A stretch of 64,000 nt of DNA, taken from contig CBDCTK010000002.1 in assembly GCA_965222225.1 (NCBI GenBank), positions 4,128,001-4,192,000 on the forward strand, given 5' to 3'. Below, one piece after another: positions 1 through 64,000 of this stretch. The position numbers and the translations under genes are program-made. A model generated the notes under the pieces. That model did no database searches, was not told where the DNA came from, and saw nothing but the letters and a program-made list of their open reading frames with translations. Positions within the stretch are counted from its first letter, which is position 1; each line of letters starts with the position of its first letter. The DNA comes from Candidatus Poribacteria bacterium (lineage in GTDB: Bacteria > Poribacteria > WGA-4E > JAJDTR01).

Positions 1-1989
1 CTTGTACCTTACTACTGCCGCGCCCGGGCAATCCTTGATAGGAATCGTAAAACCGTTTTCCATCAATTCCCTCCCGCTCATGACCGCTTCTCCAGCAACA
101 TCAAAAGTGTTTAGTTTGTAGTCGGACTCCGGTACTAATCCATGAAGGGTGAAGATGCAAGTGTCGGTCTCATTCTCGGGTCGGCGGAACGCCTGCACCA
201 TCCCCTCACCCGACTCCGGCATGTTGAACTGCCAGGCTATCCAGACGTTGTTCTCCAGGCTGTAGGGGGTAAGCGGATAAAAATCACCGTAATAGTAATC
301 CACAATCTCCCGCCGCTGCCGGTGCAACTTTCGCAGCGCTTCGTAGTCAATCTCTTTGACACGTATGTCAATTGCACTGTTAATGCTCGGATAGCAGGTG
401 CTCCAGAATGCGTACGATTCTACTGATGTATGGCCTGCTCCGCCGTAGTCGGCGCTCGCATCGGCGACGTTGCCGCCACCGTGGTAGGGAATCCAAAAAG
501 AGATGCCGTAGGTCTGACACTGCTCTCCCACGGGTTCGTATTGATAGTCGGTCCGCCAAAGCGGCACGGCGCGGCGAAGGGTCTCAAGATCGTTCCGCCG
601 TCCGCCGGAGGCGCAGGTGTCAATGAGCATATTTGGGCGGCGGCGGATCAACTCGTCCCAATATGCCAAATACCCGGTCACATGCTTGATTTCGGTGATG
701 CCTTGCCTGTTTTCCGCGTCGTTTCCCCGCCAGTAATCTAGGGGATCCATATTGAAATCCTGCCGATAGACATCAATGCCCTGCAGGGTCAGGAGTTCAT
801 CAACGTGATTGGTTAACCAGTTCAAGGCGTCCGGATTTCCGAGGTCGAGCAGTCCGCCATCCGCGCCGCCCAACACCCATTCGGGATGATTCTCGGTGAG
901 CCAGGTATTAGCGGAAACCCGCTCCGGCTCAAACCAAACCATCGTCTTGATGTCCTTGGAATGAGCGTAGTCGCTAATGGCACGCAATCCTCTCGGGAAA
1001 CGCTCGGTGTCCACCTCCCATGTACCCACGTTTCCCCAGCCACCATCACAGGGATACCAGCCGGCATCCATCCACCAATATTGGAGTTTCAGGTTCTCCT
1101 CAATATAGCGATTGATAAACATGATTTGGTTCTCTTCGGTTGCGTTTACCATCTCGCCGTATACGCGGTAACTGGAACCGAGAACACGGGGTTCGGGAAG
1201 TTGCCCGTAGGGTTTGGGCATATTGTGATCCATCATCCACCGCCGCCAGACATTCTGCGAATCGATCCAGTCCCTGTTCTTCCAGAACAGAAGCGCAATC
1301 AACGGCGTGCGAACTTCTTCTTGGGGATGCAGCGTAAAGTGGGTAAGTTCCTGACCGGCGGTGACGTGCATTGTCTTATCCGAACTGCAACTGAAGTCGG
1401 CAGACCATTGACCGGGCCACCCAACAACCACAATAACGCCTTCATCTTTTCTACCTTCAAGGTTGAAGTAGGACATGTCCGTATTCGTCGGACGTCCCCC
1501 GGCACCGCTAAAGCGCTTGTTTGTGCCGGGTTGCATCACCGCTTGGAAGGGCCTGTAAGCGCTCGGTTCGGCGAATCCGCCCGCAAAGTGGTGCAGCACG
1601 ACTCTGTCCTCGTTTTCCTCTGCCCCGAAATTCAAACCTATGTCCAAGGCTTGAATGTCTGAAAGAATGGGGATATCCGAGGTCCCGGTATTCTTGAAGT
1701 AGAGCGTCCACTCGACCACTGGAAAATCGTCGTATTCAACCGCCACGCATCGCACTTGCAAGCCCGTGTGTGAATCCGTGTATGTGAGTGTCCGCCTAGT
1801 GCGGCATTCGTCCAATTCCTCGGAAGCGTCTTCGGTGTCGCAATCTTTGAGAAAATCGGATGATGTCCTATCGCCGTACTTGAAGGAGAAAGGCGGAACA
1901 GACGCATCTCGTCCTAGATTTAAGGCGATCCACTCTCTCCCCGATGCCATCTCTTCAGCGGTTGGTTTTGCTGTGTTTTCAGCGCTCAT
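1..1989 (-). CDS. GH36-like alpha-galactosidase (3' end runs off the window)
   Basis: Not in the ORF track because it has no stop in the window. Manual translation from ATG 1989 (RBS GGGAG) gives MSAENTAK...WWMDAGWY...W.VD.ERFPRGL..ISDYAH...VWFEPE...YRQDFN...IDTCASGGRRND, which are typical GH36 motifs. Confidence 0.85.
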   Translation of the reverse strand, partial: MSAENTAKPTAEEMASGREWIALNLGRDASVPPFSFKYGDRTSSDFLKDCDTEDASEELDECRTRRTLTYTDSHTGLQVRCVAVEYDDFPVVEWTLYFKNTGTSDIPILSDIQALDIGLNFGAEENEDRVVLHHFAGGFAEPSAYRPFQAVMQPGTNKRFSGAGGRPTNTDMSYFNLEGRKDEGVIVVVGWPGQWSADFSCSSDKTMHVTAGQELTHFTLHPQEEVRTPLIALLFWKNRDWIDSQNVWRRWMMDHNMPKPYGQLPEPRVLGSSYRVYGEMVNATEENQIMFINRYIEENLKLQYWWMDAGWYPCDGGWGNVGTWEVDTERFPRGLRAISDYAHSKDIKTMVWFEPERVSANTWLTENHPEWVLGGADGGLLDLGNPDALNWLTNHVDELLTLQGIDVYRQDFNMDPLDYWRGNDAENRQGITEIKHVTGYLAYWDELIRRRPNMLIDTCASGGRRNDLETLRRAVPLWRTDYQYEPVGEQCQTYGISFWIPYHGGGNVADASADYGGAGHTSVESYAFWSTCYPSINSAIDIRVKEIDYEALRKLHRQRREIVDYYYGDFYPLTPYSLENNVWIAWQFNMPESGEGMVQAFRRPENETDTCIFTLHGLVPESDYKLNTFDVAGEAVMSGRELMENGFTIPIKDCPGAAVVRYK

Positions 1990-2130
1990 GATGGTTTTCT
2001 CCCGTTACACAATTTATGTTAAGTGCGATGCAGGCAATACAGTTTGAACTGTTCAAGACTTACGCAAAAGCAGAAGTGCTAATTTCTGTGACAATCTCAT
2101 ATTGCAGGGCTTTTGTGGGGAATAACGAGG

Positions 2131-2254
2131 GATCAAGGGAACGAATAGTGACTGCGATAGAGATCCATGAAGGTATATAGAAACACCAAAACCCCGTGCA
2201 CATAAGCCCCAGCGCGGGATCAAACGAACGAATAGTGAGTGCGATAGAGATTCC
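2131..2254 (+). repeat. Two GATCAA-NN-GA-NN-GAATA...GCGATAGAGATCC units inside a REP-doublet remnant
   Basis: Units at 2131-2166 and 2218-2254. The spacer aaggtatatagaaacaccaaaaccccgtgcacataagccccagcg matches the REP doublet at about 48163-48220. Confidence 0.8.
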
Positions 2255-2296
2255 GGCAGGTTGCAAGGTATCAGGAACCGCTTGAGACTTTTTCAA

Positions 2297-2389
2297 TGGT
2301 CAACCAAAAAGACCAAATGTCTAAAATCTCCCCCGCTTTTCTTCAACGCTTGATTGACACCGTTTGTTGTCTCGCTCAAATGTACAAAG
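2297..2389. repeat. About 95-bp dispersed repeat, copy 1
   Basis: tcaaccaaaaagacca.atg..taaaatctcc.cc..ttttcttcaacgcttgattgacacc...tgttgt...aaatgtacaa recurs at about 42620-42710. Confidence 0.8.
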
Positions 2390-2442
2390 TCGATCTAAGT
2401 CCGATTGTAACTTAATCAGGAATTGCGCGATTCGGTTTTATC

Positions 2443-3303
2443 TTAAGCTATCGTGGGGCCGTCGCCAACCAGTGTGGTACGGTGCAAGATACGTGCGTAT
2501 TTGTTTCCATCCCATGGTCGAGCGCGGTGCAGGCAGCACATATTGTCATATACGACGAGATCATTCGCGCGCCATTTGTGGCTGTAGACGAACTGTGGTT
2601 GGGTAGACCAGTCCAGCAATTCCTTCAGCAACGCTTTGCCCTTTTCAAGGGGCAAACCGATAATGTGCGTTGCATAGGAACCCACCAGCAGCGCCTTTTT
2701 TCCCGTTTCCGGAATTGTCCGCACCAAGACTTGGTTCTGAGACGGTGTCTCCTCCAGAAAGGCTTTGCTCATCAAGTTCGGCGCAATCTGATCACGTGAG
2801 TGTGCCAAGCTGTGTTCTGCGACCAACCCCTCAAGGCTCGCCTTCTTTTCCTCGGACAAGGTGGCGTAGGCGGCGCACAAGCTGGCGAATTCGGTCCCCC
2901 CGCCGTCCGGAGGAACGACCTTTGCCGCTAACAGTGATCCTCGCAACGGTACGCGCTTGAACGAGCCGTCGGAATGCCAAAGTCCGTTGCCCCGGTGATA
3001 GACCATCCGGGGGTCCTCTGGCGGAATGAGTTCCTCATTTTCATCGAGGTTCGTAAGAACACCGACGGGGCCGCCGTCGCCGATGGGATCATTCCGCATC
3101 GTCATTTCTATCTTGCCCAAGCCTTCCGTGAACGTGACATGCTGTTCGTCCGTGATTTCTTGATCGTGGAAGATCAGAACCGCGTGTTCAGCAAGCGTGG
3201 TGCGAAGTTGCGCGAACGTTTCTTGGCTAATTGGCGAAGTAAGGTCAATACCCTGTACCTCGGCTCCGATGTTTTCTGTCAGTTTACGAACGGTGAATGC
3301 CAT
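2443..3303 (-). CDS. TauD/TfdA-family 2-oxoglutarate/Fe(II) dioxygenase
   Basis: WHSD (HxD), DN.CCLHRA (distal His), LHRT, and the N-terminal IGAEVQGIDL. Confidence 0.92.
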   Translation of the reverse strand: MAFTVRKLTENIGAEVQGIDLTSPISQETFAQLRTTLAEHAVLIFHDQEITDEQHVTFTEGLGKIEMTMRNDPIGDGGPVGVLTNLDENEELIPPEDPRMVYHRGNGLWHSDGSFKRVPLRGSLLAAKVVPPDGGGTEFASLCAAYATLSEEKKASLEGLVAEHSLAHSRDQIAPNLMSKAFLEETPSQNQVLVRTIPETGKKALLVGSYATHIIGLPLEKGKALLKELLDWSTQPQFVYSHKWRANDLVVYDNMCCLHRARPWDGNKYARILHRTTLVGDGPTIA

Positions 3304-4033
3304 TGTCTCGTCTCATCAATCTTATCAACGCAGCCACGGGAAAACCCCTAGCGAGTCAGGTGTCAACTATATATTATCGGTGGGAAAAAAGCAATAGAAA
3401 AATATGTGCTGTAGTGAGTAGCAAAGCAATCCTCCGGTTGTAGTGGATGTAGAAGTGTGTTATGGCTGCGACGAAATCTATTGGTAAGTCCACTTCCGTC
3501 CGGGATTCAGTTGTAGGAGCATTCATGGCTGCGTTGCGGGACTTGAGAGCAACCCTCGGGACGCCTACGGTTTCTTGTGGATCGACTATCATGAACTATG
3601 GTATAATTACAGCGTTTCCGCACAGTAGTCATGTCCTTGAATCGTTAATCATGGAACAGAGCAATCGCTGATTCCTTTCCACTGCTCTTCGAAGTCACAG
3701 TCCATAATGTCCTCGAATCGGTTGGTATTGCCAAGAAATCTACCTGAATTCGCGGCGGATCGAAATGCTTCAAACCAGACTGACGATTTAACCCTCCAAT
3801 GCACCACGCTTTCAGTCACGCTCGATTTGTAAGAAGCCGGATCGATACCCGTCGCTGATTCTCCTCTGCTCAGAAATTAACAAATCAAAGTACCGGGTAA
3901 TGAGGTGCCGTCTTTGTGCACAGTCCCTCCCGTTTCTGAAGCCACGTTTATCTTTCCGGGGTAACTCGGCAGATTAGCATCCGGCTAGCGGTGACCTTTA
4001 CAAGTGATTGCCCCATTTTCGATAGGAGGAATC

Positions 4034-5026
4034 ATGCCGTTAAAATCGAACTACAGACTGCTGTTTTTCGCAGGACTTTTTGCCATTCTATTGACTGAGG
4101 CGATGGTCGCGAGAAACGCGCTCGCCTTCAACACAAGTCGGATTGTTTTTGCATCCCTGAGAGATGGCAACAAGGAAATCTATGTAATGGATGCCGATGG
4201 AGGAAACCAAGAAAACCTGACAAACAATCCAGCGTATGACGGCCAGCCGGATTGGTCCCCTGACGGGACGAAGATTGCATTCGTTTCCCGCCGAGACGGC
4301 GTTTCTCAAATCTACGTAATGAACGCCGATGGAAAGAACCCGATTAGACTGACAGATGGACCGCGGTGGAAGCGGGATCCAGACTGGTCTCCCGATGGGG
4401 GTAAGATTGCATTCACCGTCAACGCAGATTGGAAAAAAGAAGAGTGGTTAGATCATATCGCCGTGATGGATGCTGATGGAAATAATCGTGTGAAGCATGA
4501 AGACCACGCGATGCAGCCATCATGGTCTCCTGATGGGGGTGAGATTGCATTCACATCCTGGAGAGATGATTGGAACTGGGATATTTACGTGATAGGCGCT
4601 GACAGACGGGGGCTTAAAAGGGTGACGCACGATTTAGCGCCTAAATTCAGACCAGCGTTTTCTCCCGACGGGGGACGGATTGCATACATGTCCGAGCACG
4701 AAGGATTCAATCACATCTATGTGGTGGGGGCGGATGGTAGAAATCGGGTGAGGCTTACGCACAATCAAGAGAATCATTTGGACCCCGCATGGTCTACCGA
4801 TGGACAGGCGATTGCATATTATCTCTCGGAGGGCATCTGGCCCGGGAACTTTCGCAGCACGATGCACTTGATGGCCTCCAATGGAAGGTATATTAGGCAA
4901 CTTAGCGATGGCCGTAATGCGCGCGATCTCTACCCCGACATTAGCCCGCTAGGATTTGCTGTGTCCCCAGCCGCGAAGTTTGTCACCATCTGGGGCAAGA
5001 TCAAAATGCTAACATTGGGTCGTTGA
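4034..5026 (+). CDS. Secreted TolB-like PD40 beta-propeller protein 1
   Basis: RBS AGGAGG before ATG 4034, a signal-like N-terminus, repeated P(D/S/A)WSPDGxxIAF, and C-terminal AVSPAAKFVTIWGKIK. Confidence 0.9.
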   Translation: MPLKSNYRLLFFAGLFAILLTEAMVARNALAFNTSRIVFASLRDGNKEIYVMDADGGNQENLTNNPAYDGQPDWSPDGTKIAFVSRRDGVSQIYVMNADGKNPIRLTDGPRWKRDPDWSPDGGKIAFTVNADWKKEEWLDHIAVMDADGNNRVKHEDHAMQPSWSPDGGEIAFTSWRDDWNWDIYVIGADRRGLKRVTHDLAPKFRPAFSPDGGRIAYMSEHEGFNHIYVVGADGRNRVRLTHNQENHLDPAWSTDGQAIAYYLSEGIWPGNFRSTMHLMASNGRYIRQLSDGRNARDLYPDISPLGFAVSPAAKFVTIWGKIKMLTLGR

Positions 5027-5080
5027 TGATGTGTGCGACGCGGTTGACACATCCGCTTATTTTCAAAATAGGAGGAACAG

Positions 5081-6058
5081 ATGTCATTCACAGCTAGACG
5101 ATTCTTGACTACAATGCTTGTCGTCTCCGTGTTAATCCAGATGCAGTTTGCTAAAAGCGGTTACGCCGCTCAGAGACCCAAGATTGCCTTCAGCTCTACG
5201 AGAGATGGAAACAGCGAAATCTACGTCATGGATATTGACGGACGTAATCATGTAAGACTAACGTATGATCCGGCGATTGACTATGATCCGTCGTGGTCTC
5301 CGAATGGCGATAGGATTGCGTTTGTCTCCAACAGAGACAATGGAGTTGAACAAATCTACGTCTTGGATTCTGACGGACGGAATTTGATGAGACTGACAAA
5401 CGAAGCGGTAAATCGGGAGCCGACGTGGTCTCCCACCGGAGAAAAGATTGCGTACACTCGCAGCAGAGGAGGACGTCAGGTTTGGGTAATGGACGACGAC
5501 GGACAAAACCAGACACGTTTGACTCAAATAGGCAAGAACCTTCACCCAGCCTGGTCGCCTGATGGGGTACGAATTGCCTTCGTATCCGTTAGGGACGGAA
5601 GGACCGGTATATACGCAATGGATAAGAACGGTAATAATCAGGAAAGAATCACCCTACACATGGTGATTCCGGGCCATCCATCGTGGTCTCCCGACGGTAA
5701 ATGGATTGCGTATGAATCTCTTGACGAAGAAAGCAAATTTCAAATCTTTCTCGTGAAAACCGATGGCAGCGGTCTTTCGAAAAGGCTAACACACAATCCA
5801 CCGAATAAATGGCGTCCTGCATGGTCCCCCGATGGCGACACGATTGCCTACGTGTCAGTAGAGCCCTTTCCCTTCCAAAATATGACGATTCACTTGATGA
5901 CTGCCCGTGGAAATCATCTTAAACAACTCAGTGAGGAGCACAATGGTTCGGATAACGATCCCGATTGGTATGCTCCGGTAGGATGGTCGGTGTCTCCCGC
6001 CGCAAACTTCATTACCATGTGGGGCGAGATTAAAAAGCCAACATCGGCTCTCCGTTGA
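5081..6058 (+). CDS. Secreted TolB-like PD40 protein 2
   Basis: RBS AGGAGG, WSPDG repeats, and C-terminal SVSPAANFITMWGEIK. Confidence 0.9.
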   Translation: MSFTARRFLTTMLVVSVLIQMQFAKSGYAAQRPKIAFSSTRDGNSEIYVMDIDGRNHVRLTYDPAIDYDPSWSPNGDRIAFVSNRDNGVEQIYVLDSDGRNLMRLTNEAVNREPTWSPTGEKIAYTRSRGGRQVWVMDDDGQNQTRLTQIGKNLHPAWSPDGVRIAFVSVRDGRTGIYAMDKNGNNQERITLHMVIPGHPSWSPDGKWIAYESLDEESKFQIFLVKTDGSGLSKRLTHNPPNKWRPAWSPDGDTIAYVSVEPFPFQNMTIHLMTARGNHLKQLSEEHNGSDNDPDWYAPVGWSVSPAANFITMWGEIKKPTSALR

Positions 6059-6108
6059 TGTGTACGGCGCGCTTGAAACTGCAGCTTTTTTTAAAAAAGG
6101 AGGAACAG

Positions 6109-7085
6109 ATGTCATTCAAAGCTAGACAACTGACGGGGACAGCGCTTGTCATCTCCCTGCTAATCCAGATGCACATTGCAGCAAGCAGTTACGCCTCTCG
6201 CAGAACCAAGATAGCCTTCACCTCTACGCGTGACGGGAATACTGAAATTTATGTCATGGATGGTGACGGGAGTAACCAGAGAAGAGTAACGGTAAATCCA
6301 GCAAGTGATGAATATCCGGCATGGTCTCCCGACGGCAAAAAGATTGCCTTTGTTTCCAATAGAAACAACGTAAACAAAGATCACAAGCAAATCTGGGTGA
6401 TCGACGCCGACGGGTAGAACCCGATTAGACTGACGGACGGGTTGGTGGACTCTTATCCGGATTGGTCGCCAGACGGCACGAAAATTGTGTACGACGCCCA
6501 TCTTCATCCAGAGGAACATCATGTAGCCCCCGCCGGGATTACTGTAATGGATGCGGATGGGAACAACAAGAGACTACTTACGGGTGAAGGCGCACATGCG
6601 TCGTGGTCGCCCGATGGAAAACGAATAGCATTTGTCTCCGGTAGAAATGAAAAAGTCAGTCACATTTTCGTAATGGATGCCGACGGACAGAATCAGATAG
6701 AGTTAACGCATGACTTCGTGCATAAACGTCTGCCATCATGGTCACCCGACGGGAAGCGCATCGCGTATGTGGGCGATAACGTGATTTGGGTGGTGGATAG
6801 CGACGGAGCGAACCAGAGGCAACTCACCAATATAATTACGGAAGAACACCCTACATGGTCACCGGACAGTGAATCCATTGCTTTTCACTCTTTTACAAGG
6901 GATCGTGGAACTGGGATTTACATGGTGGATGTAACTAACGGCGCTGTCGACGTTTTGCAAGTTGATCCCGCGTTCTTTAATCTCGACCCGATTGGCTCTA
7001 TCCCGGAGGACTCTCCGTTTCGCCGGAAGGTAGCCGGATTACAATTTGGGGCAGGATGAAGAGTACCGCGCTCAGCCTCCGGTGA
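6109..7085 (+). pseudogene. TolB-like PD40 protein 3, disrupted
   Basis: Close paralog of 7471-8457. In-frame TAG at 6415-6417 where the paralog has AAG, and a 1-nt deletion near 6990 (ccgattgg vs ccggattgg). The restored frame ends ITIWGRMKSTALSLR-TGA at 7085. Confidence 0.9.
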
Positions 7086-7470
7086 GGGGTGCGCTTGGTC
7101 GGTGGCAGTTAACGTTGTCTGAACTGTGATTCATGAGAATACGGGATTACCTTGATTGTACGTGATTAGTTGCGAGTCATGAGGCGACTATTCCGCATCT
7201 TGCAGCCACTAGGAATTAGGGAAAAAACCTAGTCTATAAGAAAAAAGGGATGAACGGAGTGAACAGCGAGTGGGATGGACTATCGCACGGGATTTGCTAT
7301 CGATCAAGTGAGCGAAAAGCGAACGCGATAGCCAGTCTTGCTCCTTATTCAGTCGCTTGATCGATATTCACTCACTTGACCGATAGAGGTCCCTTGCGCT
7401 AAAAACTGTCGGTTGATGTCTAGAATATTGTAATTCGCATATTAATTTTGCTCTGACTAAGGAGGAAAAA

Positions 7471-8457
7471 ATGACATTCAAAGCTAGACGCTTGTCCGTG
7501 GCAGCGCGTGTCATGTCTCTGTTAATACAGATGCACATTGCAGAAAACGGTTACGCCTCTCGCAGAACCAAGATCGCCTTCTCCTCTATGCGTGACGGGA
7601 ATTTGGAAATTTATGTCATGGATGGCGACGGGAGAAACCAGAGAAGAGTAGCGGTAAATCCGGCAAGGGACGAATATCCGGCATGGTCTCCCGACGGGAA
7701 AAAGATTGCGTTTGAATCCAATCGAAACAATGTAAACAAAGATCACAGGCAAATTTGGGTGATCGACGCCGACGGGAAGAACCCGATTCGACTGACGGAC
7801 GGGTTGGTGGACACTCATCCGGATTGGTCGCCAGACGGCACGAAAATTGTGTACGACGCCTATCTTGTTCCAGAGGACCATAATTTAGCACCCGGTGGGA
7901 TTGCTGTAATGGATGCGGATGGGAACAACAAGAGGTTAGTTAAGAATGCAAGAGGCTCACAATCGTCCTGGTCGCCCGATGGAAAACGAATAGCATTTAT
8001 CGCCGGTAAAAATCCTGGTGACGACTCTCAAATTTACGTAATGGATGTCGACGGACGAAATCGGTTGCAGTTAACGCATGACTTTGTGCACAAACGTTTG
8101 CCATCATGGTCACACGACGGGAAGCGCATCGCGTATGGTGGCGACAACGTGATTTGGGTGGTGGATAGCGACGGAGAGAATCCGAGGCAACTCACGTGGC
8201 ATGTTACGGAAGAACACCCTACATGGTCACCGGACAGCGAATCCATCGCGTTTCACTCTTTTGGAAGGGATCCTGGAATTGTTGGGATTTACACGGTGGA
8301 TGTAACTATCGGCGCTGTCGACCCTTTGCCAAGTGATCCCGGCTTCCAGAATTACTATCCGGATTGGCTCTATCCCGGAGGACTCTCCGTTTCGCCGGAA
8401 GGTAGCCAGAATACAATTTGGGGCAGGATAAAGCAATTGGCGGTCAACCTGCGGTAG
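7471..8457 (+). CDS. Secreted TolB-like PD40 protein 4
   Basis: RBS AAGGAGG, WSPDG repeats, and C-terminal SVSPEGSQNTIWGRIK. Confidence 0.9.
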   Translation: MTFKARRLSVAARVMSLLIQMHIAENGYASRRTKIAFSSMRDGNLEIYVMDGDGRNQRRVAVNPARDEYPAWSPDGKKIAFESNRNNVNKDHRQIWVIDADGKNPIRLTDGLVDTHPDWSPDGTKIVYDAYLVPEDHNLAPGGIAVMDADGNNKRLVKNARGSQSSWSPDGKRIAFIAGKNPGDDSQIYVMDVDGRNRLQLTHDFVHKRLPSWSHDGKRIAYGGDNVIWVVDSDGENPRQLTWHVTEEHPTWSPDSESIAFHSFGRDPGIVGIYTVDVTIGAVDPLPSDPGFQNYYPDWLYPGGLSVSPEGSQNTIWGRIKQLAVNLR

Positions 8458-8600
8458 TTTGCACACCGAATCGGTGAAATCGAAGGGATTGCGGCGTGCC
8501 GCTCCGCTACCTAGTTCATTGGTGGTACATCCGTGCGGCAAGCTTACCACATTAAAGGAGGGAGAACATGCGAATCAAGTCGATAAATAAACGAGAGTAT

Positions 8601-9008
8601 TCACACAAAGATAGATAAGGCAATCTTCTGATACCGACGGAAGACCTCTGGGTTGGTCAAAGCAGTCCATAACTTCATGGCATTGTCCACCATCTCAAGT
8701 TTCTTGGATACTATTTTGGTGCGGCGTGTGAATCGTCCAAGATGATGGCGTGTATTGCTGTTATCACGTTCGACTGTTGCTGTCCCTGATTTCCCGATGT
8801 GATGACGCTCCGCAGGAAGTACCTTGGCAAACGCTTCCCAATTGTCAGTGTAATACTGGCAATCACTTAAGTGTTTCACTTTGTCGAATAGCCGTCTGAA
8901 GGTATCAGCATCACGACCACCGATAACCCAGGCAACGGTTTTGCCTGTTTCACGAGAAACTGCTTTGTGAATCCATCTTTTGTTTTTTTTGACCCGATAA
9001 AATGCCAC
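8601..9008 (-). CDS. insB: IS1 InsB (DDE part), joined to InsA by a -1 frameshift
   Basis: YYTDNW...VERDNSNTRHHLGRF.R.TK. A slippery A8C run at 8982-8990 fuses ...HFIGSKK to NKRWIHKAV. Confidence 0.85.
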   Translation of the reverse strand: MAFYRVKKNKRWIHKAVSRETGKTVAWVIGGRDADTFRRLFDKVKHLSDCQYYTDNWEAFAKVLPAERHHIGKSGTATVERDNSNTRHHLGRFTRRTKIVSKKLEMVDNAMKLWTALTNPEVFRRYQKIALSIFV

Positions 9009-9319
9009 ATCTCATCAAATTCCAATTCACGGGTATTGATTGGAATCTCAGGCTCCGACAACAGGGCTGCTTCCTTTGCAGGCCATTTTTGAACAGTACT
9101 TGGCGATACATTAAACAAGTTGGCAATAGTGCCGTAAGACGCTTTTGCAAGCGAGTAGAGAATTACTGCAAAAGCACGCTTGATGGTGGTTTGAGGGTTG
9201 GTTCTCTCGTCTCCCTCAACGAAATTATAACCGCACGTTTTACAACGGTATCGCTGTTTGGAACGAACGAATCCGTTTTTCGTGACTTCCGAACTTTGAC
9301 AGTTCTTACAGTTTGACAT
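8876..9319 (-). CDS. insA: IS1 InsA (zinc ribbon + HTH), N-terminal part of the transposase
   Basis: CKNC...KNG...KQRYRCKTCG, an HTH (IANLFNVSPSTVQKW), and EFDEMW. Confidence 0.88.
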   Translation of the reverse strand: MSNCKNCQSSEVTKNGFVRSKQRYRCKTCGYNFVEGDERTNPQTTIKRAFAVILYSLAKASYGTIANLFNVSPSTVQKWPAKEAALLSEPEIPINTRELEFDEMWHFIGSKKTKDGFTKQFLVKQAKPLPGLSVVVMLIPSDGYSTK

Positions 9320-9378
9320 AATATCTCCTTCCTGACCTTTCTGGTTAGTTAGAAGAATTATATCATAAATCTATCTAT

Positions 9379-10362
9379 ATGGCAATACTCTCAAGTAAAC
9401 TTCTGTTTTTCATGGGACTATGCACATCCTTGGTGAGTGGGGAGCTATTGGTGGGAACCGGATTTACCTCGCACCACAAACCACAGATTGCATTCACTTC
9501 TATAAAAGATAGGAATGCTGAAATCTATGTGATGGATGCCGATGGAGAAAACCAAATCAGGTTAACAAAACATGTGGCGAGTGACCGTCATCCCTCGTGG
9601 TCTCCCGATGGGGAGCGGATTGCATTCACTTCCAATAGAATTAGTATTGGCGGTGAAATGTACGTGATGGATAGCGATGGAAAGAATCTGATTAGGTTAA
9701 CAAATGGAGAATGGGACACAAATCCAGCGTGGTCTCCTGACGGAAAAAAGATCGCCTTCGAGTCCTCTCCAGCGAAAGGTAATTCTGAGATATACGTGAT
9801 GGATGCCGATGGAAGAAATCAGACCCGACTAACAGATAGTCCGAGGTATGACGGACACCCGTCATGGTCGCCCGACGGTCAAAGGATTGCATTCGTATCG
9901 CAAAGGGGTGGTTTCAGGATTCAAATCTACGTGATGGACAGCAACGGCGAGAATCAGACGAGATTAACACACGATGGCGGGAATAAGCGTGAGCCCTCAT
10001 GGTCTCCTGACGGGCAAAGCATCGCTTTCATGCTCAACAATTTTGCCTCGATTCAAATCTACGTGATGGATAGCGACGGCAAGAATCGGACAAGGTTAAC
10101 AGACGGAAGGCACGACTGGAGTCCAGCTTGGTCGCCGGACGGCGAGATGATTGCATACGAGTCGTGGATAGGGGAAGACTTCCTTAGCAAAATCCACTTG
10201 ATGACTGCCGACGGAATGTACCTCAAACAACTCAGCGACTTGCACGAACGTGGAGATTACGATCCTGACTGGTTTGATCCTGCATCGCTTGGTGTGACTT
10301 CCGTAGGCATCACAATTACAATCTGGGGCAGGATCAAGAGATTAGCGTTGAACCTCCAGTAA
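9379..10362 (+). CDS. TolB-like PD40 protein 5, now starting inside the IS1 end (original start 8568)
   Basis: WSPDG repeats and C-terminal ITIWGRIK. Removing the IS restores MRIKSI(N/S)KLLFFMG in frame from ATG 8568, which has RBS AAGGAGG. Confidence 0.85.
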   Translation: MAILSSKLLFFMGLCTSLVSGELLVGTGFTSHHKPQIAFTSIKDRNAEIYVMDADGENQIRLTKHVASDRHPSWSPDGERIAFTSNRISIGGEMYVMDSDGKNLIRLTNGEWDTNPAWSPDGKKIAFESSPAKGNSEIYVMDADGRNQTRLTDSPRYDGHPSWSPDGQRIAFVSQRGGFRIQIYVMDSNGENQTRLTHDGGNKREPSWSPDGQSIAFMLNNFASIQIYVMDSDGKNRTRLTDGRHDWSPAWSPDGEMIAYESWIGEDFLSKIHLMTADGMYLKQLSDLHERGDYDPDWFDPASLGVTSVGITITIWGRIKRLALNLQ

Positions 10363-10535
10363 ATCGCACATTTACTCGACGTATTGCATTGTTTGAAACT
10401 GATTTAATTCAAATGAAAAATGTGCTCATGCGGATTAGAACCGATTGGCTGCCAGATTTATAGCCATTTTACCATCATATTTACACATATTAAAGAGAGA
10501 AATTGTCGATTTGAAGATTGTTACGACAAGCCTAC

Positions 10536-10624
10536 TGTAGGGGATCAAAGGAGCGGATAGCGACTGCGATAGAGATCTTCTCCAGGCCGAGACTTCATAT
10601 CGCGAGCAGAACTCGCTCCTACAG
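10536..10624. repeat. GTAG-type REP doublet whose left arm is replaced by a GATCAA/GCGATAGAGATC unit
   Basis: Right arm tcgcgagcagaactcgctcctacag is intact. Left side reads tgtagg-ggatcaaaggagcggatagcgactgcgatagagatc. Confidence 0.65.
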
Positions 10625-10713
10625 AAGACGCGCAGTAAATTGCACTACTACAAACTGACCAACGTAAATCCTATATGTAAAATTCTTAGTTATAGCGACT
10701 ATAGTCGAAACCC

Positions 10714-11892
10714 CTAAACCGCTTTGCTTTCGAGCCAGTCCTTTGTCACCTCGATTCCGAATCCGGGCGCGTCGCTCGGCGTAAGGTAACCCCCTTTTAT
10801 GACGGGTGTCCCCGGTAAAACGACCTGTTCTTCGAGTGGCACTCCCGGCGGTGACACACCCTCCGAGCGCTCACCCCACTGTATGGCGGGCATTGCGTAC
10901 GAAACATGCTGCCCGTAAGGGTAATTCATGCCGGCATGGCTGATGACACTCAGACCGTGCGCTTCGGCGATGTGGCAAATCCGTACCAGCGCCGTGACGC
11001 CGCCGACCCACTGAATATCCGGCTGCAATATGTCGACCAATCCTTTCCCCGCCGCCAATGCGAATGGGTGAATAGTGTACCAATGTTCGCCGGTGGCGAG
11101 AATCTGCGACGGCACCCGCTCTCGCACTTTGAAGTAGCTGTCCAAATCTTCCGGCAGCAGGTAGTCTTCGAGCCACTTCAGGCGGTATGGTTTCAACGCT
11201 TCGACGAGCCTCACGACGTATTCCACATTAAACGACATCCACGCATCCAGCATGAGTTCAACATCATCGCCTATCTGCTCCCGAGTCCTTGCAACCAACT
11301 CTTCCGTCGCTCGGATTCCTTCGATTCCCGATTCAGGCCCATGTCGCGCGAAAAGTTTGACGGCTTTAAATCCCAGTTCCAAGAACCACGCGATACTATT
11401 CTCCGTACCGTATGATATATCCGTATTGCTGGCGTAGCAGAATATTTTGTCCTTTTGGGGTCCGCCGAGAAGTTCGTAGACAGGGCGCTTGAGTAATTTG
11501 CCTTTCAGGTCCCATAAGGCGTTGTCCACGGCGCTGATAGCGTAGCTAGCCAACCCCGCGCTATGGTACGGCGCAGAACCTCGACGCATCAAATCCCATA
11601 TTTTCTCGGTGGCAACACAGTTTTGGCCGGTAAGCAAAGGAGCAAGTTGGTCGTTTATGATGCTGAGTACCGGGCCGCTATTCGTTGTCATTCCCAGTCC
11701 CCAGGTTCCGTCCTCGGCAGTCACAACGCAGGCGAGGCGCGTCCAATCGGCTGTCCAATCACTTCTCTTGAATTCGGAGTATCGCGCCATCGGACTGGTG
11801 AACCCGTCGGTCTCAACGCGGGGAACACGAGGTTCGGTCTTGGACTCGGGGGTAAGGTTAACTGCAACAGCACGAATATCTTTTATCTTCAC
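10714..11892 (-). CDS. Mandelate racemase/enolase-superfamily sugar-acid dehydratase (L-rhamnonate dehydratase-like)
   Basis: AISAVDNALWDLKGK...PVYELLGG, KxK-like FKAVKL, LMLDAW, WLED, TGEH and LQPD. Likely GTG start at 11892 after AAAGGAG. Confidence 0.85.
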   Translation of the reverse strand: MKIKDIRAVAVNLTPESKTEPRVPRVETDGFTSPMARYSEFKRSDWTADWTRLACVVTAEDGTWGLGMTTNSGPVLSIINDQLAPLLTGQNCVATEKIWDLMRRGSAPYHSAGLASYAISAVDNALWDLKGKLLKRPVYELLGGPQKDKIFCYASNTDISYGTENSIAWFLELGFKAVKLFARHGPESGIEGIRATEELVARTREQIGDDVELMLDAWMSFNVEYVVRLVEALKPYRLKWLEDYLLPEDLDSYFKVRERVPSQILATGEHWYTIHPFALAAGKGLVDILQPDIQWVGGVTALVRICHIAEAHGLSVISHAGMNYPYGQHVSYAMPAIQWGERSEGVSPPGVPLEEQVVLPGTPVIKGGYLTPSDAPGFGIEVTKDWLESKAV

Positions 11893-12167
11893 TTCTGTTG
11901 CTCCTTTATGAATGGAGAATGGCAACGTTAGCAATCGCCGGTCTGCAAATCGATTGTCACAAGGTATCTCCCTTGCGCCTAGAATCTATACGCGCATTGG
12001 ATGCGGAAAATCATTATAACACGTCGTTGGACCAGAATCCAACACCGAACCTTTGGTCCCTGAAAGTTGCACCTAGTTTCGGAGAAGTAAGAGTTAATAC
12101 CATCTGGTACTGACCAAAGTGACAAAGAACTAAGCGATAATGCCGGTGGCTGTGCCGTTTTTTGCTG

Positions 12168-12195
12168 TTGACACCCCTAAGCAAATTGGTATAAT
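12168..12195 (+). promoter_or_regulatory. sigma70-type promoter
   Basis: TTGACA-16 nt-TATAAT upstream of the Gfo/Idh/MocA gene. Confidence 0.7.
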
Positions 12196-12246
12196 TGGAT
12201 TGACGATTTGTTAGTTCCCAATTCCCCAGAACCGCGTAATAAGAGT

Positions 12247-13353
12247 ATGCCAATGGAAATGAAATTTAACGTCGGAATTGTCGGAGCCCGTCGAGGCACT
12301 GGGCACATTCTACCGTTTAGCACGATTACTGAAACGGAGGTGGCTGCGCTCTGTGATTTGAATGAGGAAACACTTCACACCGTCGCGACAGCGCACGGCA
12401 TAGCCAAACAATTCACGGACTATGAGAAGCTACTTGAGGACGACGATATACAGATTGTGGTGTTGGCGACTCCCGAAAATCTCCACGTCCCACAGACCAT
12501 CGCGGCGTTAAACGCGGGAAAGCATGTAATCAGTGAAGTAACGGCAGCGGTATCGCTCGATCAGTGTGCGGAATTGGTTCGGGCGGTCAGACAGAGCCGC
12601 ACGAAATATATGATGGCTGAGAATTACTGCTACCTCAAATCAAATGTGTTGATTGGCAACATGGTGCGGCAGGGGATGTTCGGGGAAATATATTTTGGCG
12701 AAGGGGAATACCTCCATAGTATCAAATCGCTTCATCACGATAGCGAAGGCAATCCAACGTGGCGCTACTACTGGCAAGTGGGCGTGAATCGTTGTAACTA
12801 CGCGACACACCACCTCGGTCCTGTGCTGCAATGGTTTAACGAACGGGTCGTAAGCGTTTGTTGCTTGGGAACCGGTGTGCACACCGACCCTGAACACACA
12901 ATGGAAGATACAGTGATGATGCTATGCAAGACGGATAGCGGCGCACTCATTAAGATCCGAGTAGATATGTTATCCAACCGTCCTGCCAACTCGTACTACA
13001 GTCTTCAAGGCACAAAAGGCTGTTATGAAGGCACACGGGGCCTTGGAGATCAGCCGAAAATTTGGTTAGAAGAGTCAGGTCGTGGTGATGAGTGGATGCC
13101 GCTTTCAGCGGTTGAGGAAGAATTCCTGCCCGAGCGATGGAAAAACCCGCCTCAAGAAGCCGCACATCTAACCGATGGACTCGGCGATTACTTCGAGCTA
13201 CGGGACTTTGTGGATTGCATCCTCAAGGACACTGAACCGCCGCTGGATGTCTATACGGCGCTGGATTTTACGGTTCCGGGCTTGGTCTCTGAGCAGTCGA
13301 TTGCCAATGGTGGCGCTCCGGTTGAAGTTCCTGACTTCCGAAACATGGACTGA
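12247..13353 (+). CDS. Gfo/Idh/MocA-family oxidoreductase
   Basis: VGIVGA Rossmann start, LATPENLH, GKHVISEV and MMAENYCY. Exact start uncertain. Confidence 0.88.
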   Translation: MPMEMKFNVGIVGARRGTGHILPFSTITETEVAALCDLNEETLHTVATAHGIAKQFTDYEKLLEDDDIQIVVLATPENLHVPQTIAALNAGKHVISEVTAAVSLDQCAELVRAVRQSRTKYMMAENYCYLKSNVLIGNMVRQGMFGEIYFGEGEYLHSIKSLHHDSEGNPTWRYYWQVGVNRCNYATHHLGPVLQWFNERVVSVCCLGTGVHTDPEHTMEDTVMMLCKTDSGALIKIRVDMLSNRPANSYYSLQGTKGCYEGTRGLGDQPKIWLEESGRGDEWMPLSAVEEEFLPERWKNPPQEAAHLTDGLGDYFELRDFVDCILKDTEPPLDVYTALDFTVPGLVSEQSIANGGAPVEVPDFRNMD

Positions 13354-13640
13354 CTTCAGCCGGAGCCCATTCATGGTAGTCGTATTTGATATTCAGAGTT
13401 CCTACCCATAAAGGTGGCCTATCGCCCACCATGTCTATTAAGGCACGCTTCAGACGGCAAAACACACGGATTTAAACCAGGAATCCGAGACAACAAAACC
13501 GTTTGTTCACTGACGAAAGTATGGAAATGAATCTCCACGAAATGAAATGCAAAGCCCTGCGGGAAGAAATGAAAAGGCGTGGACTGAAGGGATATTAATC
13601 GTTAAATAAAGCCCAACTCATCCAATATATTTCAACCGGC

Positions 13641-14510
13641 GTGCACCCGATTCGGCACGTTGCCGAATCTAGTGTGCGGTCGAATAAAAAGGTACAGACA
13701 GTTATTCCAAGAGTTGAGAATCATTCACCTATATCTCCGGCAGCCACGCAGAATGGTTTTCCCATAAACCAAATCTTAGCCGGTGATTGTCTAAATGTAC
13801 TTCCTTCCCTTGCTAGCAATGTTTTTGATTGTTGTATCGCCGATCCCCCGTTCAATATGTCACAAAAAAAAGGATTGGGCTGGGCGTTCAGTTCCCATAT
13901 TACGATGCAGGAAGGGTGGGATATCTTCTCAAAAGACGAATATTCCCAGTTCACACTCGATTGGGTCTCCGAGGTTCTGAGAGTCGTCAAGCCGAACGGG
14001 AATATCTTTGTTTTCGGATCGTTTCACAGTATTTTTACGTTAGGATTTATCCTTCAGAACATATTTGATCGGCGCATTATCACCCAGATTGTATGGTATA
14101 AGCCGAATGCACAGCCCAATATCACCTGTCGCATGTTTACGGAATCAACTGAATTCATTATTTGGGCAGTTAACAATGAGCGTAAAAAGGCAAAAAACTG
14201 GACATTCAATTATCATGAGATGAAGGCGATGAATAATAACAAACAGATGCGAAACATGTGGGAAATCCCGCTGACGAAGCCGTCTGAACGAAAATACGGA
14301 AAACATCCTTCACAGAAACCGCTAGCAGTGGTTGAACGGCTAATTTTGGCGGGCACGAACGAAGACGACCTGATTCTAGATCCGTTTTCCGGAACCGGAA
14401 CAACCGGAATTGGTGCACAAAAGAACAATCGAAAATGGGTGATGATTGAGAAAGAAGAATTCTATAATCAGATTGCTCGACGGCGACTTGAAGAGTTAGC
14501 CGGCGAATAA
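13641..14510 (+). CDS. Beta-class N6-adenine/N4-cytosine DNA methyltransferase (DpnA/HinfI-like)
   Basis: Motif IV DPPF is N-terminal, followed by HPSQKP and motif I LDPFSGTGTT. An in-frame upstream extension from ATG 13521 is broken by TAA at 13596. Confidence 0.9.
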   Translation: MHPIRHVAESSVRSNKKVQTVIPRVENHSPISPAATQNGFPINQILAGDCLNVLPSLASNVFDCCIADPPFNMSQKKGLGWAFSSHITMQEGWDIFSKDEYSQFTLDWVSEVLRVVKPNGNIFVFGSFHSIFTLGFILQNIFDRRIITQIVWYKPNAQPNITCRMFTESTEFIIWAVNNERKKAKNWTFNYHEMKAMNNNKQMRNMWEIPLTKPSERKYGKHPSQKPLAVVERLILAGTNEDDLILDPFSGTGTTGIGAQKNNRKWVMIEKEEFYNQIARRRLEELAGE

Positions 14511-14537
14511 TGAGTGTTCATTATAGAGGAGTTTGAC

Positions 14538-15149
14538 ATGCAAAGGCAGGAAGCACTCTCGAAACTGTCAGAGCTTATCAACCAAGACCTGCGTTTTCTT
14601 GCGAATCAATATGAAGTAACGGTTTTCAAGGGAGACAAACCAAATAAGGGTTGGGCATGGCACGTTCTTGAGCGTCATCTTAACTTACCAATCAACTCTG
14701 CTCAAGCACCAAACTTTGGTTCTTGGGAATTGAAGGTAGTTCCTCCGAAGTATCTAAAAAGTGGAAAGTTGACAATCAAGGAAACAATGGCAATTACGAT
14801 GATTGATGCCTACAATGTTGAACATACCGATTTCCAAGATAGCCATCTGTTCACCAAACTCAGGAAACTAATAGTTGCTGCCAGAATCTGGGAGAGTCAG
14901 CAGGAAGAACGATCTGTGCTTCATATTGTGACAACCTTTGACCTTGACAATCCCAAGATATACAGTCAAATTAAAGCGGATTATGATTTAGTCAGAGAGA
15001 CAATCCGCACGAAAGGTTTTTCGGCTTTGACCGGAAAAATGGGGGTATATATTCAACCAAGGACAAAGGGGCCTGGACATGGTAGTATGTCACGAGCGTT
15101 TTACGCAAGAACCACCTTCCTTAAGCAGTTCATTTTTCCGTCGCTTTGA
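14538..15149 (+). CDS. MutH/Sau3AI/MvaI-like restriction endonuclease
   Basis: NKGW...LERHL..PINS..APNFGSWELK (PD-(D/E)xK-like) and C-terminal YIQPRTKG.GH...RAFYA. ATG 14538 follows GAGGAG. Confidence 0.8.
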   Translation: MQRQEALSKLSELINQDLRFLANQYEVTVFKGDKPNKGWAWHVLERHLNLPINSAQAPNFGSWELKVVPPKYLKSGKLTIKETMAITMIDAYNVEHTDFQDSHLFTKLRKLIVAARIWESQQEERSVLHIVTTFDLDNPKIYSQIKADYDLVRETIRTKGFSALTGKMGVYIQPRTKGPGHGSMSRAFYARTTFLKQFIFPSL

Positions 15150-15263
15150 AGACATAAAATCCGCGCAAAAACAGATGCGTTGAATTGACAATTAGAACAT
15201 ATTCCGTTTTGAATCACGAGGAATCGCCAACCCTACCAACAGACCGGCGACAAACACTGTACG

Positions 15264-17222
15264 ATGGACACAAAACCAACCTTCCAGACCATTACCCAGA
15301 GTAAAACTTCAACTCCAGTAGATCCTGTAGTAGCGGCGGAGGTTGGTCTAGAGAGGGGCAAAATCGGCAAACTGCATCTGGAGCGGAATGGCGCAGCCAT
15401 CCCACCCTTGTCAACACCGATTTTGTACCCCGTAGTTTCATTCATGACCGGTTCGACGCCGCGCGGCGGGGGTTTGTGGAAGTACCTACTTCGAGATTTC
15501 ATGAAGAACGATGTGCCGATGTTGTCGCAAGTCCTGCACTTTCTGGATTTCCCTATCAACGGTAAGAGTTTGGCGAAATGGCGAAGTAAAACCGTTCGTG
15601 AGTGGTATCGTGAGGTCAATGGACCATACGAAGCGCCGCTCCTGCTCGATTCCGGCGGATTCAAACTGCTTTATAACACGGGGCTAGATCTCTCTGAGTT
15701 CGGCATTAACGCAGAAACGGAAGCGGATGATATACTCGCACTCCAGGACGACATGGGTGGGGACATGATTGCTTCTCTGGACTACCCGCTTCCACCGGGG
15801 CTGGATCGATCGGAAGCCGAAAGGCGGATGAACCGCAGCCTGAAAAATGCCTTTAGGGTAGCGGAATGCATCGCCGATCGCCGTAACCCGCCATATCTGT
15901 ACATCTGTTGTCATGGACAATCCCGGGTTGACATTGAAGAGTACGTCCAGAAGGTTTTTGACAGGCTTCTGGGAGTCTTACCATCGTTTGGACTTGCGGT
16001 TGGCTCTCTCGTACCGCTGCGAGGAAAAAAGGATTCGGAAGTATTGGAGCGGATATTGGGAGTGGTAAACGGAATACCGGAATCGGAGCGACATCGGACG
16101 CCGATTCACGCCTTCGGCGTTTCAGGTGAACTTGCCCCCATACTCGCTTACATGGGAATTGATAGCTTTGACAGCACAAGTTACATTCAAGCTGCTCGCG
16201 GCCTCAACTATTCCCATCCCGAAACGCGGCGGAAGCAGAAAATTATGGAGTTAGACGAAACGGTGTGCACTTGCCGCATCTGCCGCGAGGTGTCGCTTGA
16301 TGAAATGCACCTTGCCCTGTCGGATGCAGTAAGTTATAGGAAGACTTCAACCGGGAAGTACAAGAGCGAATACTATGCCGCCATCGCTTTGCACAACTTT
16401 GAGATGGAAGCGGGGTTACTTTCCCGTATGAAAGAAGCTATTGAGAGCGAAGACTCGCTTGAAGAGTTGGTTCGTCACGCGCAGGTAGGACGAGGCATCA
16501 ATAGAGCAGTAGGCTGGCTGCTTGAGAATGATGAGATTTTTGCCAGTAAGATGGCGAAAACTGTCTTTGAGGCCACCGATTCACGGGGCAAATCCGCCCT
16601 TCCAATTGGGCGGAATCCGTATCAACTCGAACTCTTCACGGGATCCTTGACAGCGGAAGGAAATGGCGAGGAATCGCGATCAATCTCGCTCAATTATACA
16701 CCTGATTCCTTTTCCATTCCCGATGATTATGCTCCCCCTAAGGACAAAGACGTACTGCTGGTTATTCCGTGTGCCGGGAAAAAGCCGTATTCACTGTCGC
16801 GCACACACGCTATTGTCAATACCAAACTTCAGACGGCCTTCGGTGAAGCGGGAACTTCCATCCACAGAATTACCCTTTCGGGACTTTACGGACCCGTGCC
16901 GGAGGAATATGAATCTGAAGAAGCTGTCCTCCGATACGATTTTCAGTTGTCACCGAGAAATACCGCGAAAATACAGCTCGGTGCGGATCGGCTCTGCGCC
17001 TATCTGGAGAAGTATGCCAATCACTACAAGCTGATTGTCGGATACGCGACAAGCCAAGCTTATCGCAAAGTGTTTGAACTCACCCGATCCAGACGGTCAG
17101 ACTTTGTTTTGCTGCCGACGAAACCGAAACAGAATCGACTCACCGAGTTTTTCCGGCACGTTCACCTTGATGAACTCGTTGAGGTTTTGTCAACTGTAGC
17201 GCAACCACTGAGCAAAGAATAA
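15264..17222 (+). CDS. tRNA-guanine transglycosylase-fold protein fused to a DUF5591 (ArcS/YaaA-like) domain
   Basis: TGT motifs LLDSGGF, LDYP, AVGSLV, HAFG, DSFDS and the Zn site CTCRIC...HN. C-terminal VIPCAGKKPYSLSRTH...LSGLYGPVPEE...YDF. Confidence 0.82.
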   Translation: MDTKPTFQTITQSKTSTPVDPVVAAEVGLERGKIGKLHLERNGAAIPPLSTPILYPVVSFMTGSTPRGGGLWKYLLRDFMKNDVPMLSQVLHFLDFPINGKSLAKWRSKTVREWYREVNGPYEAPLLLDSGGFKLLYNTGLDLSEFGINAETEADDILALQDDMGGDMIASLDYPLPPGLDRSEAERRMNRSLKNAFRVAECIADRRNPPYLYICCHGQSRVDIEEYVQKVFDRLLGVLPSFGLAVGSLVPLRGKKDSEVLERILGVVNGIPESERHRTPIHAFGVSGELAPILAYMGIDSFDSTSYIQAARGLNYSHPETRRKQKIMELDETVCTCRICREVSLDEMHLALSDAVSYRKTSTGKYKSEYYAAIALHNFEMEAGLLSRMKEAIESEDSLEELVRHAQVGRGINRAVGWLLENDEIFASKMAKTVFEATDSRGKSALPIGRNPYQLELFTGSLTAEGNGEESRSISLNYTPDSFSIPDDYAPPKDKDVLLVIPCAGKKPYSLSRTHAIVNTKLQTAFGEAGTSIHRITLSGLYGPVPEEYESEEAVLRYDFQLSPRNTAKIQLGADRLCAYLEKYANHYKLIVGYATSQAYRKVFELTRSRRSDFVLLPTKPKQNRLTEFFRHVHLDELVEVLSTVAQPLSKE

Positions 17223-17228
17223 GTTGAT

Positions 17229-17723
17229 ATGTACCAATATCGAATGGCGAAAACAGACGATTTGAAGCGAATTGTGGAAATCGAGATGCGATCGGAGATC
17301 CAATCCAATCCATCTTGTCGAGAGAAGCATCAGATTGGCTTCGATACTCGCTACCGTTGGTGGACCGATTATTTTAATCGCACCAGCCACACCGAAACGA
17401 TCAGTGTTCATCGGACGATATACGTTGCTATGATTAAGCTGAATATTGTCGGATACATCGCCGGACATCTGACCTCTCAACCCGATCCGCAAGGCGAGAT
17501 TCAGTCGATGAACGTCCTGAAACCGCAGTGGGGAAAAGGAGCGGGAGTAAACCTGCTTAGGAATCTGGCAAGGTGGTTCAAGAAGCAAGGCGTCGCGTCC
17601 GTCTGTGTGCATGTGCCAGAGCATAGCCCATATAAGGAATTCTATGCCCAACACGGTGCTACGGCTGTGAATGACTCCCTTTGTCGGTGGGATAACATCG
17701 GCGAGGTGACAGAAGAATCGTAA
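17229..17723 (+). CDS. GNAT-family N-acetyltransferase
   Basis: IVGYIAG...GEIQSMNV...QWGKGAGVNLL (motif A) ...FYAQHGA. Confidence 0.8.
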   Translation: MYQYRMAKTDDLKRIVEIEMRSEIQSNPSCREKHQIGFDTRYRWWTDYFNRTSHTETISVHRTIYVAMIKLNIVGYIAGHLTSQPDPQGEIQSMNVLKPQWGKGAGVNLLRNLARWFKKQGVASVCVHVPEHSPYKEFYAQHGATAVNDSLCRWDNIGEVTEES

Positions 17724-17739
17724 CACCCATAACGAGATA

Positions 17740-18798
17740 ATGAGTAGCCCTTGGTTAATCTCTCAAAAAGCCGATCTAAGCTTTTTTTTCTTGCCCCTAA
17801 TCGTTATTTGGGTGGTAATATTCCTGTTGCCGTCTTCCGTCCTTGACCACGATTTGCCCTTGTGGGCATGGGCAGTATTCATCCTGGGATTTGATGTAAG
17901 CCATGTTTGGAGCACGTTGTTCCGAACCTACATCGACAAGGATGAAACCGAGAGGTTGGGACGAAAGGCGTGGTCGATCCCGCTCCTCTCTTTTCTTGCC
18001 GTTTTCGTCGTATGCTCATTGTCGATTGACGTGTTTTGGCGATTATTGGCATATCTCGCTGTTTCTCATTTCGCGAAACAGCAGTTCGGTTTTCTCGCTC
18101 TTTACCGAATCAGACAGGGAAGAATTAGCAAACGTATTCCGGACAAACTAGCAATTTACCTAGCGGTTCTTTATCCTGTCGTCTACTGGCATTTGGCTCA
18201 AGACAGGTCATTTGAATGGTTTGTGTCGGGCGATTTCGTGTTTCTTAAGCACTTCCAACTACCGCATCAAAAACTAATCATTACCAATGTATTGTACTGG
18301 ACGATCTTGGCAGGTTGGTTAATAGAGGAATGCATTACTTCTGTCAAACAGGTCGGCAAGATAGCTTATGGCAAAATCGCTTGGGTATTGGTCACCGCGT
18401 TCAACTGGTATTTCGGGATTGTACACTTCAACTCCGACATTGTTTTCTCCGTTACCAACGTAGTTGCGCACGGTCTACCGTATATGACATTGGTTGTTTG
18501 GTATAACATAAGGAAAAACGCGAGTTTGAATCAATCTGTGCCGATATTCCAAATGATTTTCACCGTTGTATTTGGAGCTATATTGTTGGCATATATTGAG
18601 GAGTTTGGCTGGGATATGCTGCTATTTAGAGAGAGAGGCGAGTTATTTCCGGCTTATTTCATCGGTCTCTTTGAAGGTTCACTGGCGATTGCTTTTGCGT
18701 ATGCGCTACTGGCTTTGCCACAAATCACTCATTACATTCTTGATGGAATCATCTGGAAAAACAGCGCATCAAATCCTCACGTGAAACAGATGCTGTAG
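17740..18798 (+). CDS. Multi-pass membrane protein with conserved His motifs
   Basis: About 9-10 hydrophobic segments, with DVSHVWST, HFAKQQFG, AHGLPY and THYILDG.IW. Confidence 0.75.
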   Translation: MSSPWLISQKADLSFFFLPLIVIWVVIFLLPSSVLDHDLPLWAWAVFILGFDVSHVWSTLFRTYIDKDETERLGRKAWSIPLLSFLAVFVVCSLSIDVFWRLLAYLAVSHFAKQQFGFLALYRIRQGRISKRIPDKLAIYLAVLYPVVYWHLAQDRSFEWFVSGDFVFLKHFQLPHQKLIITNVLYWTILAGWLIEECITSVKQVGKIAYGKIAWVLVTAFNWYFGIVHFNSDIVFSVTNVVAHGLPYMTLVVWYNIRKNASLNQSVPIFQMIFTVVFGAILLAYIEEFGWDMLLFRERGELFPAYFIGLFEGSLAIAFAYALLALPQITHYILDGIIWKNSASNPHVKQML

Positions 18799-18826
18799 GC
18801 CGGTGCGAAGGAGAAAGAAGCACATT

Positions 18827-19549
18827 ATGGAGTTGTACCCGATTCGCCACGGTCAGTCGACCAACAACCGTGGAGATGCGCGTGTCTCTGATCCATCGCT
18901 GACGGAGCTCGGGAGGCAGCAAGCGACCAGAGCAGGACTGGCGCTGAGAAACCTGGGTATCACGCGCCTTTAATGTAGTGCGATGCTTCGTGCGGTGCAA
19001 ACCGCCACAATTGTTGGAGAACACTTGGGACATGCCCCGCATGTTTTCGTGGGAATTCACGAGTGGGGCGGCGTTTGGGAAGATCGGGTTGATGGTGGTA
19101 TGGATCAACTGCCGGGACTAACACGATCGCAGTTGCGCGATGCCTGTCCGACAGCCGTGTTGCCAGATGATGTAACGGACGAAGGTTGGTGCATTCAAGC
19201 ATTCGACGCCCACGAACTAGCGTACGGAGGGAACGATGAACAAATGCTGGGCTTGGCACACGAAAATTGCCTTCGATTCATCGCCCACTTGGACCACCAC
19301 CACCACGCAAGAGAACATGAAAAGGTCGGGGCAATTTTGCACGGTGGATCCGGATCAATGCTGCTCGGTGCATTTTTTGGTTTGCTACCAAATGAAACTC
19401 AAAATCGCTTCCCGCACAACAACGCCGGAATCACGAAAATTATTAGAACTCCGAAGTATACCCAGTTGCTTTATCAAAACCAGACCAGCCATCTATTGAA
19501 AGAGAGTGAATTCGACCTAGAAGCCAGTTCTCCCATGGTAATTTGGTGA
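18827..19549 (+). pseudogene. Histidine phosphatase (PGM-like) copy 1, with a premature stop
   Basis: ATG 18827 gives MELYPIRHGQ. In-frame TAA at 18971-18973 where the paralog at 19704 has TAT. Confidence 0.88.
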
Positions 19550-19703
19550 AACGAGTACTGAATGACCAACACCGCCTAGACGGAATTATTTGAAAAAACA
19601 GTGCATCGAATCCCCACCTGAAACAGATGCTAAAATCCGATACCGTGATAAAGCAGTGCATGATTGCCGGAACCGTTTTCAAGCTGAAAGGAAATAACAG
19701 ATT

Positions 19704-20426
19704 ATGGAATTGTACCTAATTCGCCACGGTCAGTCGACCAACAACCGTGGAGATGCGCGTGTTCCTGAGACACCGCTGACAGAGATCGGAAAGCAGCAAG
19801 CGGACAGATCGGGACGGGCGTTGAAGAACTTGGGTGTCACGCGCCTTTATTTCAGCGCGATGCTCCGTGCGGTGCAAACCGCCACAATTGTTGGAGAACA
19901 CTTGGGACATGCCCCGCATGTATTCGTGGGAATTCACGAGTGGGGCGGCCTTTGGGAAGATCGGGTTGATGGTGGTATGGATCAGCTACCGGGACTAACA
20001 CGATCGCAGTTGCGCGATCTCTGTCCAAAAGTGGTGTTACCAAATGATGTGACAGACAACGGTTGGTGGTTTCCATCGTCTGTCAATGATAAACCGGTAT
20101 CGGCATGGGACTATGCGCAGATGCTCCAATTGATTCACAGAAACTGCCGTGGGTTCATCGCGCATTTGGAGCAACACCACGGTGGGGAAGCTGAGAAGAT
20201 CGGAGCAATTATACACGGAGGCTCCGGCTCAATCCTAATCGGAGCCCTGCTAGGGATGCCACTGCCAAACGAATTTCCAGAGCGCTTCCCACACAATAAC
20301 ACCGGCATCACGAAAATTCGAAGAACCCACGAGCACACACAGTTACTGTATCATAACCAAACCGGTCATCTACTGAAGAATTGTGAGTTCAGTCAAGAAG
20401 CTAGCTCCCCATTACTAACATGGTGA
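19704..20426 (+). CDS. Histidine phosphatase family protein, copy 2
   Basis: LIRHGQ, LT.IG.QQA, S.MLRA.QTA and IHGG. Confidence 0.9.
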   Translation: MELYLIRHGQSTNNRGDARVPETPLTEIGKQQADRSGRALKNLGVTRLYFSAMLRAVQTATIVGEHLGHAPHVFVGIHEWGGLWEDRVDGGMDQLPGLTRSQLRDLCPKVVLPNDVTDNGWWFPSSVNDKPVSAWDYAQMLQLIHRNCRGFIAHLEQHHGGEAEKIGAIIHGGSGSILIGALLGMPLPNEFPERFPHNNTGITKIRRTHEHTQLLYHNQTGHLLKNCEFSQEASSPLLTW

Positions 20427-20559
20427 GACATTCGATTGACTCAATATTTAGGCGGTATCGCATTATTCAATCGGCTCTTGGCCGTACAATTAGGGTCGGA
20501 ATATGCACCCGTACAAATCACTACTCCGTTCTTATCCGTGAGGGAAGGATACAGACGAA

Positions 20560-21258
20560 GTGAATCGCAATCGTATAATCACCGTGGGATATCTCATCAT
20601 CGTTGGAGGGATGTTTGCGCTTAAAGAATTCCTTAATGGAGATATATACCGCGCTGCGTTAACCGCCATGGCGTTTGTATTATTTGGAGTCCTAACGTTT
20701 TTCTACGACGATTTGCAACATTGGATTAAGCCTTTTGCCCTGACTTTACCGTTAATCGTCCTAGGGTCATCAGTTTATCGAGATTTCAGAGTGGGCGATG
20801 TCTCCTTAGCGATGCTAGGCGTAGCCATGATTGGGGGCGGTGCAATCATATTTTTCCAATCCCAACCGCTCGCAGCAATTAAGGCAATGTTTCTCATGAA
20901 TGTAGGAGGATTATTCGCTTATAGACAATCCTTTGACGGAAACATCGAAAACACAATTCGCATGGGCATCCTGTTTACCTTCTTCTTCGTTCTGTTCTTT
21001 TATGAGAGTGTACCGGCATGGATTAGACCTTTTGTGATGCTACTACCCATAAACCTCTTGGGGTTATCTGCCTATAGAGATTTCCGACTTGGAAATACGT
21101 CCTGCGTTATTTTAGATATAGTCTTGATTGCAGGGGGCGCTCTGATGTTGGTTCAAGACGCACCGTTCATAAAAGGGAAATTGCGGTCCTCTTTCAGTTT
21201 AATTCCGGTCATCGCATTTACCGTTTTCCTCCTCTGGGATATACTTCTGCTCTCCTGA
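20560..21258 (+). CDS. Hypothetical membrane protein with an internal duplication
   Basis: About 8 hydrophobic segments. The repeat FFY..(L/V)..WI(K/R)PF...LP...LG.S.YRDFR.G occurs twice. Confidence 0.65.
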   Translation: MNRNRIITVGYLIIVGGMFALKEFLNGDIYRAALTAMAFVLFGVLTFFYDDLQHWIKPFALTLPLIVLGSSVYRDFRVGDVSLAMLGVAMIGGGAIIFFQSQPLAAIKAMFLMNVGGLFAYRQSFDGNIENTIRMGILFTFFFVLFFYESVPAWIRPFVMLLPINLLGLSAYRDFRLGNTSCVILDIVLIAGGALMLVQDAPFIKGKLRSSFSLIPVIAFTVFLLWDILLLS

Positions 21259-21495
21259 AACAAAATCCTCTACACAGGGATGGGATGAAGTTCATTTAAG
21301 TTATCAAGAAACGTAGACGCATCTGGAACGAGCAGAATACGTGATGCGTTTTCCTCGTGTAGCACGGTATCCACAACATCTAACAAGGCCCCGTTCAATC
21401 GGCAACGCGTATATGAAGCAACACGTTGCATTGAGCTAATCCGAGAGATTATGGCGCACTACAAACAGCTAGAGCTTGATTACAATGGACCAGAA

Positions 21496-21930
21496 ATGGA
21501 GGAGACAAACTTAAAAGAAGAGGACTACATCGTTCTGAGTTTGTAACCGGAATCATACGAAGGAATCTTATCGAGTGAAAATACATACGAGTACCGTATC
21601 CAGTTTAGAAAAAGACCAACAATAGCCTTTGTCTATTTAATGTCACCGGTAAAATGTATCAGTGGCATCATTCGATTCGACACACCACTTATCGATTCGC
21701 CGGAAGAAGAGGAACAGAAGCTTGGCAACTGCAAGCCCGTAATTGAATACCTATCAAGATATAAGTTGGGATATGCTATTCCCATCGCAAGGTGACGGAA
21801 ATCACACCTGTGTCGTTGGCTAGTTTGCAATCGAAATACAATTTCACACCGCCTCAGGCGTTCCTGTATTTGAAGAACAACAGACCTCTCTTTGATTTCT
21901 TGGTTATCCAATGAAATTTGGAAACCTTAA
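21496..21930 (+). pseudogene. ASCH/PUA-domain protein remnant
   Basis: Manual translation: MEETNLKEEDYIVLSL*PESYEGILSSENTYEYR...AFVYLMSPVKCISG...GYAIPI, then a shifted-frame FTPPQAFLYL. End approximate. Confidence 0.65.
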
Positions 21931-22065
21931 TCGCAGGGGAAATTCTCTCCCAGATTCTACCTCATTAGCTGCTTTTTTATGACCACTGTTTTCATCGGAA
22001 GGAATCCCCATAGAAATTTTGAGAGAATTGAAGTTTGACCGCGCGGTAGGGGAGCATTCTCGAAG

Positions 22066-22539
22066 ATGACCATGAAGAGACGAAAGACAGTATACCTTGC
22101 GAATCCCTACGGTTTCTCGGAGCAACAGCGGGAATACCTATTACCAGCCCTGATTCAGGCACTGGAAGCTATTGGCTTAGAGGTATGGGAGCCGTTTGAG
22201 CGAAACAACAATGAAGACATTTCGTTACCCGGCTGGGCATACCGAATTGGACAACGAGACAAGAATGATGTCGTTGAAGCGGACGCGATTTTTGCCGTCG
22301 TGAACGGTGTCCCGCCCGACGAAGGGGTTATGGTCGAATTAGGAATCGCGATTGCGCTCGGAAAGCCCACATTCCTATTCCGCGACGACTTTCGGGGTGC
22401 CGCCGATTCCGATGAATACCCACTCAACCTCATGGTCTTCACTGGCTTACCCCGCTGTGGATGGGAGCGGTACTACTTCAAATCGATAACTGAGATTTCA
22501 TCGCCCGACAAAGCATTGGCGCCTTGGGCAAAAATATAG
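22066..22539 (+). CDS. Nucleoside 2-deoxyribosyltransferase-family protein
   Basis: VYLANPYGFS, D...ADAIFAVVNG.PPDEGVMVELGIAIALGKP and NLM. Confidence 0.88.
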   Translation: MTMKRRKTVYLANPYGFSEQQREYLLPALIQALEAIGLEVWEPFERNNNEDISLPGWAYRIGQRDKNDVVEADAIFAVVNGVPPDEGVMVELGIAIALGKPTFLFRDDFRGAADSDEYPLNLMVFTGLPRCGWERYYFKSITEISSPDKALAPWAKI

Positions 22540-22582
22540 GCAAGATTTTATTTCACATATATGATTACGAACTGGAGGTCTT

Positions 22583-23788
22583 ATGAAACTGATCGGTGGC
22601 GGAATTACGGCTGTTCCCGGTATTCGGGCATCGGGCGCGCACGGCGGCTTAAAGTCGGATAACCAGAGAGATGTCGCGTTGATTGTTGCGGATTCGCCGG
22701 CAGTGGCAGCAGGGGTATTTACGCGAAATCGTGTATGTGCCGCAACAGTTCTGCTTTCCCGTGAACACCTGAAAGATCCGGTCGCCCAAGCAATAGTCGT
22801 CAACAGTGGCAATGCAAACGCCTGCACCGGGGAACAAGGACTCGACAATGCTCGAAAAATGGCAGCCTTGGTTGGGGAGCAGCTTAACTTGGAGTCGAAA
22901 AACGTATTGGTTTCTTCAACGGGTGTGATTGGTGTACAATTGCCGATGGATGCAATCAGAAAGGGCATTGAGCGTGCTGCCGATACGTTGCGCGAAGATG
23001 GCGGATACGATGCGGCACAAGCCATTATGACCACTGACACCGTGCCGAAAGAGATTGCAGTGGAGATTGAGGTTGGCGGAGAAAAGGTCAAGATTGGGGG
23101 AATGACAAAAGGCTCGGGCATGATTGCGCCGAACATGGCGACGATGCTTGCGTTTCTGGCGGCGGATGTGAATATTGCAGCTGCGCCGTTACAGGAAGCT
23201 CTCCGGAAATCGGTCAATAAATCATTCAACCGGGTAACGGTTGACACAGACAGAAGTACCAACGACACAGTACAAATCTTGGCGACCGGATCGGCACGCA
23301 ATTCTGAAATCACCGAAGCATCAGGCGACGATTTTGATGCCTTCTACACAGCACTTGAGTTTGTCTGCATTGAGTTGGCGAAGAAGATAGCGCGGGACGG
23401 AGAAGGAGCCACAAAGATGATTGAAGTGGTTGTCAAGAATGCGAAGACCGAGGCAGAAGCCGAATTAGCAGCGCGAGCTACCGCCGAATCCCCGCTTGTA
23501 AAAACTGCCGTTTTCGGGAAGGATGCCAACTGGGGACGTATAATGATGGCGGTTGGAAAATCTGAAGCGCAGTTCGATCCTTACCAAGTGGATGTTTGGC
23601 TGGGTGATTACCAACTGGTGAAGGCAGGCATGGACTCGGGTTTTGATGAGGAGAAGGCTACACAGCTTTTCTCTGAGGACACGGTTGTAATCACTATAGA
23701 TCTTGCCGCAGGTGATGCAGAGGCGACGATGTGGACGTGCGACTATTCCTACGACTATATCAAGATAAACGCAGATTATCGGACATAA
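22583..23788 (+). CDS. argJ: Bifunctional ornithine acetyltransferase/N-acetylglutamate synthase
   Basis: NSGNANACTG, SSTGVIG, IMTTD, KGSGMIAPNMATML, STND, RDGEGATK and WTCD. Confidence 0.97.
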   Translation: MKLIGGGITAVPGIRASGAHGGLKSDNQRDVALIVADSPAVAAGVFTRNRVCAATVLLSREHLKDPVAQAIVVNSGNANACTGEQGLDNARKMAALVGEQLNLESKNVLVSSTGVIGVQLPMDAIRKGIERAADTLREDGGYDAAQAIMTTDTVPKEIAVEIEVGGEKVKIGGMTKGSGMIAPNMATMLAFLAADVNIAAAPLQEALRKSVNKSFNRVTVDTDRSTNDTVQILATGSARNSEITEASGDDFDAFYTALEFVCIELAKKIARDGEGATKMIEVVVKNAKTEAEAELAARATAESPLVKTAVFGKDANWGRIMMAVGKSEAQFDPYQVDVWLGDYQLVKAGMDSGFDEEKATQLFSEDTVVITIDLAAGDAEATMWTCDYSYDYIKINADYRT

Positions 23789-23842
23789 AGACGCTCAACT
23801 AGATTCAGAAATATGCCTCTGCCCGTCATTGCCGAATCCGTC

Positions 23843-23874
23843 GAGACCGAGGTTTTTGCGAATAACTCGGTCTC
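23843..23874. terminator. Hairpin between convergent genes, probable terminator
   Basis: gagaccgag...ctcggtctc stem between argJ and the opposing epimerase gene. Confidence 0.5.
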
Positions 23875-23907
23875 TCTTGCGCAATTTCTTAACACGAGCC
23901 CTTTAGG

Positions 23908-24906
23908 TTAGTCTTCAAATGGCGCATCAAACGCAATGTCTGACGGTTCAAAGTCATACGCTTTGACCGCGGCGCATGATTCGCGCGCGCCGTGCTCGCG
24001 GTCCATGCCACTATCCTCCCACTCAATCGATAAGGGGCCATCGTGCCCAATGCGGTTGAGCGCTCGGATAATCTCCTCAAAGTTGATATTCCCGCGGCCG
24101 ATTGAACGGAAATCCCAGTATCGTTGACCATCTCCGAAATCGAGGTTTCCGCCGAAAACGCCGGAAAGACGCGGCGTGGATGACCACCAGACATCCTTCA
24201 TGTGGACATGGTAGATTCGGCTGCCGAGACGCTCGATAAACGCGACGTAATCAACCCCCTGATATCCAAGGTGGCTAGGATCGTAGTTGAAACCGAAGGT
24301 TTCACGACCGTCAAGCGCTTCGATTGCCCGCTCGGCGGTCACAATATCGAAAGCAATCTCGGTCGGGTGAACCTCAAGCCCAAACTGGACACCCACTTCA
24401 TCGAATACGTCAAGGATCGGATTCCAGCGGTTGGCGAAGTCCTCATATCCCGCATCAATCTGGGCGGGATCGTTCGGCGGGAAGGAATAAAGCAGATGCC
24501 AGATGCTGCTGCCTGTAAATCCGTTAACCACGCTTGCTCCCAGTTTTGCCGCCGCGCGTGCAGTTGCCTTCATTTCATCGGCGGCGCGTTGACGGACGCC
24601 TTCCGGATCGCCATCGCCCCAGATATTTGGAGCAAGAATGGCTTGATGTCGGCCGTCAATATTGTCGCAGACCGCCTGACCGACAAGGTGATTACTGATT
24701 GACCAGACTTTAAGTCCGTACTTCGCCAGAAGGTCGTGTTTTCCCTGACAGTAATCGGGATCTTCCAAAGCTTTGTCAACCTCGAAGTGATCGCCCCAGC
24801 AAGCTAGTTCCAAGCCGTCAAAACCCCAGTCGCTTGCTTTCTGCGCCAAATCTTCCAGTGTCAAATCCGCCCACTGGCCAGTGAACAGTGTAACAGGTCT
24901 CGCCAT
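23908..24906 (-). CDS. Sugar phosphate isomerase/epimerase (IolE/xylose isomerase-like TIM barrel)
   Basis: [34 protein letters not shown] and LSIEWED. Confidence 0.9.
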
Positions 24907-25036
24907 TTTGCTGCCTCCTTTGATTCTAATATTTTGATTCTAATATATGGTATTCTTTTTGGAAGGATCGCCTTCAGAAAATTGAACGGTCAACGCTATA
25001 TTGAAAAGTTGGTTTCCAAAAACACCAAATGTCGGA

Positions 25037-26209
25037 TTACGAAGGTGGTGTATAGCAAGCGTCGATCCAGGCGCGTTTTGTACCGCTTTCGACCGCTTTA
25101 TGTATGAAATGAACGCCGCGCGCCCCGTCCTGCACCGTCGGAAAGTCTGTATCGAATTCACCCGGCTGCTCGCCAGCAATTTTTGCCGCCATTGTGCGTG
25201 CTGCGTTGACGTAGATATTCGCGAAAGCCTCTATGAATCCTTCGGGGTGGCCAAACGGAATGCGGGAGTTGTGCTGCGCGATTTCGGCGACATAGCCGTT
25301 TCCTCGTTTGTAAACTTGCTCGGGGCCGTCCGGAAAACGAACGTAGAGGTAGTTCGGGTTCTCTTGATGCCAGTCTAACGAAGCGTCAGTACCGTAAACA
25401 CGGATGCGAAGGTTGTTTTCCTCTCCCACCGACACTTGAGATGCGTAGAGGATTCCTCTCGCGCCGTGTTCGAAACCCACCAAGACGTTTCCGTCGTCTT
25501 CCAATTTGCGTCCCGGCACAAACGTCGTCAGATCGGCGCAAATTTCTTCTATCCCCAAGCCGGTGATGTAGTGAGCGAGGTTTTCCGCGTGCGAACCAAT
25601 GTCGCCGATACAAGAAGAAACACCTGTTTGATTGGGGTCTGTGCGCCAGACAGCCTGTTTGGTACCTTCCGCTTCCAAGAGAGTTGACAGCCAGCCCTGC
25701 GGGTATTCGACCACAATTTTTCGAACCGTTCCAAGCTGTCCGCCTCGAACCAACTCGCGTGCCTGCTTGACCATCGGATAGCCGGTATAATTATGGGTAA
25801 GTGCGAAGACGGCATCGTGTTGCGTCACTAGCCGACATAATTCCTCCGCGTCCTCTACCGTCGTTGTCATTGGTTTGTCGCAAACGACGTGGAATCCCGC
25901 TTCGAGAAAAGTCTTCGCCGCATCAAAATGAATATTATTTGGTGTAACAATAGATACAAAATCGATTCGATCTCCTTCAGGTAGTTGGCTCTCCTTCTCT
26001 GCCATCTCCTTATACGAGCCGTACACTCGACTGGCGTCAAGTAGAAGCTCTTCGCCCTGTTGACGCGATTTGTCGGCGGATGAGGAGAACGCACCCGCGA
26101 CTAGCTCAATTTCGCCGTCAAGTGCCGCCGCCTGCCGATGGACGGCACCAATAAACGCGTCCGGACCACCTCCTACCATCCCGTAACGTATTTTTCTTCC
26201 GAGTGGCAT
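25037..26209 (-). CDS. Gfo/Idh/MocA-family oxidoreductase
   Basis: GMVGGG...FIGAVH, VTPN..H, VVCDKP, EYPQGW and DIGSH. Confidence 0.92.
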
Positions 26210-26324
26210 ATTGGTATCTCCTTTGATGTTATGTATGCCAACAATCGTGTTGACCGAATCATTTTGAGACTGCTTTCGTAAGTCCTATCTATCTAGCAAA
26301 TTACTGCATCCAAAATATCGATCC

Positions 26325-26353
26325 AATATAGCACGGTGGTGGGTTGCTGTCAA
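26325..26353 (-). promoter_or_regulatory. sigma70-type promoter for the Gfo/epimerase operon
   Basis: Minus strand TTGACA-17 nt-TATATT with TG extension. Confidence 0.6.
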
Positions 26354-26429
26354 TCACATAAAAAACGTAAATCGGAGCAATTGTCTCTATTCATGTGTGG
26401 AAATCCGTTATCTTGCACTCCTAATTCTC

Positions 26430-27910
26430 CGTAGGGGATCAAGTGAGTGAATAGCGAATGATCAACTGAGCGAACAGCGAAGGCGATAGAGTTCCCATAG
26501 AGATCCCTCCTCGCCCGCTCCCTTTCGGCAGAAATCCCTATATCCAACCACGCCCAGTCCATTGCGAACCACAATCCTGCGAGGCTATATGTAGGGTGCG
26601 CACCGCGCACCAGCCTTTTCGTCGTACTCGCGCGATAGAGTTCCTACCAGCCTTCCTATGCACCCGTAGGAGCGGCCTCGCGGTCTCGCTTGCGCAAGCC
26701 GGAGCGTCTGTCGTGAATATGCAGGTTGCGGGGCGGTGGAAATCCCCTCGGATGCCGGCGCATTATGCCCGCGCCGAGTTGGCAGAGCAAGGAGCAATTG
26801 CACGCTTCAAATACGGGAAAGACGGTGGGGGGTAGCGAACCGGGAAGGATAGTTGAGGGAAAGTACATATGTAGGGTGGGCACTGCCCACCATTTTTCTT
26901 AGGTGCGATTAACCGCCTGTTTAAGCCCGTGGGTTGGGATGAACGAAACCGAGAATTCCGGTGTCGACACACCAAACTTCCTCAAACTGGCTGACCCGTC
27001 GGATAGCATCAAGGAAAGAGTGAAACCCAACTTCACCCCCTACGTCATCGGACACCTCCCCGGCAAACGTTGGGTTTCACTAGGATCACCGAGAATTTAT
27101 TCCGAATAGCGTCCCACAATCGTCGTGTCATGCTTGGTGTTTTTGCTTGTTACCGTTCAACCCAACCTACGCGCTTCCCACCATCTCTTATGGGGTACGA
27201 TAGCCGATCCCGATAGAAATCCCTCAAGCAAACCAGATCGTGGGGGCGAGGTCTCCTCGCCCATTCTGTTGCGCACCCTAATCCCGTGCGGTAGAGCGTC
27301 CATTCCGCCAACCCCACACCTCCGCCACACCAATAAACGGCACATGCTCCTCCCACCGCCGACTCAACCCGCCGTTCCTAATCCACGTAATCCAATAATC
27401 CATCAAGCGAGTGAATAGATCGTGTGACCGAAAAGGATCAAGGGCGCGAATAGCGACCGCGATAGAGATCCGCCATGTCTGTCGCAAACCGATAGCCCCG
27501 TCTTGCACTCCAGCTGAGAACAAGCGACTGAATGAGGAGTGATCGAACCAATGGACACTGAATACGATAGGGAATCCTGATAGTATTTCCCACTGCGATG
27601 GAGTTCTTAAAATGAAGTTAAACGTCGCGCCTTGCACTCCAGCGGAGTGCGATGTCGATAGAACTGCAATGCGTACAATCTTCGCGCTCCAAAGGAGCGC
27701 AATGTCGGTAGGATGGCGATTCGATAAGGATCAAACGAGTGAACAGTGGTCTCCGTAGGGGCGCGATCAACTGACTAGATAAGGAAGGATCAAGTAAGTG
27801 AATAACGATCAACCGACTGATTAGGGAGGACGATAGTAGATTCTGCGCGATAGAATTCCTATAGAGATCCCCCCGCGCCCAATCCCGCGCGATAGATTTC
27901 TCATAGCAAT
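26430..27910. repeat. Dense field of REP-like palindromes and GATCAA/GCGATAGAG units
   Basis: REP types gtagggtgcgcaccgcgcacc, gtagggtgggcactgcccacc, gggttggg...gaaacccaac, gggcgaggtctcctcgccc and gcactccagcggagtgc. Units at 26437, 26460, 27401, 27436 and 27730-27870. Confidence 0.8.
26660..26835 (+). pseudogene. C-terminal remnant of a Cre-like tyrosine recombinase
   Basis: AVSLAQAGASVVNMQVAGRWKSPRMPAHYARAE...IARFKYGK aligns with the C-terminus of 33168-34079. Confidence 0.8.
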
Positions 27911-29270
27911 CACGACCGGGTTTCCATGACGGCCTGACTTCCAACAGCAAATCGAATCTTCCTCTTTATAGCCAAACGCCCTGCAGTAGTTCTATTTGCT
28001 TGTTCGCTTTCCTCGGTGCTATACTTGCCACGCTATTCTACTTCGGTACAATAGCTGTTGTCAAATAAGCGATAGAGCAATTTAGCGCCATCGTCGGTTT
28101 CACGAGGCGCGCTGCTGACAGAAATCGAACCCAATGTGTCTTATCATACGTTCTATCGACTAATCGACTCCCGCGGCAAAACCAATCCGTGAAGGAAAAA
28201 ACTTGAGAATTGAAAACGTCGACTTTCCCAAACCGTTGATAGAAGCCTTGCATGACAACGAACTCGTAGTGTTCGCTGGGGCTGGCGTTTCAATCGGTAA
28301 ACCTGCCCGTCTGCCCAGTTTCAGATCGTTGACCAATATTATCGCCGAAGGTACCGGGAAAACGGCGCGCGATGGCGAGACGCCTGAGCAATTCCTCGGA
28401 AGATTAAAAGACCAAGGCGTAAAAGTGCATGTGCGCGCTGCGCGACCGCTTTCTCAAGAAGGTTTGCAGGCTACGGCCCTTCATCAAGATCTTCTTAGAC
28501 TCTATCCTAAAACAGCGCCCGTTCGCCTCGTCACCACTAATTTCGATCCCCTGTTTGAGCAGGCAGCCTTTGAGCAGGCAGCCGAGGAAATATTCGACAG
28601 TTCGCCAGAAGTATTCCGGGCACCCGCGCTGCCTTTGGGACGTGAGTTCGACGGCATTGTTCATGTTCACGGTTCAGTCCGTCGCCCTAACGAGATGTTA
28701 CTTACGGATAGAGATTTTGCTCGCGCTTATCTGACCGATGGCTGGGCTCGACGCTTTCTCGTCGAACTTTTCAGTAATTTCCGAATCCTCTTTGTTGGCT
28801 ACAGTCATGACGACACGATTATGAATTATCTGGCCCGCGCGCTTCCTGCCGGTTCGGAATACCAACGTTTCATTTTGACCGGTTCCGAAGACAAGAAACC
28901 CTCTGATGATTGGCGTTCACTAGGGATTGAACCGATAGTCTACCCTCAGGCTAACGAAAATGACTATAGTGAACTCGACACAAGCATTCATGGCCTCGCC
29001 GAACTTGTACAGCGACGCGTTGTTGTTTGGAATGATGAAATAACCAATATAGCGCAAGTTCCGCCTCCCACTGACGAGAATAAGGCAGATCTCATTGAGT
29101 ACGCGCTAAGCGATGAAGTAAACACAAGGTTCTTTGCAAAAGCGGCTTCAGATCCTGATTGGATTGACTGGCTCGACGAGCGTGGACATTTGACCGCGCT
29201 ATTCCGCGACGATATACTCACCGCGCAAGCCAAAACCTTGTCTTGGTGGTTGGCAGATCGATTTCTTTTC

Positions 29271-30518
29271 GGAATTAGTAGCTTGTAGCTTTTAGACTGA
29301 CGACAAACATAAAACTTGGTACCCTGTCGTAAATCTTTTCGTCACACGTAGATGTCCATAGTGACTATTCTTCTCGTAGGAGTTTGCTATGGACATTTTG
29401 AATCTTATGAAAGAGTTTCCAAATCAAGAATCTTGTCTCAGATTTATAGAGGAAAAACGTTGGAAGGACGGTGTTTGCTGTATCCACTGTGGCAGTGAAA
29501 AAGTTGGACGCAAGAACAAAAACGACATTACTACTGGTTGGAATTGCTACGATTGTGAATCTAGCTTTTCGGCTACAGCAGGAACCATCTTCCATGGTAC
29601 CAAGATACCTCTCCAGAAATGGTTTTTGGCTATCTCAATTCTTTCCAATGCCAAGAAAAGCATATCGAGTTGTCAGCTTGCTCGTGACTTGGACATGAAT
29701 CAAAAGTCCGCTTGGTATATGGCAATGCGCCTCCGTGAGAAAATGAGTGATAGTGATGAATTGCTGAAAGGGATAGTTGAAGCGGACGAAACCTATGTCG
29801 GCGGCAAACCCAGAGCAAAATCTAAGAGAGGTAGAGGCACAAATAAATCTCCCGTCATCGGCGTAGTCGAGAGAGGCGGTCGGGTGGTTGCTAAATTCAT
29901 GAAGGTTCTATCTGGTGAAAATATCAGAGAATTCATCCTTAGCAATGTCTCACCCGATGAGTCTATTCTTATGACTGATGAATTTCGCTCTTACAATAGT
30001 CTGGACGAAGATATCGAAAGACATGTTATCCATCACCAAGAGAGATATGTTTCTGAGGACGGCGTAACTCACACCAACACCATCGAGTCGTTTTGGGCTT
30101 GTGTCAAGAGGTCATTCTACGGAACGCATCATCACTACAGCAAGAAGTGGCTGCCACTGTATATCATGGAGTCTTGCTGGAAATATAATCGCAGAAAAGA
30201 TGATGAGATTTTCATAAGATTTTTTGATGAATGCTTCACCTGAGCCACATGAATTGTTTGGCTATCGGTATATTCTGTCAACGACAACATCATGGTGTGC
30301 TGAAAATCCCATAGTGTTGGAAATTAAAATCCCGCAGATAACCCGCAATGCTCCCGCGAGCATGTACAAACGCTTGGTCAACATGATATGCCTCCATTTC
30401 TCTCTTATAGAGATGTATTTTAGTGTGAATCAAGATTCCGAACACTGTCTAAAATGATTGTACATTAAGAAGAGAAAAGCAAGCAAATCGACCAAAAAGC
30501 AGTTAACTACTAAGTCCC
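29271..30518 (+). mobile_element. IS1595-family insertion sequence
   Basis: Imperfect inverted repeats GGAATTAGTAG / CTACTAAGTCC and a duplicated target tttctttt(c) at 29262-29270 and 30519-30527. Confidence 0.9.
29389..30243 (+). CDS. IS1595 transposase
   Basis: CIHCG...CYDC zinc ribbon, GTIFH.TK.PL.KWF, VEADETYVGGK, LMTDE and HTNTIESFW. Confidence 0.95.
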   Translation: MDILNLMKEFPNQESCLRFIEEKRWKDGVCCIHCGSEKVGRKNKNDITTGWNCYDCESSFSATAGTIFHGTKIPLQKWFLAISILSNAKKSISSCQLARDLDMNQKSAWYMAMRLREKMSDSDELLKGIVEADETYVGGKPRAKSKRGRGTNKSPVIGVVERGGRVVAKFMKVLSGENIREFILSNVSPDESILMTDEFRSYNSLDEDIERHVIHHQERYVSEDGVTHTNTIESFWACVKRSFYGTHHHYSKKWLPLYIMESCWKYNRRKDDEIFIRFFDECFT

Positions 30519-32971
30519 TTTCTTTTCAACCATGCAAACAGACTTTTCCTGCTCATTGGTAAGCATAATATGCGCTTGCATCCGCAGCTCTGGCGCGATA
30601 TGGGTTGGAAACTTGCGAGGAATGGTGAAGTTTTTTCTGATAAAGACACGCTTCGCCGCTGGTTTTCACTGTTGCTTACCTCTCTTCGAGAGAAAATAAG
30701 CATGAACGATCTGATGCATGTCGACACGGACTATCTCCTGCCTCAGATGGGTGAACTTTGCATAGCAAACGAAATGCTGGATGATTTATTGCAGATATTC
30801 GATTGGATGATGGAAAGTCGCATTCGGATTAACAAAGGATACTCGTGGCCTTCTGCCGACGATGACAGGGAAATACCCTCTGTTGATGCTGAATTAATTC
30901 CAATTAGCGAACAACACGAATTGAATGAACTGTGGGAAGTGGGACTGAAGCCTAAGCTACCTCAAGTAGCCAAGCCGTTACTCGATCGGGTAATCAGGCG
31001 GCTAGAAGGACAATATCTCACACTGTGTACTTGGGGAAAGGTGCACGGCACATGGGATCCAATGAGCGAGGGACGTTCTGCCATTGAGCCTGAAGAAGGG
31101 GATGGTAATACCGAATCGATTGATGTGATGATCAATGCGGCCCGCGATTGCCTCTTATGGCTGGCTTCCAATCAGGTAGAAACAGCGACACAATGGTGTA
31201 ATCGGCATGTGCGTTCGGGAGTAACTCTGCTACGCAGACTTGCGGTACATGGGGTGTACAAACGCGAAGATTTAACAGCAGACGACAAAATTGATTGGTT
31301 ACAAACACACATAAATCAGATTGGGTTGTCGGTTGGCGCCGAAGTGTTCCCGTTACTACAGCAAGCCTATCCCGAAGCCTGCCCGGCACATCGAAGCTCG
31401 CTTATTGAAGCCATGTGGACTTACCGTTGGCCTAAGGAAACAGCTTCGGACGGAGATAAGCATGCGGCAAGGCAACAATTCGACTGGTTTAATTGCATCC
31501 ATCGATGTGTTCCTGACTGCCTCTTGGCTAAAGCAGCGTTGGATAAAGTGTTGGCGCGGTACCCAGAATTCAAGTCGATGGTACCTCAACCTCCGACACA
31601 AGGAGGCATATCAGGTCCAATCGCGCCGCAAAGTGCTCCGCCCCCTGAAGAACTACCGCCAACACCTTCCGCCGATCAACTACACGAGTTACTGTCAAAT
31701 CAAACTGCAGCGTGGGATGAAGCTAAACATAGTCAAGTATTCCAGAGGCTTGTCAGAATTGAGTTGTATCCAAAATATAGTCACGCGATTGCCAATGCGC
31801 TCTATGCACTGGTAGAGAACGGTGGTCCCTCCTATGCCTTAAAACTACTCCCGCAAGCCCAGCGAATCGCTTCGGCACTGTGGCCCCATCTTGACCGGAC
31901 CGCGCCAATCGATGCAAGAGGAGACTGGCTATTCGCCGCCATGAATCACCCGGCAGGGCTCCTGGCTTACTTCTGGATATCTGCACTCTCACTCTGGCGC
32001 GAGCACCACGATCCTAAACCTACAATTCTCAACGATGACTATCGTAGGGCGCTGTCCGACATTGTGGTGGACCGGTCGCCGGCAGGTACGCTCGGGCGGA
32101 CGGTTCTCGCCAGCAAATTGCATATTCTCTTGGACGCTGACCAGGTATGGACACGTGAATATCTTCTTCCGCTTTTTGACCCGTGCAGCGATGACTTCCA
32201 AAGTGCGTGGGACGGTTTCGTAAAATGGGGAAAGCTCAATCCTTCGGTCGCTAAAGCCATGACTGATCTATTCCTCAAGGCAGTTACGCGGATCGGCACC
32301 GACCTCTTCAACCAACGTGATTCATTCGTAAAACACTACATCGCTATGCTCATAGATTCCATTTATATCGCCGAAGACCCTCTCAGCGAATGGATTCCTA
32401 AGATATTCAATCACGGCAGCCAAGATAGTCCTTCTGCCGATAGCGAACCTACGCTTTTTCCCCGCGCCAATCGATCTATTGCGGAGATCTTTGCATCAGT
32501 TATGAGTAGCCGCTTACGGAATATGCCTGAAACCGAGCAGCGGGAGTTGTGGGAGCACTGGCTCAAGGATTACTGGCAGAATCGCCTGGAAGGTGTGCCC
32601 TCCCCACTTATGTCTAGCGAAGCTAAACTCATGCTCGATTGGCTGACGGCTTTGACTGCGGTATTTCCCGATGCCGTCGCGCTTGCTGTCCAGATGCCAT
32701 CGACTTCGTTGGAGCGTACGAGGATTCTATCTTCTCTGGTGAAAAATAGTACATGGTTGAGCCATCCCGATGCGGTCGCGAAGTTATTGATTTATCTGTG
32801 GCAATGCGGTATACCGGCACACTATTGGCACTTAGTGCAGAAGATCGTTGCCCCCCTCGTCGAGTCGAAAATCCCGGCAGAACTTCAGCAGAAACTGGAG
32901 GACATCAGAATCCAACTCTAGCAATCAATGTGACCAGTTTCAATCTGATGAATCAGATTGATGACTATTAT

Positions 32972-33106
32972 TGTAGGGTGGAATCTGCGATCAAGCGACT
33001 GAATAAGGAGCGATCAAAGGAATGGATTATGACTGCGATAGGAATCTCTATAGAAAATCCCACGCGATAGAGCTCCCATAGCAAATCGCGTACGATAGAA
33101 AGTCCT
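32972..33106 (+). repeat. GATCAA/ATAGAG unit cluster following a GTAG REP start
   Basis: tgtagggtggaatctgc-gatcaagcgactgaata...gatcaaaggaatggatt...gcgatagagctccc. Confidence 0.75.
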
Positions 33107-33167
33107 TTGGCGCCAGTAGGGCGTGATTCGATACTGTTCAAATTCGTCGTATTCCGCTCTCGCCTTC

Positions 33168-34079
33168 TTACTTCCCAGCCTTATACCGCGCCACTGGACT
33201 CCGTTCCGACGGTGCCTCCCTCACATACCGCGCCGGCATCGTCGGCTCCTGCCACCGCCCCGCTCGTTGCACCTCCTTCACGCTTGCCCCGGCCTCTGCA
33301 AGCGACACCGCAGACCCGATACGAAGCGAGTGTCCGCTAATCAATCCCGTCACTCCCGCTTCCGCCGCCCGCCGCTGTATCGCCGCGCGCCCCCCCTTCA
33401 CCCCCAGCCGATCGTCAGTCACATGATTCTGGAAGCGTATCCTCCGGAACAAAGCCCCCGACGCAATCCCCGCTCTCGTTCGATACCGCTCTATCAACCG
33501 CCGTGTCGATTCACAGATATACAGATTCTCGCCCTGGTCCTCCCCGCTTGTCCTCTTGCCGTAGACCTGAAGCCCCTCGGCTCTAACATCCTCCACATCC
33601 ACTGCAACCGCCTCCGAGATGCGTAACAGGCAATCGCTCATCAGCCTAATCATGGCGGCATCACGGGTGCCCGCCGCGGTATCTGACGATTCCGCCGCCG
33701 CACACACCCGCTCCACTTCGTGCCACGTAAGCCCGTCTACCTGGCGCCGCCCGCGCCCTTTACCTTCGCCGCGGATATCAGACAATGCGCGAGCGGTGAT
33801 GTCCCCAACCACATTGCCAACCCCACGGTACTCCGCCATCCACTTCACCGCGGACACGACCAGCTTGATCGTCGCCGGCGATTTCCCCTGTGCATACAGA
33901 AACCTGATATATTCCGCCAGCACCGCATCCGATAGGGCACGTCCGTCTAGCCAAGCTTCCAGCTTGCGGCTCGCGTGCTCATACGCCTTGAGCGTGTTAT
34001 CCGCCACGTTTGCCCGAATCTCCTGCCCCGTACCCGCGGCGATTCGCAACCCCCTATCCGATTCCTTGCCTTGCTTCAT
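33168..34079 (-). CDS. Cre-like tyrosine recombinase/integrase
   Basis: RDAAMI....LLRISE, HSLRIG, GRW and the catalytic Tyr in PARY. Confidence 0.92.
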   Translation of the reverse strand: MKQGKESDRGLRIAAGTGQEIRANVADNTLKAYEHASRKLEAWLDGRALSDAVLAEYIRFLYAQGKSPATIKLVVSAVKWMAEYRGVGNVVGDITARALSDIRGEGKGRGRRQVDGLTWHEVERVCAAAESSDTAAGTRDAAMIRLMSDCLLRISEAVAVDVEDVRAEGLQVYGKRTSGEDQGENLYICESTRRLIERYRTRAGIASGALFRRIRFQNHVTDDRLGVKGGRAAIQRRAAEAGVTGLISGHSLRIGSAVSLAEAGASVKEVQRAGRWQEPTMPARYVREAPSERSPVARYKAGK

Positions 34080-34226
34080 GATAAACCCCTCGTCAGATTT
34101 ATACCACCGTTGCCATATTCATCGACCGCCCAAGCCGTCGAGCATAACTGGCACCCCAAGTGAACATGGCAACACGAATATCGTTACATACAGCCAGTGT
34201 TGAGGAATCTCGACCTTTCTGCCTTG

Positions 34227-34596
34227 GAGCCTGTTTGAAAAGTACAGTTTGTAGGGTGCGATCAAAGGAATGAATAATGACTCCGATAGAGATCCCCTGC
34301 GATCAAGCGAATGAATAATAAGCGATCAACTGAACGAATAGTGAAGGAGCAACTGACCGATAGGGAAGGCGGTAGAGATCCCATAGAAAGTCCTGATAGA
34401 GATCCTACCAGCCTCTAAAAGCCCCCAGAGTGGGATCAAGGGAGATCCAATGAGCGAATAGCGAATGCGATAGGGATCCCTGATAGAGACTGCGATAGAG
34501 ATCCTAACAGGTATGTAGCAGCCAACAATGAAAACATGAAAAAACTCTCTACAAATGACCAAAAATGGCTTTGCCACCGATTATTCAAACAGGCTC
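34227..34596. mobile_element. MITE (IS5-like ends), expanded 370-bp copy
   Basis: Terminal inverted repeats GAGCCTGTTTGAA...TTCAAACAGGCTC with TTG/TTA flanks. Homologous to 48094-48304. Confidence 0.85.
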
Positions 34597-35600
34597 TTAG
34601 AACACACCCTCCCTTACCATCGTTCGGTTCAACTTCTTCACCACCGCCGGCGTCACCGGATCGTTGTCCGGGAGGAATCCCTCTCCCTTCTTTAGTTTAA
34701 CAGCCGCAACACTGTCCAACTCAGCCAGCTTCTTAGCCCCTTGCACCGCCTTCAGATCGCCCCCGTAGTACTCGTACCAAGGCAGCTTCGCGTTTGTGTA
34801 ATCCTGAGCCGTCGGCGGCTTCCCTGGCGGCTCGCAACCCGTCACTTTGAGGAGCTCCACGCGCTATTCACGATATGAACGAAGCAGCGCGAGCCGGTCG
34901 ACGTGTCCCACGCATCGATGCCGTATTCGTCCTCGTATATCTCCTGCCGCATAAGACCGCCCGGCGCCAACCCCATCCGCGGTTCCTCGCGAAGTACATA
35001 GTAGTCTGCTCTGCTCAGGTTCTTATCAAGTGGCAGTTCCTCGTATATCGACCGCTTCATCGGATAGACAGCAATCTGGAGCCCGCCGTGCTCCGCCTCG
35101 CCCGTTAGCTGCTCCTCCGCCGTGAAACCCTCACCCAGCGGCATCGCCACGAACTGCCGAATTAGCCCCTTCTCCACGCAGAACCCGTCCAACCACGGTT
35201 GACCCGGCACCACCAAGTAATCCTGCCGCTCCCCGCTGAGCTCCTCCTCCCATGCCCCCCCGGTCACCGTGTTGACTTTGCCCGCTGCTATCTTCACCGC
35301 CATCGGATAGTCGCCGTGGAAACAGATCCACATCGCCTCCGCTTGATACATCGGGGTGAACACCCCGCCATGTTTCCTCCACGTTTCCGGCAAGTTATCC
35401 GGGTAGTCGTCCACTCGACTCAGCGGGAATCTCCCAAGCCCCGGCGGCAAATAATGTTTTCGGTTGTCGTCCGGAATCCGCAGCGTACGCTGGAATTCAA
35501 TCGCGAGCTCGGCAAATCCGTATATCTCCGGAAATCGAAATATAATCTAATCGTTTCTCAGTTCAATAGTTTTTTTCCCGTTCCTAGTCCTATTAGCCAT
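34597..35600 (-). pseudogene. Conserved hypothetical protein (FQRTLRIPDD...LPPGLGRFPL family), disrupted
   Basis: ATG 35600, an in-frame TAG near 35547, and a frameshift near 34860 separating ORFs 34842-35450 and 34597-34860. Confidence 0.75.
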
Positions 35601-35959
35601 AATCATAGACCTCTCTGTTTTTTAATTCCTGATGAGCAAAACACTTCAACACGTAATATGTATTATAACAGGATTTATATAACTTAACAACCGAAAACAT
35701 CAAGCCCTTTCCAATTCAGCCCCGCCGCCCTTGTAGCCCCTCTTCTACGGTCGCAATCCCCCGGCGGACGCGCCCGCTGTTCGTGGCGTGGGGTACGCTG
35801 CACACTGCTATCAAGCCAGCTAGCCGGCGAATACCGAGTGCGGTAGACATCCCCTCCAGCCGGCGCCGCGCAAATACGCCTAAGCAACGGGCAACGGCAA
35901 CCCTCGAAGCGATGCGGGCTGCTTTGGTGTCGTGCCGAGGCGCCGCCCTGCGCCACCAA

Positions 35960-36100
35960 CTGATCGAACATATTGATGGATTGAAAAACGATAAAGCGAA
36001 TGGCCAACTGACTGGATAATGAAGGATCCACTGAGATCAACCGACTGATTAGGGAGGACGATAGTAGATCCTGCGCGATAGAGTTCCCATAGAGATTCCA
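35960..36100 (+). repeat. GATCAA/GCGATAGAG unit cluster
   Basis: gatcaaccgactgattagggaggacgatagtagat.ctgcgcgataga.ttcc.atagagat is nearly identical to about 27807-27870. Confidence 0.8.
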
Positions 36101-36456
36101 TGAATCCTAGTTCGGACAATCCCGTCCCCTTCCCCACTCTCCACCGCTCTCTCAAGTGCAAAAGATTTACGGAGTTGGTAGTTAGAGACTGGCAATATTG
36201 AACAAGCACGTATACGTATGAGTGGGAGTGTAGTTATTTTCTGACACCTGCACATAAACGTGCTATTATACGGTAAGTATCAAGAAGTTCATCCGCTATC
36301 AGGGAAGGGTGGCATACGATAACAGCACACGACACAACAGCGAATTTATTATAGCGCTTCTCTATTGGCTTAGGTATAGTATAATGGGGCGGTTGCAACA
36401 CAGTGGCGATTGATTCGATACATGCAACACATGAAGATAAAAGAAGGGATAAACCA

Positions 36457-38358
36457 ATGACACGCTTTATTTGTATCCTAGCCTTGCTCCTAGGCCTGAT
36501 GACATGGGTATACGCCCAACCCGTCAACATGCCCGACCCAAACCTACGCACCGCAGTGCGCGAATCTCTTGATCTTCCAAATGGCGCACCGATTACGCGT
36601 GATGCTATGCTTCAGTTGATTAAGCTTCGTCCTGGAAGCCGCGGCATTGAAAATCTATCCGGTGTGGAGTTCGCAAAAAACCTCAGAGAACTATCAATCT
36701 GGGGCAACCCCATAACCGATCTCAGTCCTATCGCCGGACTAACTAAGTTGGAACTGCTGTACATGTGGGGGACACCGATTTCGGATATTACACCACTAGC
36801 GAATCTGGCGAATCTGATAAATTTGCGTCTGAACTATTGCAACGTTGCCGATATAAGCCCAGTTGCACATTTGCTTAAACTTGAGAAACTGTCATTAGCC
36901 GGAAATGGGATCACCGACGTTGGACCTCTTGCCAACTTAACGCAACTCCGACTCCTCAACCTCGAAAACAATGGCATTGTGGATGTGCGTCCGTTGGCGG
37001 GCCTGCGTCGATTAGAAACATTAACAATAGAGGGCAACCGTATAACAGACCACAGTCCACTTGATGGATTGTCGTTGGAACACTTTACACATGACCTCGA
37101 AACGCCGTGCGACATGGCGCCGCTTCCTTTGGAGCCTCGTATAGAGAATAGAAACTTCCCCTCCCTCTTTTCCGCCTGGATCGATCGGAATAAATACTCG
37201 GCATACGATTTGATCTTCTGCTGCCCTCGGTTCGAGAGTTGGCTTGTTGAAACGGCCGACGGTTTTCAATTCCGTACCGCGCATTCATCGTGGGATGGAC
37301 CGGTTCAGATACGCGACGGCTACCTAGAACAAAACCCGACTATGGTATTTTTGCACGGACTATCTGTAATTTGGCATGAGCTGGACTCCCTGCCCGAAGA
37401 TTCTCCTTGGTGGCTGCGTGATGAACAAGGGAACATACTTCCAGCCTGGGATATGGGCTTAATGAATCTTAATCATCCGGGTTGGCAGCAGCGGATGATT
37501 GACATAGCGGCGACTATAGATCAATGCGGTTTGTACGACGGGATTTTCATCGACGGCTGGAGTGAATGGCATAACGAACGGCGCGGGCAACTACCGGGGC
37601 AGGTGGCTATTCTCAAAGGGATACGCGAAAGGGTGCGGGACGATTTTCTTATCATGGTGAACACAAATACCTGGACAGCACCGGTGTCGGCACCTTACAT
37701 CAACGGACTGTTTTTGGAATCCGGCTTTCCGGGCGATAGCAACTCACCTGAAGATCTTGAAGAACGTCTGTCGGAACTAGAGGATACGCTGAGATGGGCT
37801 GAGACCACACTGCTGGAGCCTCGAATCACCGGACTCGAAGGAAGCAACTACCGTGACGAACCGCCAGACAACCCAAAGAATATGCGGTGGATGCGGGCGA
37901 CTACCACTTTGGCGCTCACGTTTAGCGACGGTTATGTTGCTTTCCCGTTACGAGGAGGACCTTGGTACGATTTCTGGAATGCCGACCTCGGACGCCCCGT
38001 CGGAGAGACTTTGCAGCTCTATGAACACCGCCCAGGTCTCTACATCCGTGAATTCACGAACGGTTGGGCGGTATACAACCACAGCGGCGCGGCGCAGGTT
38101 GTGACATTGCCGGAAGATGTACAATCAGTAGCTAGCGGATTGAGCAACACGGAACATGCCGTGCTTAACCTGGACGGCGATATTTTTTTGCGGGTGACGC
38201 CGAAGAATCCAGCGGACGTGAACGGGGACGGGGTAGTGAATATCTTGGATTTGACGTTGGTGGCACAGGGGTTCGGCGGCGATCGACCGGGCGCCGATGT
38301 TAACGGCGACGGCGTTGTTAATGTGTTTGATCTTGTTCTCGTGGCAAATGAGTTTTAG
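36457..38358 (+). CDS. Secreted LRR (internalin-like) + putative glycoside-hydrolase barrel + dockerin-like protein
   Basis: Signal peptide, about 6 LRRs (LxxLxLxxNxIxDxxPL), YDGIFIDGW...NGLFLE, and two DVNGDGVVN.(L/F)DL repeats. Confidence 0.85.
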   Translation: MTRFICILALLLGLMTWVYAQPVNMPDPNLRTAVRESLDLPNGAPITRDAMLQLIKLRPGSRGIENLSGVEFAKNLRELSIWGNPITDLSPIAGLTKLELLYMWGTPISDITPLANLANLINLRLNYCNVADISPVAHLLKLEKLSLAGNGITDVGPLANLTQLRLLNLENNGIVDVRPLAGLRRLETLTIEGNRITDHSPLDGLSLEHFTHDLETPCDMAPLPLEPRIENRNFPSLFSAWIDRNKYSAYDLIFCCPRFESWLVETADGFQFRTAHSSWDGPVQIRDGYLEQNPTMVFLHGLSVIWHELDSLPEDSPWWLRDEQGNILPAWDMGLMNLNHPGWQQRMIDIAATIDQCGLYDGIFIDGWSEWHNERRGQLPGQVAILKGIRERVRDDFLIMVNTNTWTAPVSAPYINGLFLESGFPGDSNSPEDLEERLSELEDTLRWAETTLLEPRITGLEGSNYRDEPPDNPKNMRWMRATTTLALTFSDGYVAFPLRGGPWYDFWNADLGRPVGETLQLYEHRPGLYIREFTNGWAVYNHSGAAQVVTLPEDVQSVASGLSNTEHAVLNLDGDIFLRVTPKNPADVNGDGVVNILDLTLVAQGFGGDRPGADVNGDGVVNVFDLVLVANEF

Positions 38359-38510
38359 CCTCGTATATACACCGTCGGCCGCAGCCGCGCGCACTTCGTG
38401 AATTCACGCACGAACTTTAGCTGTTCACGCCGCTTTTTCAGGAATGCCAAATCTTTCGCCTTTTCTTTTTCGCGACGTTGAGCGTCTAATCCATCAACAG
38501 GAATGGCCAT
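38355..38510 (-). CDS. Small basic protein (51 aa)
   Basis: AGGAGG RBS, then MAIPVDGLDAQRREKEKAKDLAFLKKRREQLKFVREFTKCARLRPTVYIRG. Shorter than any ORF in the supplied track. Confidence 0.5.
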   Translation of the reverse strand: MAIPVDGLDAQRREKEKAKDLAFLKKRREQLKFVREFTKCARLRPTVYIRG

Positions 38511-38743
38511 CTTGCTAACCTCCTAAAATGTGTGCCATTAGAATAGCCAAGTAATCAGTTTAATCATAGGTAAACAACAACGGGAACAGCTAACATACGT
38601 AGAAAAGCGCAGAACCAGCCGGTTGGCCCACCTCCCGCCATCGCACCGCACAGCAGATCAAACGCCTTGACAATGACCGCGATAGAGTTCTCATAGTGAT
38701 AGCGTCAGCATGAAAAGCGTCTTTGCTTCAGATTCCTACCAAC

Positions 38744-39070
38744 CTATTTCCTTACCATTACAATTGTATAGATCATCTCCTCTCCAGCCATGGTTGCAGA
38801 AAGATGAGTAAGGTCATAATTTTCGTATATTGGTAGATTGATCTCATTTTCAGCCGCAACGCGATTGGTCTCGACAAGCAACAAATATCGTCTATCCGTC
38901 TTCTCTGTGACTTGAGAAGACTCATCATGAAAGTGATATTTACCAGATGCCGAATCTATATGCCTTCCATCTCTATCCGTTCTCCCAGAATGAGAAAACG
39001 TGAAATCTGAAACGAAAATGATACAAGTAAGAAACGCTGCTATTACGAGCAACAACATCAAGATTCTCAT
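38744..39070 (-). CDS. Small exported protein with an HSGRTD/YHYH-like His motif
   Basis: RBS GGAGGG, a hydrophobic leader, and HSGRTDRDGRH....GKYHFH. Confidence 0.7.
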   Translation of the reverse strand: MRILMLLLVIAAFLTCIIFVSDFTFSHSGRTDRDGRHIDSASGKYHFHDESSQVTEKTDRRYLLLVETNRVAAENEINLPIYENYDLTHLSATMAGEEMIYTIVMVRK

Positions 39071-39728
39071 TTTTCCCCTCCATGAAAAGAGGGGCAACCC
39101 ACATAGGCTGCCCCACTGTTGAGGCAGTCCTACATGGCATAAACTCATTGCTCATGATAGGATCTCCCTTTGTTTTGTACTGACGCAGTACCTTTGCGCC
39201 CCCCGAATATCCATTCGGGATCATTGACAGATATTTAGTTAGATGTTATAAAAGCAACGGGTGACGCAAGCGAGTTTCCCACTCGCGTACCTTTGCGTTG
39301 CCTATGTCGTTCCTCTGCTTGTAGGTATTCGCAGTACCTGCAGGCAAGAACGGCATTACATCAGTCGCTGAATCTGCCGATGATTATCATATACGGGTGT
39401 CACGGCTCATGTCAACTCAAAAAAATCTCCTTCTTTGCTGTCTAAAGGATGGGGGTAAGTTCAGTGCGATAGAGATCTCATACATGGCCCTTCCATCTTA
39501 ATCCTACAAGAGATGTCACTAAGCGAATCCTAACCCGCGTAATCCATTAATCTGTGTAATCAGCGATTCAGACAATCCCCTCTCCTCCCCATTTACCCCT
39601 CCCTACCCCCTGACCATCAAGCGAGTGATTGGCGAGTGATCAAAGGAGCGAATAGCGACTGCGATAGACAATCCCCTCACCTCCCTCCACTTCCCACGCT
39701 CACCCCAATGTAAAAAACTTATTAACGC

Positions 39729-39757
39729 TTGACAAATCCGTCCTAACATGATATAAT
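39729..39757 (+). promoter_or_regulatory. Consensus sigma70 promoter
   Basis: TTGACA-17 nt-TATAAT with a TG extension. Confidence 0.85.
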
Positions 39758-39878
39758 CCCCGATAGTTGCACCACGCGGCATTGATCCGCTTCCACAATT
39801 TCATAGGCATGCGCGCGCGTTCCACCCTAGACATGATATCCGGGAAACCGCGCTGAACCAAGTCTCACGCCTTCATTC

Positions 39879-39939
39879 AGCCCATTGGTGGCTTTACCTG
39901 TTGTCAATCAACAGAAAGCCATCAGTGGGCTTTTTTTTT
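39879..39939 (+). terminator. Intrinsic terminator/attenuator
   Basis: Long stem agcccattggtggcttt..ctgttg / caacag.aaagccatcagtgggct followed by T9. Confidence 0.85.
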
Positions 39940-40055
39940 GGTAGTCGTGGCTGGCCGTAAAACTCCCGTGGTTAGCGATCAGCAGCGCCAAAAGGATATA
40001 TTGGTTCTTACCGGCCGCTGTCCGCCGGCAACTGCTTTATATGGAGAGTTAGAAT

Positions 40056-40589
40056 ATGTGCGAAACAAACGAAACACTCAAAATCTCACACGAAGACCAC
40101 CTAGATGCAATAGTGAACCGCGTCTACGAAAGCTGGGGGACCTCGCAGGTTGTTGATTCCTGGATGGAGAAATATCCCCGGTGGGCACATCTTGGTCGCA
40201 AGATATTTCGAGATGCCGCACGCGTTTCTAATCCTCGGTCTAACAAATTTTCAACCGAATACCGCGAAATATATGAGCGCACATTAGCGCACTATCGTGA
40301 AGAACGCCGCGCACTACTTGAAGCCATAGCTAGCAAGGCTTCAAGCGCAATTTCGCAGATTGTTGAAAGTGTGCGCTCAAACGTTACCAACGTCCCTATT
40401 GACAACGCCCACGACCTGCTTCATCTCTCTCGCGCTATCAACCCCCTTAAGGACATAGCGCTAAAGGCCTTACAAGAGATAGATTATGACCATAGTAACT
40501 CCCATGCCCGCAATACTAACCGAGATGCAGTCGATCGGCTGCTCCGCTACAAAGACTTGGCTGACGAACTCACGGAAGATGAAGGATGA
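40056..40589 (+). CDS. Hypothetical helical protein, candidate terminase small subunit
   Basis: RBS GGAG, 177 aa, overlaps the terL start. The call rests on position only. Confidence 0.5.
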   Translation: MCETNETLKISHEDHLDAIVNRVYESWGTSQVVDSWMEKYPRWAHLGRKIFRDAARVSNPRSNKFSTEYREIYERTLAHYREERRALLEAIASKASSAISQIVESVRSNVTNVPIDNAHDLLHLSRAINPLKDIALKALQEIDYDHSNSHARNTNRDAVDRLLRYKDLADELTEDEG

Positions 40590-42285
40590 TGAAGCGTTCT
40601 GCCAACTCAGAGCCCATGCCGGCTACGTCTACCCCAATCTCTTTGTCGATTACTACATCAGAAACACCAGCTACCAACTGCTCGCGCTCAAAGATTTCCA
40701 CATCGAAATCCTCAACGCCATCAAACCGGGCGTGTACGGTAAGCAAATAAACGTCCAAGCACCGCGCGGCACCGGCAAGACGACCCTCGTTAACGGTCTA
40801 ATCCCTCTTTGGAGGATCTGCTACAAACACTTCGATCTCGCCATGGATAGACAGCCGGAGGAGTTTATCCTCATTGTCGGTCGTAACGAACGTGCAGCGC
40901 GCCAACGCATAACCGAAATCCGCGACGTTCTCGAACACAACCCCCTCATCCGACGCGACTTCGGCGACCTCGTCGGTTCCCCGTGGACAAAAACCGAAAC
41001 CGACACCCGCAACGGCATCGGGCTGAGACCTCTCGGACGCGGCTCATCCCCCCGCGGCGCCCTCCTCGGCGATGTCCGTCCGACGTTGAAACTGTGTGAC
41101 GACATCGAAGATCCAAAACGCTGCCTCAATCCCGACCTCCGAGAAGAAGACAGGGACTGGTTCATGACCGACTTCATGTACGCCGGCGACCTGGGGAGCA
41201 AACACTCCAACACCATCATCGTCGATACCGTAAAACACCCCGAATCCCTCTCCGAACACCTCCGCGCCCTCCCCGGTTGGCGGACACTGCGGTTTGAAGC
41301 GGTGATGCATCCTGAAGACATCTACCACCCCACCGCCGAACGCCTCTGGAAACAGTGGGACGGATTCTATAGCGATACAACCCTTGACGACGACGAACGC
41401 GAAGAGAACGCGAATGCGTTCTACGCGAAACATCAAGATGAGATGTCCGGCGGCGTGAAGATGTTGTGGCCGGAAAAACTGTCGTACATCCACGTTCGCA
41501 AAGAGATTCTCGAACGCGGCTATCACCGCGTCATGCGCGAACTCCAAAACGACGCGCGCGACCCCGCGATGTCGCTCTTCAAGATGGATGGTGCTATCAC
41601 GTTCTCCGTCATCAAGGAAGGCTTTCGCCGCAGCGACGGGCATGTGGTTCCGTGGCACGACATCGGCGGATTCACCACCTACCTCGACACCATGGGCGGA
41701 CGCGATGCGGTTGCCAACAGCTACGCCTGCGCTGTCGTCATGGCGTGGGAACCGCTGCCCGGCGGCAGTTCCATGAACCCCGACTCCCTCTCCGGCGTAA
41801 ACGGATATATCCTGTCGGCGTGGATGGATCGCGTCGCATTGACCGAGCAAATGGAGCACGCCATCCTCCTCGCACAGCGCGCCGAGGCGATGTTGGCGCC
41901 CGCGTACCCGAAATCCCACTTCGTCTGCGAACAGCGGCCCGACAAAGACGGCACAATAAAGATGTCAACCGACCATGCGTTCCGTGCGATGAACGAGCGC
42001 CACCGCTTTGAACGCAGAATCATGTATCACAAACAGCACCAGAACAAAGAAGATCGAATCGGTACGCTTGAACCCGCGATAGCAAACGGCTGGCTCGCGT
42101 TTAACGAGAAAGACTTGCCGGGCGAGTTTTGGAAACAGTTTCGCCAATTCCCAACCGCCGACCATAACGACGCACCCGACGCCGTCCAAGGCGCCTGTCG
42201 CTCTCGCATCACGACCACCGCGCAACAACGCGTCGATCTATCTGCAGCTCGTCGATTCAACCGCAACCCCGTCGTGAGACTGTAA
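40579..42285 (+). CDS. terL: Phage terminase large subunit
   Basis: Walker A APRGTGKTT, RG....RP.L.LCDDIED (Walker B), LWPE, ELQN, and C-terminal QFP..DHNDAPDA. Likely start ATG 40579. Confidence 0.85.
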   Translation: MKDDEAFCQLRAHAGYVYPNLFVDYYIRNTSYQLLALKDFHIEILNAIKPGVYGKQINVQAPRGTGKTTLVNGLIPLWRICYKHFDLAMDRQPEEFILIVGRNERAARQRITEIRDVLEHNPLIRRDFGDLVGSPWTKTETDTRNGIGLRPLGRGSSPRGALLGDVRPTLKLCDDIEDPKRCLNPDLREEDRDWFMTDFMYAGDLGSKHSNTIIVDTVKHPESLSEHLRALPGWRTLRFEAVMHPEDIYHPTAERLWKQWDGFYSDTTLDDDEREENANAFYAKHQDEMSGGVKMLWPEKLSYIHVRKEILERGYHRVMRELQNDARDPAMSLFKMDGAITFSVIKEGFRRSDGHVVPWHDIGGFTTYLDTMGGRDAVANSYACAVVMAWEPLPGGSSMNPDSLSGVNGYILSAWMDRVALTEQMEHAILLAQRAEAMLAPAYPKSHFVCEQRPDKDGTIKMSTDHAFRAMNERHRFERRIMYHKQHQNKEDRIGTLEPAIANGWLAFNEKDLPGEFWKQFRQFPTADHNDAPDAVQGACRSRITTTAQQRVDLSAARRFNRNPVVRL

Positions 42286-42376
42286 AACTATTGCGCAACA
42301 CATAATCTATTGTATTCTTACACATTACTCATTACGGAGGTATTCATACGTAAGGTGAGATTAACCCACTTCGCCC

Positions 42377-42555
42377 TGTAGGAGCGATCAACCGAGCGAA
42401 TAGCGATCAACTGAGCGATTAGCGAAGGCGATAGAGTTCCTCATGTCTGTAGAGAGGAAACGCGCACAATCTTCGCGCTCCAGCTATATGTAGGGTGGAA
42501 TCAACCGAGCGAATAGCGAGGGCGATAGAAAATCCCGCGCGATAGAGATCCTACC
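42377..42555 (+). repeat. Two GTAG REP starts each continued by GATCAA/GCGATAGAG units
   Basis: tgtaggagc-gatcaaccgagcgaata... and tgtagggtgg-aatcaaccgagcgaata...gcgatagagatcct-accagcct. Confidence 0.8.
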
Positions 42556-42619
42556 AGCCTTTGAAAGGGCAACGGGCGACAGGCTGTATTGCACTACATG
42601 TTGCCGCCGACTTTTTCTA

Positions 42620-42710
42620 TGCTCAACCAAAAAGACCAGATGGTTAAAATCTCCTCCATTTTCTTCAACGCTTGATTGACACCATCTGTTGTGCCACTTA
42701 AATGTACAAG
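42620..42710. repeat. About 95-bp dispersed repeat, copy 2
   Basis: Matches 2297-2389. Confidence 0.8.
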
Positions 42711-42740
42711 TCAAGCTAAAGCTCTTCGCAGCCTTTTCGC

Positions 42741-42769
42741 TTGTCAATATTATCATGCTTTGCTATAAT
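42741..42769 (+). promoter_or_regulatory. sigma70-type promoter of the sugar ABC operon
   Basis: TTGTCA-17 nt-TATAAT with a TG extension. Confidence 0.7.
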
Positions 42770-42842
42770 CGAAACCCCCAAAACAAGGCATTGTCAGATA
42801 CATAACCCAAGTTTATCAAACAAAATTGAAAGGAGTAATATC

Positions 42843-44153
42843 GTGAGGAAACTACGTATCATCATCCCGTGCTTAGTTATTGCGTTGTGTATGATGACTT
42901 TATCTGCGGACGCCGATGAAACGTTAACCATTGCGTGGGCAGAGTGGCCGCCAGCGGATTATCTGCAGGAATTGTCCAAGGATTTTACGGAAGAAACAGG
43001 GATTACGGTTGAAGTCGTTAAAATTCCCTGGCCCAGTTTTCAGGATCAGATTTTCACGGCATTTGTCGGCAAGAGTAACCGCTACGATATTGTCATAGGT
43101 GATAGTCAGTGGCTTGGAAGGAATTCTGTGGGAGGGCACTATGTTGAGTTGACGGATTGGATTAACGATAATATCGCGGTAGACGAAATCTACGGCCCGG
43201 CAATGACCGCCTTTGCCGAATATCCGAAGGGGAGCAAAGAGTATTGGGCACTTCCCGCCGAGGTGGACGCCAACGGCTACGTCTATCGTACAGACCTATT
43301 TAACGACCCGCAGGAAATGAATGCGTTCAAAGCCAAATACGGCTACGAGTTAGCTCCACCCAAGACCTACAAAGAGATGAGAGATGTCGCTGAATTCTTT
43401 ACCAGACCGCCGGATCTGTACGGGATAGCGACCTACTTCAGCAAAGAATATGATGGCATTACAATGGGGTTCCAGCAGGTGATGTGGTCATTTGGGGGAT
43501 CATACGGCGATCCGGAGACGCACAAGGTCGATGGTTTTATCAACAGCGAGGATTCCATCAAGGCATTGGAATACTATATTGAACTCACCAAATTTTCTCC
43601 ACCCGATGCTCCAAATTACTATTGGCAAGAAACACTGGATGCCTATAAATCGGGAAAAGTTGCAATGGCGATGGACTATTTCGCGTTCTTCCCCGGCGCG
43701 TTAGATCCGGGGCAGAATCCGATGTATTACGATAAAAGTGACTTCTTCATTGCACCGGCCGGTCCCAAAGGGCATTACATTAGCATCGGCGGGCAAGGGA
43801 TGTCGGTTTCGTCCTACTCAAGAAACAAAGATACCGCCAAGAAGTACATGAAGTGGTTCATGCAGAAGCCGGTACAGGAGAAGTGGGCGATACTTGGCGG
43901 GCTTACACCCCACAAAGAGGTTTTGCAATCCGACACCTTCTTGAATGCCACGCGGTTCAATAAGGCATTTGCGGCGAGCTGCCCATATTTGCGCGATTTC
44001 TGGGCAGTGCCGGAATACGCGGAGCTATTGGAGGCTTGTCAGACAAACTGGAACGCTGCTATTGTAGGTTTGAAATCGGCGAAGGACGCCCTGGATGAAA
44101 TTGCCAGGAAGCATGAAGCCATCTTTGAGGATGCTGGCTACTACGACGAATAA
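42843..44153 (+). CDS. Carbohydrate ABC transporter substrate-binding protein
   Basis: GTG after GAAAGGAG, a signal peptide, F.EETGI.V.V, YDIV..D.QW and YVYRTDLF. Confidence 0.92.
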   Translation: MRKLRIIIPCLVIALCMMTLSADADETLTIAWAEWPPADYLQELSKDFTEETGITVEVVKIPWPSFQDQIFTAFVGKSNRYDIVIGDSQWLGRNSVGGHYVELTDWINDNIAVDEIYGPAMTAFAEYPKGSKEYWALPAEVDANGYVYRTDLFNDPQEMNAFKAKYGYELAPPKTYKEMRDVAEFFTRPPDLYGIATYFSKEYDGITMGFQQVMWSFGGSYGDPETHKVDGFINSEDSIKALEYYIELTKFSPPDAPNYYWQETLDAYKSGKVAMAMDYFAFFPGALDPGQNPMYYDKSDFFIAPAGPKGHYISIGGQGMSVSSYSRNKDTAKKYMKWFMQKPVQEKWAILGGLTPHKEVLQSDTFLNATRFNKAFAASCPYLRDFWAVPEYAELLEACQTNWNAAIVGLKSAKDALDEIARKHEAIFEDAGYYDE

Positions 44154-44223
44154 ACTCGGAATCAAGGACAAACTGTTAAGGGCAGAATCACCGCTCTGCC
44201 CTTCTCTATTCTTTGGGACATAG

Positions 44224-45129
44224 ATGCCACCCACCCGTTTTTCGCGCGGATTAAGCGACTACCAAATCAAGATGATGTTCATCATGCCGACGATGATTTT
44301 ACTCATCTTGATGAATATCTTCCCGCTTCTCTGGTCGCTTTATCTAAGTTTCCACCGATACAAGGCCTCAATGCCAGGGCGACCGCCGAAGTTTATCGGG
44401 GTTCAGAACTACGCTCGCCTGCTTTCAGATCCGGAAATATGGGGATATTTCCAGACAACCGCGTATTTCGTGCTGCTCGCCGTTACCGCTCAATTCCTCA
44501 TCGGCTTTGGGTTAGCGCTGCTACTCAATCGTGAGTTCCGCAACAAGGGATTAATCACAACGCTTCTGCTGTTGCCGATGATGCTCTCGCCTGTTGTCGT
44601 CGGACTATTTTGGCGTTTTATCTTGGCTTCCGACAGATCCGGACTCCTCAACTTTTTTCTAAGCCCATTCCTAAGTGCGCCTATCGGTTGGACAACGGAC
44701 CCCAAGATTGCGATGATTGCCGTTGTGATTGTCGATACTTGGATGTGGTCTCCATTCATGATGTTGATCGCTTTAGCCGGGCTATCTGCTGTCCCGAAGT
44801 ATCTTTACGAAGCTGCGGACGTTGATCGCGCCTCAAATTGGTTCAAGTTTCGATGGATAACGTTACCATTGGTTTCACCGCTATTGCTTATTGCCCTGCT
44901 ATTTCGGACAATGGATGCGTTCAAGATGTTTGATATCGTGTATGTGCTTACCAGAGAAGGCGGGCCCGGAACGGCTACAGAAACAGTGTCCATGAATCTC
45001 TACAAACTCGCATTTCGGAACTATAACACCGGCAAGGCGTGTGCCATGGCGTACATTCTCCTAATTATCATTGTCGCTTTAAGCAACATCTACGTGAAAT
45101 ATCTGAACAAGGTCAAGGCGGAAACCTAA
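44224..45129 (+). CDS. Carbohydrate ABC permease (MalF-like)
   Basis: DTWMWSPF and the EAA loop YEAADVDRA..W.KF..ITLP. Confidence 0.93.
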   Translation: MPPTRFSRGLSDYQIKMMFIMPTMILLILMNIFPLLWSLYLSFHRYKASMPGRPPKFIGVQNYARLLSDPEIWGYFQTTAYFVLLAVTAQFLIGFGLALLLNREFRNKGLITTLLLLPMMLSPVVVGLFWRFILASDRSGLLNFFLSPFLSAPIGWTTDPKIAMIAVVIVDTWMWSPFMMLIALAGLSAVPKYLYEAADVDRASNWFKFRWITLPLVSPLLLIALLFRTMDAFKMFDIVYVLTREGGPGTATETVSMNLYKLAFRNYNTGKACAMAYILLIIIVALSNIYVKYLNKVKAET

Positions 45130-45134
45130 AAATC

Positions 45135-46304
45135 ATGAGGGACGTTGGACGCAAGCATTTGAGTCATTACATCATACTCGCTGTAATCGGGATTGCAGTC
45201 ATCGTATATCTCATGCCAATCTATTGGATTGTTGCCACGTCCCTGAAAGCACCAGGCGACATTGTGACGAAGATGCCCAAGTTTCTGTTCCGGTTAACAT
45301 TAGACAATTATCGGAAATTGATGCCGGCTGAAGTGCCCGGAAAAACTTATATGTTCCTTGTCGAAGCGTTGGTAGGCGCTCTCCTCTTCGCGCTGCCGGG
45401 GCGACTATGGTCAAGATCCCAGACCCCCACTATTAGACAACACGCCGCATTGTTATTGAACCGTCTTTTGGCACTCACCTGCCTCTACATTGTCGTTTCC
45501 ACGCTGAATTACCACTTCTTACTGTTGGCAGTTTATGTGGGAGCCGCATATTGCGTAATTTCCAAAGCCGTGGCAAAGGAGCACCAGGTGCGTTTCGGTT
45601 TCATCAATGTGTCGGTGTTTGCGCTGGTTGCCATCTGTATATCTCTGGCTGACGGCGGATCAAAGTATTTTCACCAACTGTTAAACAGTCTCATTGTCGG
45701 GGTTGGCAGTACCATCCTAGCAGTTGGCCTTGGAACATTTGCCGCTTACGCATTTTCGAGGTTCAAAACAGCGGGAAAAGAGGATTTGCTCTTCTTTATT
45801 CTCAGTACACGTATGCTACCGCCAGTGGTCGTAGTGATCCCTATCTATTTGATGTATAGCGCACTCGGATTGCGCGACACACACGCCGGGCTTATCCTGC
45901 TGTATACCACTTTCAATGTGTCCTTTGCTGTCTGGTTGATGAAGGGTTTCATTGATGAAATCCCGAAAGAGTACGAAGATGCGGCTCTTGTCGACGGATA
46001 CACCCGCTTCCAAACCTTCATCAAAGTCGTCCTACCTCAATCCGTGACAGGAATTGCCGCAACCGCCGTTTTTTGTCTAATCACTGCATGGAATGAGTTT
46101 GCGTTTGCGCTAGTCTTGACGGAGGTGGGTGGCAAGGCTGTAACCGCGCCGCCGTCAATTACGAGTGCGACAGGATCCGGGGGCGTGGACTGGGGTAAAA
46201 TTGCAGCGGCGACATTTGTATTTTTATTACCGGTTGCAGTGTTTACATTCCTAATGAGGAAACATCTCTTACGCGGCATTACCTTTGGAGCAGTAAAGAA
46301 ATAA
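45135..46304 (+). CDS. Carbohydrate ABC permease (MalG-like) with an extra hydrophobic insert
   Basis: NS......AAYAFSRF, YEDAALVDG and AWNEF. Confidence 0.9.
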   Translation: MRDVGRKHLSHYIILAVIGIAVIVYLMPIYWIVATSLKAPGDIVTKMPKFLFRLTLDNYRKLMPAEVPGKTYMFLVEALVGALLFALPGRLWSRSQTPTIRQHAALLLNRLLALTCLYIVVSTLNYHFLLLAVYVGAAYCVISKAVAKEHQVRFGFINVSVFALVAICISLADGGSKYFHQLLNSLIVGVGSTILAVGLGTFAAYAFSRFKTAGKEDLLFFILSTRMLPPVVVVIPIYLMYSALGLRDTHAGLILLYTTFNVSFAVWLMKGFIDEIPKEYEDAALVDGYTRFQTFIKVVLPQSVTGIAATAVFCLITAWNEFAFALVLTEVGGKAVTAPPSITSATGSGGVDWGKIAAATFVFLLPVAVFTFLMRKHLLRGITFGAVKK

Positions 46305-46365
46305 TCAACTTGGCAATTAACAAACCGCTGTGGCATAGCTGATTGGAGAACATGTCGGTTTCACT

Positions 46366-47481
46366 ATGGCATCCGTAAAGCTAGAGAACCTGACAAAGCG
46401 TTTCGACGACGTTATCGCACTTGACGGCATCAACCTTGATGTTGCCGACCAAGAATTCTTCGTGCTGCTTGGCCAAACCGGTGCGGGCAAAACCACAGCG
46501 TTACGCTGTGTGGCCGGGCTTGAACATGCCGAAGAAGGGGGAATCTTTTTTGATAGCGAGCGGATTGACGACCTTTCCCCTGCGGAGCGTGATGTCGCCT
46601 TTGTGTTTCAATCTCACATTCTCTATCCGCACCTCACCGTCTACGAAAACATGGCATTTCCGCTACACCCGCGTAAACTGTCGACTGACGAGATCGACAA
46701 ACGCGTCAAAGAGATTGCCGCTATGTTACATATCGAACCCCTTTTGGGACGAAAACCCGGTCAATTGAGCGGTGGTGAAACACAGCGTGTCGGGCTTGGA
46801 AGAGCGATGGTTCGTCGTCCGAGATTGTTCTTGATGGACGAACCTATCTCCAACTTGGATGCGAAACTTCGCAGCGAGATGCGCGCCGAAATCAAGTGGA
46901 GACAACGGCAGTTGGGCACGACGATGTTGTACGTCACGCATGACCAAATTGAAGCAATGTCGATGGCGGATCGAGTGGCTGTGTTAGAGGAAGGGAGTAT
47001 TCAACAGATTGGTACACCGATAGACATTTACAATTCCCCCGCCAATCTGTTTGTCGCCGGTTTCATCGGCAACCCGAGCATGAATCTCCTTTCCTGTCAC
47101 CTTGTCGCTGATGGAGATCAATTCTTCGGGAGACTTGCGGGTGGGTTCCAATTCTTGATTACTGACTCCGAAACTGTTCGTACCTTGACTAACTCAGCCA
47201 AGGATGCACGCGTGGTTCTCGGCGTGAGGCCTGAAGATGTGATTGTAAACCATCAAGCGATGCCCGGTGCCACATCCATAGAGATCTACAGTTTTGAACC
47301 CTTGGGTGCGGAGACCATTGTCGAACTAATAATTGGAAAGAATGAGCAAGGTGCAAATCTCATTCTAAGAACGCGAGCGTCGGCTACCCTAAATGTCGAA
47401 ATTGGACAAACGCTCAATATGGCGTTTGTACCTGAACGACTCCATTTCTTCTATCGCGATACTGGACAGGCGATTTGTTAA
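46366..47481 (+). CDS. Carbohydrate ABC ATPase (MalK-like)
   Basis: GQTGAGKT, LSGGE, LMDEP, YVTHDQ and GVRPED. Confidence 0.95.
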   Translation: MASVKLENLTKRFDDVIALDGINLDVADQEFFVLLGQTGAGKTTALRCVAGLEHAEEGGIFFDSERIDDLSPAERDVAFVFQSHILYPHLTVYENMAFPLHPRKLSTDEIDKRVKEIAAMLHIEPLLGRKPGQLSGGETQRVGLGRAMVRRPRLFLMDEPISNLDAKLRSEMRAEIKWRQRQLGTTMLYVTHDQIEAMSMADRVAVLEEGSIQQIGTPIDIYNSPANLFVAGFIGNPSMNLLSCHLVADGDQFFGRLAGGFQFLITDSETVRTLTNSAKDARVVLGVRPEDVIVNHQAMPGATSIEIYSFEPLGAETIVELIIGKNEQGANLILRTRASATLNVEIGQTLNMAFVPERLHFFYRDTGQAIC

Positions 47482-47617
47482 TAGTCAATCTTGGCAAGTC
47501 TTGATGCACCATGAGACCTCATGCAAAATACTCAGCGTTTAGGTATCTATGGAGGCCCATGCCATTGGGTTGCCTTTACTATATGGTATGAAAAACGATT
47601 TCTGCGGAGATAATCAG

Positions 47618-48665
47618 ATGAAAAGATTACTGCTACTTTGGTTGAGCGTTTCGCTCGTTTTTGTATTGTTTTCGTCGAATACTTTCGCGCAGGACTATAC
47701 CTGATGGAATTTGCCTGAAGGTGCCAAAGCACGATTAGGTAAGGGTGGGCTGTCTGGGAATATCGCGTACTCGCCAGAGGGTCTCGCCTTGCAGTCGCGG
47801 CAACTATTGGTATCTGGCTATATGACGCTCATAGTGGCGCCGAAATTAACCTTTTCAGGGGCCAAGCGCTCACTAAAACCGTAGCATTTAGCCCAGATGG
47901 TTACATCCTCGCTGGTGGGAGCGGTGACGGTACCATCCGTCTGTGGAGTGTGGAAACAGGTGCACACATCCAGACACTCACCGGGCACACCCGAGGTATC
48001 AAAAAGATTGCGTTCAACCCAGATGGTAACACGATCGTGAGTGGAAGTGCGGACAAAAGCATCGCCTTTGGGATGCGAATACAGGCACTCTTAGAGCCTA
48101 TTTGAAAAGTACAGTTTGTAGGGTGCGCACTGCGCACCAGCCTCTAAAAGCCCCGGAGGGGCGGAAGGTGTGTGGAAACACCGAAACCCCGTGCAACCTA
48201 AGCCCCAGCGGGGTGACAGGTATATAGCGGGCAAATTCACAAACATGAAAAACTGTCTTCAAATGACTAAAAATAGCTTTGCTGCCGACTATTCAAACAG
48301 GTTCTTAAACAGACACTTACAGGGCATAGCGATGGGGTGAATAGTGTGGCGTTTAACCCAAACGGCGCGTGCTTGCCAGTGGGAGTTTTGATACAACCAT
48401 CCGTCTATGGGATACGAAAAAAGGCACGCTCGAGCGAACACTCACCGAACATACTGACAAGGTAAGTAGTGTCGCGTTTAGTCCAGACGGTAGTGCCCTT
48501 GCCAGTGGTAGTCATGACAATACAATTCGTCTTTGGGATACTGTCACGCAGACGACAAAACGCACGCTTAGTGGACACACATGGTGGGTTTGAAGCGTGG
48601 CGTTCAGCCCGGACGGTAGCACAATCGCCAGCGCGAGTCATGATGGGACAGTACTATTGTGGTGA
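47618..48665 (+). pseudogene. WD40-repeat protein, multiply disrupted
   Basis: LPEGAKARLGKG start and repeats VAFSPDG..LASGS.D.TIRLWD, with stops, frameshifts and a MITE insertion. Confidence 0.85.
48094..48304. mobile_element. MITE (IS5-like ends), 211 bp, carrying intact REP palindromes
   Basis: Terminal inverted repeats GAGCCTATTTGAA / TTCAAACAGGTTC and a TTA duplication. Excision restores DANTGTLKQTLTGH in the WD40 gene. Confidence 0.9.
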
Positions 48666-48884
48666 ATCAAGTTTACACAAGTTGTCACCGGAAACAGCAG
48701 GGGAGATTCACTGATGCACAAGTATGCCGCTCGTAAGCTGGACACAATTGATCTTGTTAATTCTTTGCCCATGAGTTTGAAGAACTCATTGCCATTCGTC
48801 TTTATGTGATTGTCTGATTATCAGATCCATGTTAAACTTTCACAGAAAGATTTGGCCCACCGTGTAAGAAGGGAGTGAGTCCAT

Positions 48885-50627
48885 ATTCGCAGTTTATTAC
48901 GCCTTAAGAAATACATTGCCCGCCATCGGTTTGCAGTAATTATCAGCCTGATTTCCGTTCTCATCACCAATGCCCTCCTGTTGATTAGTCCCAAAATCTT
49001 AAAATGGACTATTGACGATCTGGAAAGATCCATTCACCCTCGGAAACTCTTGCTATACGCTCTTCTAATCTTTGGAGTTGCGCTGGTCGGCGGTCTAATA
49101 CGGTTCGCGCAGCGGAAGACAATCCAGAGTGTAGCGCGAAAAACCGAATACTACCTGCGCAGCGATTTTTTTGCCCACTTGCAAAAGCTTTCGGCAAGTT
49201 ATTACAACCGCGTTCAAACGGGAGATTTGATGGCGCGAGCAACGAGCGACATGAACGCTGTTCGGATGATGCTGAGTACATCAATTTCATTTACGCTTGA
49301 CGCAATTGTGTTCTTCGGTTTCGCACTGATTATTATGTTGAATATTGATGTCACCTTAACTTTATATGCGCTACTCCCCTACCCGGTACTTGCGGTATTA
49401 ATCCGAGAACTCGGCACGCGAATTCATAAAAGCCATGAGAAAATTCAAGAAGGTTTCTCGGATATGAACACTGCGGTACAGGAGAACTTATCAGGTGTAC
49501 GCGTGGTGAAAGCATATACGCTTGAGGACGCTCAGAAAACTCGATTCCAAGAATTCAACCAGACCTTCGTAAGCCGCAATCGGGTACAGATACGACTGAT
49601 GGCATTTTTTTTTCCGATATTTCGTTTTCTACCCGGGATTGGCGGTGTTGTCCTTTTGTGGGTAGGCGGCATGCGTGTCGTTGATGGCCGGATTACGCTC
49701 GGCGATTTTGTCTCCTTTGGCGCTTATCTGACAATGCTTGTCCGTCCGATGATTATGCTCGGGTTTGTGGTAAACTCCTTCGAACGAGGCGCTGCCTCCA
49801 TGAAACGTATTTCGAGAATTCTTGATGAAAAACCGGACATTTACGATAGTGAAAGTATCAACCGAGGAATCCAAACTATTCAAGGAGCAATCGAGCTAAA
49901 AAATCTCAATTTCGCTTATCAGGACGGAGTTCCCGTTCTCAAAGACATTAACCTCAGAATTGAACCTGGGGCCACGGTTGCCATCGTTGGACCAACAGGT
50001 TGCGGCAAGACAACCCTTGTAAACTTAATTCCACGGATTTATAAAGCCGATCCCGGAACAATCTTCATTGATGGAGTGGACATTCAAGACATTCCCATTG
50101 ACGTGCTTCGCTCAAACATCGGGGTCGTATCACAGGAACCGTACCTTTTCTCCGACTTTCTGCGCAGTAATATTGCGTTTGGCGATGAAGACGCGAGCGA
50201 GATTGAAATCAAGGACGCTGCCCACGCCGCCGATTTGTTAGCACAGATAGAGGAGTTTCCGGATGGCTTGGAAACGTTCTTGGGGGAACGCGGCATAACA
50301 ATCTCGGGTGGACAGAAACAACGCACCGCGTTGGCACGCGCGATACTTGTCAACCCACGTATCCTAATCTTGGATGACGCGTTCGCAAGTGTTGACACGC
50401 ACACGGAGGATACTATCTTGAGCCGTCTCAAGGGGGTCATGGCGAATCGGACGACACTCATCATTTCGCATCGAATTTCGACGGTCAAGGGAGCGGATCT
50501 CATCATCGTTTTGAAAGACGGGGAAATAGTGGAGCGTGGAACCCACGAAGACCTGATAGCGCATAGTGGCATTTACGCGGGAATTCATGAGAAGCAGTTG
50601 CTACAAGAGGAGCTGGAAGGACTTTGA
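48885..50627 (+). CDS. ABC exporter subunit (TMD+NBD), first half of a heterodimer
   Basis: GDLMAR, ENLSGVRVVK, GPTGCGKT, ISGGQKQR and ILDDA. The frame is open upstream to an ATT at 48885 behind GGGAG. Confidence 0.9.
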   Translation: MRSLLRLKKYIARHRFAVIISLISVLITNALLLISPKILKWTIDDLERSIHPRKLLLYALLIFGVALVGGLIRFAQRKTIQSVARKTEYYLRSDFFAHLQKLSASYYNRVQTGDLMARATSDMNAVRMMLSTSISFTLDAIVFFGFALIIMLNIDVTLTLYALLPYPVLAVLIRELGTRIHKSHEKIQEGFSDMNTAVQENLSGVRVVKAYTLEDAQKTRFQEFNQTFVSRNRVQIRLMAFFFPIFRFLPGIGGVVLLWVGGMRVVDGRITLGDFVSFGAYLTMLVRPMIMLGFVVNSFERGAASMKRISRILDEKPDIYDSESINRGIQTIQGAIELKNLNFAYQDGVPVLKDINLRIEPGATVAIVGPTGCGKTTLVNLIPRIYKADPGTIFIDGVDIQDIPIDVLRSNIGVVSQEPYLFSDFLRSNIAFGDEDASEIEIKDAAHAADLLAQIEEFPDGLETFLGERGITISGGQKQRTALARAILVNPRILILDDAFASVDTHTEDTILSRLKGVMANRTTLIISHRISTVKGADLIIVLKDGEIVERGTHEDLIAHSGIYAGIHEKQLLQEELEGL

Positions 50628-50713
50628 ATTGCCCTAGGTTTGTAGTTTGACGACCTCTACCCAGCAACTCCCGTAAGAATGGCCTTCATAGTTTTCATTC
50701 GGAGGATTTACCT

Positions 50714-52516
50714 GTGTTTGGCATGGGTGGTAATTTACATGACTATAGTGAAGAGGAGCAAGATCTTGGCAAAATCTATGACCGCGTACTAATGAGGCGG
50801 TTGGTTTCGTATATGAAACCGTATCGTGTTGAGGTTGTATTGCTGGCATTTCTCGTAGTCGGTGTAATGCTCGCTCAGTTGGCAGGTCCGATCCTTCTTC
50901 AGATTGCAATCGATCAATACATTCAGCCACGAGAACTAGCCGGTTTGGAGTTTATCGCCTTTTTCATGATTGCGGCTATGGTTGCGGAACTTGTGTTCAG
51001 CTATGTAAATGAGTATAGGATGCAGATGCTTGGGCAAAAAATCATGTATGATATTCGGACGCAAATCTTTTCCCATCTGCAAAGGCTCAATGTAAGTTAC
51101 TTTGATCGAAACCCCGTAGGGCGATTGATGACCCGCGTGATGGGGGATGTTCAGGCGCTCAACGAACTTTTTACATCGGGCGTAATTACGGTTTTTGCGA
51201 ATCTGTTGAATATCATTGGCATTATGGCGATGATGCTATTCTTGAATTGGAAACTTGCATTGGTGACGCTGACAGTTCTGCCAATCATCTTCGCTGCAAC
51301 AACAGTTTACCAAGTGTATTCCCGTAGGGCGTTTCGAGATCAACGTAAGCATCTTGCACGGATTAATGCTTTCTTGAACGAGAGCATTCTCGGCATGACA
51401 ACGGTGCAACTCTTTACACAGGAGCGTCGTAGCTTTCTCAAATTTGATGAGCGGAACCGGGAATATTTGCGGGCAAGTCTCAAGACTGCTATCTATTTTT
51501 CCATGTTTTTCCCACTTATTGAGGTAGTTGGTTCTCTTGCAACCGCGATAATCGTGTGGTACGGAGGTGGACAGATTCTACAGAATGCCCTTTCCTTCGG
51601 GGTACTCGTTGCTTTTATTCAATACGCACAACGTTTCTTTTGGCCCATCCGTGACTTGAGCGAACAGTACACGATTTTTCAATCAGCAATGGCTTCCTCC
51701 GAGCGAATCTTCGAACTCTTGGACACTCAACCGACAATCGTTGATGCTGCCGCACCTAAGGAAGTCAACCAATTCACAGGTCGAATTGAGGTCCGAAATG
51801 TCCGCTTCGCTTACCAAAAGGACGATTACGTGCTGCATGATGTATCTTTCAAGGTCGAACCGGGAGAGACGGTTGCCATTGTTGGTCACACCGGCTCGGG
51901 CAAGACGACAATCATTAATCTCCTGTGCCGATTTTATGAACCTAACGAAGGTTCCGTCTTGATTGATGGAGTGGATATCAGGCAGATGCGTCTGAACGAC
52001 TTGCGACGTGCCATCAGTATCGTGCAGCAAAATATCTTCCTGTTTTCCGATAGCATTGAGGAGAATATCCGGCTCGGGAACGAGAGTGTTACCCGCGAAC
52101 AAGTGATTGCAGCGGCGACAGAAGTACATCTTGACAAGTTTGTAAGCAGAATGGCGGATGGCTACGACACAAGTGTGCAGGAAGGCGGCAGCGGCTTGTC
52201 AGTCGGTCAAAAGCAGTTAGTCGCTTTTGCGCGCGCGTTGGTTTTCAATCCCGATATTCTAATTCTTGACGAAGCGACATCAAGCATTGATACCGAGACA
52301 GAACTTCTAATCCAGGATGCGTTGAGTCGCCTTATGGCAAATCGAACCTCAATTGTGATTGCGCATCGACTTTCGACCATTCAGAATGCCGACAAGATTA
52401 TTGTGATGCACAAGGGGCAGGTTCGTGAAATGGGGACACATAACGATCTCTTGCGAAAACGGGGTGTCTATTATCGGCTTTATCAGCTTCAGTATAAGGG
52501 CCAAGAAGTGGGGTAA
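50714..52516 (+). CDS. ABC exporter subunit (TMD+NBD), second half of the heterodimer
   Basis: GRLMTRV, GHTGSGKT, LSVGQKQL, LDEATS and IAHRLST. Confidence 0.93.
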   Translation: MFGMGGNLHDYSEEEQDLGKIYDRVLMRRLVSYMKPYRVEVVLLAFLVVGVMLAQLAGPILLQIAIDQYIQPRELAGLEFIAFFMIAAMVAELVFSYVNEYRMQMLGQKIMYDIRTQIFSHLQRLNVSYFDRNPVGRLMTRVMGDVQALNELFTSGVITVFANLLNIIGIMAMMLFLNWKLALVTLTVLPIIFAATTVYQVYSRRAFRDQRKHLARINAFLNESILGMTTVQLFTQERRSFLKFDERNREYLRASLKTAIYFSMFFPLIEVVGSLATAIIVWYGGGQILQNALSFGVLVAFIQYAQRFFWPIRDLSEQYTIFQSAMASSERIFELLDTQPTIVDAAAPKEVNQFTGRIEVRNVRFAYQKDDYVLHDVSFKVEPGETVAIVGHTGSGKTTIINLLCRFYEPNEGSVLIDGVDIRQMRLNDLRRAISIVQQNIFLFSDSIEENIRLGNESVTREQVIAAATEVHLDKFVSRMADGYDTSVQEGGSGLSVGQKQLVAFARALVFNPDILILDEATSSIDTETELLIQDALSRLMANRTSIVIAHRLSTIQNADKIIVMHKGQVREMGTHNDLLRKRGVYYRLYQLQYKGQEVG

Positions 52517-53240
52517 TCTAGTCTTATCAACAGGCGAGTCCATTCATTATCCATGCTAATTATCGCTACTACTATATATGTGATTGCACCTGCATCCACT
52601 TGCCGGTGAAACCTTCTTCATCTCACTACAAGTCGGGAAACTCAAGCTAAAGTAACTACGTCCCCACTCCCTCGCATCAATTGAGTCCATCGAATTCTCG
52701 ACGAATTAGGATTTGAAAAACCGTTTTGACGATTCTACCCAAGTCTACGTATATTAAAAGAACGTCAAGCCTGTAGCTCATCGCAATTGTCAGTTTTGGG
52801 CAGGAAGCCGTAAAGCGCTGTAACAACTTAGCTGAAGGATCTTGCACGAAGGCGTCTATCCCATCAAGATATTCTGCACCAAATGCGTTCAGTTGTTTCA
52901 TATATGCCACTGGAAAGCCGTTTATGCCGCATGAAATCCGCTGTCTTGGGCTATCGCCACATTTGGCATAAAATTTGCCCTGTAACGGCGCAGTCAGTGC
53001 TTGACACAATGGTGAGGGCGTTAAAATTTACATCCTAGATTTTTTGAGTTAGCTAACGACAACGTATGTTGTCTTTCAGATCGACTTGGAGTGTTGGTCT
53101 ATTGTGACGTGGAAGTAGGGGGTTATGGAATTGACTTCCCATATTGTGTTACAGATTTCCATGTAAAATCATTGTTTTAACACAGGCTGGCGGAAACGAG
53201 TAGTTGAATGCACGTATGTGAAACTGCTTGAGGCTTAATT

Positions 53241-55268
53241 ATGATTCGTCAATCTAAGAAAACACGTGCTGCAAGAGCGCTTCTCATATCAGCGGTTGTC
53301 CATCTTTTCCTCATGATTGTGTTGACTTTTCTGTTTTACAATAGTGAAAAAGCAGAATTTGACGACGCAATTGGCGTCGAATTTCTTGATAAAGACAATC
53401 TTCAGAAGCCGCGCCGGAAGTTGCTTAAGCCCCCTCTACCCAAACAACTGCTGACACTGCGGAAATCCCAATCCACGACAAGCGATCAACCACGAACTGT
53501 CAAGTTAATTGCATCCTCAAATCCGATTGACGAAACCGCGCGCCGCCTACCCAATTCACTGTTCCGGAACGCGACTACGAATCAGGATAATCCGCAAGAT
53601 CAGCTTCCTGACGTTATGACGGATACACAACGTATCTACAGTCGTGAGGTATCAATCCCTGAATCTGTTGCAAGCCGATTTCAGGAGGATGATGCAGATG
53701 GCGTTAAGAGTTATCGTCAGCGAGTGAGCGGAGAGGGGGCCAATGGACTTCACTCCGTCGAATCAACGGGTGCTTCGGATGTTGGGACAGTGGGAGATCA
53801 ACCGGGGACGGGCCAAGGTGGCACCGGCGGCAAGATCAACGCGAACAACCCTTTTGCCCATGCACTGAAGCGCATTGCCGACCACGTCATAAGCACAAGA
53901 GAAACGGACAAGGTTAACGTGGTCTTCGTGGTCGATACGAGCGCAAGTATGCGGGACAACATCCAACAGGTCGCCAACCACCTGAACATAATGACTGATG
54001 AATTTGATACCATCAAGCTGGAATATTATCTAGGAATGTCCGAATTCAGCGTCCGGCGCGATGGCCAACGCTTAAAGACAGTTTCGTTAAGACCTGATGT
54101 AGGGCTGATTCGTCGAAATATGCAACGCGCGCGACTTAGCGGAGATGAGCATGCGCTTGATGCGCTTGTCGATACTTTAAACTATATGGAATTTCACCCC
54201 GACGCGGACAAGCACTTGGTATTAGTCACGGACGAACGTGCCACGACAAGCTTGGCACTGGAGAACGCGACGGTAGACATGCGCGCGAGGATAATCCGCG
54301 ATTGTCTGAGCCAAGAAATCCATACGAACGTACTTGGTTTCACCGAGCCATTCCAGAAGCAGATTGCCGAAGAAACAGGCGGACTTTGGCAAAAAATCCC
54401 TGGCGGATTACCTCAGGTAGCGTCTTTGCCGACCTCACGTTTAGCTAACGAGAGATTCCTCAAAGTTTTTCGCGACATCGTCAAGGACATTCGGCAGAGT
54501 GGGATCCTTGTGTTTAGCATGGACGTGGAGTTCCAGCATGACTTGGATGCTAAGGGCAACTTGATCTCGAACAGTATCTTACGTAGGTTCAAGAAACATG
54601 GTAGACCTCTGTCCGCGAAAGCGTACATCAAGAGAAATGGGAAAGGTCATAACTGGTTGATTCTTGACGGTCAAACCTCTTATACGATAAGAAAAGTTAA
54701 CGACAAGCTGAACGTTCATCTTGGTCATAGCGTAGAATCGCATTCAACTCCAAGTGTTGTGGATGTTGTAATCATGTTGGATTACAGTCGCAGCATGGGC
54801 GGAAAGTCCGAGGCCGTGATGCTCGGAATCAGTACACTGATTGGCAGGCTCGATCTTCTCTCAATCTCTTATAGAATTCAACTCATCCGTTTTGCCGAAG
54901 CAAAAGATGCAATCAAGTCTGTCGACGGGACTGTTGTCACGCAAGGCTTTGTTACGGAGTCCCAAATCAAGACATTTCTGGAAGCTCCTTTCGGCGGTGA
55001 CGAGCATTTGATTGATGCTATCGTAGAGGGGTTGCCGAAGATTGAGTTTCGCCCTAATGCGGCTCGTGTTCTTCTTGTTCTGACGGATGAGCCAAGCACC
55101 GGTAGTCTTACAGAAGATCGGGCAATCGAAGTCTGTCAATCGCTCGGTATACAAGCGTATGTGATTGGTGATCCTACTGACGTATTTCAACTCGCACTTG
55201 CCGAGCGAACCGGTGGTCGTCTGTTCACAATGTCCAATCACCTGAGCAAGAGATACCCGTACCAATGA
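53241..55268 (+). CDS. Membrane-anchored protein with two vWA domains
   Basis: N-terminal TM (S...H), a low-complexity linker, and MIDAS motifs VVDTSASM and MLDYSRSM, each followed by GDEH..DA and LxTDE. Confidence 0.85.
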   Translation: MIRQSKKTRAARALLISAVVHLFLMIVLTFLFYNSEKAEFDDAIGVEFLDKDNLQKPRRKLLKPPLPKQLLTLRKSQSTTSDQPRTVKLIASSNPIDETARRLPNSLFRNATTNQDNPQDQLPDVMTDTQRIYSREVSIPESVASRFQEDDADGVKSYRQRVSGEGANGLHSVESTGASDVGTVGDQPGTGQGGTGGKINANNPFAHALKRIADHVISTRETDKVNVVFVVDTSASMRDNIQQVANHLNIMTDEFDTIKLEYYLGMSEFSVRRDGQRLKTVSLRPDVGLIRRNMQRARLSGDEHALDALVDTLNYMEFHPDADKHLVLVTDERATTSLALENATVDMRARIIRDCLSQEIHTNVLGFTEPFQKQIAEETGGLWQKIPGGLPQVASLPTSRLANERFLKVFRDIVKDIRQSGILVFSMDVEFQHDLDAKGNLISNSILRRFKKHGRPLSAKAYIKRNGKGHNWLILDGQTSYTIRKVNDKLNVHLGHSVESHSTPSVVDVVIMLDYSRSMGGKSEAVMLGISTLIGRLDLLSISYRIQLIRFAEAKDAIKSVDGTVVTQGFVTESQIKTFLEAPFGGDEHLIDAIVEGLPKIEFRPNAARVLLVLTDEPSTGSLTEDRAIEVCQSLGIQAYVIGDPTDVFQLALAERTGGRLFTMSNHLSKRYPYQ

Positions 55269-55334
55269 TGCGGAATAGGTCGTATTTGAAGCATTATTGA
55301 CCAAAATTCAAATCCTATCATACAGGAGAAATCG

Positions 55335-55859
55335 ATGTCGGAAAAATCGTCCGCAAGCACCGAACAGCATCGAGAGGCCGCAGCTGAACAGGGGCCAGTC
55401 AAAGTAGCAATCGTAACCGTGAGTGACACGCGTACTGCGGAAACGGACAAGAACGCCGCCTATCTGCGCGAACAAATAGCTAATGGTGGAAACAGCGCGA
55501 TTGCTTATCGTATTATCAAGGATGAACCGGCTCAGGTGGAGGCAGTTTTGGATGAGATGACGGAGACAGACGCACGCGTTATCCTCTTTAACGGCGGCAC
55601 GGGAATCGCACCTCGTGACACGACCTTTGATGTGTTAAGCCGCAAGCTGGAGAAAACCTTGCCCGGTTTTGGGGAGCTCTTCCGTGTGTTTAGTTACGAA
55701 CAGGTCGGCGCGGCAGCGATACTTTCACGCGCAACGGCGGGAGTATATCATGGGAAGGTAATCATCTCAACGCCGGGTTCAAGCGCAGCAGTGCAACTGG
55801 CGTGGGAAAAACTCATTGGGCCAGAACTACAACACCTCGCATGGGAAGTTGGACGCTGA
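55335..55859 (+). CDS. moaB: Molybdenum cofactor biosynthesis protein MoaB/Mog
   Basis: VTVSDTR, GGTG...RD.T, LPGFGE.FR, LSRA.AG and PGS. Confidence 0.9.
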
Positions 55860-55909
55860 AGGGCAGACTTGAGGGTTGGTGGTGTCAAGAGGTTGCAGAT
55901 TCAAATGCT

Positions 55910-56390
55910 CTATTTTCGTGCGAGTTCATAATGAATGAGTTCCAATCCTCCGTATGCATCCGCTTGACTCCGCCCAACTTCAATTAAGCCGCACGAGAGG
56001 TATGTTCTACGAGCAGGTAGAAAAAACGGGTGATATGCGGTCGTCACCTTGGCGCGATGTACTTGGGACAGCAATTCATCCAACCCCATTTGGCCCTGTC
56101 CCTTCCCATATCCTTTGCGACGGTGGAGCGGCACAATGCAGTTGTGACCAAATGATCCAACTTCTGCCCCCTCTGCGTACCAAGATACAAACCCAATCGG
56201 CTTATCGTCGAAGGTACTTATCACTCACTGCTTTGCCGCTTGAATTTGGGCCATCAAACAGATCGTCGTCAGTAGCCTCGAATCCGTGTTTGTAATTGGG
56301 TTTCGCTTCCAACAGGCTCGCATAACTTACGCAAAGCAGTTTGTAGATAAGGCGTCTGTCAAATTGGTCGACCCGTTTGAATTCAATCAT
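55910..56390 (-). pseudogene. GNAT acetyltransferase, frameshifted
   Basis: Two overlapping ORFs (56202-56390 and 55910-56224). Motif A is HRRKGYGK. Confidence 0.7.
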
Positions 56391-56429
56391 CTGAAATGGA
56401 ATTGCGGCAGATTTCTACGGGGATGCGTC

Positions 56430-57349
56430 CTACCCGTTACGGTATCTCGCCAATATTTCTTGGAGGCCTCTCCGATCCAAGACCTCTTTGTTGACAATAT
56501 CATCCGAAATTTCACCTTGTGAAACCTGAATAACTCGTTGGCAGTTGGTGCGGCCAATGTCTTGGTAGCATTCGTCGGTCATGGCAATGGCGTGCGGCGT
56601 GAGTATGACATTATCAAGCGTGAGCAGTGGGTCGTCCGGGTCAACCGGTTCCTCTCCAAACACGTCAATTCCTGCCCCTCGAATGCCCTTCGTTTTCAGA
56701 GCTTCGGTCAACGCCCCCTGATCGACTATGGGTCCACGTTCAGTATTGATAAAAAAGGCACTGGATTTCATAAGTCTAAATTCACGAGCACCGATTAATC
56801 CGTGGGTCTCCTCGGTAAGTGGACAGCAGACACACACGTAGTCTGCTTCTGCAAGTAGCGATTGCAAGTCCGTAAGCTCTACGTTCAAAGATTTGGCAAG
56901 TTCGGTTGGAGCGTAGGGGTCGTACGCCATTCCCCCGTTACGAACAGCTTTGTCCCTTGCGATGACATGCTTCGACAACGCAAACATTAGGGAGATAATC
57001 CCTTCTGCCACCGGGTGCCGCACACCGCGCGGCGTAATCGCAATCATTACGTTTGCTTCAGTTGCCGCTTGGAGATCGAAGTTATCGTAACCGACGCCAT
57101 GCCTTGCGATTAGGGTCAGATGGTCTGCGCCTTCAAAAGTCTCCGTCGTGTAAACGCCACCAAACGCGATGAATGCGTCAAGCCCGCACATTTCCTTGAG
57201 GGGAACTAAGGTAGATCTGTTTTGATAAAGTGATATTCAATATGTGGTTGCTTCTCAAGTAAATCAAGCCCAATGTCCTTGAAGCGCAATCTACCATCCA
57301 AGTCTAAGAATCTGGGAGCTAATCCGACGCGGAATTTTTCTTTTTCCAT
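56430..57349 (-). pseudogene. D-2-hydroxyacid/phosphoglycerate dehydrogenase-like remnant
   Basis: ARHGVGYDN, CPLT.ET, INTERG and TPH are present. There is a frameshift near 57205, and the GxGxxG segment is missing (VRNGG joins MAYDPY). Confidence 0.85.
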
Positions 57350-57393
57350 AGCCGTTTCTCTCCATTCAAGCACGACAATTTATCTGCCGTCAA

Positions 57394-58287
57394 CTACAAT
57401 ACTTCACGTACAAACGTGTACATACCTCTCATCCAGAAGGCGTAATAAATTCCATTTGCGTAGCAGAAATACATCGTCTTTAGCATGATGACAACGACAA
57501 GAATGGCAGCGCCGGTCGTTATTAAGAGTATGTCCCGGGGTTGCATCTTCAGAGATCGTAAATATGTACGCTGTTTTCCGACAATATCGGGTGAGAACGC
57601 TCGACTTTCTACAGCTTCCCCGAGATGTGTAGCGCGGCGAATATTGTTGGTCAAAATCGGGCGAAAACTGTTGAGAAGCCCACGAATAATCTGCAGTGGG
57701 TTGAATTGGAAGTAACGAAATCCTCTTAATCGCTGTGATCTAATCACATTTGCCGATTCAGCTGCTATCAGCGGGATATAGTGCAAGCCGGTGTTCACCA
57801 TGAACGCTAGGTTGTAGGGCACACGCAACTTTACAAAAGCCAATAGCAGATCGCGTGGTTGAGTTGACCAGACAATGAAGCACCCGATTGTCAGGGTTGT
57901 ATTGAATCGTAGCGACTGAATTGCACCGTGTAGAAGACCCTCGCGATACACTCGAACGCCTCCGGTCATGCTGCCGATTATCGGAACATCACGTCCTACG
58001 AGGATGAAAAATACTGTACGCGGAGACGCATTGTAGAATATGGCTTGACTGTATATCAATCCCCAGGTGGCAAAAAAAATGAATAAAATGAGCAGTCGGT
58101 ATTGGCGCCAGGATGGAAAAGAGAGTACAATCAACCCAATGCTAATTAGAAAGCAGAACAGTAACGACGTCGCGCTATCAAGCATGATAACGAGAGCCCC
58201 GAAGAACATTAGCATGAGGATTTTGGTGCGCGGATCGAGGTGTGTTATCGACATGTCAAATTGGTCTGGCTGTTCGCTAACCGCCAT
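57394..58287 (-). CDS. ecfT: ECF transporter transmembrane component T
   Basis: LDPRTK, SQRLRG and AVESRAF motifs. Confidence 0.88.
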   Translation of the reverse strand: MAVSEQPDQFDMSITHLDPRTKILMLMFFGALVIMLDSATSLLFCFLISIGLIVLSFPSWRQYRLLILFIFFATWGLIYSQAIFYNASPRTVFFILVGRDVPIIGSMTGGVRVYREGLLHGAIQSLRFNTTLTIGCFIVWSTQPRDLLLAFVKLRVPYNLAFMVNTGLHYIPLIAAESANVIRSQRLRGFRYFQFNPLQIIRGLLNSFRPILTNNIRRATHLGEAVESRAFSPDIVGKQRTYLRSLKMQPRDILLITTGAAILVVVIMLKTMYFCYANGIYYAFWMRGMYTFVREVL

Positions 58288-59933
58288 TTCAATTGAGTCT
58301 TTAGAGGCGCAATAAGCGAAGCATACTCCAGAAGATCCGGATTTGAAAAGGCATCACTTGGTTTCCCGTCGAAAATCAGTTCACCTTGACGTAATAACAA
58401 CATACGTTTCGCGTATTGTAAAGTAAGTTGGGCGTCGTGGGTACAAAAAATCAGCGTTTTATTTTGCTTTTCGACAGTATCGCAAAGTACACCCATCAAC
58501 CGTTGGAGATGACTAAAATCCTGTCCCGCGGTAGGTTCGTCAAGGAGAAGAATGTTTGGGAGAAGCGAGTAGGCTGCGGCGGTTGCTGTTCGCTGTCGCT
58601 GTCCTCGCGAAAGGGAATAGGGAGCTTCATTACCGACACTGTCCAAATCGAATGCTGACATAACTTCCTCGGTCCGCTCCTCAATCTCATAACGAGATAG
58701 TTTAAGGTTTTTAGGACCGTAAGCGACTTCATCGCTTACGGTTGCCGCTTGCAGCAGGAGATCGGGATCTTGAAAGACAATTCCGATTTTTCCCGCCAAG
58801 TTGTGAAGCTTCAAGCGCTCTCTGCTTATGTCTGCAATGAGAATTCGTCCGGTCGTGGGACGAAGTAGCCCGGGAACAGATAAAAGCAGCGTCGTTTTTC
58901 CGGATCCATTTGCCCCCATAATCGCGATTACTTCACCTTTACTAATTTCAAATGAGACATCGCTTAAAGCAGGAATCGCAGTGCGTGGATACTGAAACGT
59001 GAGATTTTCGATACTGGCTAGTACATTTCGCGAATCTTGATGTGATTGATCGTGGCTAGCCAAGCCTGACAAATTTGATATTGGGGCAGATTTGCTTGGA
59101 AATCTATCGGCATGCATAAATATTTGCACAGCTTGATCGACAGTGAGAGGGCGTTCGGGTAGTCCCAACTGTTCCGATATTTCAGCCAAATCGGGAACCT
59201 CCACTCCCAAGTTACGATAAGAGCTGAGGTCTGAAAAGGCTCGATCCACGGGCGAATCCAAGGCGATTTCAGCATGATTCATCAGCCAAACGCGATCGCA
59301 CAACGGGGCAATTTCAGCGACACGATGGGTCGCGATTACAACCGTTATCTCATTCTCGCGGTTCAGCTGTCTGAGGATTTCCAGAATATCGCATGTGCTT
59401 GTTGGGTCGAGATGGCTGGTTGGCTCGTCTAGCAGGAGAATGCGTGGTTGCATTGCGCATAAGCAAGCGAGGGCAACTCGTTGCTTCTCACCGCCGGAGA
59501 GTGTCGAAATTGCGCGCGCCCTAAATCCGGATGGCAGCTTGACCTGTGTCAAGGCGGTGTCGATCCGGGCATCAATCTGAAAGGAGCGAACGCCAAGATT
59601 TTCTAGACCAAAGGCGATTTCATCTTCAACAACCGTGCAGAAAAACTGATCGTCAGGATTTTGAAATAGCAAACCTACGTGTTGACAGATTACTGCTAGA
59701 GGTTGGTCGGCAAGGTTTGTGTCATCAATAGTGACATTGCCAGACAGCACGCCGCCTGACGCGTGAGGGATTAAACCGTTCAAGGTTCGTAACAGGGTGG
59801 ATTTGCCACACCCGGTGGGGCCTGTCAAGAGGATAAACTCGCCGCGCTCGATTTCTGCGTTAATCTTCTTTAGGCTCGGTTCACTGCGACTTGGGTAGGT
59901 AAAACTCGCATCTCTAATCTCAATTTGGCTCAT
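58245..59933 (-). CDS. ECF transporter fused double ATPase
   Basis: Two NBDs: GPTGCGKS/FQNPD/LSGGE/LDEPT and GANGSGKT/FQDPD/LSRGQ/LDEPT. Confidence 0.92.
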   Translation of the reverse strand: MSQIEIRDASFTYPSRSEPSLKKINAEIERGEFILLTGPTGCGKSTLLRTLNGLIPHASGGVLSGNVTIDDTNLADQPLAVICQHVGLLFQNPDDQFFCTVVEDEIAFGLENLGVRSFQIDARIDTALTQVKLPSGFRARAISTLSGGEKQRVALACLCAMQPRILLLDEPTSHLDPTSTCDILEILRQLNRENEITVVIATHRVAEIAPLCDRVWLMNHAEIALDSPVDRAFSDLSSYRNLGVEVPDLAEISEQLGLPERPLTVDQAVQIFMHADRFPSKSAPISNLSGLASHDQSHQDSRNVLASIENLTFQYPRTAIPALSDVSFEISKGEVIAIMGANGSGKTTLLLSVPGLLRPTTGRILIADISRERLKLHNLAGKIGIVFQDPDLLLQAATVSDEVAYGPKNLKLSRYEIEERTEEVMSAFDLDSVGNEAPYSLSRGQRQRTATAAAYSLLPNILLLDEPTAGQDFSHLQRLMGVLCDTVEKQNKTLIFCTHDAQLTLQYAKRMLLLRQGELIFDGKPSDAFSNPDLLEYASLIAPLKTQLKWRLANSQTNLTCR

Positions 59934-59942
59934 CCATTCAAC

Positions 59943-61934
59943 CTAATCTAGACCCTCAATTTGAAATGGGAGAGTGCCAAAGAGCTCTTCGAGATACTGT
60001 TTTATCGTAATTCGGAAGGCATCAAGCGGCTCGGCGACATGATGTCTAAAATCGTGGTGGACATGTTCATATTGTGTATGCACACGGTTCATGAGACTGT
60101 GTACATAATCCCGCATCTCAGGTATACGTTCGCTGTGCGCTTTGGCAAATCGAGACACCACTTCCTTAAACGCACGTAGTTCCGCCTCCAAGTACACTAT
60201 GAATACGGATTTCTGGAAGGCTTCAAGGGCATCCCTCACACCACGCCTGAAATCTCTGTGCACAGTCTCATATTCGGCACGTACTTTAGCCAAGAGTGCT
60301 TGGGCATGCACGCCAATTTCACCGATACGATTAGCTCGTGATTTCACGAATTTAGATGCGCTATCCCTGAAACTTCTTAACTCCGAATGTAGGTATTGCT
60401 TGAAACTGTCTACAGCAATCTGCTGACTTGTGACCTTCTCGTGGTGGTATCCTAGAATTGCAAACAAGACTGCATCGGGTAGTCGCCGAGGATAGCGCAT
60501 GAGGACTTGGCTCAAGAACCAGAGATAAGTCGGCCCTTGCTTGCGCGAAAACAGTTGCTGCCGCAATGACTTCAACAATGCGCCCAATTCCATCTTCCCG
60601 ACACGAACGGTTCGCCTCCTGGGCCGCCAATTCTCGAACAAGGTTAAACATCTTTCAAAATAACCTCTTAGACTGGGTTCATAGAGCACGTTTAGAATCC
60701 GCTTGTACTCTTTTATGAGCACCTCACGGTCAAGTTCGGGGACAAAATTCAACTCAACACTGACATTGTTTCCGCTTGATTCGCCGAGGAGCCTTCCTTC
60801 CGTTTCAAGACGTTTGTATAGATTTGTTTGTTTCAATGCAGTAAGAAGTCCCGCCATTGCCCTAGGAATTCCAGCCTTTTGGATGAAATCAATGTGTGAC
60901 TGAAATTCTTTGTCTCCGTCAAGGCCAACAATGAATCCTGCCGTGGTTTCGAGACCTGCCTCCTGTATCGTTCTTATGGCGCGCAGCAAATAGCTCTCAG
61001 CCGATTCATCCTTACTAGTATTTTGTTGTTTAACCGTTTTCTGTAGGGCCTCGTCATTCGGACTCTCGATTCCCAAGAACGTCATGATAAAGCCTGCGTT
61101 GGCCATACCATCTAGCATACCAGGGATATCAACTAAGTTTACGCTTGTCTCGGTGTAAAGTTGAAATGGGAAGTCCCTAGCTTCCTGCCATTCAGTGATG
61201 GCTGGTAAAAGCCGTATCGCATCACGCTTGTTGCCGATAAAATTATCGTCAACGAGGAACATTGCGCCACGCCAGCCTAGGTGATGAAGCAAATTGAATT
61301 CCGCCAACACCTGATCACTCGTTTTGGTCCGAGGCACTCGCCCGAATAGTTTGGTAATGTCGCAGAACTCACAGTCAAATGGACAACCACGAGAAAATTG
61401 CAGCGCCATCGAGCCGTAGTCCTTGAGATTCACGAGATCATATCTCGGATGTGGCGTCTTCGTGACATCCGGCTTTCTTGGTTCTGTATATACATCCTTG
61501 GCATTTCCACTTGCAAGGTCTGTGAGAAAACCATCGAAGCTTTCTTCGACCTCTCCGAAAAGAAAATGATCTACCCAACCGCCGCGCTCTTGCATTGCAC
61601 TCACAATCTCCTCGCGATAGGAGGTTGGATGAGGTCCACCCGAAACGACAGGTTTATTTGCACGATTGCAGCGCTCAACGACCTCAAAATATGAGTCTTT
61701 TTGGACAATCATGGTGGAGGTAAAAACGACATCCGCCCACTCAAGATCTGCGTCGAGTAGAGGTGCGACATTCATATCAACGACTTTGAGGCAATAATCT
61801 TTAGGGAACAACCCAGCTACGGTCAGTAATCCGAGCGGGGGCATGTTGGATTTCCTGCCGATGAATTGTAAGGCGTAGTTATATCCCCAATAGGAGGGAG
61901 GAAATTCCGGGTAAACCAAGAGGGCATTAGGCAT
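59943..61934 (-). CDS. B12-binding radical SAM protein (DUF4070, HpnP-like architecture), copy B
   Basis: PPLGLLTVA, GGPHPT, SRGCPFDCEFC, DDNFIGN and FLGIESP. Confidence 0.92.
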   Translation of the reverse strand: MPNALLVYPEFPPSYWGYNYALQFIGRKSNMPPLGLLTVAGLFPKDYCLKVVDMNVAPLLDADLEWADVVFTSTMIVQKDSYFEVVERCNRANKPVVSGGPHPTSYREEIVSAMQERGGWVDHFLFGEVEESFDGFLTDLASGNAKDVYTEPRKPDVTKTPHPRYDLVNLKDYGSMALQFSRGCPFDCEFCDITKLFGRVPRTKTSDQVLAEFNLLHHLGWRGAMFLVDDNFIGNKRDAIRLLPAITEWQEARDFPFQLYTETSVNLVDIPGMLDGMANAGFIMTFLGIESPNDEALQKTVKQQNTSKDESAESYLLRAIRTIQEAGLETTAGFIVGLDGDKEFQSHIDFIQKAGIPRAMAGLLTALKQTNLYKRLETEGRLLGESSGNNVSVELNFVPELDREVLIKEYKRILNVLYEPSLRGYFERCLTLFENWRPRRRTVRVGKMELGALLKSLRQQLFSRKQGPTYLWFLSQVLMRYPRRLPDAVLFAILGYHHEKVTSQQIAVDSFKQYLHSELRSFRDSASKFVKSRANRIGEIGVHAQALLAKVRAEYETVHRDFRRGVRDALEAFQKSVFIVYLEAELRAFKEVVSRFAKAHSERIPEMRDYVHSLMNRVHTQYEHVHHDFRHHVAEPLDAFRITIKQYLEELFGTLPFQIEGLD

Positions 61935-62081
61935 GTAGCTGCACGTCCAATCTGAGGGATGGAGAATATTCTGGATTTGTTACGATGGCAAGTCTCGACG
62001 CAATTTCCGCAATCAGTTCACTCCGTGAGCCTCTTGCGTAATTCCGGGAACGAGAAATCTTCTTACGATTACTTATCTTCT

Positions 62082-64000
62082 CTAGTTGAGACCTTCCATT
62101 TGCGGGATTGTCACGTGATCGAGATTCGATTTCACGGCATCGCGAAATGTCTCTAAGGAGTCATTCACATTATGTCTGAGATCTGCGTGCAAGTGTTCGT
62201 ATTGTATGTGTACACGCTCCAATAGTTTATGTACATAACTCTTGATTTCATCAACACGATGACTTTGAACTTTGGCGAATCGCGAGATTATCGCCTTGAG
62301 AGCTTCTAGTTCAGTTTTCAGATACTCTTTGAAAACCGATGTCTGGAACGAATCAAGTCTGTCTTGTACGCTATATCTGAAATCCTTGTGGATATCTTCA
62401 TACGCGGTACGGACTCGAGCAAGAAGGTCATGAACGTGTGGACTAACTTCCCCAATTCGATCGCTCTGCGATTGGGCGAGTTGAGCCGCAGTCTCTTTAA
62501 AGGTGTTGAACTCCATCTCAAGGTACTGCTTGAAGTCATCGACAGCTACGGTCTGTCTCGTATTTTTCTCAAAGTGGTAACCCATGACGGCGAGTCGCAT
62601 TGCTTCAGGGAACAGAGACAGATGGTGCCTTAAGACTTTAGCTATATATCGGGCGTAGGCAGGGCCCTGTCGAGAAAACAACTGCCGCCTAATGGATTTC
62701 ATAAAAGCCATAACCTCTGTTTTTCCGATTTTTCTCACGGTGTGGTCTGTGGGCTTCAGATGTTCCAACATGGTGAGGCATCGCTCAAAGTAGTTGCTTA
62801 GGGTAGGATCGTAGAGCGTAGATACAACGCGTCGATATTCTGAGATAAGATGATCTCGCGGTAACTCCGGTTCGAAATTCAACATAACATCCGTGTTGTT
62901 TCCGGTGGATTCATTGAGTAAGCGGCCTTCATTCTCAAGCCGTTGATACAGATTTGTCCCTTTTAGCGCTGTCAACAACCCAGCCATCGCCATGGGGATC
63001 CCCGCTTCTTGAATAAACCGAATATGCGAATCAAACTCCTTGTCGCCGTCCAGTCCAATGATGAATCCACCAGTCACTTCGATGCCACACTCCTGGATTT
63101 TTCGTACGGCTTGGAGCAGATAATTCTCTGCATTTTCCTCTTTGCTTGTGTTCTGTTTCTTAACCGTTTTCTCAAGCGCCTCGTCATTGGGGCTTTCAAT
63201 TCCCAAAAAGACCATGTTGAATCCGGCGTCACTCATGGCATCCAGCATGTCAGGGATTTCGACGAGGTTAACGCTCGCTTCGGTGTACAACGAAAATGGG
63301 AATTGTCTTTCTTCTTGCCATTTGGTAACTTCGGGAAGCAGTCGCATAGCGTCGCGCTTGTTCCCGATAAAGTTGTCATCAACTACGAAAAGCGAGCCTT
63401 CCCAACCGAGGCGGTATAACATGTCAAACTCGGTCAGCATCTGTTCACTCGATTTCGTCCGAGGAACTCGTCCGAACAGCTTTGTAATGTCGCAAAACTC
63501 ACAGTCAAACGGACAGCCGCGCGAGAATTGCAGCGCCATTGATGCGTACGCTTTCAAATCAATCAGGTCATATCTCGGTGGCGGGGTCTTCGTGACATCC
63601 GGTTTTTTTGTTTCCCGATATATCTCTTTTGCTGAACCGCTCTCAAAGTCTGTTAGAAAATCTTCGAAAACATCCTCGACTTCTCCGAAAAGAAAGTGAT
63701 CGACCGTTCCATCGGCTTCCTCTCTAATATTGTCGTAATAGGACGTTGGATGCGGACCACCAGCCACGATGGGAATATTTGCCGCGTTGCATCGCCTAAC
63801 TACCTCGTAGAGTGAATCCTTCTGAACGATCATCGTGGACGTGAAAACCGCATCTGCCCACTCTAAATCAGCGTCCAACAACGGGTTCACGTTCATATCA
63901 ACAACTTTGAGTTCATAATCCTTCGGGAACATGCCTGCAATTGTTAGTAGTCCGAGAGGTGGCATGGCGGATTTCTTGCCTACAAAGTCAAGGGCAAATT
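62082..64000 (-). CDS. B12-binding radical SAM protein, copy A (5' end beyond the window)
   Basis: Same motifs as copy B. The frame is open to the window edge (FALDFVGKKSAMPPLG). Confidence 0.92.
   Translation of the reverse strand, partial: FALDFVGKKSAMPPLGLLTIAGMFPKDYELKVVDMNVNPLLDADLEWADAVFTSTMIVQKDSLYEVVRRCNAANIPIVAGGPHPTSYYDNIREEADGTVDHFLFGEVEDVFEDFLTDFESGSAKEIYRETKKPDVTKTPPPRYDLIDLKAYASMALQFSRGCPFDCEFCDITKLFGRVPRTKSSEQMLTEFDMLYRLGWEGSLFVVDDNFIGNKRDAMRLLPEVTKWQEERQFPFSLYTEASVNLVEIPDMLDAMSDAGFNMVFLGIESPNDEALEKTVKKQNTSKEENAENYLLQAVRKIQECGIEVTGGFIIGLDGDKEFDSHIRFIQEAGIPMAMAGLLTALKGTNLYQRLENEGRLLNESTGNNTDVMLNFEPELPRDHLISEYRRVVSTLYDPTLSNYFERCLTMLEHLKPTDHTVRKIGKTEVMAFMKSIRRQLFSRQGPAYARYIAKVLRHHLSLFPEAMRLAVMGYHFEKNTRQTVAVDDFKQYLEMEFNTFKETAAQLAQSQSDRIGEVSPHVHDLLARVRTAYEDIHKDFRYSVQDRLDSFQTSVFKEYLKTELEALKAIISRFAKVQSHRVDEIKSYVHKLLERVHIQYEHLHADLRHNVNDSLETFRDAVKSNLDHVTIPQMEGLN

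Follow-up and report, generated by a model that had tools for sequence, protein, structure and literature searches.

Repetitive extragenic palindromes (REPs) are short (20 to 40 nt) imperfect palindromes able to form hairpins. The SDR4-6 repeats of the Nostocaceae, reportedly described by Elhai et al. in 2008 (Genome Res 18:1484), are said to be mobile-looking repeats of 21 to 27 nt that have no transposase of their own and are nested in other repeats. Nostocaceae SDRs are mentioned in the parts of PMC3116915 and PMC5861425 used here, the latter giving none outside that family. According to the sections of PMC3333891, PMC3733652, and PMC3116915 on which we draw, the REPs, REPINs, and BIMEs associated with RAYTs in E. 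coli and Pseudomonas are extragenic imperfect palindromes in hundreds of copies, whose stems differ between copies yet stay complementary and hold a conserved mismatch, and which form clusters, mosaics with other short motifs, and some inverted doublets in genomes carrying Y1 genes. In the portion of PMC3333891 consulted, TnpA_REP requires the stem mismatch, and its strand transfer is proposed to create REP/BIME variability. The ends of IS200/IS605 elements have strand-specific subterminal imperfect hairpins, make no target duplication, and are coupled to replication, as stated in the relevant passages of PMC3333891 and PMC6006769. REPs within other palindromes have also been reported (PMC3733652, in the part used); in those cases of Di Nocera et al., a small palindromic repeat, a tagged REP dimer, lies regularly within one dedicated host palindrome.

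The window analyzed here, a 64,000-nt stretch of a Candidatus Poribacteria genome, contains two short motifs, modules A and B, that are the two halves of one hairpin-forming, REP-like miniature repeat of ∼36 nt. One unit consists of a 23-nt A module, in which the conserved 5' word GATCAA is followed by a 17-nt imperfect hairpin, and then of module B, the conserved tail GCGATAGAGATCC. The hairpin follows the pattern N1N2-GA-N3N4-GRAYA-N5N6-GA-N7N8, in which a tandem G.A mismatch, itself conserved, lies between two 2-bp stems with compensating changes and G-R-A-Y-A makes up the loop. A preliminary description had read module A as fixed bases with freely varying dinucleotide spacers; these spacers proved to be a covarying stem, the N positions forming four compensating base pairs. 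In the 23 window copies, 91.3% of the cells at the four proposed pairs are standard pairs, versus 58.9% in shuffles (none of 500 was as high) and 18 to 48% in slid controls. Among 872 genome copies, anchored on the 5' half only, the four pairs were kept in 96, 92, 86, and 85%, versus 79, 48, 51, and 47% after shuffling. G.T cells occurred at 0.50 of the shuffle expectation and A.C cells at 0.24, values that favor pairing on the top strand; the structure of the unit is specific to one strand. With RNA parameters, the unit at 2131 to 2166 is predicted to fold into an outer GGAUC/GAUCC stem, inside which 2+2 bp enclose a GA/GA internal loop. RNA parameters put the hairpin energy at about -7 kcal/mol (z about -1.4) and DNA parameters at about -1 to -2 kcal/mol, a low stability that was counted against a mobile-hairpin reading. 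Rfam 15 gave no matches in the window at gathering thresholds, and a comparison of 26300 to 28000 with Rfam returned STnc390 alone (E = 0.92), outside the modules.

Searches allowing at most one mismatch gave 23 window matches to GATCAANNGANNGAATA (module A), against 0.17 expected and with none of 100 shuffles reaching 23, and 29 matches to ATAGAGWTCC (module B), against 5.8 expected. Every cluster named in the preliminary description was present, and no match lay in a gene of our crude gene call, in line with its report of none inside intact genes. Its statement that nearly all copies lie on the + strand is right for the window (21 of 23 A and 24 of 29 B) and wrong genome-wide (493 on + versus 379 on -), the bias being a regional effect. 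The window features, with the basis for each in parentheses, are as follows.

2115 to 2130, + strand: 5' arm of a REP-type palindrome, GTGGGGAATAACGAGG, with the 3' arm missing (orthologous spacer of congener G002, which has an intact imperfect palindrome here)
2131 to 2166, + strand: A+B unit, with A (GATCAA and hairpin) at 2131 to 2153 and the B tail at 2154 to 2166 (motif matches, RNA-parameter fold)
2205 to 2254, + strand: 5' part of REP class R3, AGCCCCAGCGCGG (2205 to 2217), then an A+B unit (2218 to 2254) (motif matches)
7302 to 7392, both strands: inverted arrangement of A on + (7302 to 7324), two A on - (7346 to 7362 and 7365 to 7381), and a B-like word on + (7383 to 7392) (motif matches)
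10543 to 10578, + strand: single A+B unit (motif matches)
26431 to 26506, + strand: GTAGGG tag (26431 to 26436), then an AABB array (A at 26437 and 26460, B at 26486 and 26497) (motif matches)
26594 to 26656, + strand: start of REP class R1, GTAGGGTGCGCACCGCGCACCAGCC, a downstream lone B word (26635 to 26644), and the end TACCAGCC (motif match, R1 canonical form)
27401 to 27471, + strand: degenerate A (27401) and an A+B unit (27436 to 27471) (motif matches)
27729 to 27870, + strand: array of A modules (27729, 27788, 27807) and B modules (27850, 27861) (motif matches)
32973 to 33106, + strand: REP start GTAGGGTGG, then an A array from 32989 and several B-like tails (motif matches)
34251 to 34504, + strand: R1 5' part GTAGGGTGC (34251 to 34259), then an A B A A ... 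B B B array; a second block (34444 to 34504) ends in TAACAGGT, an R3-type end (motif matches)
36035 to 36098, + strand: A module, then three B-type tails (motif matches)
38657 to 38691, + strand: degenerate unit GATCAAACGCC...GCGATAGAGTTCT (B-pattern match, sequence reading)
39638 to 39674, + strand: single A+B unit with a diverged tail (A match, fold)
42378 to 42440, + strand: 5' part of REP class R2, GTAGGAGC (42378 to 42385), then an AAB array (motif matches)
42490 to 42559, + strand: R1 5' part GTAGGGTGG, an A variant beginning AATCAA (42499), two B tails, and the R1 3' remnant TACCAGCC (42552 to 42559) (motif matches)

The composite of R3 5' part and A+B unit seen at 2205 to 2254 occurs about 40 times in the genome, and the long composite of 34251 to 34504 is also multicopy. 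Many copies are composite copies with shared ancestry, so fewer independent events took place than the copy counts suggest. Genome-wide, the 30-base core of the unit is present in 561 copies, and GCGATAGAGATC is the commonest 12-mer. On a chromosome that is only about 20% noncoding, 413 of 449 exact A copies (the other 36 overlap an ORF of the crude gene call) and 410 of 433 exact B copies lie wholly between genes, a share of 92 to 95%; no link to the type of spacer was seen. The arrays obey an A^nB^m grammar (AB, 430; AAB, 102; AABB, 54; ABB, 52; BA, 1), bearing out the earlier observation that A precedes B, and A and B numbers rise together, in keeping with nesting, with two or more B in 12% of one-A, 37% of two-A, and 60% of three-A arrays. 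Modules occur on both strands in 112 of 773 module-bearing spacers. Abutting A modules differ at a mean of 6.0 positions, versus 5.6 for random pairs, and none of 45 pairs was identical, which argues against local tandem duplication. A CRISPR array, with identical direct repeats evenly separated by unique spacers, was considered and rejected, since nothing separates the modules and neighboring A modules have a mean of 6 differences over their 23 positions.

The unit thus described has the REP features listed at the outset, inverted doublets among them (7302 to 7392 in the window, and some loci in named Candidatus Poribacteria MAG records). The earlier view that the motifs do not fit an ordinary MITE was not supported, since A is built like the imperfect palindromes of the REP type, with a mismatch preserved in its stem. 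Module A has the hairpin and the high intergenic copy number of a REP, but its 5' word is GATCAA, whereas in a REP the hairpin has its own conserved GTAG (or CGTC) tag at the base. Unlike the alternating REPs and inverted REPs with short linkers of BIMEs and REPINs, the arrays are mostly unidirectional, no RAYT was identified that clearly has the unit as its own flanking REP (in a REPtron, inverted copies of one REP flank the RAYT gene), and the unit sits inside other REP classes. In contrast to the cases of Di Nocera et al., it is untagged, occupies at least four REP classes as well as its own loop, and displaces part of the host arm. With IS200/IS605 ends and their gene-less derivatives (PATE-type MITEs), to the extent that these are covered in the passages cited above, it has in common a strand-specific hairpin, the lack of target duplication at the REP beside the Y1 gene, and a link to replication; it differs in being far smaller, and neither a fixed target tetranucleotide nor a full-length IS with its ends was found. 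The SDR4-6 repeats, as described above, are likewise mobile-looking, small, transposase-free, and nested, but belong to another phylum and have another sequence.

REPs of at least four classes, and A hairpins too, have units at or near their centers. A GTAG or a REP 5' part is found at most 22 nt upstream in 504 of the 1,206 arrays with at least one A, versus 6.3% of 20,000 random intergenic positions. GTAG alone was counted at that distance in 414 of the 1,206 (R1, 109; R2, 39; other GTAG, 266), and wherever the class of the host REP is recognized, the upstream GTAG belongs to it. The REP association described earlier holds for this subset of arrays; the sequence 5' of the units showed no constant target word. 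That units stand where part of a hairpin should be was supported by the congener with an intact imperfect palindrome where the window has a 5' arm followed by A+B, and at 2115 to 2166 the material replacing the REP arm extends well past one unit into other repeats. Junctions between unit and REP are constant within each REP class, differ between classes, and lie near hairpin centers; where a REP class has GATC at its center, the GATC of the unit falls at this position. The comparison of filled and empty sites proposed in the preliminary description yielded two sites that are filled or empty depending on the congener. The cleaner of the two, a REP adjoining a Y1 transposase gene, was filled in three congeners and empty in three and showed no target duplication. 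The filled and empty states carry no time order in these data, and loss or gene conversion could explain them instead.

The suggestion that the motifs are replication oriented was upheld by the genome scan. Orientation tracks gene-strand-corrected GC skew in 396 of 589 A clusters, 298 of 433 B clusters, and 127 of 173 R1 clusters, so that 67 to 73% are on lagging-strand sequence; over 48 bins, orientation and replication skew gave a Spearman coefficient of -0.51, and there was no link to gene direction. The hairpin-forming strand is mostly on lagging-strand sequence, i.e., on the leading-strand template. This bias is opposite to that of IS608-type elements, which use the lagging-strand template according to the part of PMC3333891 drawn on here.

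The 30-nt core was found in 20 of 176 genomes of the phylum, with hundreds of copies only in genera g1 (10 of 10 genomes, including G000) and g4 (4 of 4) and 1 to 14 copies in each of 6 further genomes; a reversed-pattern control gave none. Each of nine congeners holds 333 to 859 copies, and the element also occurs in named Candidatus Poribacteria MAG records. The Poribacteria carrying the repeat are sponge symbionts. The spacer upstream of the gene at 42741 contains different arrays in each of seven congeners, and the family turns over quickly between species.

A search for RAYT/HUH genes, also proposed earlier, gave five Y1_Tnp matches in the genome. The best, an intact gene (C2:3080255-3080728), has on both sides inverted R3 REPs with A+B units inside them; this gene and its homologs are flanked by that other REP and are present as well in genera lacking the element. 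A Y1 remnant (C2:3560268-3560543) has inverted A+B units on both sides, but strict patterns detected neither A nor B words within 700 nt of its intact homologs in G006, G003, and G008 (frame read). The distribution of the other Y1 families does not track the element, no parent full-length IS with the unit's ends was found at the five Y1 loci, and no cognate enzyme was found among the Y1 genes.

The explanation we prefer, with about even confidence, is that the unit is a REP-like nonautonomous element, a single-strand hairpin that Y1/HUH transposases perhaps move. The family behaves as nonautonomous mobile DNA would and may in this way have reached copy numbers in the hundreds in two Poribacteria genera. 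Insertion of new copies appears to occur at or near the center of other hairpins, those of four or more REP classes as well as the loop of A, and would remove anything between a few bases and the entire 3' arm of the host REP, the resulting composites then presumably multiplying as units. A transposase of the Y1/HUH kind (RAYT or IS200-like) would cleave and transfer single-stranded DNA in trans at the replication fork. Against this explanation stand the failure to find a cognate enzyme, the flanks of the Y1 genes, the lack of a constant 5' target word, a strand bias contrary to that of IS608, the weak hairpin, the shared ancestry of many copies, and filled and empty states without an order in time.

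It is unlikely that the units are instead structured sites selected by the host, either bound by a host protein (e.g., in replication or the nucleoid) or acting as RNA elements, with covariation reflecting purifying selection at each locus rather than selection for copying. Such sites would account for conserved unpaired positions beside covarying stems and for a strand-specific structure whose covarying fold is predicted by RNA parameters. An orthologous unit common to three species, with 2 changes in 36 nt that are both compatible with the fold, fits them as well, as do the orientation bias common to REP class R1 and the failure to find a dedicated transposase. However, the copy content of orthologous spacers is almost completely different between congeners, the element was not found in most genera searched, and closely related lineages manage without it. 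Nor do host sites sit well with units nested in other repeats and in each other, with the lack of any link to gene direction or spacer type, or with the lack of an Rfam family match.

Template switching or gene conversion without a transposase is also improbable. Replication or repair would stall at REP hairpins, and the nascent strand would switch by homology of a few bases (GATC, GC), copy another repeat, and overwrite the second arm. The class-dependent junctions near hairpin centers, the shared GATC, the long replacement at 2115 to 2166, the absence of target duplication beside the Y1 gene, the orientation with replication, and the lack of a cognate enzyme are all in its favor. The constancy of junctions within a REP class speaks against it, and copies of one class may descend from one event, so that few independent junctions are seen. 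It also leaves the conserved unpaired bases and covarying stems unexplained, and the restriction to two genera too, since REPs are present in other genera.

Reverse transcriptase writing units from an RNA template, raised earlier as templated or RT synthesis, is very improbable: one RVT_1-type gene is present, but it is a full-length AbiA-type defense RT (E = 4e-76, PADLOC AbiA model), a single RVT_1 family search gave no other match and no group II intron, retron, or DGR-type RT, and no candidate template gene was seen. The repeats are real, neither chance nor an assembly artifact; nothing was found to support a base-calling or assembly artifact at hairpins, which has a negligible probability given that contigs built independently from public run X1 (which may come from the source sample) cover 26980 to 27836, 27812 to 29295, and 30492 to 33016 with no differences, that the family is present in 19 other genomes of the phylum and in named MAG records, and that compensating stem changes are not expected from an artifact.

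Beyond a REP-like mobile element, we tentatively raise the possibility, itself rather unlikely, that the family represents a new class of ultra-small (∼36-nt) single-strand hairpin elements that target the apex of other DNA hairpins, including their own loop, are moved or written by machinery other than the classical REP-specific RAYT, and take their polarity from the replication fork. If this is true, one possibility would be that copying adds them to the nascent lagging strand at points where synthesis is stalled by REP hairpins.

The repeat family of the G000 genome (5.70 Mb in two contigs, 50% G+C; window at C2:4128001-4192000) is built from a unit of about 36 nt, in which module A (GATCAA and a 17-nt hairpin) is followed by a tail, module B. 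The commonest 12-mer genome-wide is GCGATAGAGATC. In the window, every cluster listed in the preliminary description was recovered, with 23 matches to module A (GATCAANNGANNGAATA, at most one mismatch; 0.17 expected), 21 of them on the + strand, and 29 to module B (ATAGAGWTCC; 5.8 expected). The chromosome carries 449 exact A words and 433 exact B words, and 413 and 410 of these, respectively, are fully intergenic by a crude gene call, under which 20% of the chromosome is non-coding. Arrays occupy 54.5 kb, or 0.97% of the chromosome and 4.8% of its non-coding DNA. The smaller contig, C1 (63 kb), has one exact A word and two exact B words, where chromosome density would give about five of each.

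The dinucleotides of module A had been described as freely varying, but a four-pair test showed that they belong to a covarying stem. The unit reads GATCAA N1N2 GA N3N4 GRAYA N5N6 GA N7N8 GCGATAGAGATCC, with pairs N4-N5, N3-N6, N2-N7, and N1-N8. Among 872 genome copies, found by a search anchored on the 5' half only, these pairs are kept in 96, 92, 86, and 85%, compared with shuffled values of 79, 48, 51, and 47%. Every stem position has three or four types of pair, and 781 of these copies carry the 3' GA, which lies outside the search pattern. The 23 window copies behave likewise: 91.3% of cells are paired versus 58.9% in shuffled sets (a level reached by 0 of 500), double-sided changes occupy 36 cells versus 11.1 expected, and slid controls are 18 to 48% paired. 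Relative to shuffle expectation, G.T cells are retained at 0.50 and A.C cells at 0.24, and the central GA/GA mismatch would become TC/TC on the opposite strand. The hairpin structure is therefore a property of the GATCAA-reading strand. With RNA parameters, that strand folds exactly as the covarying structure (about -7 kcal/mol, z about -1.4); DNA parameters give a marginal fold. Support for the stem is limited to the inner hairpin. Past both GATC words, the predicted outer stem showed no covariation (0.40 paired at the first position outside them, equal to the shuffled 0.40), and both GATC words are invariant. No Rfam family reached its gathering score within the window; one sub-threshold sRNA match lies outside the modules.

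Each unit contains two GATC words despite the scarcity of GATC in the genome. No 4-base palindromes fall further below expectation than GGCC (0.34) and GATC (0.57), a hint of restriction pressure. As evidence of methylation or restriction, GATC was discarded, its intergenic share (22%) being equal to the non-coding share.

The occurrence of the family in 19 other genomes, together with the compensating changes, excludes an assembly artifact; in addition, independently built contigs of the public run X1, which may be the source sample, match three array stretches with no differences. Apparent joints in run contigs were left out, as these were mostly cross-matches from other repeat copies. Contigs of an RNA-library run, X13, also cover arrays, and such contigs carry no strand, end, or expression information and are not proof of transcription.

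The arrays obey a one-directional grammar, A^n B^m, in agreement with the A-before-B order reported earlier. We counted AB 430 times, A alone 409, AAB 102, AABB 54, and ABB 52, and the reverse order, BA, once. An A module lies at most 90 nt upstream of 371 of the 545 B cores. By arithmetic on the array counts, the share of arrays that have at least two B modules is 12% when there is one A module, 37% when there are two, and 60% when there are three. Local tandem duplication was rejected as the mode of growth, since abutting A modules are no more similar than random pairs (6.0 versus 5.6 differences, with 0 of 45 identical). Because arrays richer in A modules are also richer in B modules and abutting A modules are as unlike as random pairs, units landing inside units fits the pattern better. 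One A variant illustrates such nesting: it is intact at window position 2218, and elsewhere its GAATA loop is split by a complete second unit, the composite being itself multi-copy. Four complementary pairs are kept in 7 of 17 split A modules (shuffle mean 4.2, maximum 7), in 3 distinct combinations; the test is nonsignificant because the composite copies share ancestry, and the case serves as an illustration.

Other hairpins are occupied as well. Arrays had been described as beginning right after a REP (repetitive extragenic palindrome) start and standing in place of the hairpin arm. An association with REPs holds for a subset: 504 of the 1,206 arrays with at least one A module have a REP 5' part or another GTAG no more than 22 nt upstream, compared with 6.3% of random intergenic positions, and the other 702 have neither. 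The REP classes concerned are R1 (TGTAGGGTGCGCACTGCGCACCAGCC), R2 (starting GTAGGAGCGATCTCC), R3 (AGCCCCAGAGGGGCGACAGGTG), and a fourth class starting GTAGGGAATAAC. Junctions are invariant inside each class, and the composites are multi-copy. In R1 composites, the R1 5' part leads into the array and then into CCTGCGCACCAGCC or TACCAGCC. In R3 composites, the 5' hairpin part leads into the unit and then into (C/T)ACAGGT; about 40 copies exist, versus 21 to 33 canonical R3 copies, a number that varies with the search pattern. A different hairpin repeat, containing CTCCAGCGGAGTGCGATGT and GCTCCAAAGGAGCGCAATGT, has copies at window positions 27600-27700 and resembles REPs that flank Y1 homologs of other genera.

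Comparison of orthologous REPs, as proposed in the preliminary description, revealed filled and empty states in two cases. In the spacer at 1990-2442, the congener G002 shows an intact imperfect palindrome at the place taken in G000 by the 5' arm (2115-2130) and, directly after it, A+B and further repeats; the segments between the same anchors are much shorter in four other congeners. Beside a Y1 transposase gene, R3 contains a unit of 35 to 37 nt in three genomes (G000, G001, and G005); three others (G002, G009, and G004) have canonical R3. At this second site the flanks on both sides are identical in G005 and G002, and no target duplication was seen between filled and empty congeners. On sequence comparison, the two states may reflect insertion, precise loss, or conversion.

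The strand bias anticipated with respect to replication was borne out, and it follows gene-strand-corrected GC skew. Of 589 A clusters, 396 have the GATCAA-reading strand on the C-rich strand, as do 298 of 433 B clusters. The Spearman correlation of strand choice with skew is -0.51 over 48 bins of 100 kb. R1 clusters behave likewise (127 of 173), and R2 clusters give a nonsignificant 55 of 103. Local gene direction had no effect on module strand. The corrected skew of the window is negative, which accounts for its excess of + strand A copies. In bacterial chromosomes the G-rich strand is usually the leading strand; here dnaA, at 2.61 Mb, sits on a negative-to-positive skew turn, which indicates the same assignment. 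The hairpin strand is thus mostly on lagging-strand sequence. The skew of the chromosome contig, C2, changes sign several times, and another DnaA-like gene, below threshold, is located at 0.60 Mb, which together suggest large rearrangements or assembly joins.

The arrays turn over rapidly between relatives. Upstream of the gene at 42741, the spacer arrays differ among all seven congeners compared, whose flanking genes are 78 to 90% identical. A 30-nt core pattern occurs 561 times in G000, 329 to 859 times in its nine congeners, 114 to 137 times in four genomes of a genus from another family, and 1 to 14 times in six further genomes of the phylum. It was absent from 156 of the 176 phylum genomes searched, a reversed-pattern control gave no matches in the same scan, and the viral collection gave none for the core. 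In a scan of the whole collection, all of the matches listed were Candidatus Poribacteria MAG records. Among nine loci taken from named Poribacteria MAG records, GCGATAGTCTT mostly stands in place of the usual tail after the hairpin, and inverted hairpin doublets occur in several places.

Other elements in the window also differ or recur among relatives. A further repeat of about 110 to 170 nt lies directly upstream of genes (2232-2399 and 42603-42721) and has many copies in G000 and all nine congeners, at 73 to 95% identity. The gene at 40486-42285 has weak terminase-large-subunit matches, and its 3' kb recurs in three more copies in G000 (78 to 91% identity) and several per congener. In an RNA-library contig of a related organism, 31757-33005 runs into 38682-39425 through 376 letters of other sequence, so that 33006-38681 (5.7 kb, three genes) is absent or replaced there; both edges of this gap fall in repeat modules.

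Candidate enzymes were sought among Y1 transposases, the family that includes RAYT (TnpA_REP) and IS200-like enzymes, and among reverse transcriptases. Y1_Tnp gave five matches in the G000 genome. The best of these and the one RVT_1 match are as follows.

C2:3080255-3080728, best Y1 match, 157 aa, passing the IS200 model
C2:4499560-4501572 (- strand; 514-2526 of extracted locus L049), AbiA-type defense reverse transcriptase, 670 aa, E value of 4e-76 to the PADLOC AbiA model

The second gene is the only RVT_1 match, and the earlier suggestion that a reverse transcriptase writes the repeats was disfavored, that enzyme being AbiA-like. The best Y1 gene is flanked by inverted R3 copies in a REPtron-like locus (L017 to L030 compared), and the REPs flanking its homologs in several genera change with them (e.g., GCTCCAGCGGAGCG...ATGT). 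From these flanks, the 157-aa protein appears to be the partner of R3 and not of the A+B unit. A homolog is also present in all seven genomes of one genus in which the first scan gave no unit copy. Matching a Y1 gene to the unit by phyletic pattern was tried with four queries and none fit; the distribution of the other Y1 families does not track the unit. One Y1 remnant has inverted A+B units on both flanks, and its intact relatives, read in three congeners, have no such flanks.

Few non-coding features of bacterial genomes are as common as REPs and related repeats, whose spread and diversification are, to our knowledge, still unsettled. In Nostocaceae, Elhai et al. (2008) reportedly described small mobile repeats lying within other repeats. 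A literature search for Poribacteria with "repetitive extragenic palindromic" returned only an unrelated review. In its anatomy, a conserved stem mismatch with covarying stems, the unit is like a REP-type imperfect palindrome. It resembles in both respects the REPs of E. coli, which passages of PMC3333891 describe as having covarying stems and a stem mismatch required by TnpA_REP. The same passages propose TnpA_REP strand transfer as a source of REP variability and tandem copies, and a portion of PMC3733652 records palindromic repeats inside other palindromes. Compared with known repeats, the unit differs in lacking a GTAG/CGTC tag, in its one-directional grammar, in occupying at least four REP classes and its own loop, in its bias to lagging-strand sequence, and in that no enzyme for it was found among the Y1 loci of the genome. 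The bias is opposite to that of IS608, whose active strand is on the lagging-strand template in the part of PMC3333891 that treats it.

The most likely mechanism, still putative, is that a Y1/HUH enzyme would move the unit on single-stranded DNA. Two other explanations are live rivals: the units may be selected, putative binding sites, or they may arise by template switching.

The family combines a clean covarying mismatch hairpin, occupied centers of several hairpin families, and a replication-linked strand bias, in a phylum of uncultured sponge symbionts. Its arrays flag sites at which spacers and gene order differ among relatives. Working out the insertion chemistry, if feasible, would reveal how hairpin repeats come to be nested and to form mosaic spacers, as well as whether Y1 enzymes from these genomes can act on hairpins that lack a tag.

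Follow-up and report, generated by a model that had tools for sequence, protein, structure and literature searches.

A putative arcTGT-like–DUF5591 writer of a 7-deazaguanine mark in DNA adjoins a putative type II restriction-modification pair in a sponge-symbiont Poribacteria genome

We analyzed three co-oriented ORFs in a 64,000-nucleotide stretch of DNA (the window) from a sponge-symbiont Poribacteria genome. The best explanation of the locus, to which we give about an even chance, is that an autonomous type II restriction-modification (R-M) pair adjoins a self-contained enzyme, TD, which would insert preQ0 into DNA and then convert it. TD is a probable writer of a 7-deazaguanine mark in DNA. 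The analysis established which domains the proteins contain, which residues are conserved, that TD does not depend on the R-M pair, and which genes accompany TD relatives. A first-pass annotation had described three adjacent co-oriented genes, and all three were confirmed as + strand ORFs; its start at 13521 lies 120 nt upstream of the ORF1 start used here. The features are as follows:

13641–14510, + strand: ORF1, methylase, 289 aa
14514–15149, + strand: ORF2, nuclease, 211 aa, 3-nt gap after the ORF1 stop
15264–17222, + strand: ORF3, TD, 652 aa, 114-nt gap after ORF2
15264–16574, + strand: TD residues 1–437, Zn-site transglycosylase domain of arcTGT-like TIM-barrel type
16575–16667, + strand: TD residues 438–468, disordered interdomain linker (pLDDT <50)
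16668–17222, + strand: TD residues 469–652 and stop, DUF5591 (ArcS C1-type) domain

The N-terminal half of TD matched the TGT family of Pfam (PF01702, 3.7e-16, residues 123–405). Every TGT catalytic and Zn motif named in the first-pass annotation was found in the translation, including LLLDSGGF (D129), SLDYPLPP (D173), GIDSFDSTSY (D303), CTCRIC (C335/C337/C340), and ALHNF (H377). In an alignment of 44 full-length TD homologues, D129, S130, G132, D173, D303, C337, C340, and H377 were invariant, as were P508 and Y509 of the C-terminal domain, while C335, C503, K507, and S512 were at least 90% conserved. Profile alignment with arcTGT (1iq8) brought the blocks holding the catalytic and Zn residues into register; we take these residues to be equivalent to arcTGT D95, D130, D249, C279/C281/C284, and H307 (numbering in part from PMC5699537). 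In a profile search, 1iq8 matched at 9.4e-34, as compared to 1.3e-3 for DpdA (7ui4). This greater closeness to arcTGT counts against a DNA substrate, as arcTGT acts on tRNA and DpdA on DNA. The AlphaFold2 model had a mean pLDDT of 90.6, and its best Foldseek matches were arcTGT structures (1j2b/1iq8, E 2e-18). TD also resembles arcTGT (TIGR00432) in its catalytic Asp and Zn residues and in a hydrophobic, preQ0-type pocket, which reads GSLVP in TD and GGVVP in arcTGT. The domain is predicted to perform base exchange, placing preQ0 in the position of guanine. A paralogous subfamily of the phylum matched TD only over residues ~14–438 and 469–650, leaving the linker unmatched.

The C-terminal half matched DUF5591 (PF17884, 2.6e-13, residues 487–610) and carries PCAGKKPYSLSRTH at residues 502–515 and LSGLYGPVP at 539–547. 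The PC..KKPYS and SGLYG elements noted earlier are therefore present, and they form part of the full motif PC-X3-KPY-X2-S-X2-H followed by LSGLYG, the former being the ArcS motif (PMC10516641, PMC5699537). TD matched the NCBIfam ArcS model at 8.6e-22, under its cut-off, and the profile search gave AF0587 (2q07) at 7.7e-13. An hhalign comparison with neighboring proteins of TD relatives showed homology of the C-domain to DUF6884 proteins of the DpdC type (probability 89.8%, E 1.8e-6), DUF6884 being a domain present in DpdC (PMC12235509); Foldseek also gave weak matches to DUF6884 proteins of phages and to YaaA proteins (E ~0.01–0.05). For the C-domain, the predicted reaction is the addition of an amine or of water to the nitrile of preQ0 once this has been inserted.

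The TGT-DUF5591 fusion proposed as novel is thus real, but it is less novel than it had seemed, as ArcS itself combines a TGT-like N-domain with DUF5591 (C1) (PMC10516641). Archaeal ArcS (archaeosine synthase alpha subunit, NF040592) shares this layout and the PC-X3-KPY-X2-S-X2-H motif with TD. As judged from domain content, what sets TD apart is the absence of C2/PUA: neither C2 nor PUA was found in any of the 44 family members. The TD host is bacterial, TD scored far under the ArcS and arcTGT equivalog cut-offs (77.4 versus 440 and 76.9 versus 350), and none of the 44 members reached the ArcS, arcTGT, or Tgt cut-offs. No RaSEA partner was identified for TD. In T. kodakarensis, ArcS needs RaSEA to be active (PMC11298593), which counts against the proposed mechanism.

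The genome encodes a separate housekeeping tgt (G000:C2:426066-427100, 548.7 bits, open frame of 390 aa), making TD a second TGT paralogue. It also has queC, queD, and queE, plus queF; all of these matches lie outside the window, in line with the earlier remark that the window holds no que genes.

The neighborhoods of TD relatives were evaluated on 45 clusters of metagenome relatives, dereplicated at 80% identity, with neighbors counted within four genes. A defense or DNA-type gene was found beside TD in 36 of the 45 clusters, the full trio of DUF6884, a second TGT, and a GHKL ATPase in 13, and QueC, QueD, QueE, or a YhhQ-type transporter in 10. The neighbors comprised DpdC-like DUF6884 proteins, second TGTs, GHKL ATPases, DpdJ-like helicases (2.4e-51, 172.6 bits), PLD, HerA/NurA, PglZ, GmrSD (including GmrSD_N), HEPN, and a queuosine precursor transporter (144 bits, over cut-off). 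TD homologues were also present on two haloarchaeal plasmids, beside DUF6884-TGT-ATPase genes and large helicase/AAA genes; the second TGT of the haloarchaeal modules retained all catalytic residues in 33/33 cases. Thus, TD relatives are strongly associated with defense-type DNA enzymes and preQ0 supply genes, which supports the idea of a DNA 7-deazaguanine for the TD family. The defense-rich relatives are only 33–52% identical to TD, and because many come from similar hypersaline samples, their contexts are not independent. In Poribacteria, 5/12 loci of paralogue clade E have a QueD-like gene as the immediate upstream neighbor of TD, and no Dpd-type helicase or nuclease partner of TD was found in the phylum.

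Next, we compared TD with known systems. The same predicted logic, preQ0 into DNA followed by nitrile conversion, operates in the Dpd system, which consists of the transglycosylase DpdA, the ATPase DpdB, the nitrile hydratase DpdC, and the restriction proteins DpdD-K (PMC12235509, PMC12839542, PMC5699537, PMC10164549). TD shares with it the DpdC-type homology of its C-domain and, among relatives, the DpdJ-like helicases, PLD-like genes, and QueC/D/E. In contrast, TD does not score as a DpdA (17.2 versus 200), fuses both activities in one chain, and lies in a window without Dpd-type restriction genes; a DpdB was likewise not seen. Salmonella DpdA requires the ATPase DpdB (PMC12839542); no ATPase linked to TD was found at this locus. 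DpdA2 and ArcS of Vibrio phage nt-1 together produced dG+ in plasmid DNA in E. coli, and ArcS2 is a DUF5591-only protein (PMC10516641). TD resembles this pair in joining a TGT-type transglycosylase to a DUF5591 with the ArcS motif and no PUA, and the two halves of its model matched the nt-1 TGT-like (2.5e-9) and DUF5591 (2.3e-4) proteins by fold. However, TD is a single fused chain on a bacterial chromosome, its TGT half is arcTGT-like rather than DpdA-like, and no relative was detected by sequence in 50,697 phage records; a scan of viral contigs gave just three weak matches, to the TGT domain only. BREX-related capture (BRC) systems have TGT and GNAT modules (PMC12839542) and likewise recruit a TGT homologue into a defense locus with PglZ, AAA ATPases, and HerA. 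Parts of BRC are resembled by L046/L047 (TD with a PglZ-like protein, AAA, and a 1152-aa protein) and L050/L059/L100 (TD with HerA and NurA-like proteins). A GNAT gene also follows TD in the window, though it belongs to the backbone of the whole genus and also occurs where TD is absent, and the window holds no BRC core gene. The BRC paper reports no DpdC homologue and does not mention DUF5591 in its BRC section (PMC12839542).

An alternative that we consider unlikely is that TD works on RNA. It would then be the PUA-less equivalent, in bacteria, of arcTGT and ArcS and would make an archaeosine-like base in tRNA or other RNA, the defense-gene neighbors elsewhere being incidental. The similarity of the TGT domain to arcTGT above all others and the exact ArcS motif are consistent with it, as is the stable, housekeeping-looking synteny of TD in Poribacteria clades D and E, where the neighbors are a 3-keto-disaccharide hydrolase and Fe-ADH in one clade, or an aminotransferase, cyclophilin, and lysine aminomutase in the other. 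ArcS takes short RNAs without needing an L-shaped tRNA, and the T. kodakarensis enzyme also works on preQ0 as a free nucleoside or nucleotide (PMC11298593), which leaves room for RNA or small-molecule substrates of TD. Against an RNA enzyme argue the missing C2/PUA tRNA-binding domains (44/44 members), the repeated linkage of the family to DpdJ-like helicase, PLD, GHKL, HerA/NurA, PglZ, and GmrSD, and a patchy distribution, with TD in 54/176 genomes of the phylum and, within one genus, in 12/65, present or absent at a fixed locus. Moreover, the haloarchaeal copies are plasmid-borne in hosts expected to have chromosomal arcTGT and ArcS; ArcS is documented in H. volcanii (PMC11298593).

We then evaluated the two upstream genes. 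By its sequence, gene 1 is a beta-class N6-adenine/N4-cytosine DNA methyltransferase with DPPF as motif IV (PF01555 N6_N4_Mtase, 7e-50; PADLOC MTase_II, 3.8e-75), while its match to the NCBIfam CcrM-like model (224 bits) was under the cut-off of 830. Gene 2 is assigned to the MutH/Sau3AI/MvaI-BcnI nuclease family, as it matched Pfam MutH (PF02976, 1.1e-11, 44.9 bits versus a cut-off of 23), PADLOC REase_II (2e-12), the Sau3AI structure 4pxg (1.1e-5), and, under the cut-off, the NCBIfam Sau3AI family (7.4e-15). PF15515 MvaI_BcnI is also present in its close relatives, one of which bears the name MvaI/BcnI restriction endonuclease. The first Asp in MutH of H. influenzae (2aoq), which we take to be catalytic Asp70 in E. 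coli numbering, aligned with an Asn in 14/14 orthologues, although this alignment is weak. A small MutH-fold nuclease adjoining a beta-class N6/N4 methyltransferase is the arrangement of type II R-M systems of the MvaI/BcnI and Sau3AI/MutH type; gene 1 would thus be the modification half, and gene 2 presumably the restriction half, of an autonomous pair. CCWGG (O/E 0.57, lowest of 32) and GATC (O/E 0.57) are both depleted in this genome, but it has many other methylases.

Many Poribacteria carry the pair, which has no need of gene 3. Among 176 genomes of the phylum, the methylase was found in 63, TD in 54, and the two together in 19, as compared to 19.3 expected if they were independent. Genus g17 has the methylase in 31/40 genomes and TD in 0/40; in genus g18, the 13 genomes with the methylase and the 12 with TD do not overlap; and in genomes G069 and G070, the two lie on one contig ~460–690 kb apart. 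The pair stands without TD in 6/14 sampled family-f4 loci, TD without the pair in same-genus genomes (L124-L126, L128, L136, and L138), and no methylase or nuclease homologue was found within four genes of TD in 80 metagenome loci. The slot between GFO and GNAT in genus g1 is empty or holds TD only, methylase-TD, or methylase-nuclease-TD. Thus, TD is independent of the R-M pair, and the two are adjacent because both use a variable chromosomal slot, a small defense islet. The proposal that methylase and nuclease work with TD as one system is not supported by these counts. We regard as quite improbable an integrated R-M system that either combines methylation with a 7-deazaguanine as its two marks or uses a base-exchange effector. 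In its favor, the methylase lies directly upstream of TD in 15/22 loci of Poribacteria families f1 and f2, in at least four flanking contexts and with a varying intervening gene (MutH-like, DUF6996/DUF6997, small ORFs, or none), and the methylase and TD trees over these 15 loci have the same major clades, suggesting long co-inheritance. An RNA-library contig that spans the nuclease-TD junction adds weakly to this, as a two-gene contig does not prove a single transcript. However, the adjacency is limited to one lineage, so that a single ancestral juxtaposition explains it, and the 114-nt gap precedes TD.

Very improbable is that TD writes no self-mark but acts as an effector or eraser (for example removing 7-deazaguanines from phage DNA by base exchange and thereby opening it to restriction, or damaging invader nucleic acid) or as a small-molecule enzyme for a preQ0-derived metabolite: defense-type neighborhoods, the lack of an obvious restriction partner of its own in Poribacteria, a writer role already filled in haloarchaeal modules by the second intact TGT and a separate DpdC-like protein, and the use of free preQ0 compounds by ArcS fit such roles, but an eraser has no need of the conserved nitrile-converting motif, biosynthetic cluster genes were not found among TD neighbors, and the repeated linkage to preQ0 synthesis or import genes, including QueD in clade E, fits a preQ0-consuming enzyme.

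We return to TD as a probable writer of a mark in DNA. That one protein both swaps and derivatizes a guanine in DNA, as first proposed, is the best-supported mechanism; that the substrate is DNA and the base preQ0, and what product arises, are inferred. PreQ0 would be supplied by the cell's own queC/D/E, and the TGT domain would exchange guanine in DNA for it. The Cys-Lys motif of the C-domain would then attack the nitrile of the inserted base, yielding either a dADG-like amide or an amidine, the latter being dG+ or an adduct with lysine. TD belongs to a distinct bacterial and archaeal family, in which an arcTGT-like transglycosylase with its full set of catalytic residues is joined to an ArcS/DpdC-type nitrile-converting domain without C2/PUA, and which would perform in one chain the job that phage nt-1 DpdA2 and ArcS2, or bacterial DpdA and DpdC, perform in two.

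The three co-oriented genes singled out by the first-pass annotation, together with all the motifs it had named, were recovered in our ORF calls and translations. They read as follows, with MT denoting the methylase and TD the TGT-DUF5591 fusion:

13641-14510, + strand: gene 1 (MT), 289 aa; Pfam N6_N4_Mtase (PF01555), 7e-50; type II methyltransferase in PADLOC
14514-15149, + strand: gene 2 (nuclease), 211 aa; Pfam MutH (PF02976), 1.1e-11; type II restriction enzyme in PADLOC
15264-17222, + strand: gene 3 (TD), 652 aa; Pfam TGT at residues 123-405 and DUF5591 at residues 487-610

We aligned 44 full-length members of the TD family, with identity down to 29%, to obtain an alignment and profile termed A1. 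Pfam detected TGT in all 44 members and DUF5591 in 43, while a PUA domain or any further Pfam family was found in none of the 44. Residues D129, S130, G132, D173, D303, C337, C340, H377, P508, and Y509 are invariant in the alignment, and C503, K507, P508, Y509, and S512 are conserved in at least 90% of the members. The motif PC-X3-KPY-X2-S-X2-H of the C1 domain of ArcS is present in the TD translation as PCAGKKPYSLSRTH (residues 502-515). In contrast, the tRNA-binding C2 and PUA domains of ArcS are absent from TD and from the 44 members scanned with Pfam, and the TD chain stops about 40 residues past DUF5591.

The A1 profile matched arcTGT (PDB 1iq8) at 9.4e-34, with the blocks FxDSGGF, LDYP, GSLVP, FDS, CxCxxC, and LHN aligned to their arcTGT counterparts. 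In arcTGT, these blocks contain the catalytic aspartates, the substrate aspartate, the preQ0-pocket residues, and the zinc ligands, with D95 and D249 numbered as in PMC5699537. The C-terminal part of TD matched AF0587 (2q07) at 7.7e-13. The AlphaFold2 model of TD (mean pLDDT 90.6, pTM 0.90) consists of two domains connected by a disordered linker at residues 438-468, and its top Foldseek match in the PDB is arcTGT (2e-18). Among viral models, the TGT-like protein and the DUF5591 protein of Vibrio phage nt-1 were matched at 2.5e-9 and 2.3e-4, respectively, followed by weaker matches to phage DUF6884 and YaaA proteins.

Local hhalign comparison of the TD C-domain with DUF6884 proteins whose genes neighbor TD in distant relatives gave a probability of 89.8% (E 1.8e-6) and paired PCxxxKPY of TD with SCSxTK of DUF6884, and LSGLYG with LSAKHG. 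According to the available parts of the sources, DUF6884 carries CxxxK and LSAxxG motifs, is kin of YaaA (PMC11701544), and is cited as the domain of DpdC (PMC12235509). ArcS is described, again in the part of the source available, as a TGT-like N-domain followed by C1 (equivalent to DUF5591), C2, and PUA, with C1 as the catalytic core that holds the PC-X3-KPY-X2-S-X2-H motif (PMC10516641; the motif also in PMC5699537). The same account reports that a C1-only protein of phage nt-1, together with DpdA2, yields dG+ in Escherichia coli plasmid DNA (PMC10516641). Taken together with the domain, fold, and hhalign matches, this work identifies TD as a predicted arcTGT-like transglycosylase fused to a putative nitrile-converting domain of the ArcS/DpdC type, minus the tRNA-binding C2 and PUA domains.

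Placed in the TGT superfamily by HMM and PDB scores, TD stays below the cut-off of each family definition. Its nearest NCBIfam models are the ArcS equivalog NF040592 (77.4 bits versus a cut-off of 440) and arcTGT TIGR00432 (76.9 versus 350), while bacterial Tgt TIGR00430 (31 versus 306.75) and DpdA NF041059 (17.2 versus 200) are far off. The ArcS model matched 44 of 44 A1 members, but the best E-value was just 3.2e-31, and thus no member reaches the ArcS cut-off. The PADLOC DpdA model (PDLC02807) matched TD only marginally, with 16.2 bits (E 8.7e-4), and the DpdA structure 7ui4 matched the A1 profile at E 1.3e-3. TD does show the DpdA-like trait set out in the available part of PMC5699537, that is, a TGT fold with catalytic aspartates and a zinc site and no tRNA-binding PUA.

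Just 104 clusters, mostly of proteins 560-700 aa in length, were recovered at E <= 1e-30 in a representative-library search of 1.84 billion proteins. Viral contigs gave three weak matches, which were confined to the TGT domain, and phage records gave no TD match. Rank 24 in the ESM Atlas (score 0.82) was a 57-protein cluster, auto-named DpdA, whose members are about 590 aa long, with DUF6884 in 72% and TGT in 51%; it is mostly bacterial, with Planctomycetota as the commonest phylum, and may, as a lead, represent a parallel TGT-DpdC fusion.

The window's own genome (G000, with the window at C2:4128001-4192000) does encode a separate housekeeping tgt elsewhere (548.7 bits to PF01702), as well as queC, queE, three PTPS/QueD-like matches, and queF, all outside the window. 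Thus, the cell should have preQ0 at its disposal, and TD is a paralogue additional to the housekeeping tgt. G000 has a single DUF5591; among 14 control genomes, the domain was found only in three Euryarchaeota and in neither the one Sulfolobus nor the ten bacteria. Two further genes of G000, both outside the window, encode DUF6884 (DpdC/YfjM family) as a standalone protein about 197 aa long; they scored 47 and 46 bits, over the cut-off (L198, C2:3985828-3986160; L199, C2:1240834-1241166). A divergent ORF of more than 318 aa near L198 contains YIYRGEPEYYDKVSSNLYR and, we presume, resembles an FRG domain. A link of these DUF6884 proteins to TD is possible.

We then analyzed the genomic company of distant TD relatives in the best 80 of 234 confirmed loci from a metagenome scan with A1, which reduce to 45 clusters when TD is grouped at 80% identity. 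In our locus comparisons, genes were called by a greedy longest-ORF rule, grouped into families by single-linkage BLAST, and annotated from one representative per cluster; clusters k22, k12, k13, k53, k38, k43, k34, and k33 carry no annotation. The recurrent neighbors were:

second TGT paralogue, about 414 aa: arcTGT-like (115 bits), all catalytic positions kept in 33 of 33
GHKL ATPase: HATPase_c_3
DUF6884 protein: PADLOC PDC-M57A, 1.5e-10
DEAD-box helicase: PADLOC DpdJ, 2.4e-51
PLD-like and GIY-YIG proteins
HerA (PADLOC, 3.6e-35) and NurA
PglZ-like protein and AAA proteins
GmrSD_N (PADLOC NsnA, 2.8e-63) and HEPN
Dnd-type restriction helicase: 544 bits, under the cut-off of 600
QueC, QueD, and a radical SAM QueE-like protein
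queuosine-precursor (YhhQ-type) transporter: 144 bits, over the cut-off

In these best 80 loci, at least one defense or DNA-type neighbor was present in 36 of the 45 clusters, the full trio of DUF6884, TGT, and GHKL in 13, and a preQ0 supply gene beside TD in 10; the counts come with no matched control for random genes, and many loci derive from similar hypersaline samples. Eight clusters had no defense, trio, or preQ0 neighbor, four of them on contigs shorter than 4.2 kb. The trio count of 13 is safer than the tally of 18 for the second TGT, which includes split or partial TD genes (L041, L098) and TD-like paralogues (L057, L058).

TD homologues with 33% identity over 94% of the length are also located on plasmids of two haloarchaea, Haladaptatus sp. 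YSMS36 and Natrinema sp. SYSU A 869. On the Haladaptatus plasmid (L190, NZ_CP119784.1, record 47138-61065), DUF6884, a 352-aa TGT, an ATP-binding protein, and a 1,493-aa AAA protein are followed by two TD-like genes of 654 and 673 aa that face each other, while on the Natrinema plasmid (NZ_CP082247.1), TD lies among DEAD/DEAH helicases. Both hosts are cultured organisms. Other loci resemble the BREX-related capture system (BRC): L046 and L047 combine TD with a PglZ-like protein, an AAA protein, and a 1,152-aa protein, and L050, L059, and L100 combine it with HerA and NurA-like proteins. The BRC components include TGT and GNAT, and the available part of the report states that DpdB/DpdC homologues were not found (PMC12839542, January 2026). 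In contrast, the BRC core genes HerA/FtsK, PglZ, DUF6079, STAND NTPase, and DUF4007 are not at the window locus, where Pfam identified a GFO oxidoreductase, a GNAT, and a membrane protein as neighbors; PglZ-like and HerA genes lie beside some distant TD relatives only.

The best-supported reading, for which we consider the chances evenly balanced, is that TD is a self-contained DNA writer. The enzyme would draw preQ0 from the cell's own pool and exchange it for guanine in DNA by means of D303, as the nucleophile, and D129; the Cys503/Lys507 motif would then act on the nitrile, giving an amide, as DpdC does, or else an ArcS-type amidine such as dG+ or a lysine adduct. Here, we infer that the substrate is DNA, which base is donated, and what is formed, while the domain identity, the conserved residues, the missing PUA, the presence of the preQ0 pathway, and the genomic company of the family are observed directly.

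Several findings speak against this reading. TD resembles arcTGT, which acts on tRNA, more closely than it does DpdA, no DpdB-kind ATPase is linked to it at the window locus, and Poribacteria TD occurs without a Dpd-type restriction partner. Moreover, ArcS of Thermococcus kodakarensis needs RaSEA and also takes the free preQ0 nucleoside or nucleotide, as stated in the available part of PMC11298593. Finally, TD shows housekeeping-like synteny in two Poribacteria clades. In clade D (55-59% identity), TD follows a 3-keto-disaccharide hydrolase gene and precedes an Fe-ADH gene, and MT is absent. In clade E, which represents a second paralogue, a QueD-like gene lies directly upstream of TD in 5 of 12 loci, and aminotransferase, cyclophilin, and lysine aminomutase genes lie downstream. 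We considered the lysine-aminomutase-like radical SAM gene of clade E as a RaSEA analogue and treated it as incidental, given its 475 bits to lysine 2,3-aminomutase and its housekeeping neighbors. An action of TD on an RNA target, for which its closeness to arcTGT would speak and its missing tRNA-binding domains would not, appears unlikely to us.

Less likely still is the proposal of the first-pass annotation that methylase, nuclease, and TD form one integrated base-exchange restriction-modification (R-M) system; their adjacency in the window speaks for it, and the phylum survey does not bear it out. TD is patchily distributed over 54 of 176 phylum genomes (12 of 65 in genus g18, 0 of 40 in genus g17), and the methylase is present in 63 of 176 (31 of 40 in g17, 13 of 65 in g18). 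Both genes occur together in 19 genomes versus 19.3 expected under independence (n = 176; counts ignore phylogeny). In g18, which has 13 genomes with MT and 12 with TD, none of the 65 has both, while about 2.4 would be expected by chance; this mutual absence is suggestive only. TD was compared together with 7 kb of flank at 56 places. Within families f1 and f2, 15 of 22 loci have MT adjacent to TD, as against 0 of 35 other TD places examined. Furthermore, among the 417 neighbors within four genes of TD in the best 80 of 234 metagenome loci, no homologue of the window methylase or nuclease was detected (blastp E <= 1e-4), so that none of these 80 loci has the arrangement; one neighbor had an Eco57I-type methylase domain.

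Over the 15 adjacent loci, the MT and TD trees have major clades in common. This, together with the restriction of MT adjacency to f1 and f2, points to one old MT-TD juxtaposition that was then co-inherited, with at least four MT losses. Horizontal transfer of the MT-nuclease cassette to the side of TD was rejected on the shared tree clades and on full-length identities, which are 72-85% for the methylase and 64-92% for TD (about 89% versus about 70% in early partial alignments).

The gene orders show where the variable content lies. In genus g1, the order is GFO-[MT-nuclease]-TD-GNAT-membrane, with MT-nuclease in three loci including the window, MT only in L121, MT with a DUF6996/DUF6997 protein in L122, and neither in L124-L126. 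Family f2 has the order amidohydrolase-MT-(nuclease/other/none)-TD-GFO-like, with L128 and L138 lacking MT, and a third f2 context has MT in L132, L133, and L137 but not in L136. In g18, the order is k12-k13-[MT-nuclease]-k5-k2 in loci with MT and k12-k13-k5-[TD]-k2 in loci with TD (L180-L182 versus L146-L159). Because MT-nuclease and TD flank opposite sides of k5, these are neighboring variable slots of one region. The GNAT gene starts 6 nt past TD and is present in nine of nine other g1 genomes, including the TD-less G020 and G024; in G024, GFO is followed by a 741-nt gap, GNAT, and the membrane gene. GNAT was thus rejected as a BRC-like partner of TD and belongs to the chromosome backbone, while TD and the R-M pair are variable content.

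Interrupted TD copies, with an in-frame TAG or a split into two ORFs, were found at L142 (G030:C1:1273203-1275075), L143 (G018), and L175 (G151); they are decaying copies, as fits an accessory gene under loss. About 4 kb upstream of the R-M pair, two overlapping ORFs of 147 and 135 aa (8601-9319, - strand) presumably encode an InsA/InsB transposase of the IS1 type that a frameshift has divided, in keeping with a variable region. Downstream, tandem paralogues of 188 aa (18983-19549, + strand) and 240 aa (19704-20426, + strand) are near-identical (MLRAVQTATIVGEHLGHAPHVFVGIHEWGG...). The shorter repeats most of the longer minus its N terminus, and they therefore represent a partial tandem duplication; we take them to be of the histidine-phosphatase type. 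Their cluster (k15) occurs in one or two copies in other g1 genomes. Predicted promoters and terminators in 13300-18900 showed no excess of sites over shuffled sequence. Each of the five genes is partly covered by RNA-library contigs (four runs, two studies) that share 95-99% identity with the window, one contig spanning the nuclease-TD junction and two the TD-GNAT junction; such contigs are not proof of transcription or of a shared transcript, give no read-out of transcript level or operon structure, and are uninformative where stretches are uncovered.

The methylase and nuclease genes are separated by 3 nt and recur together, as adjacent type II R-M pairs do: the pair is present in 6 of the 15 loci with MT next to TD, counting the window, and in 6 of the 14 TD-less MT loci sampled in family f4. 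Our conclusion from the co-occurrence counts, the MT-nuclease pairs without TD, TD without MT, and the variable slots is that genes 1 and 2 form an autonomous type II R-M pair, with TD as a distinct accessory gene in the same hotspot. The methylase has DPPF as motif IV, and its best NCBIfam match is CcrM-like, below the cut-off. For the nuclease, the presumed restriction half of the pair, 3,770 relatives were recovered at E <= 1e-5. Many of these also carry PF15515 (MvaI_BcnI), and one is named MvaI/BcnI restriction endonuclease; the best PDB match of the nuclease is Sau3AI. The nuclease keeps ELK of the E-X-K motif, and in a weak alignment (E 0.21), 14 of 14 orthologues have Asn opposite the first Asp of Haemophilus influenzae MutH (2aoq), presumably the catalytic Asp70 in E. 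coli MutH numbering. In L122 and L133, a 260-272-aa DUF6996+DUF6997 protein (8.9e-47 and 2.3e-16) lies on the opposite strand between MT and TD, in place of the MutH-like nuclease, and is probably an alternative restriction enzyme partnering the same methylase.

In G000, GGCC is the lowest (O/E 0.34) and GATC the second lowest (0.57) of 16 four-base palindromes, CCWGG (0.57) is the lowest of 32 interrupted five-base palindromes, and GGWCC is at 0.65. The genome is under heavy R-M pressure. GATC or CCWGG could be the target of the pair, but this is only a lead because G000 holds at least 12 further tblastn matches to the window methylase.

That TD is an effector, eraser, or metabolite enzyme, as the use of free preQ0 nucleoside by ArcS might allow and the preQ0 supply genes beside relatives and the conserved nitrile-converting motif do not favor, is the least probable reading. 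Returning to the DNA writer, we tentatively put forward, at somewhat less than even confidence, that TD would define an undescribed class of single-chain DNA 7-deazaguanine writers. Chromosomal DNA would receive preQ0 through the arcTGT-derived domain, after which the ArcS-type domain fused to it would convert the inserted base to deoxyarchaeosine (dG+) or an amino-acid amidine adduct, a mark new for bacterial genomic DNA. Several uncharted Dpd-like defense systems might share such a writer as their modification module (DUF6884-TGT-GHKL-TD in haloarchaea; TD with PLD and a DpdJ-like helicase; TD with HerA/NurA; TD with PglZ/BRC), and in R-M hotspots of Poribacteria it might persist as an orphan.

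The TGT+DUF5591 architecture is already in Pfam, annotated as tRNA-guanine transglycosylase, and both ArcS-type chemistry on DNA (phage nt-1) and a TGT in a defense locus (BRC) are known. Our literature search retrieved, among the papers it covered, none on the PUA-less TGT-DUF5591 family as a probable DNA writer, and no account of DUF5591 as a DpdC-like domain in defense loci or of the DUF6884-TGT-GHKL-TD module; Supplementary Data S1 of PMC12839542 may hold TGT accessions overlapping the TD family. In the available parts of the literature considered, DNA 7-deazaguanine systems consist of a DpdA-type transglycosylase and separate helper proteins. If our reading is true, DNA modification would have arisen from tRNA modification by a second, independent route, namely through a widespread enzyme that derives from arcTGT and has an ArcS/DpdC-type domain built in. 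By this route, archaeosine-type bases could enter bacterial and archaeal chromosomes and plasmids, and deazaguanine marks could be placed site-specifically with a tool consisting of one gene. The reading would also name the modification module of several defense loci whose TGT now bears a tRNA-enzyme annotation, among them loci similar to the BRC systems published in 2026. For the window, the ordinary R-M pair is set apart from the unusual gene TD, so that experiments can be directed at the correct unit.
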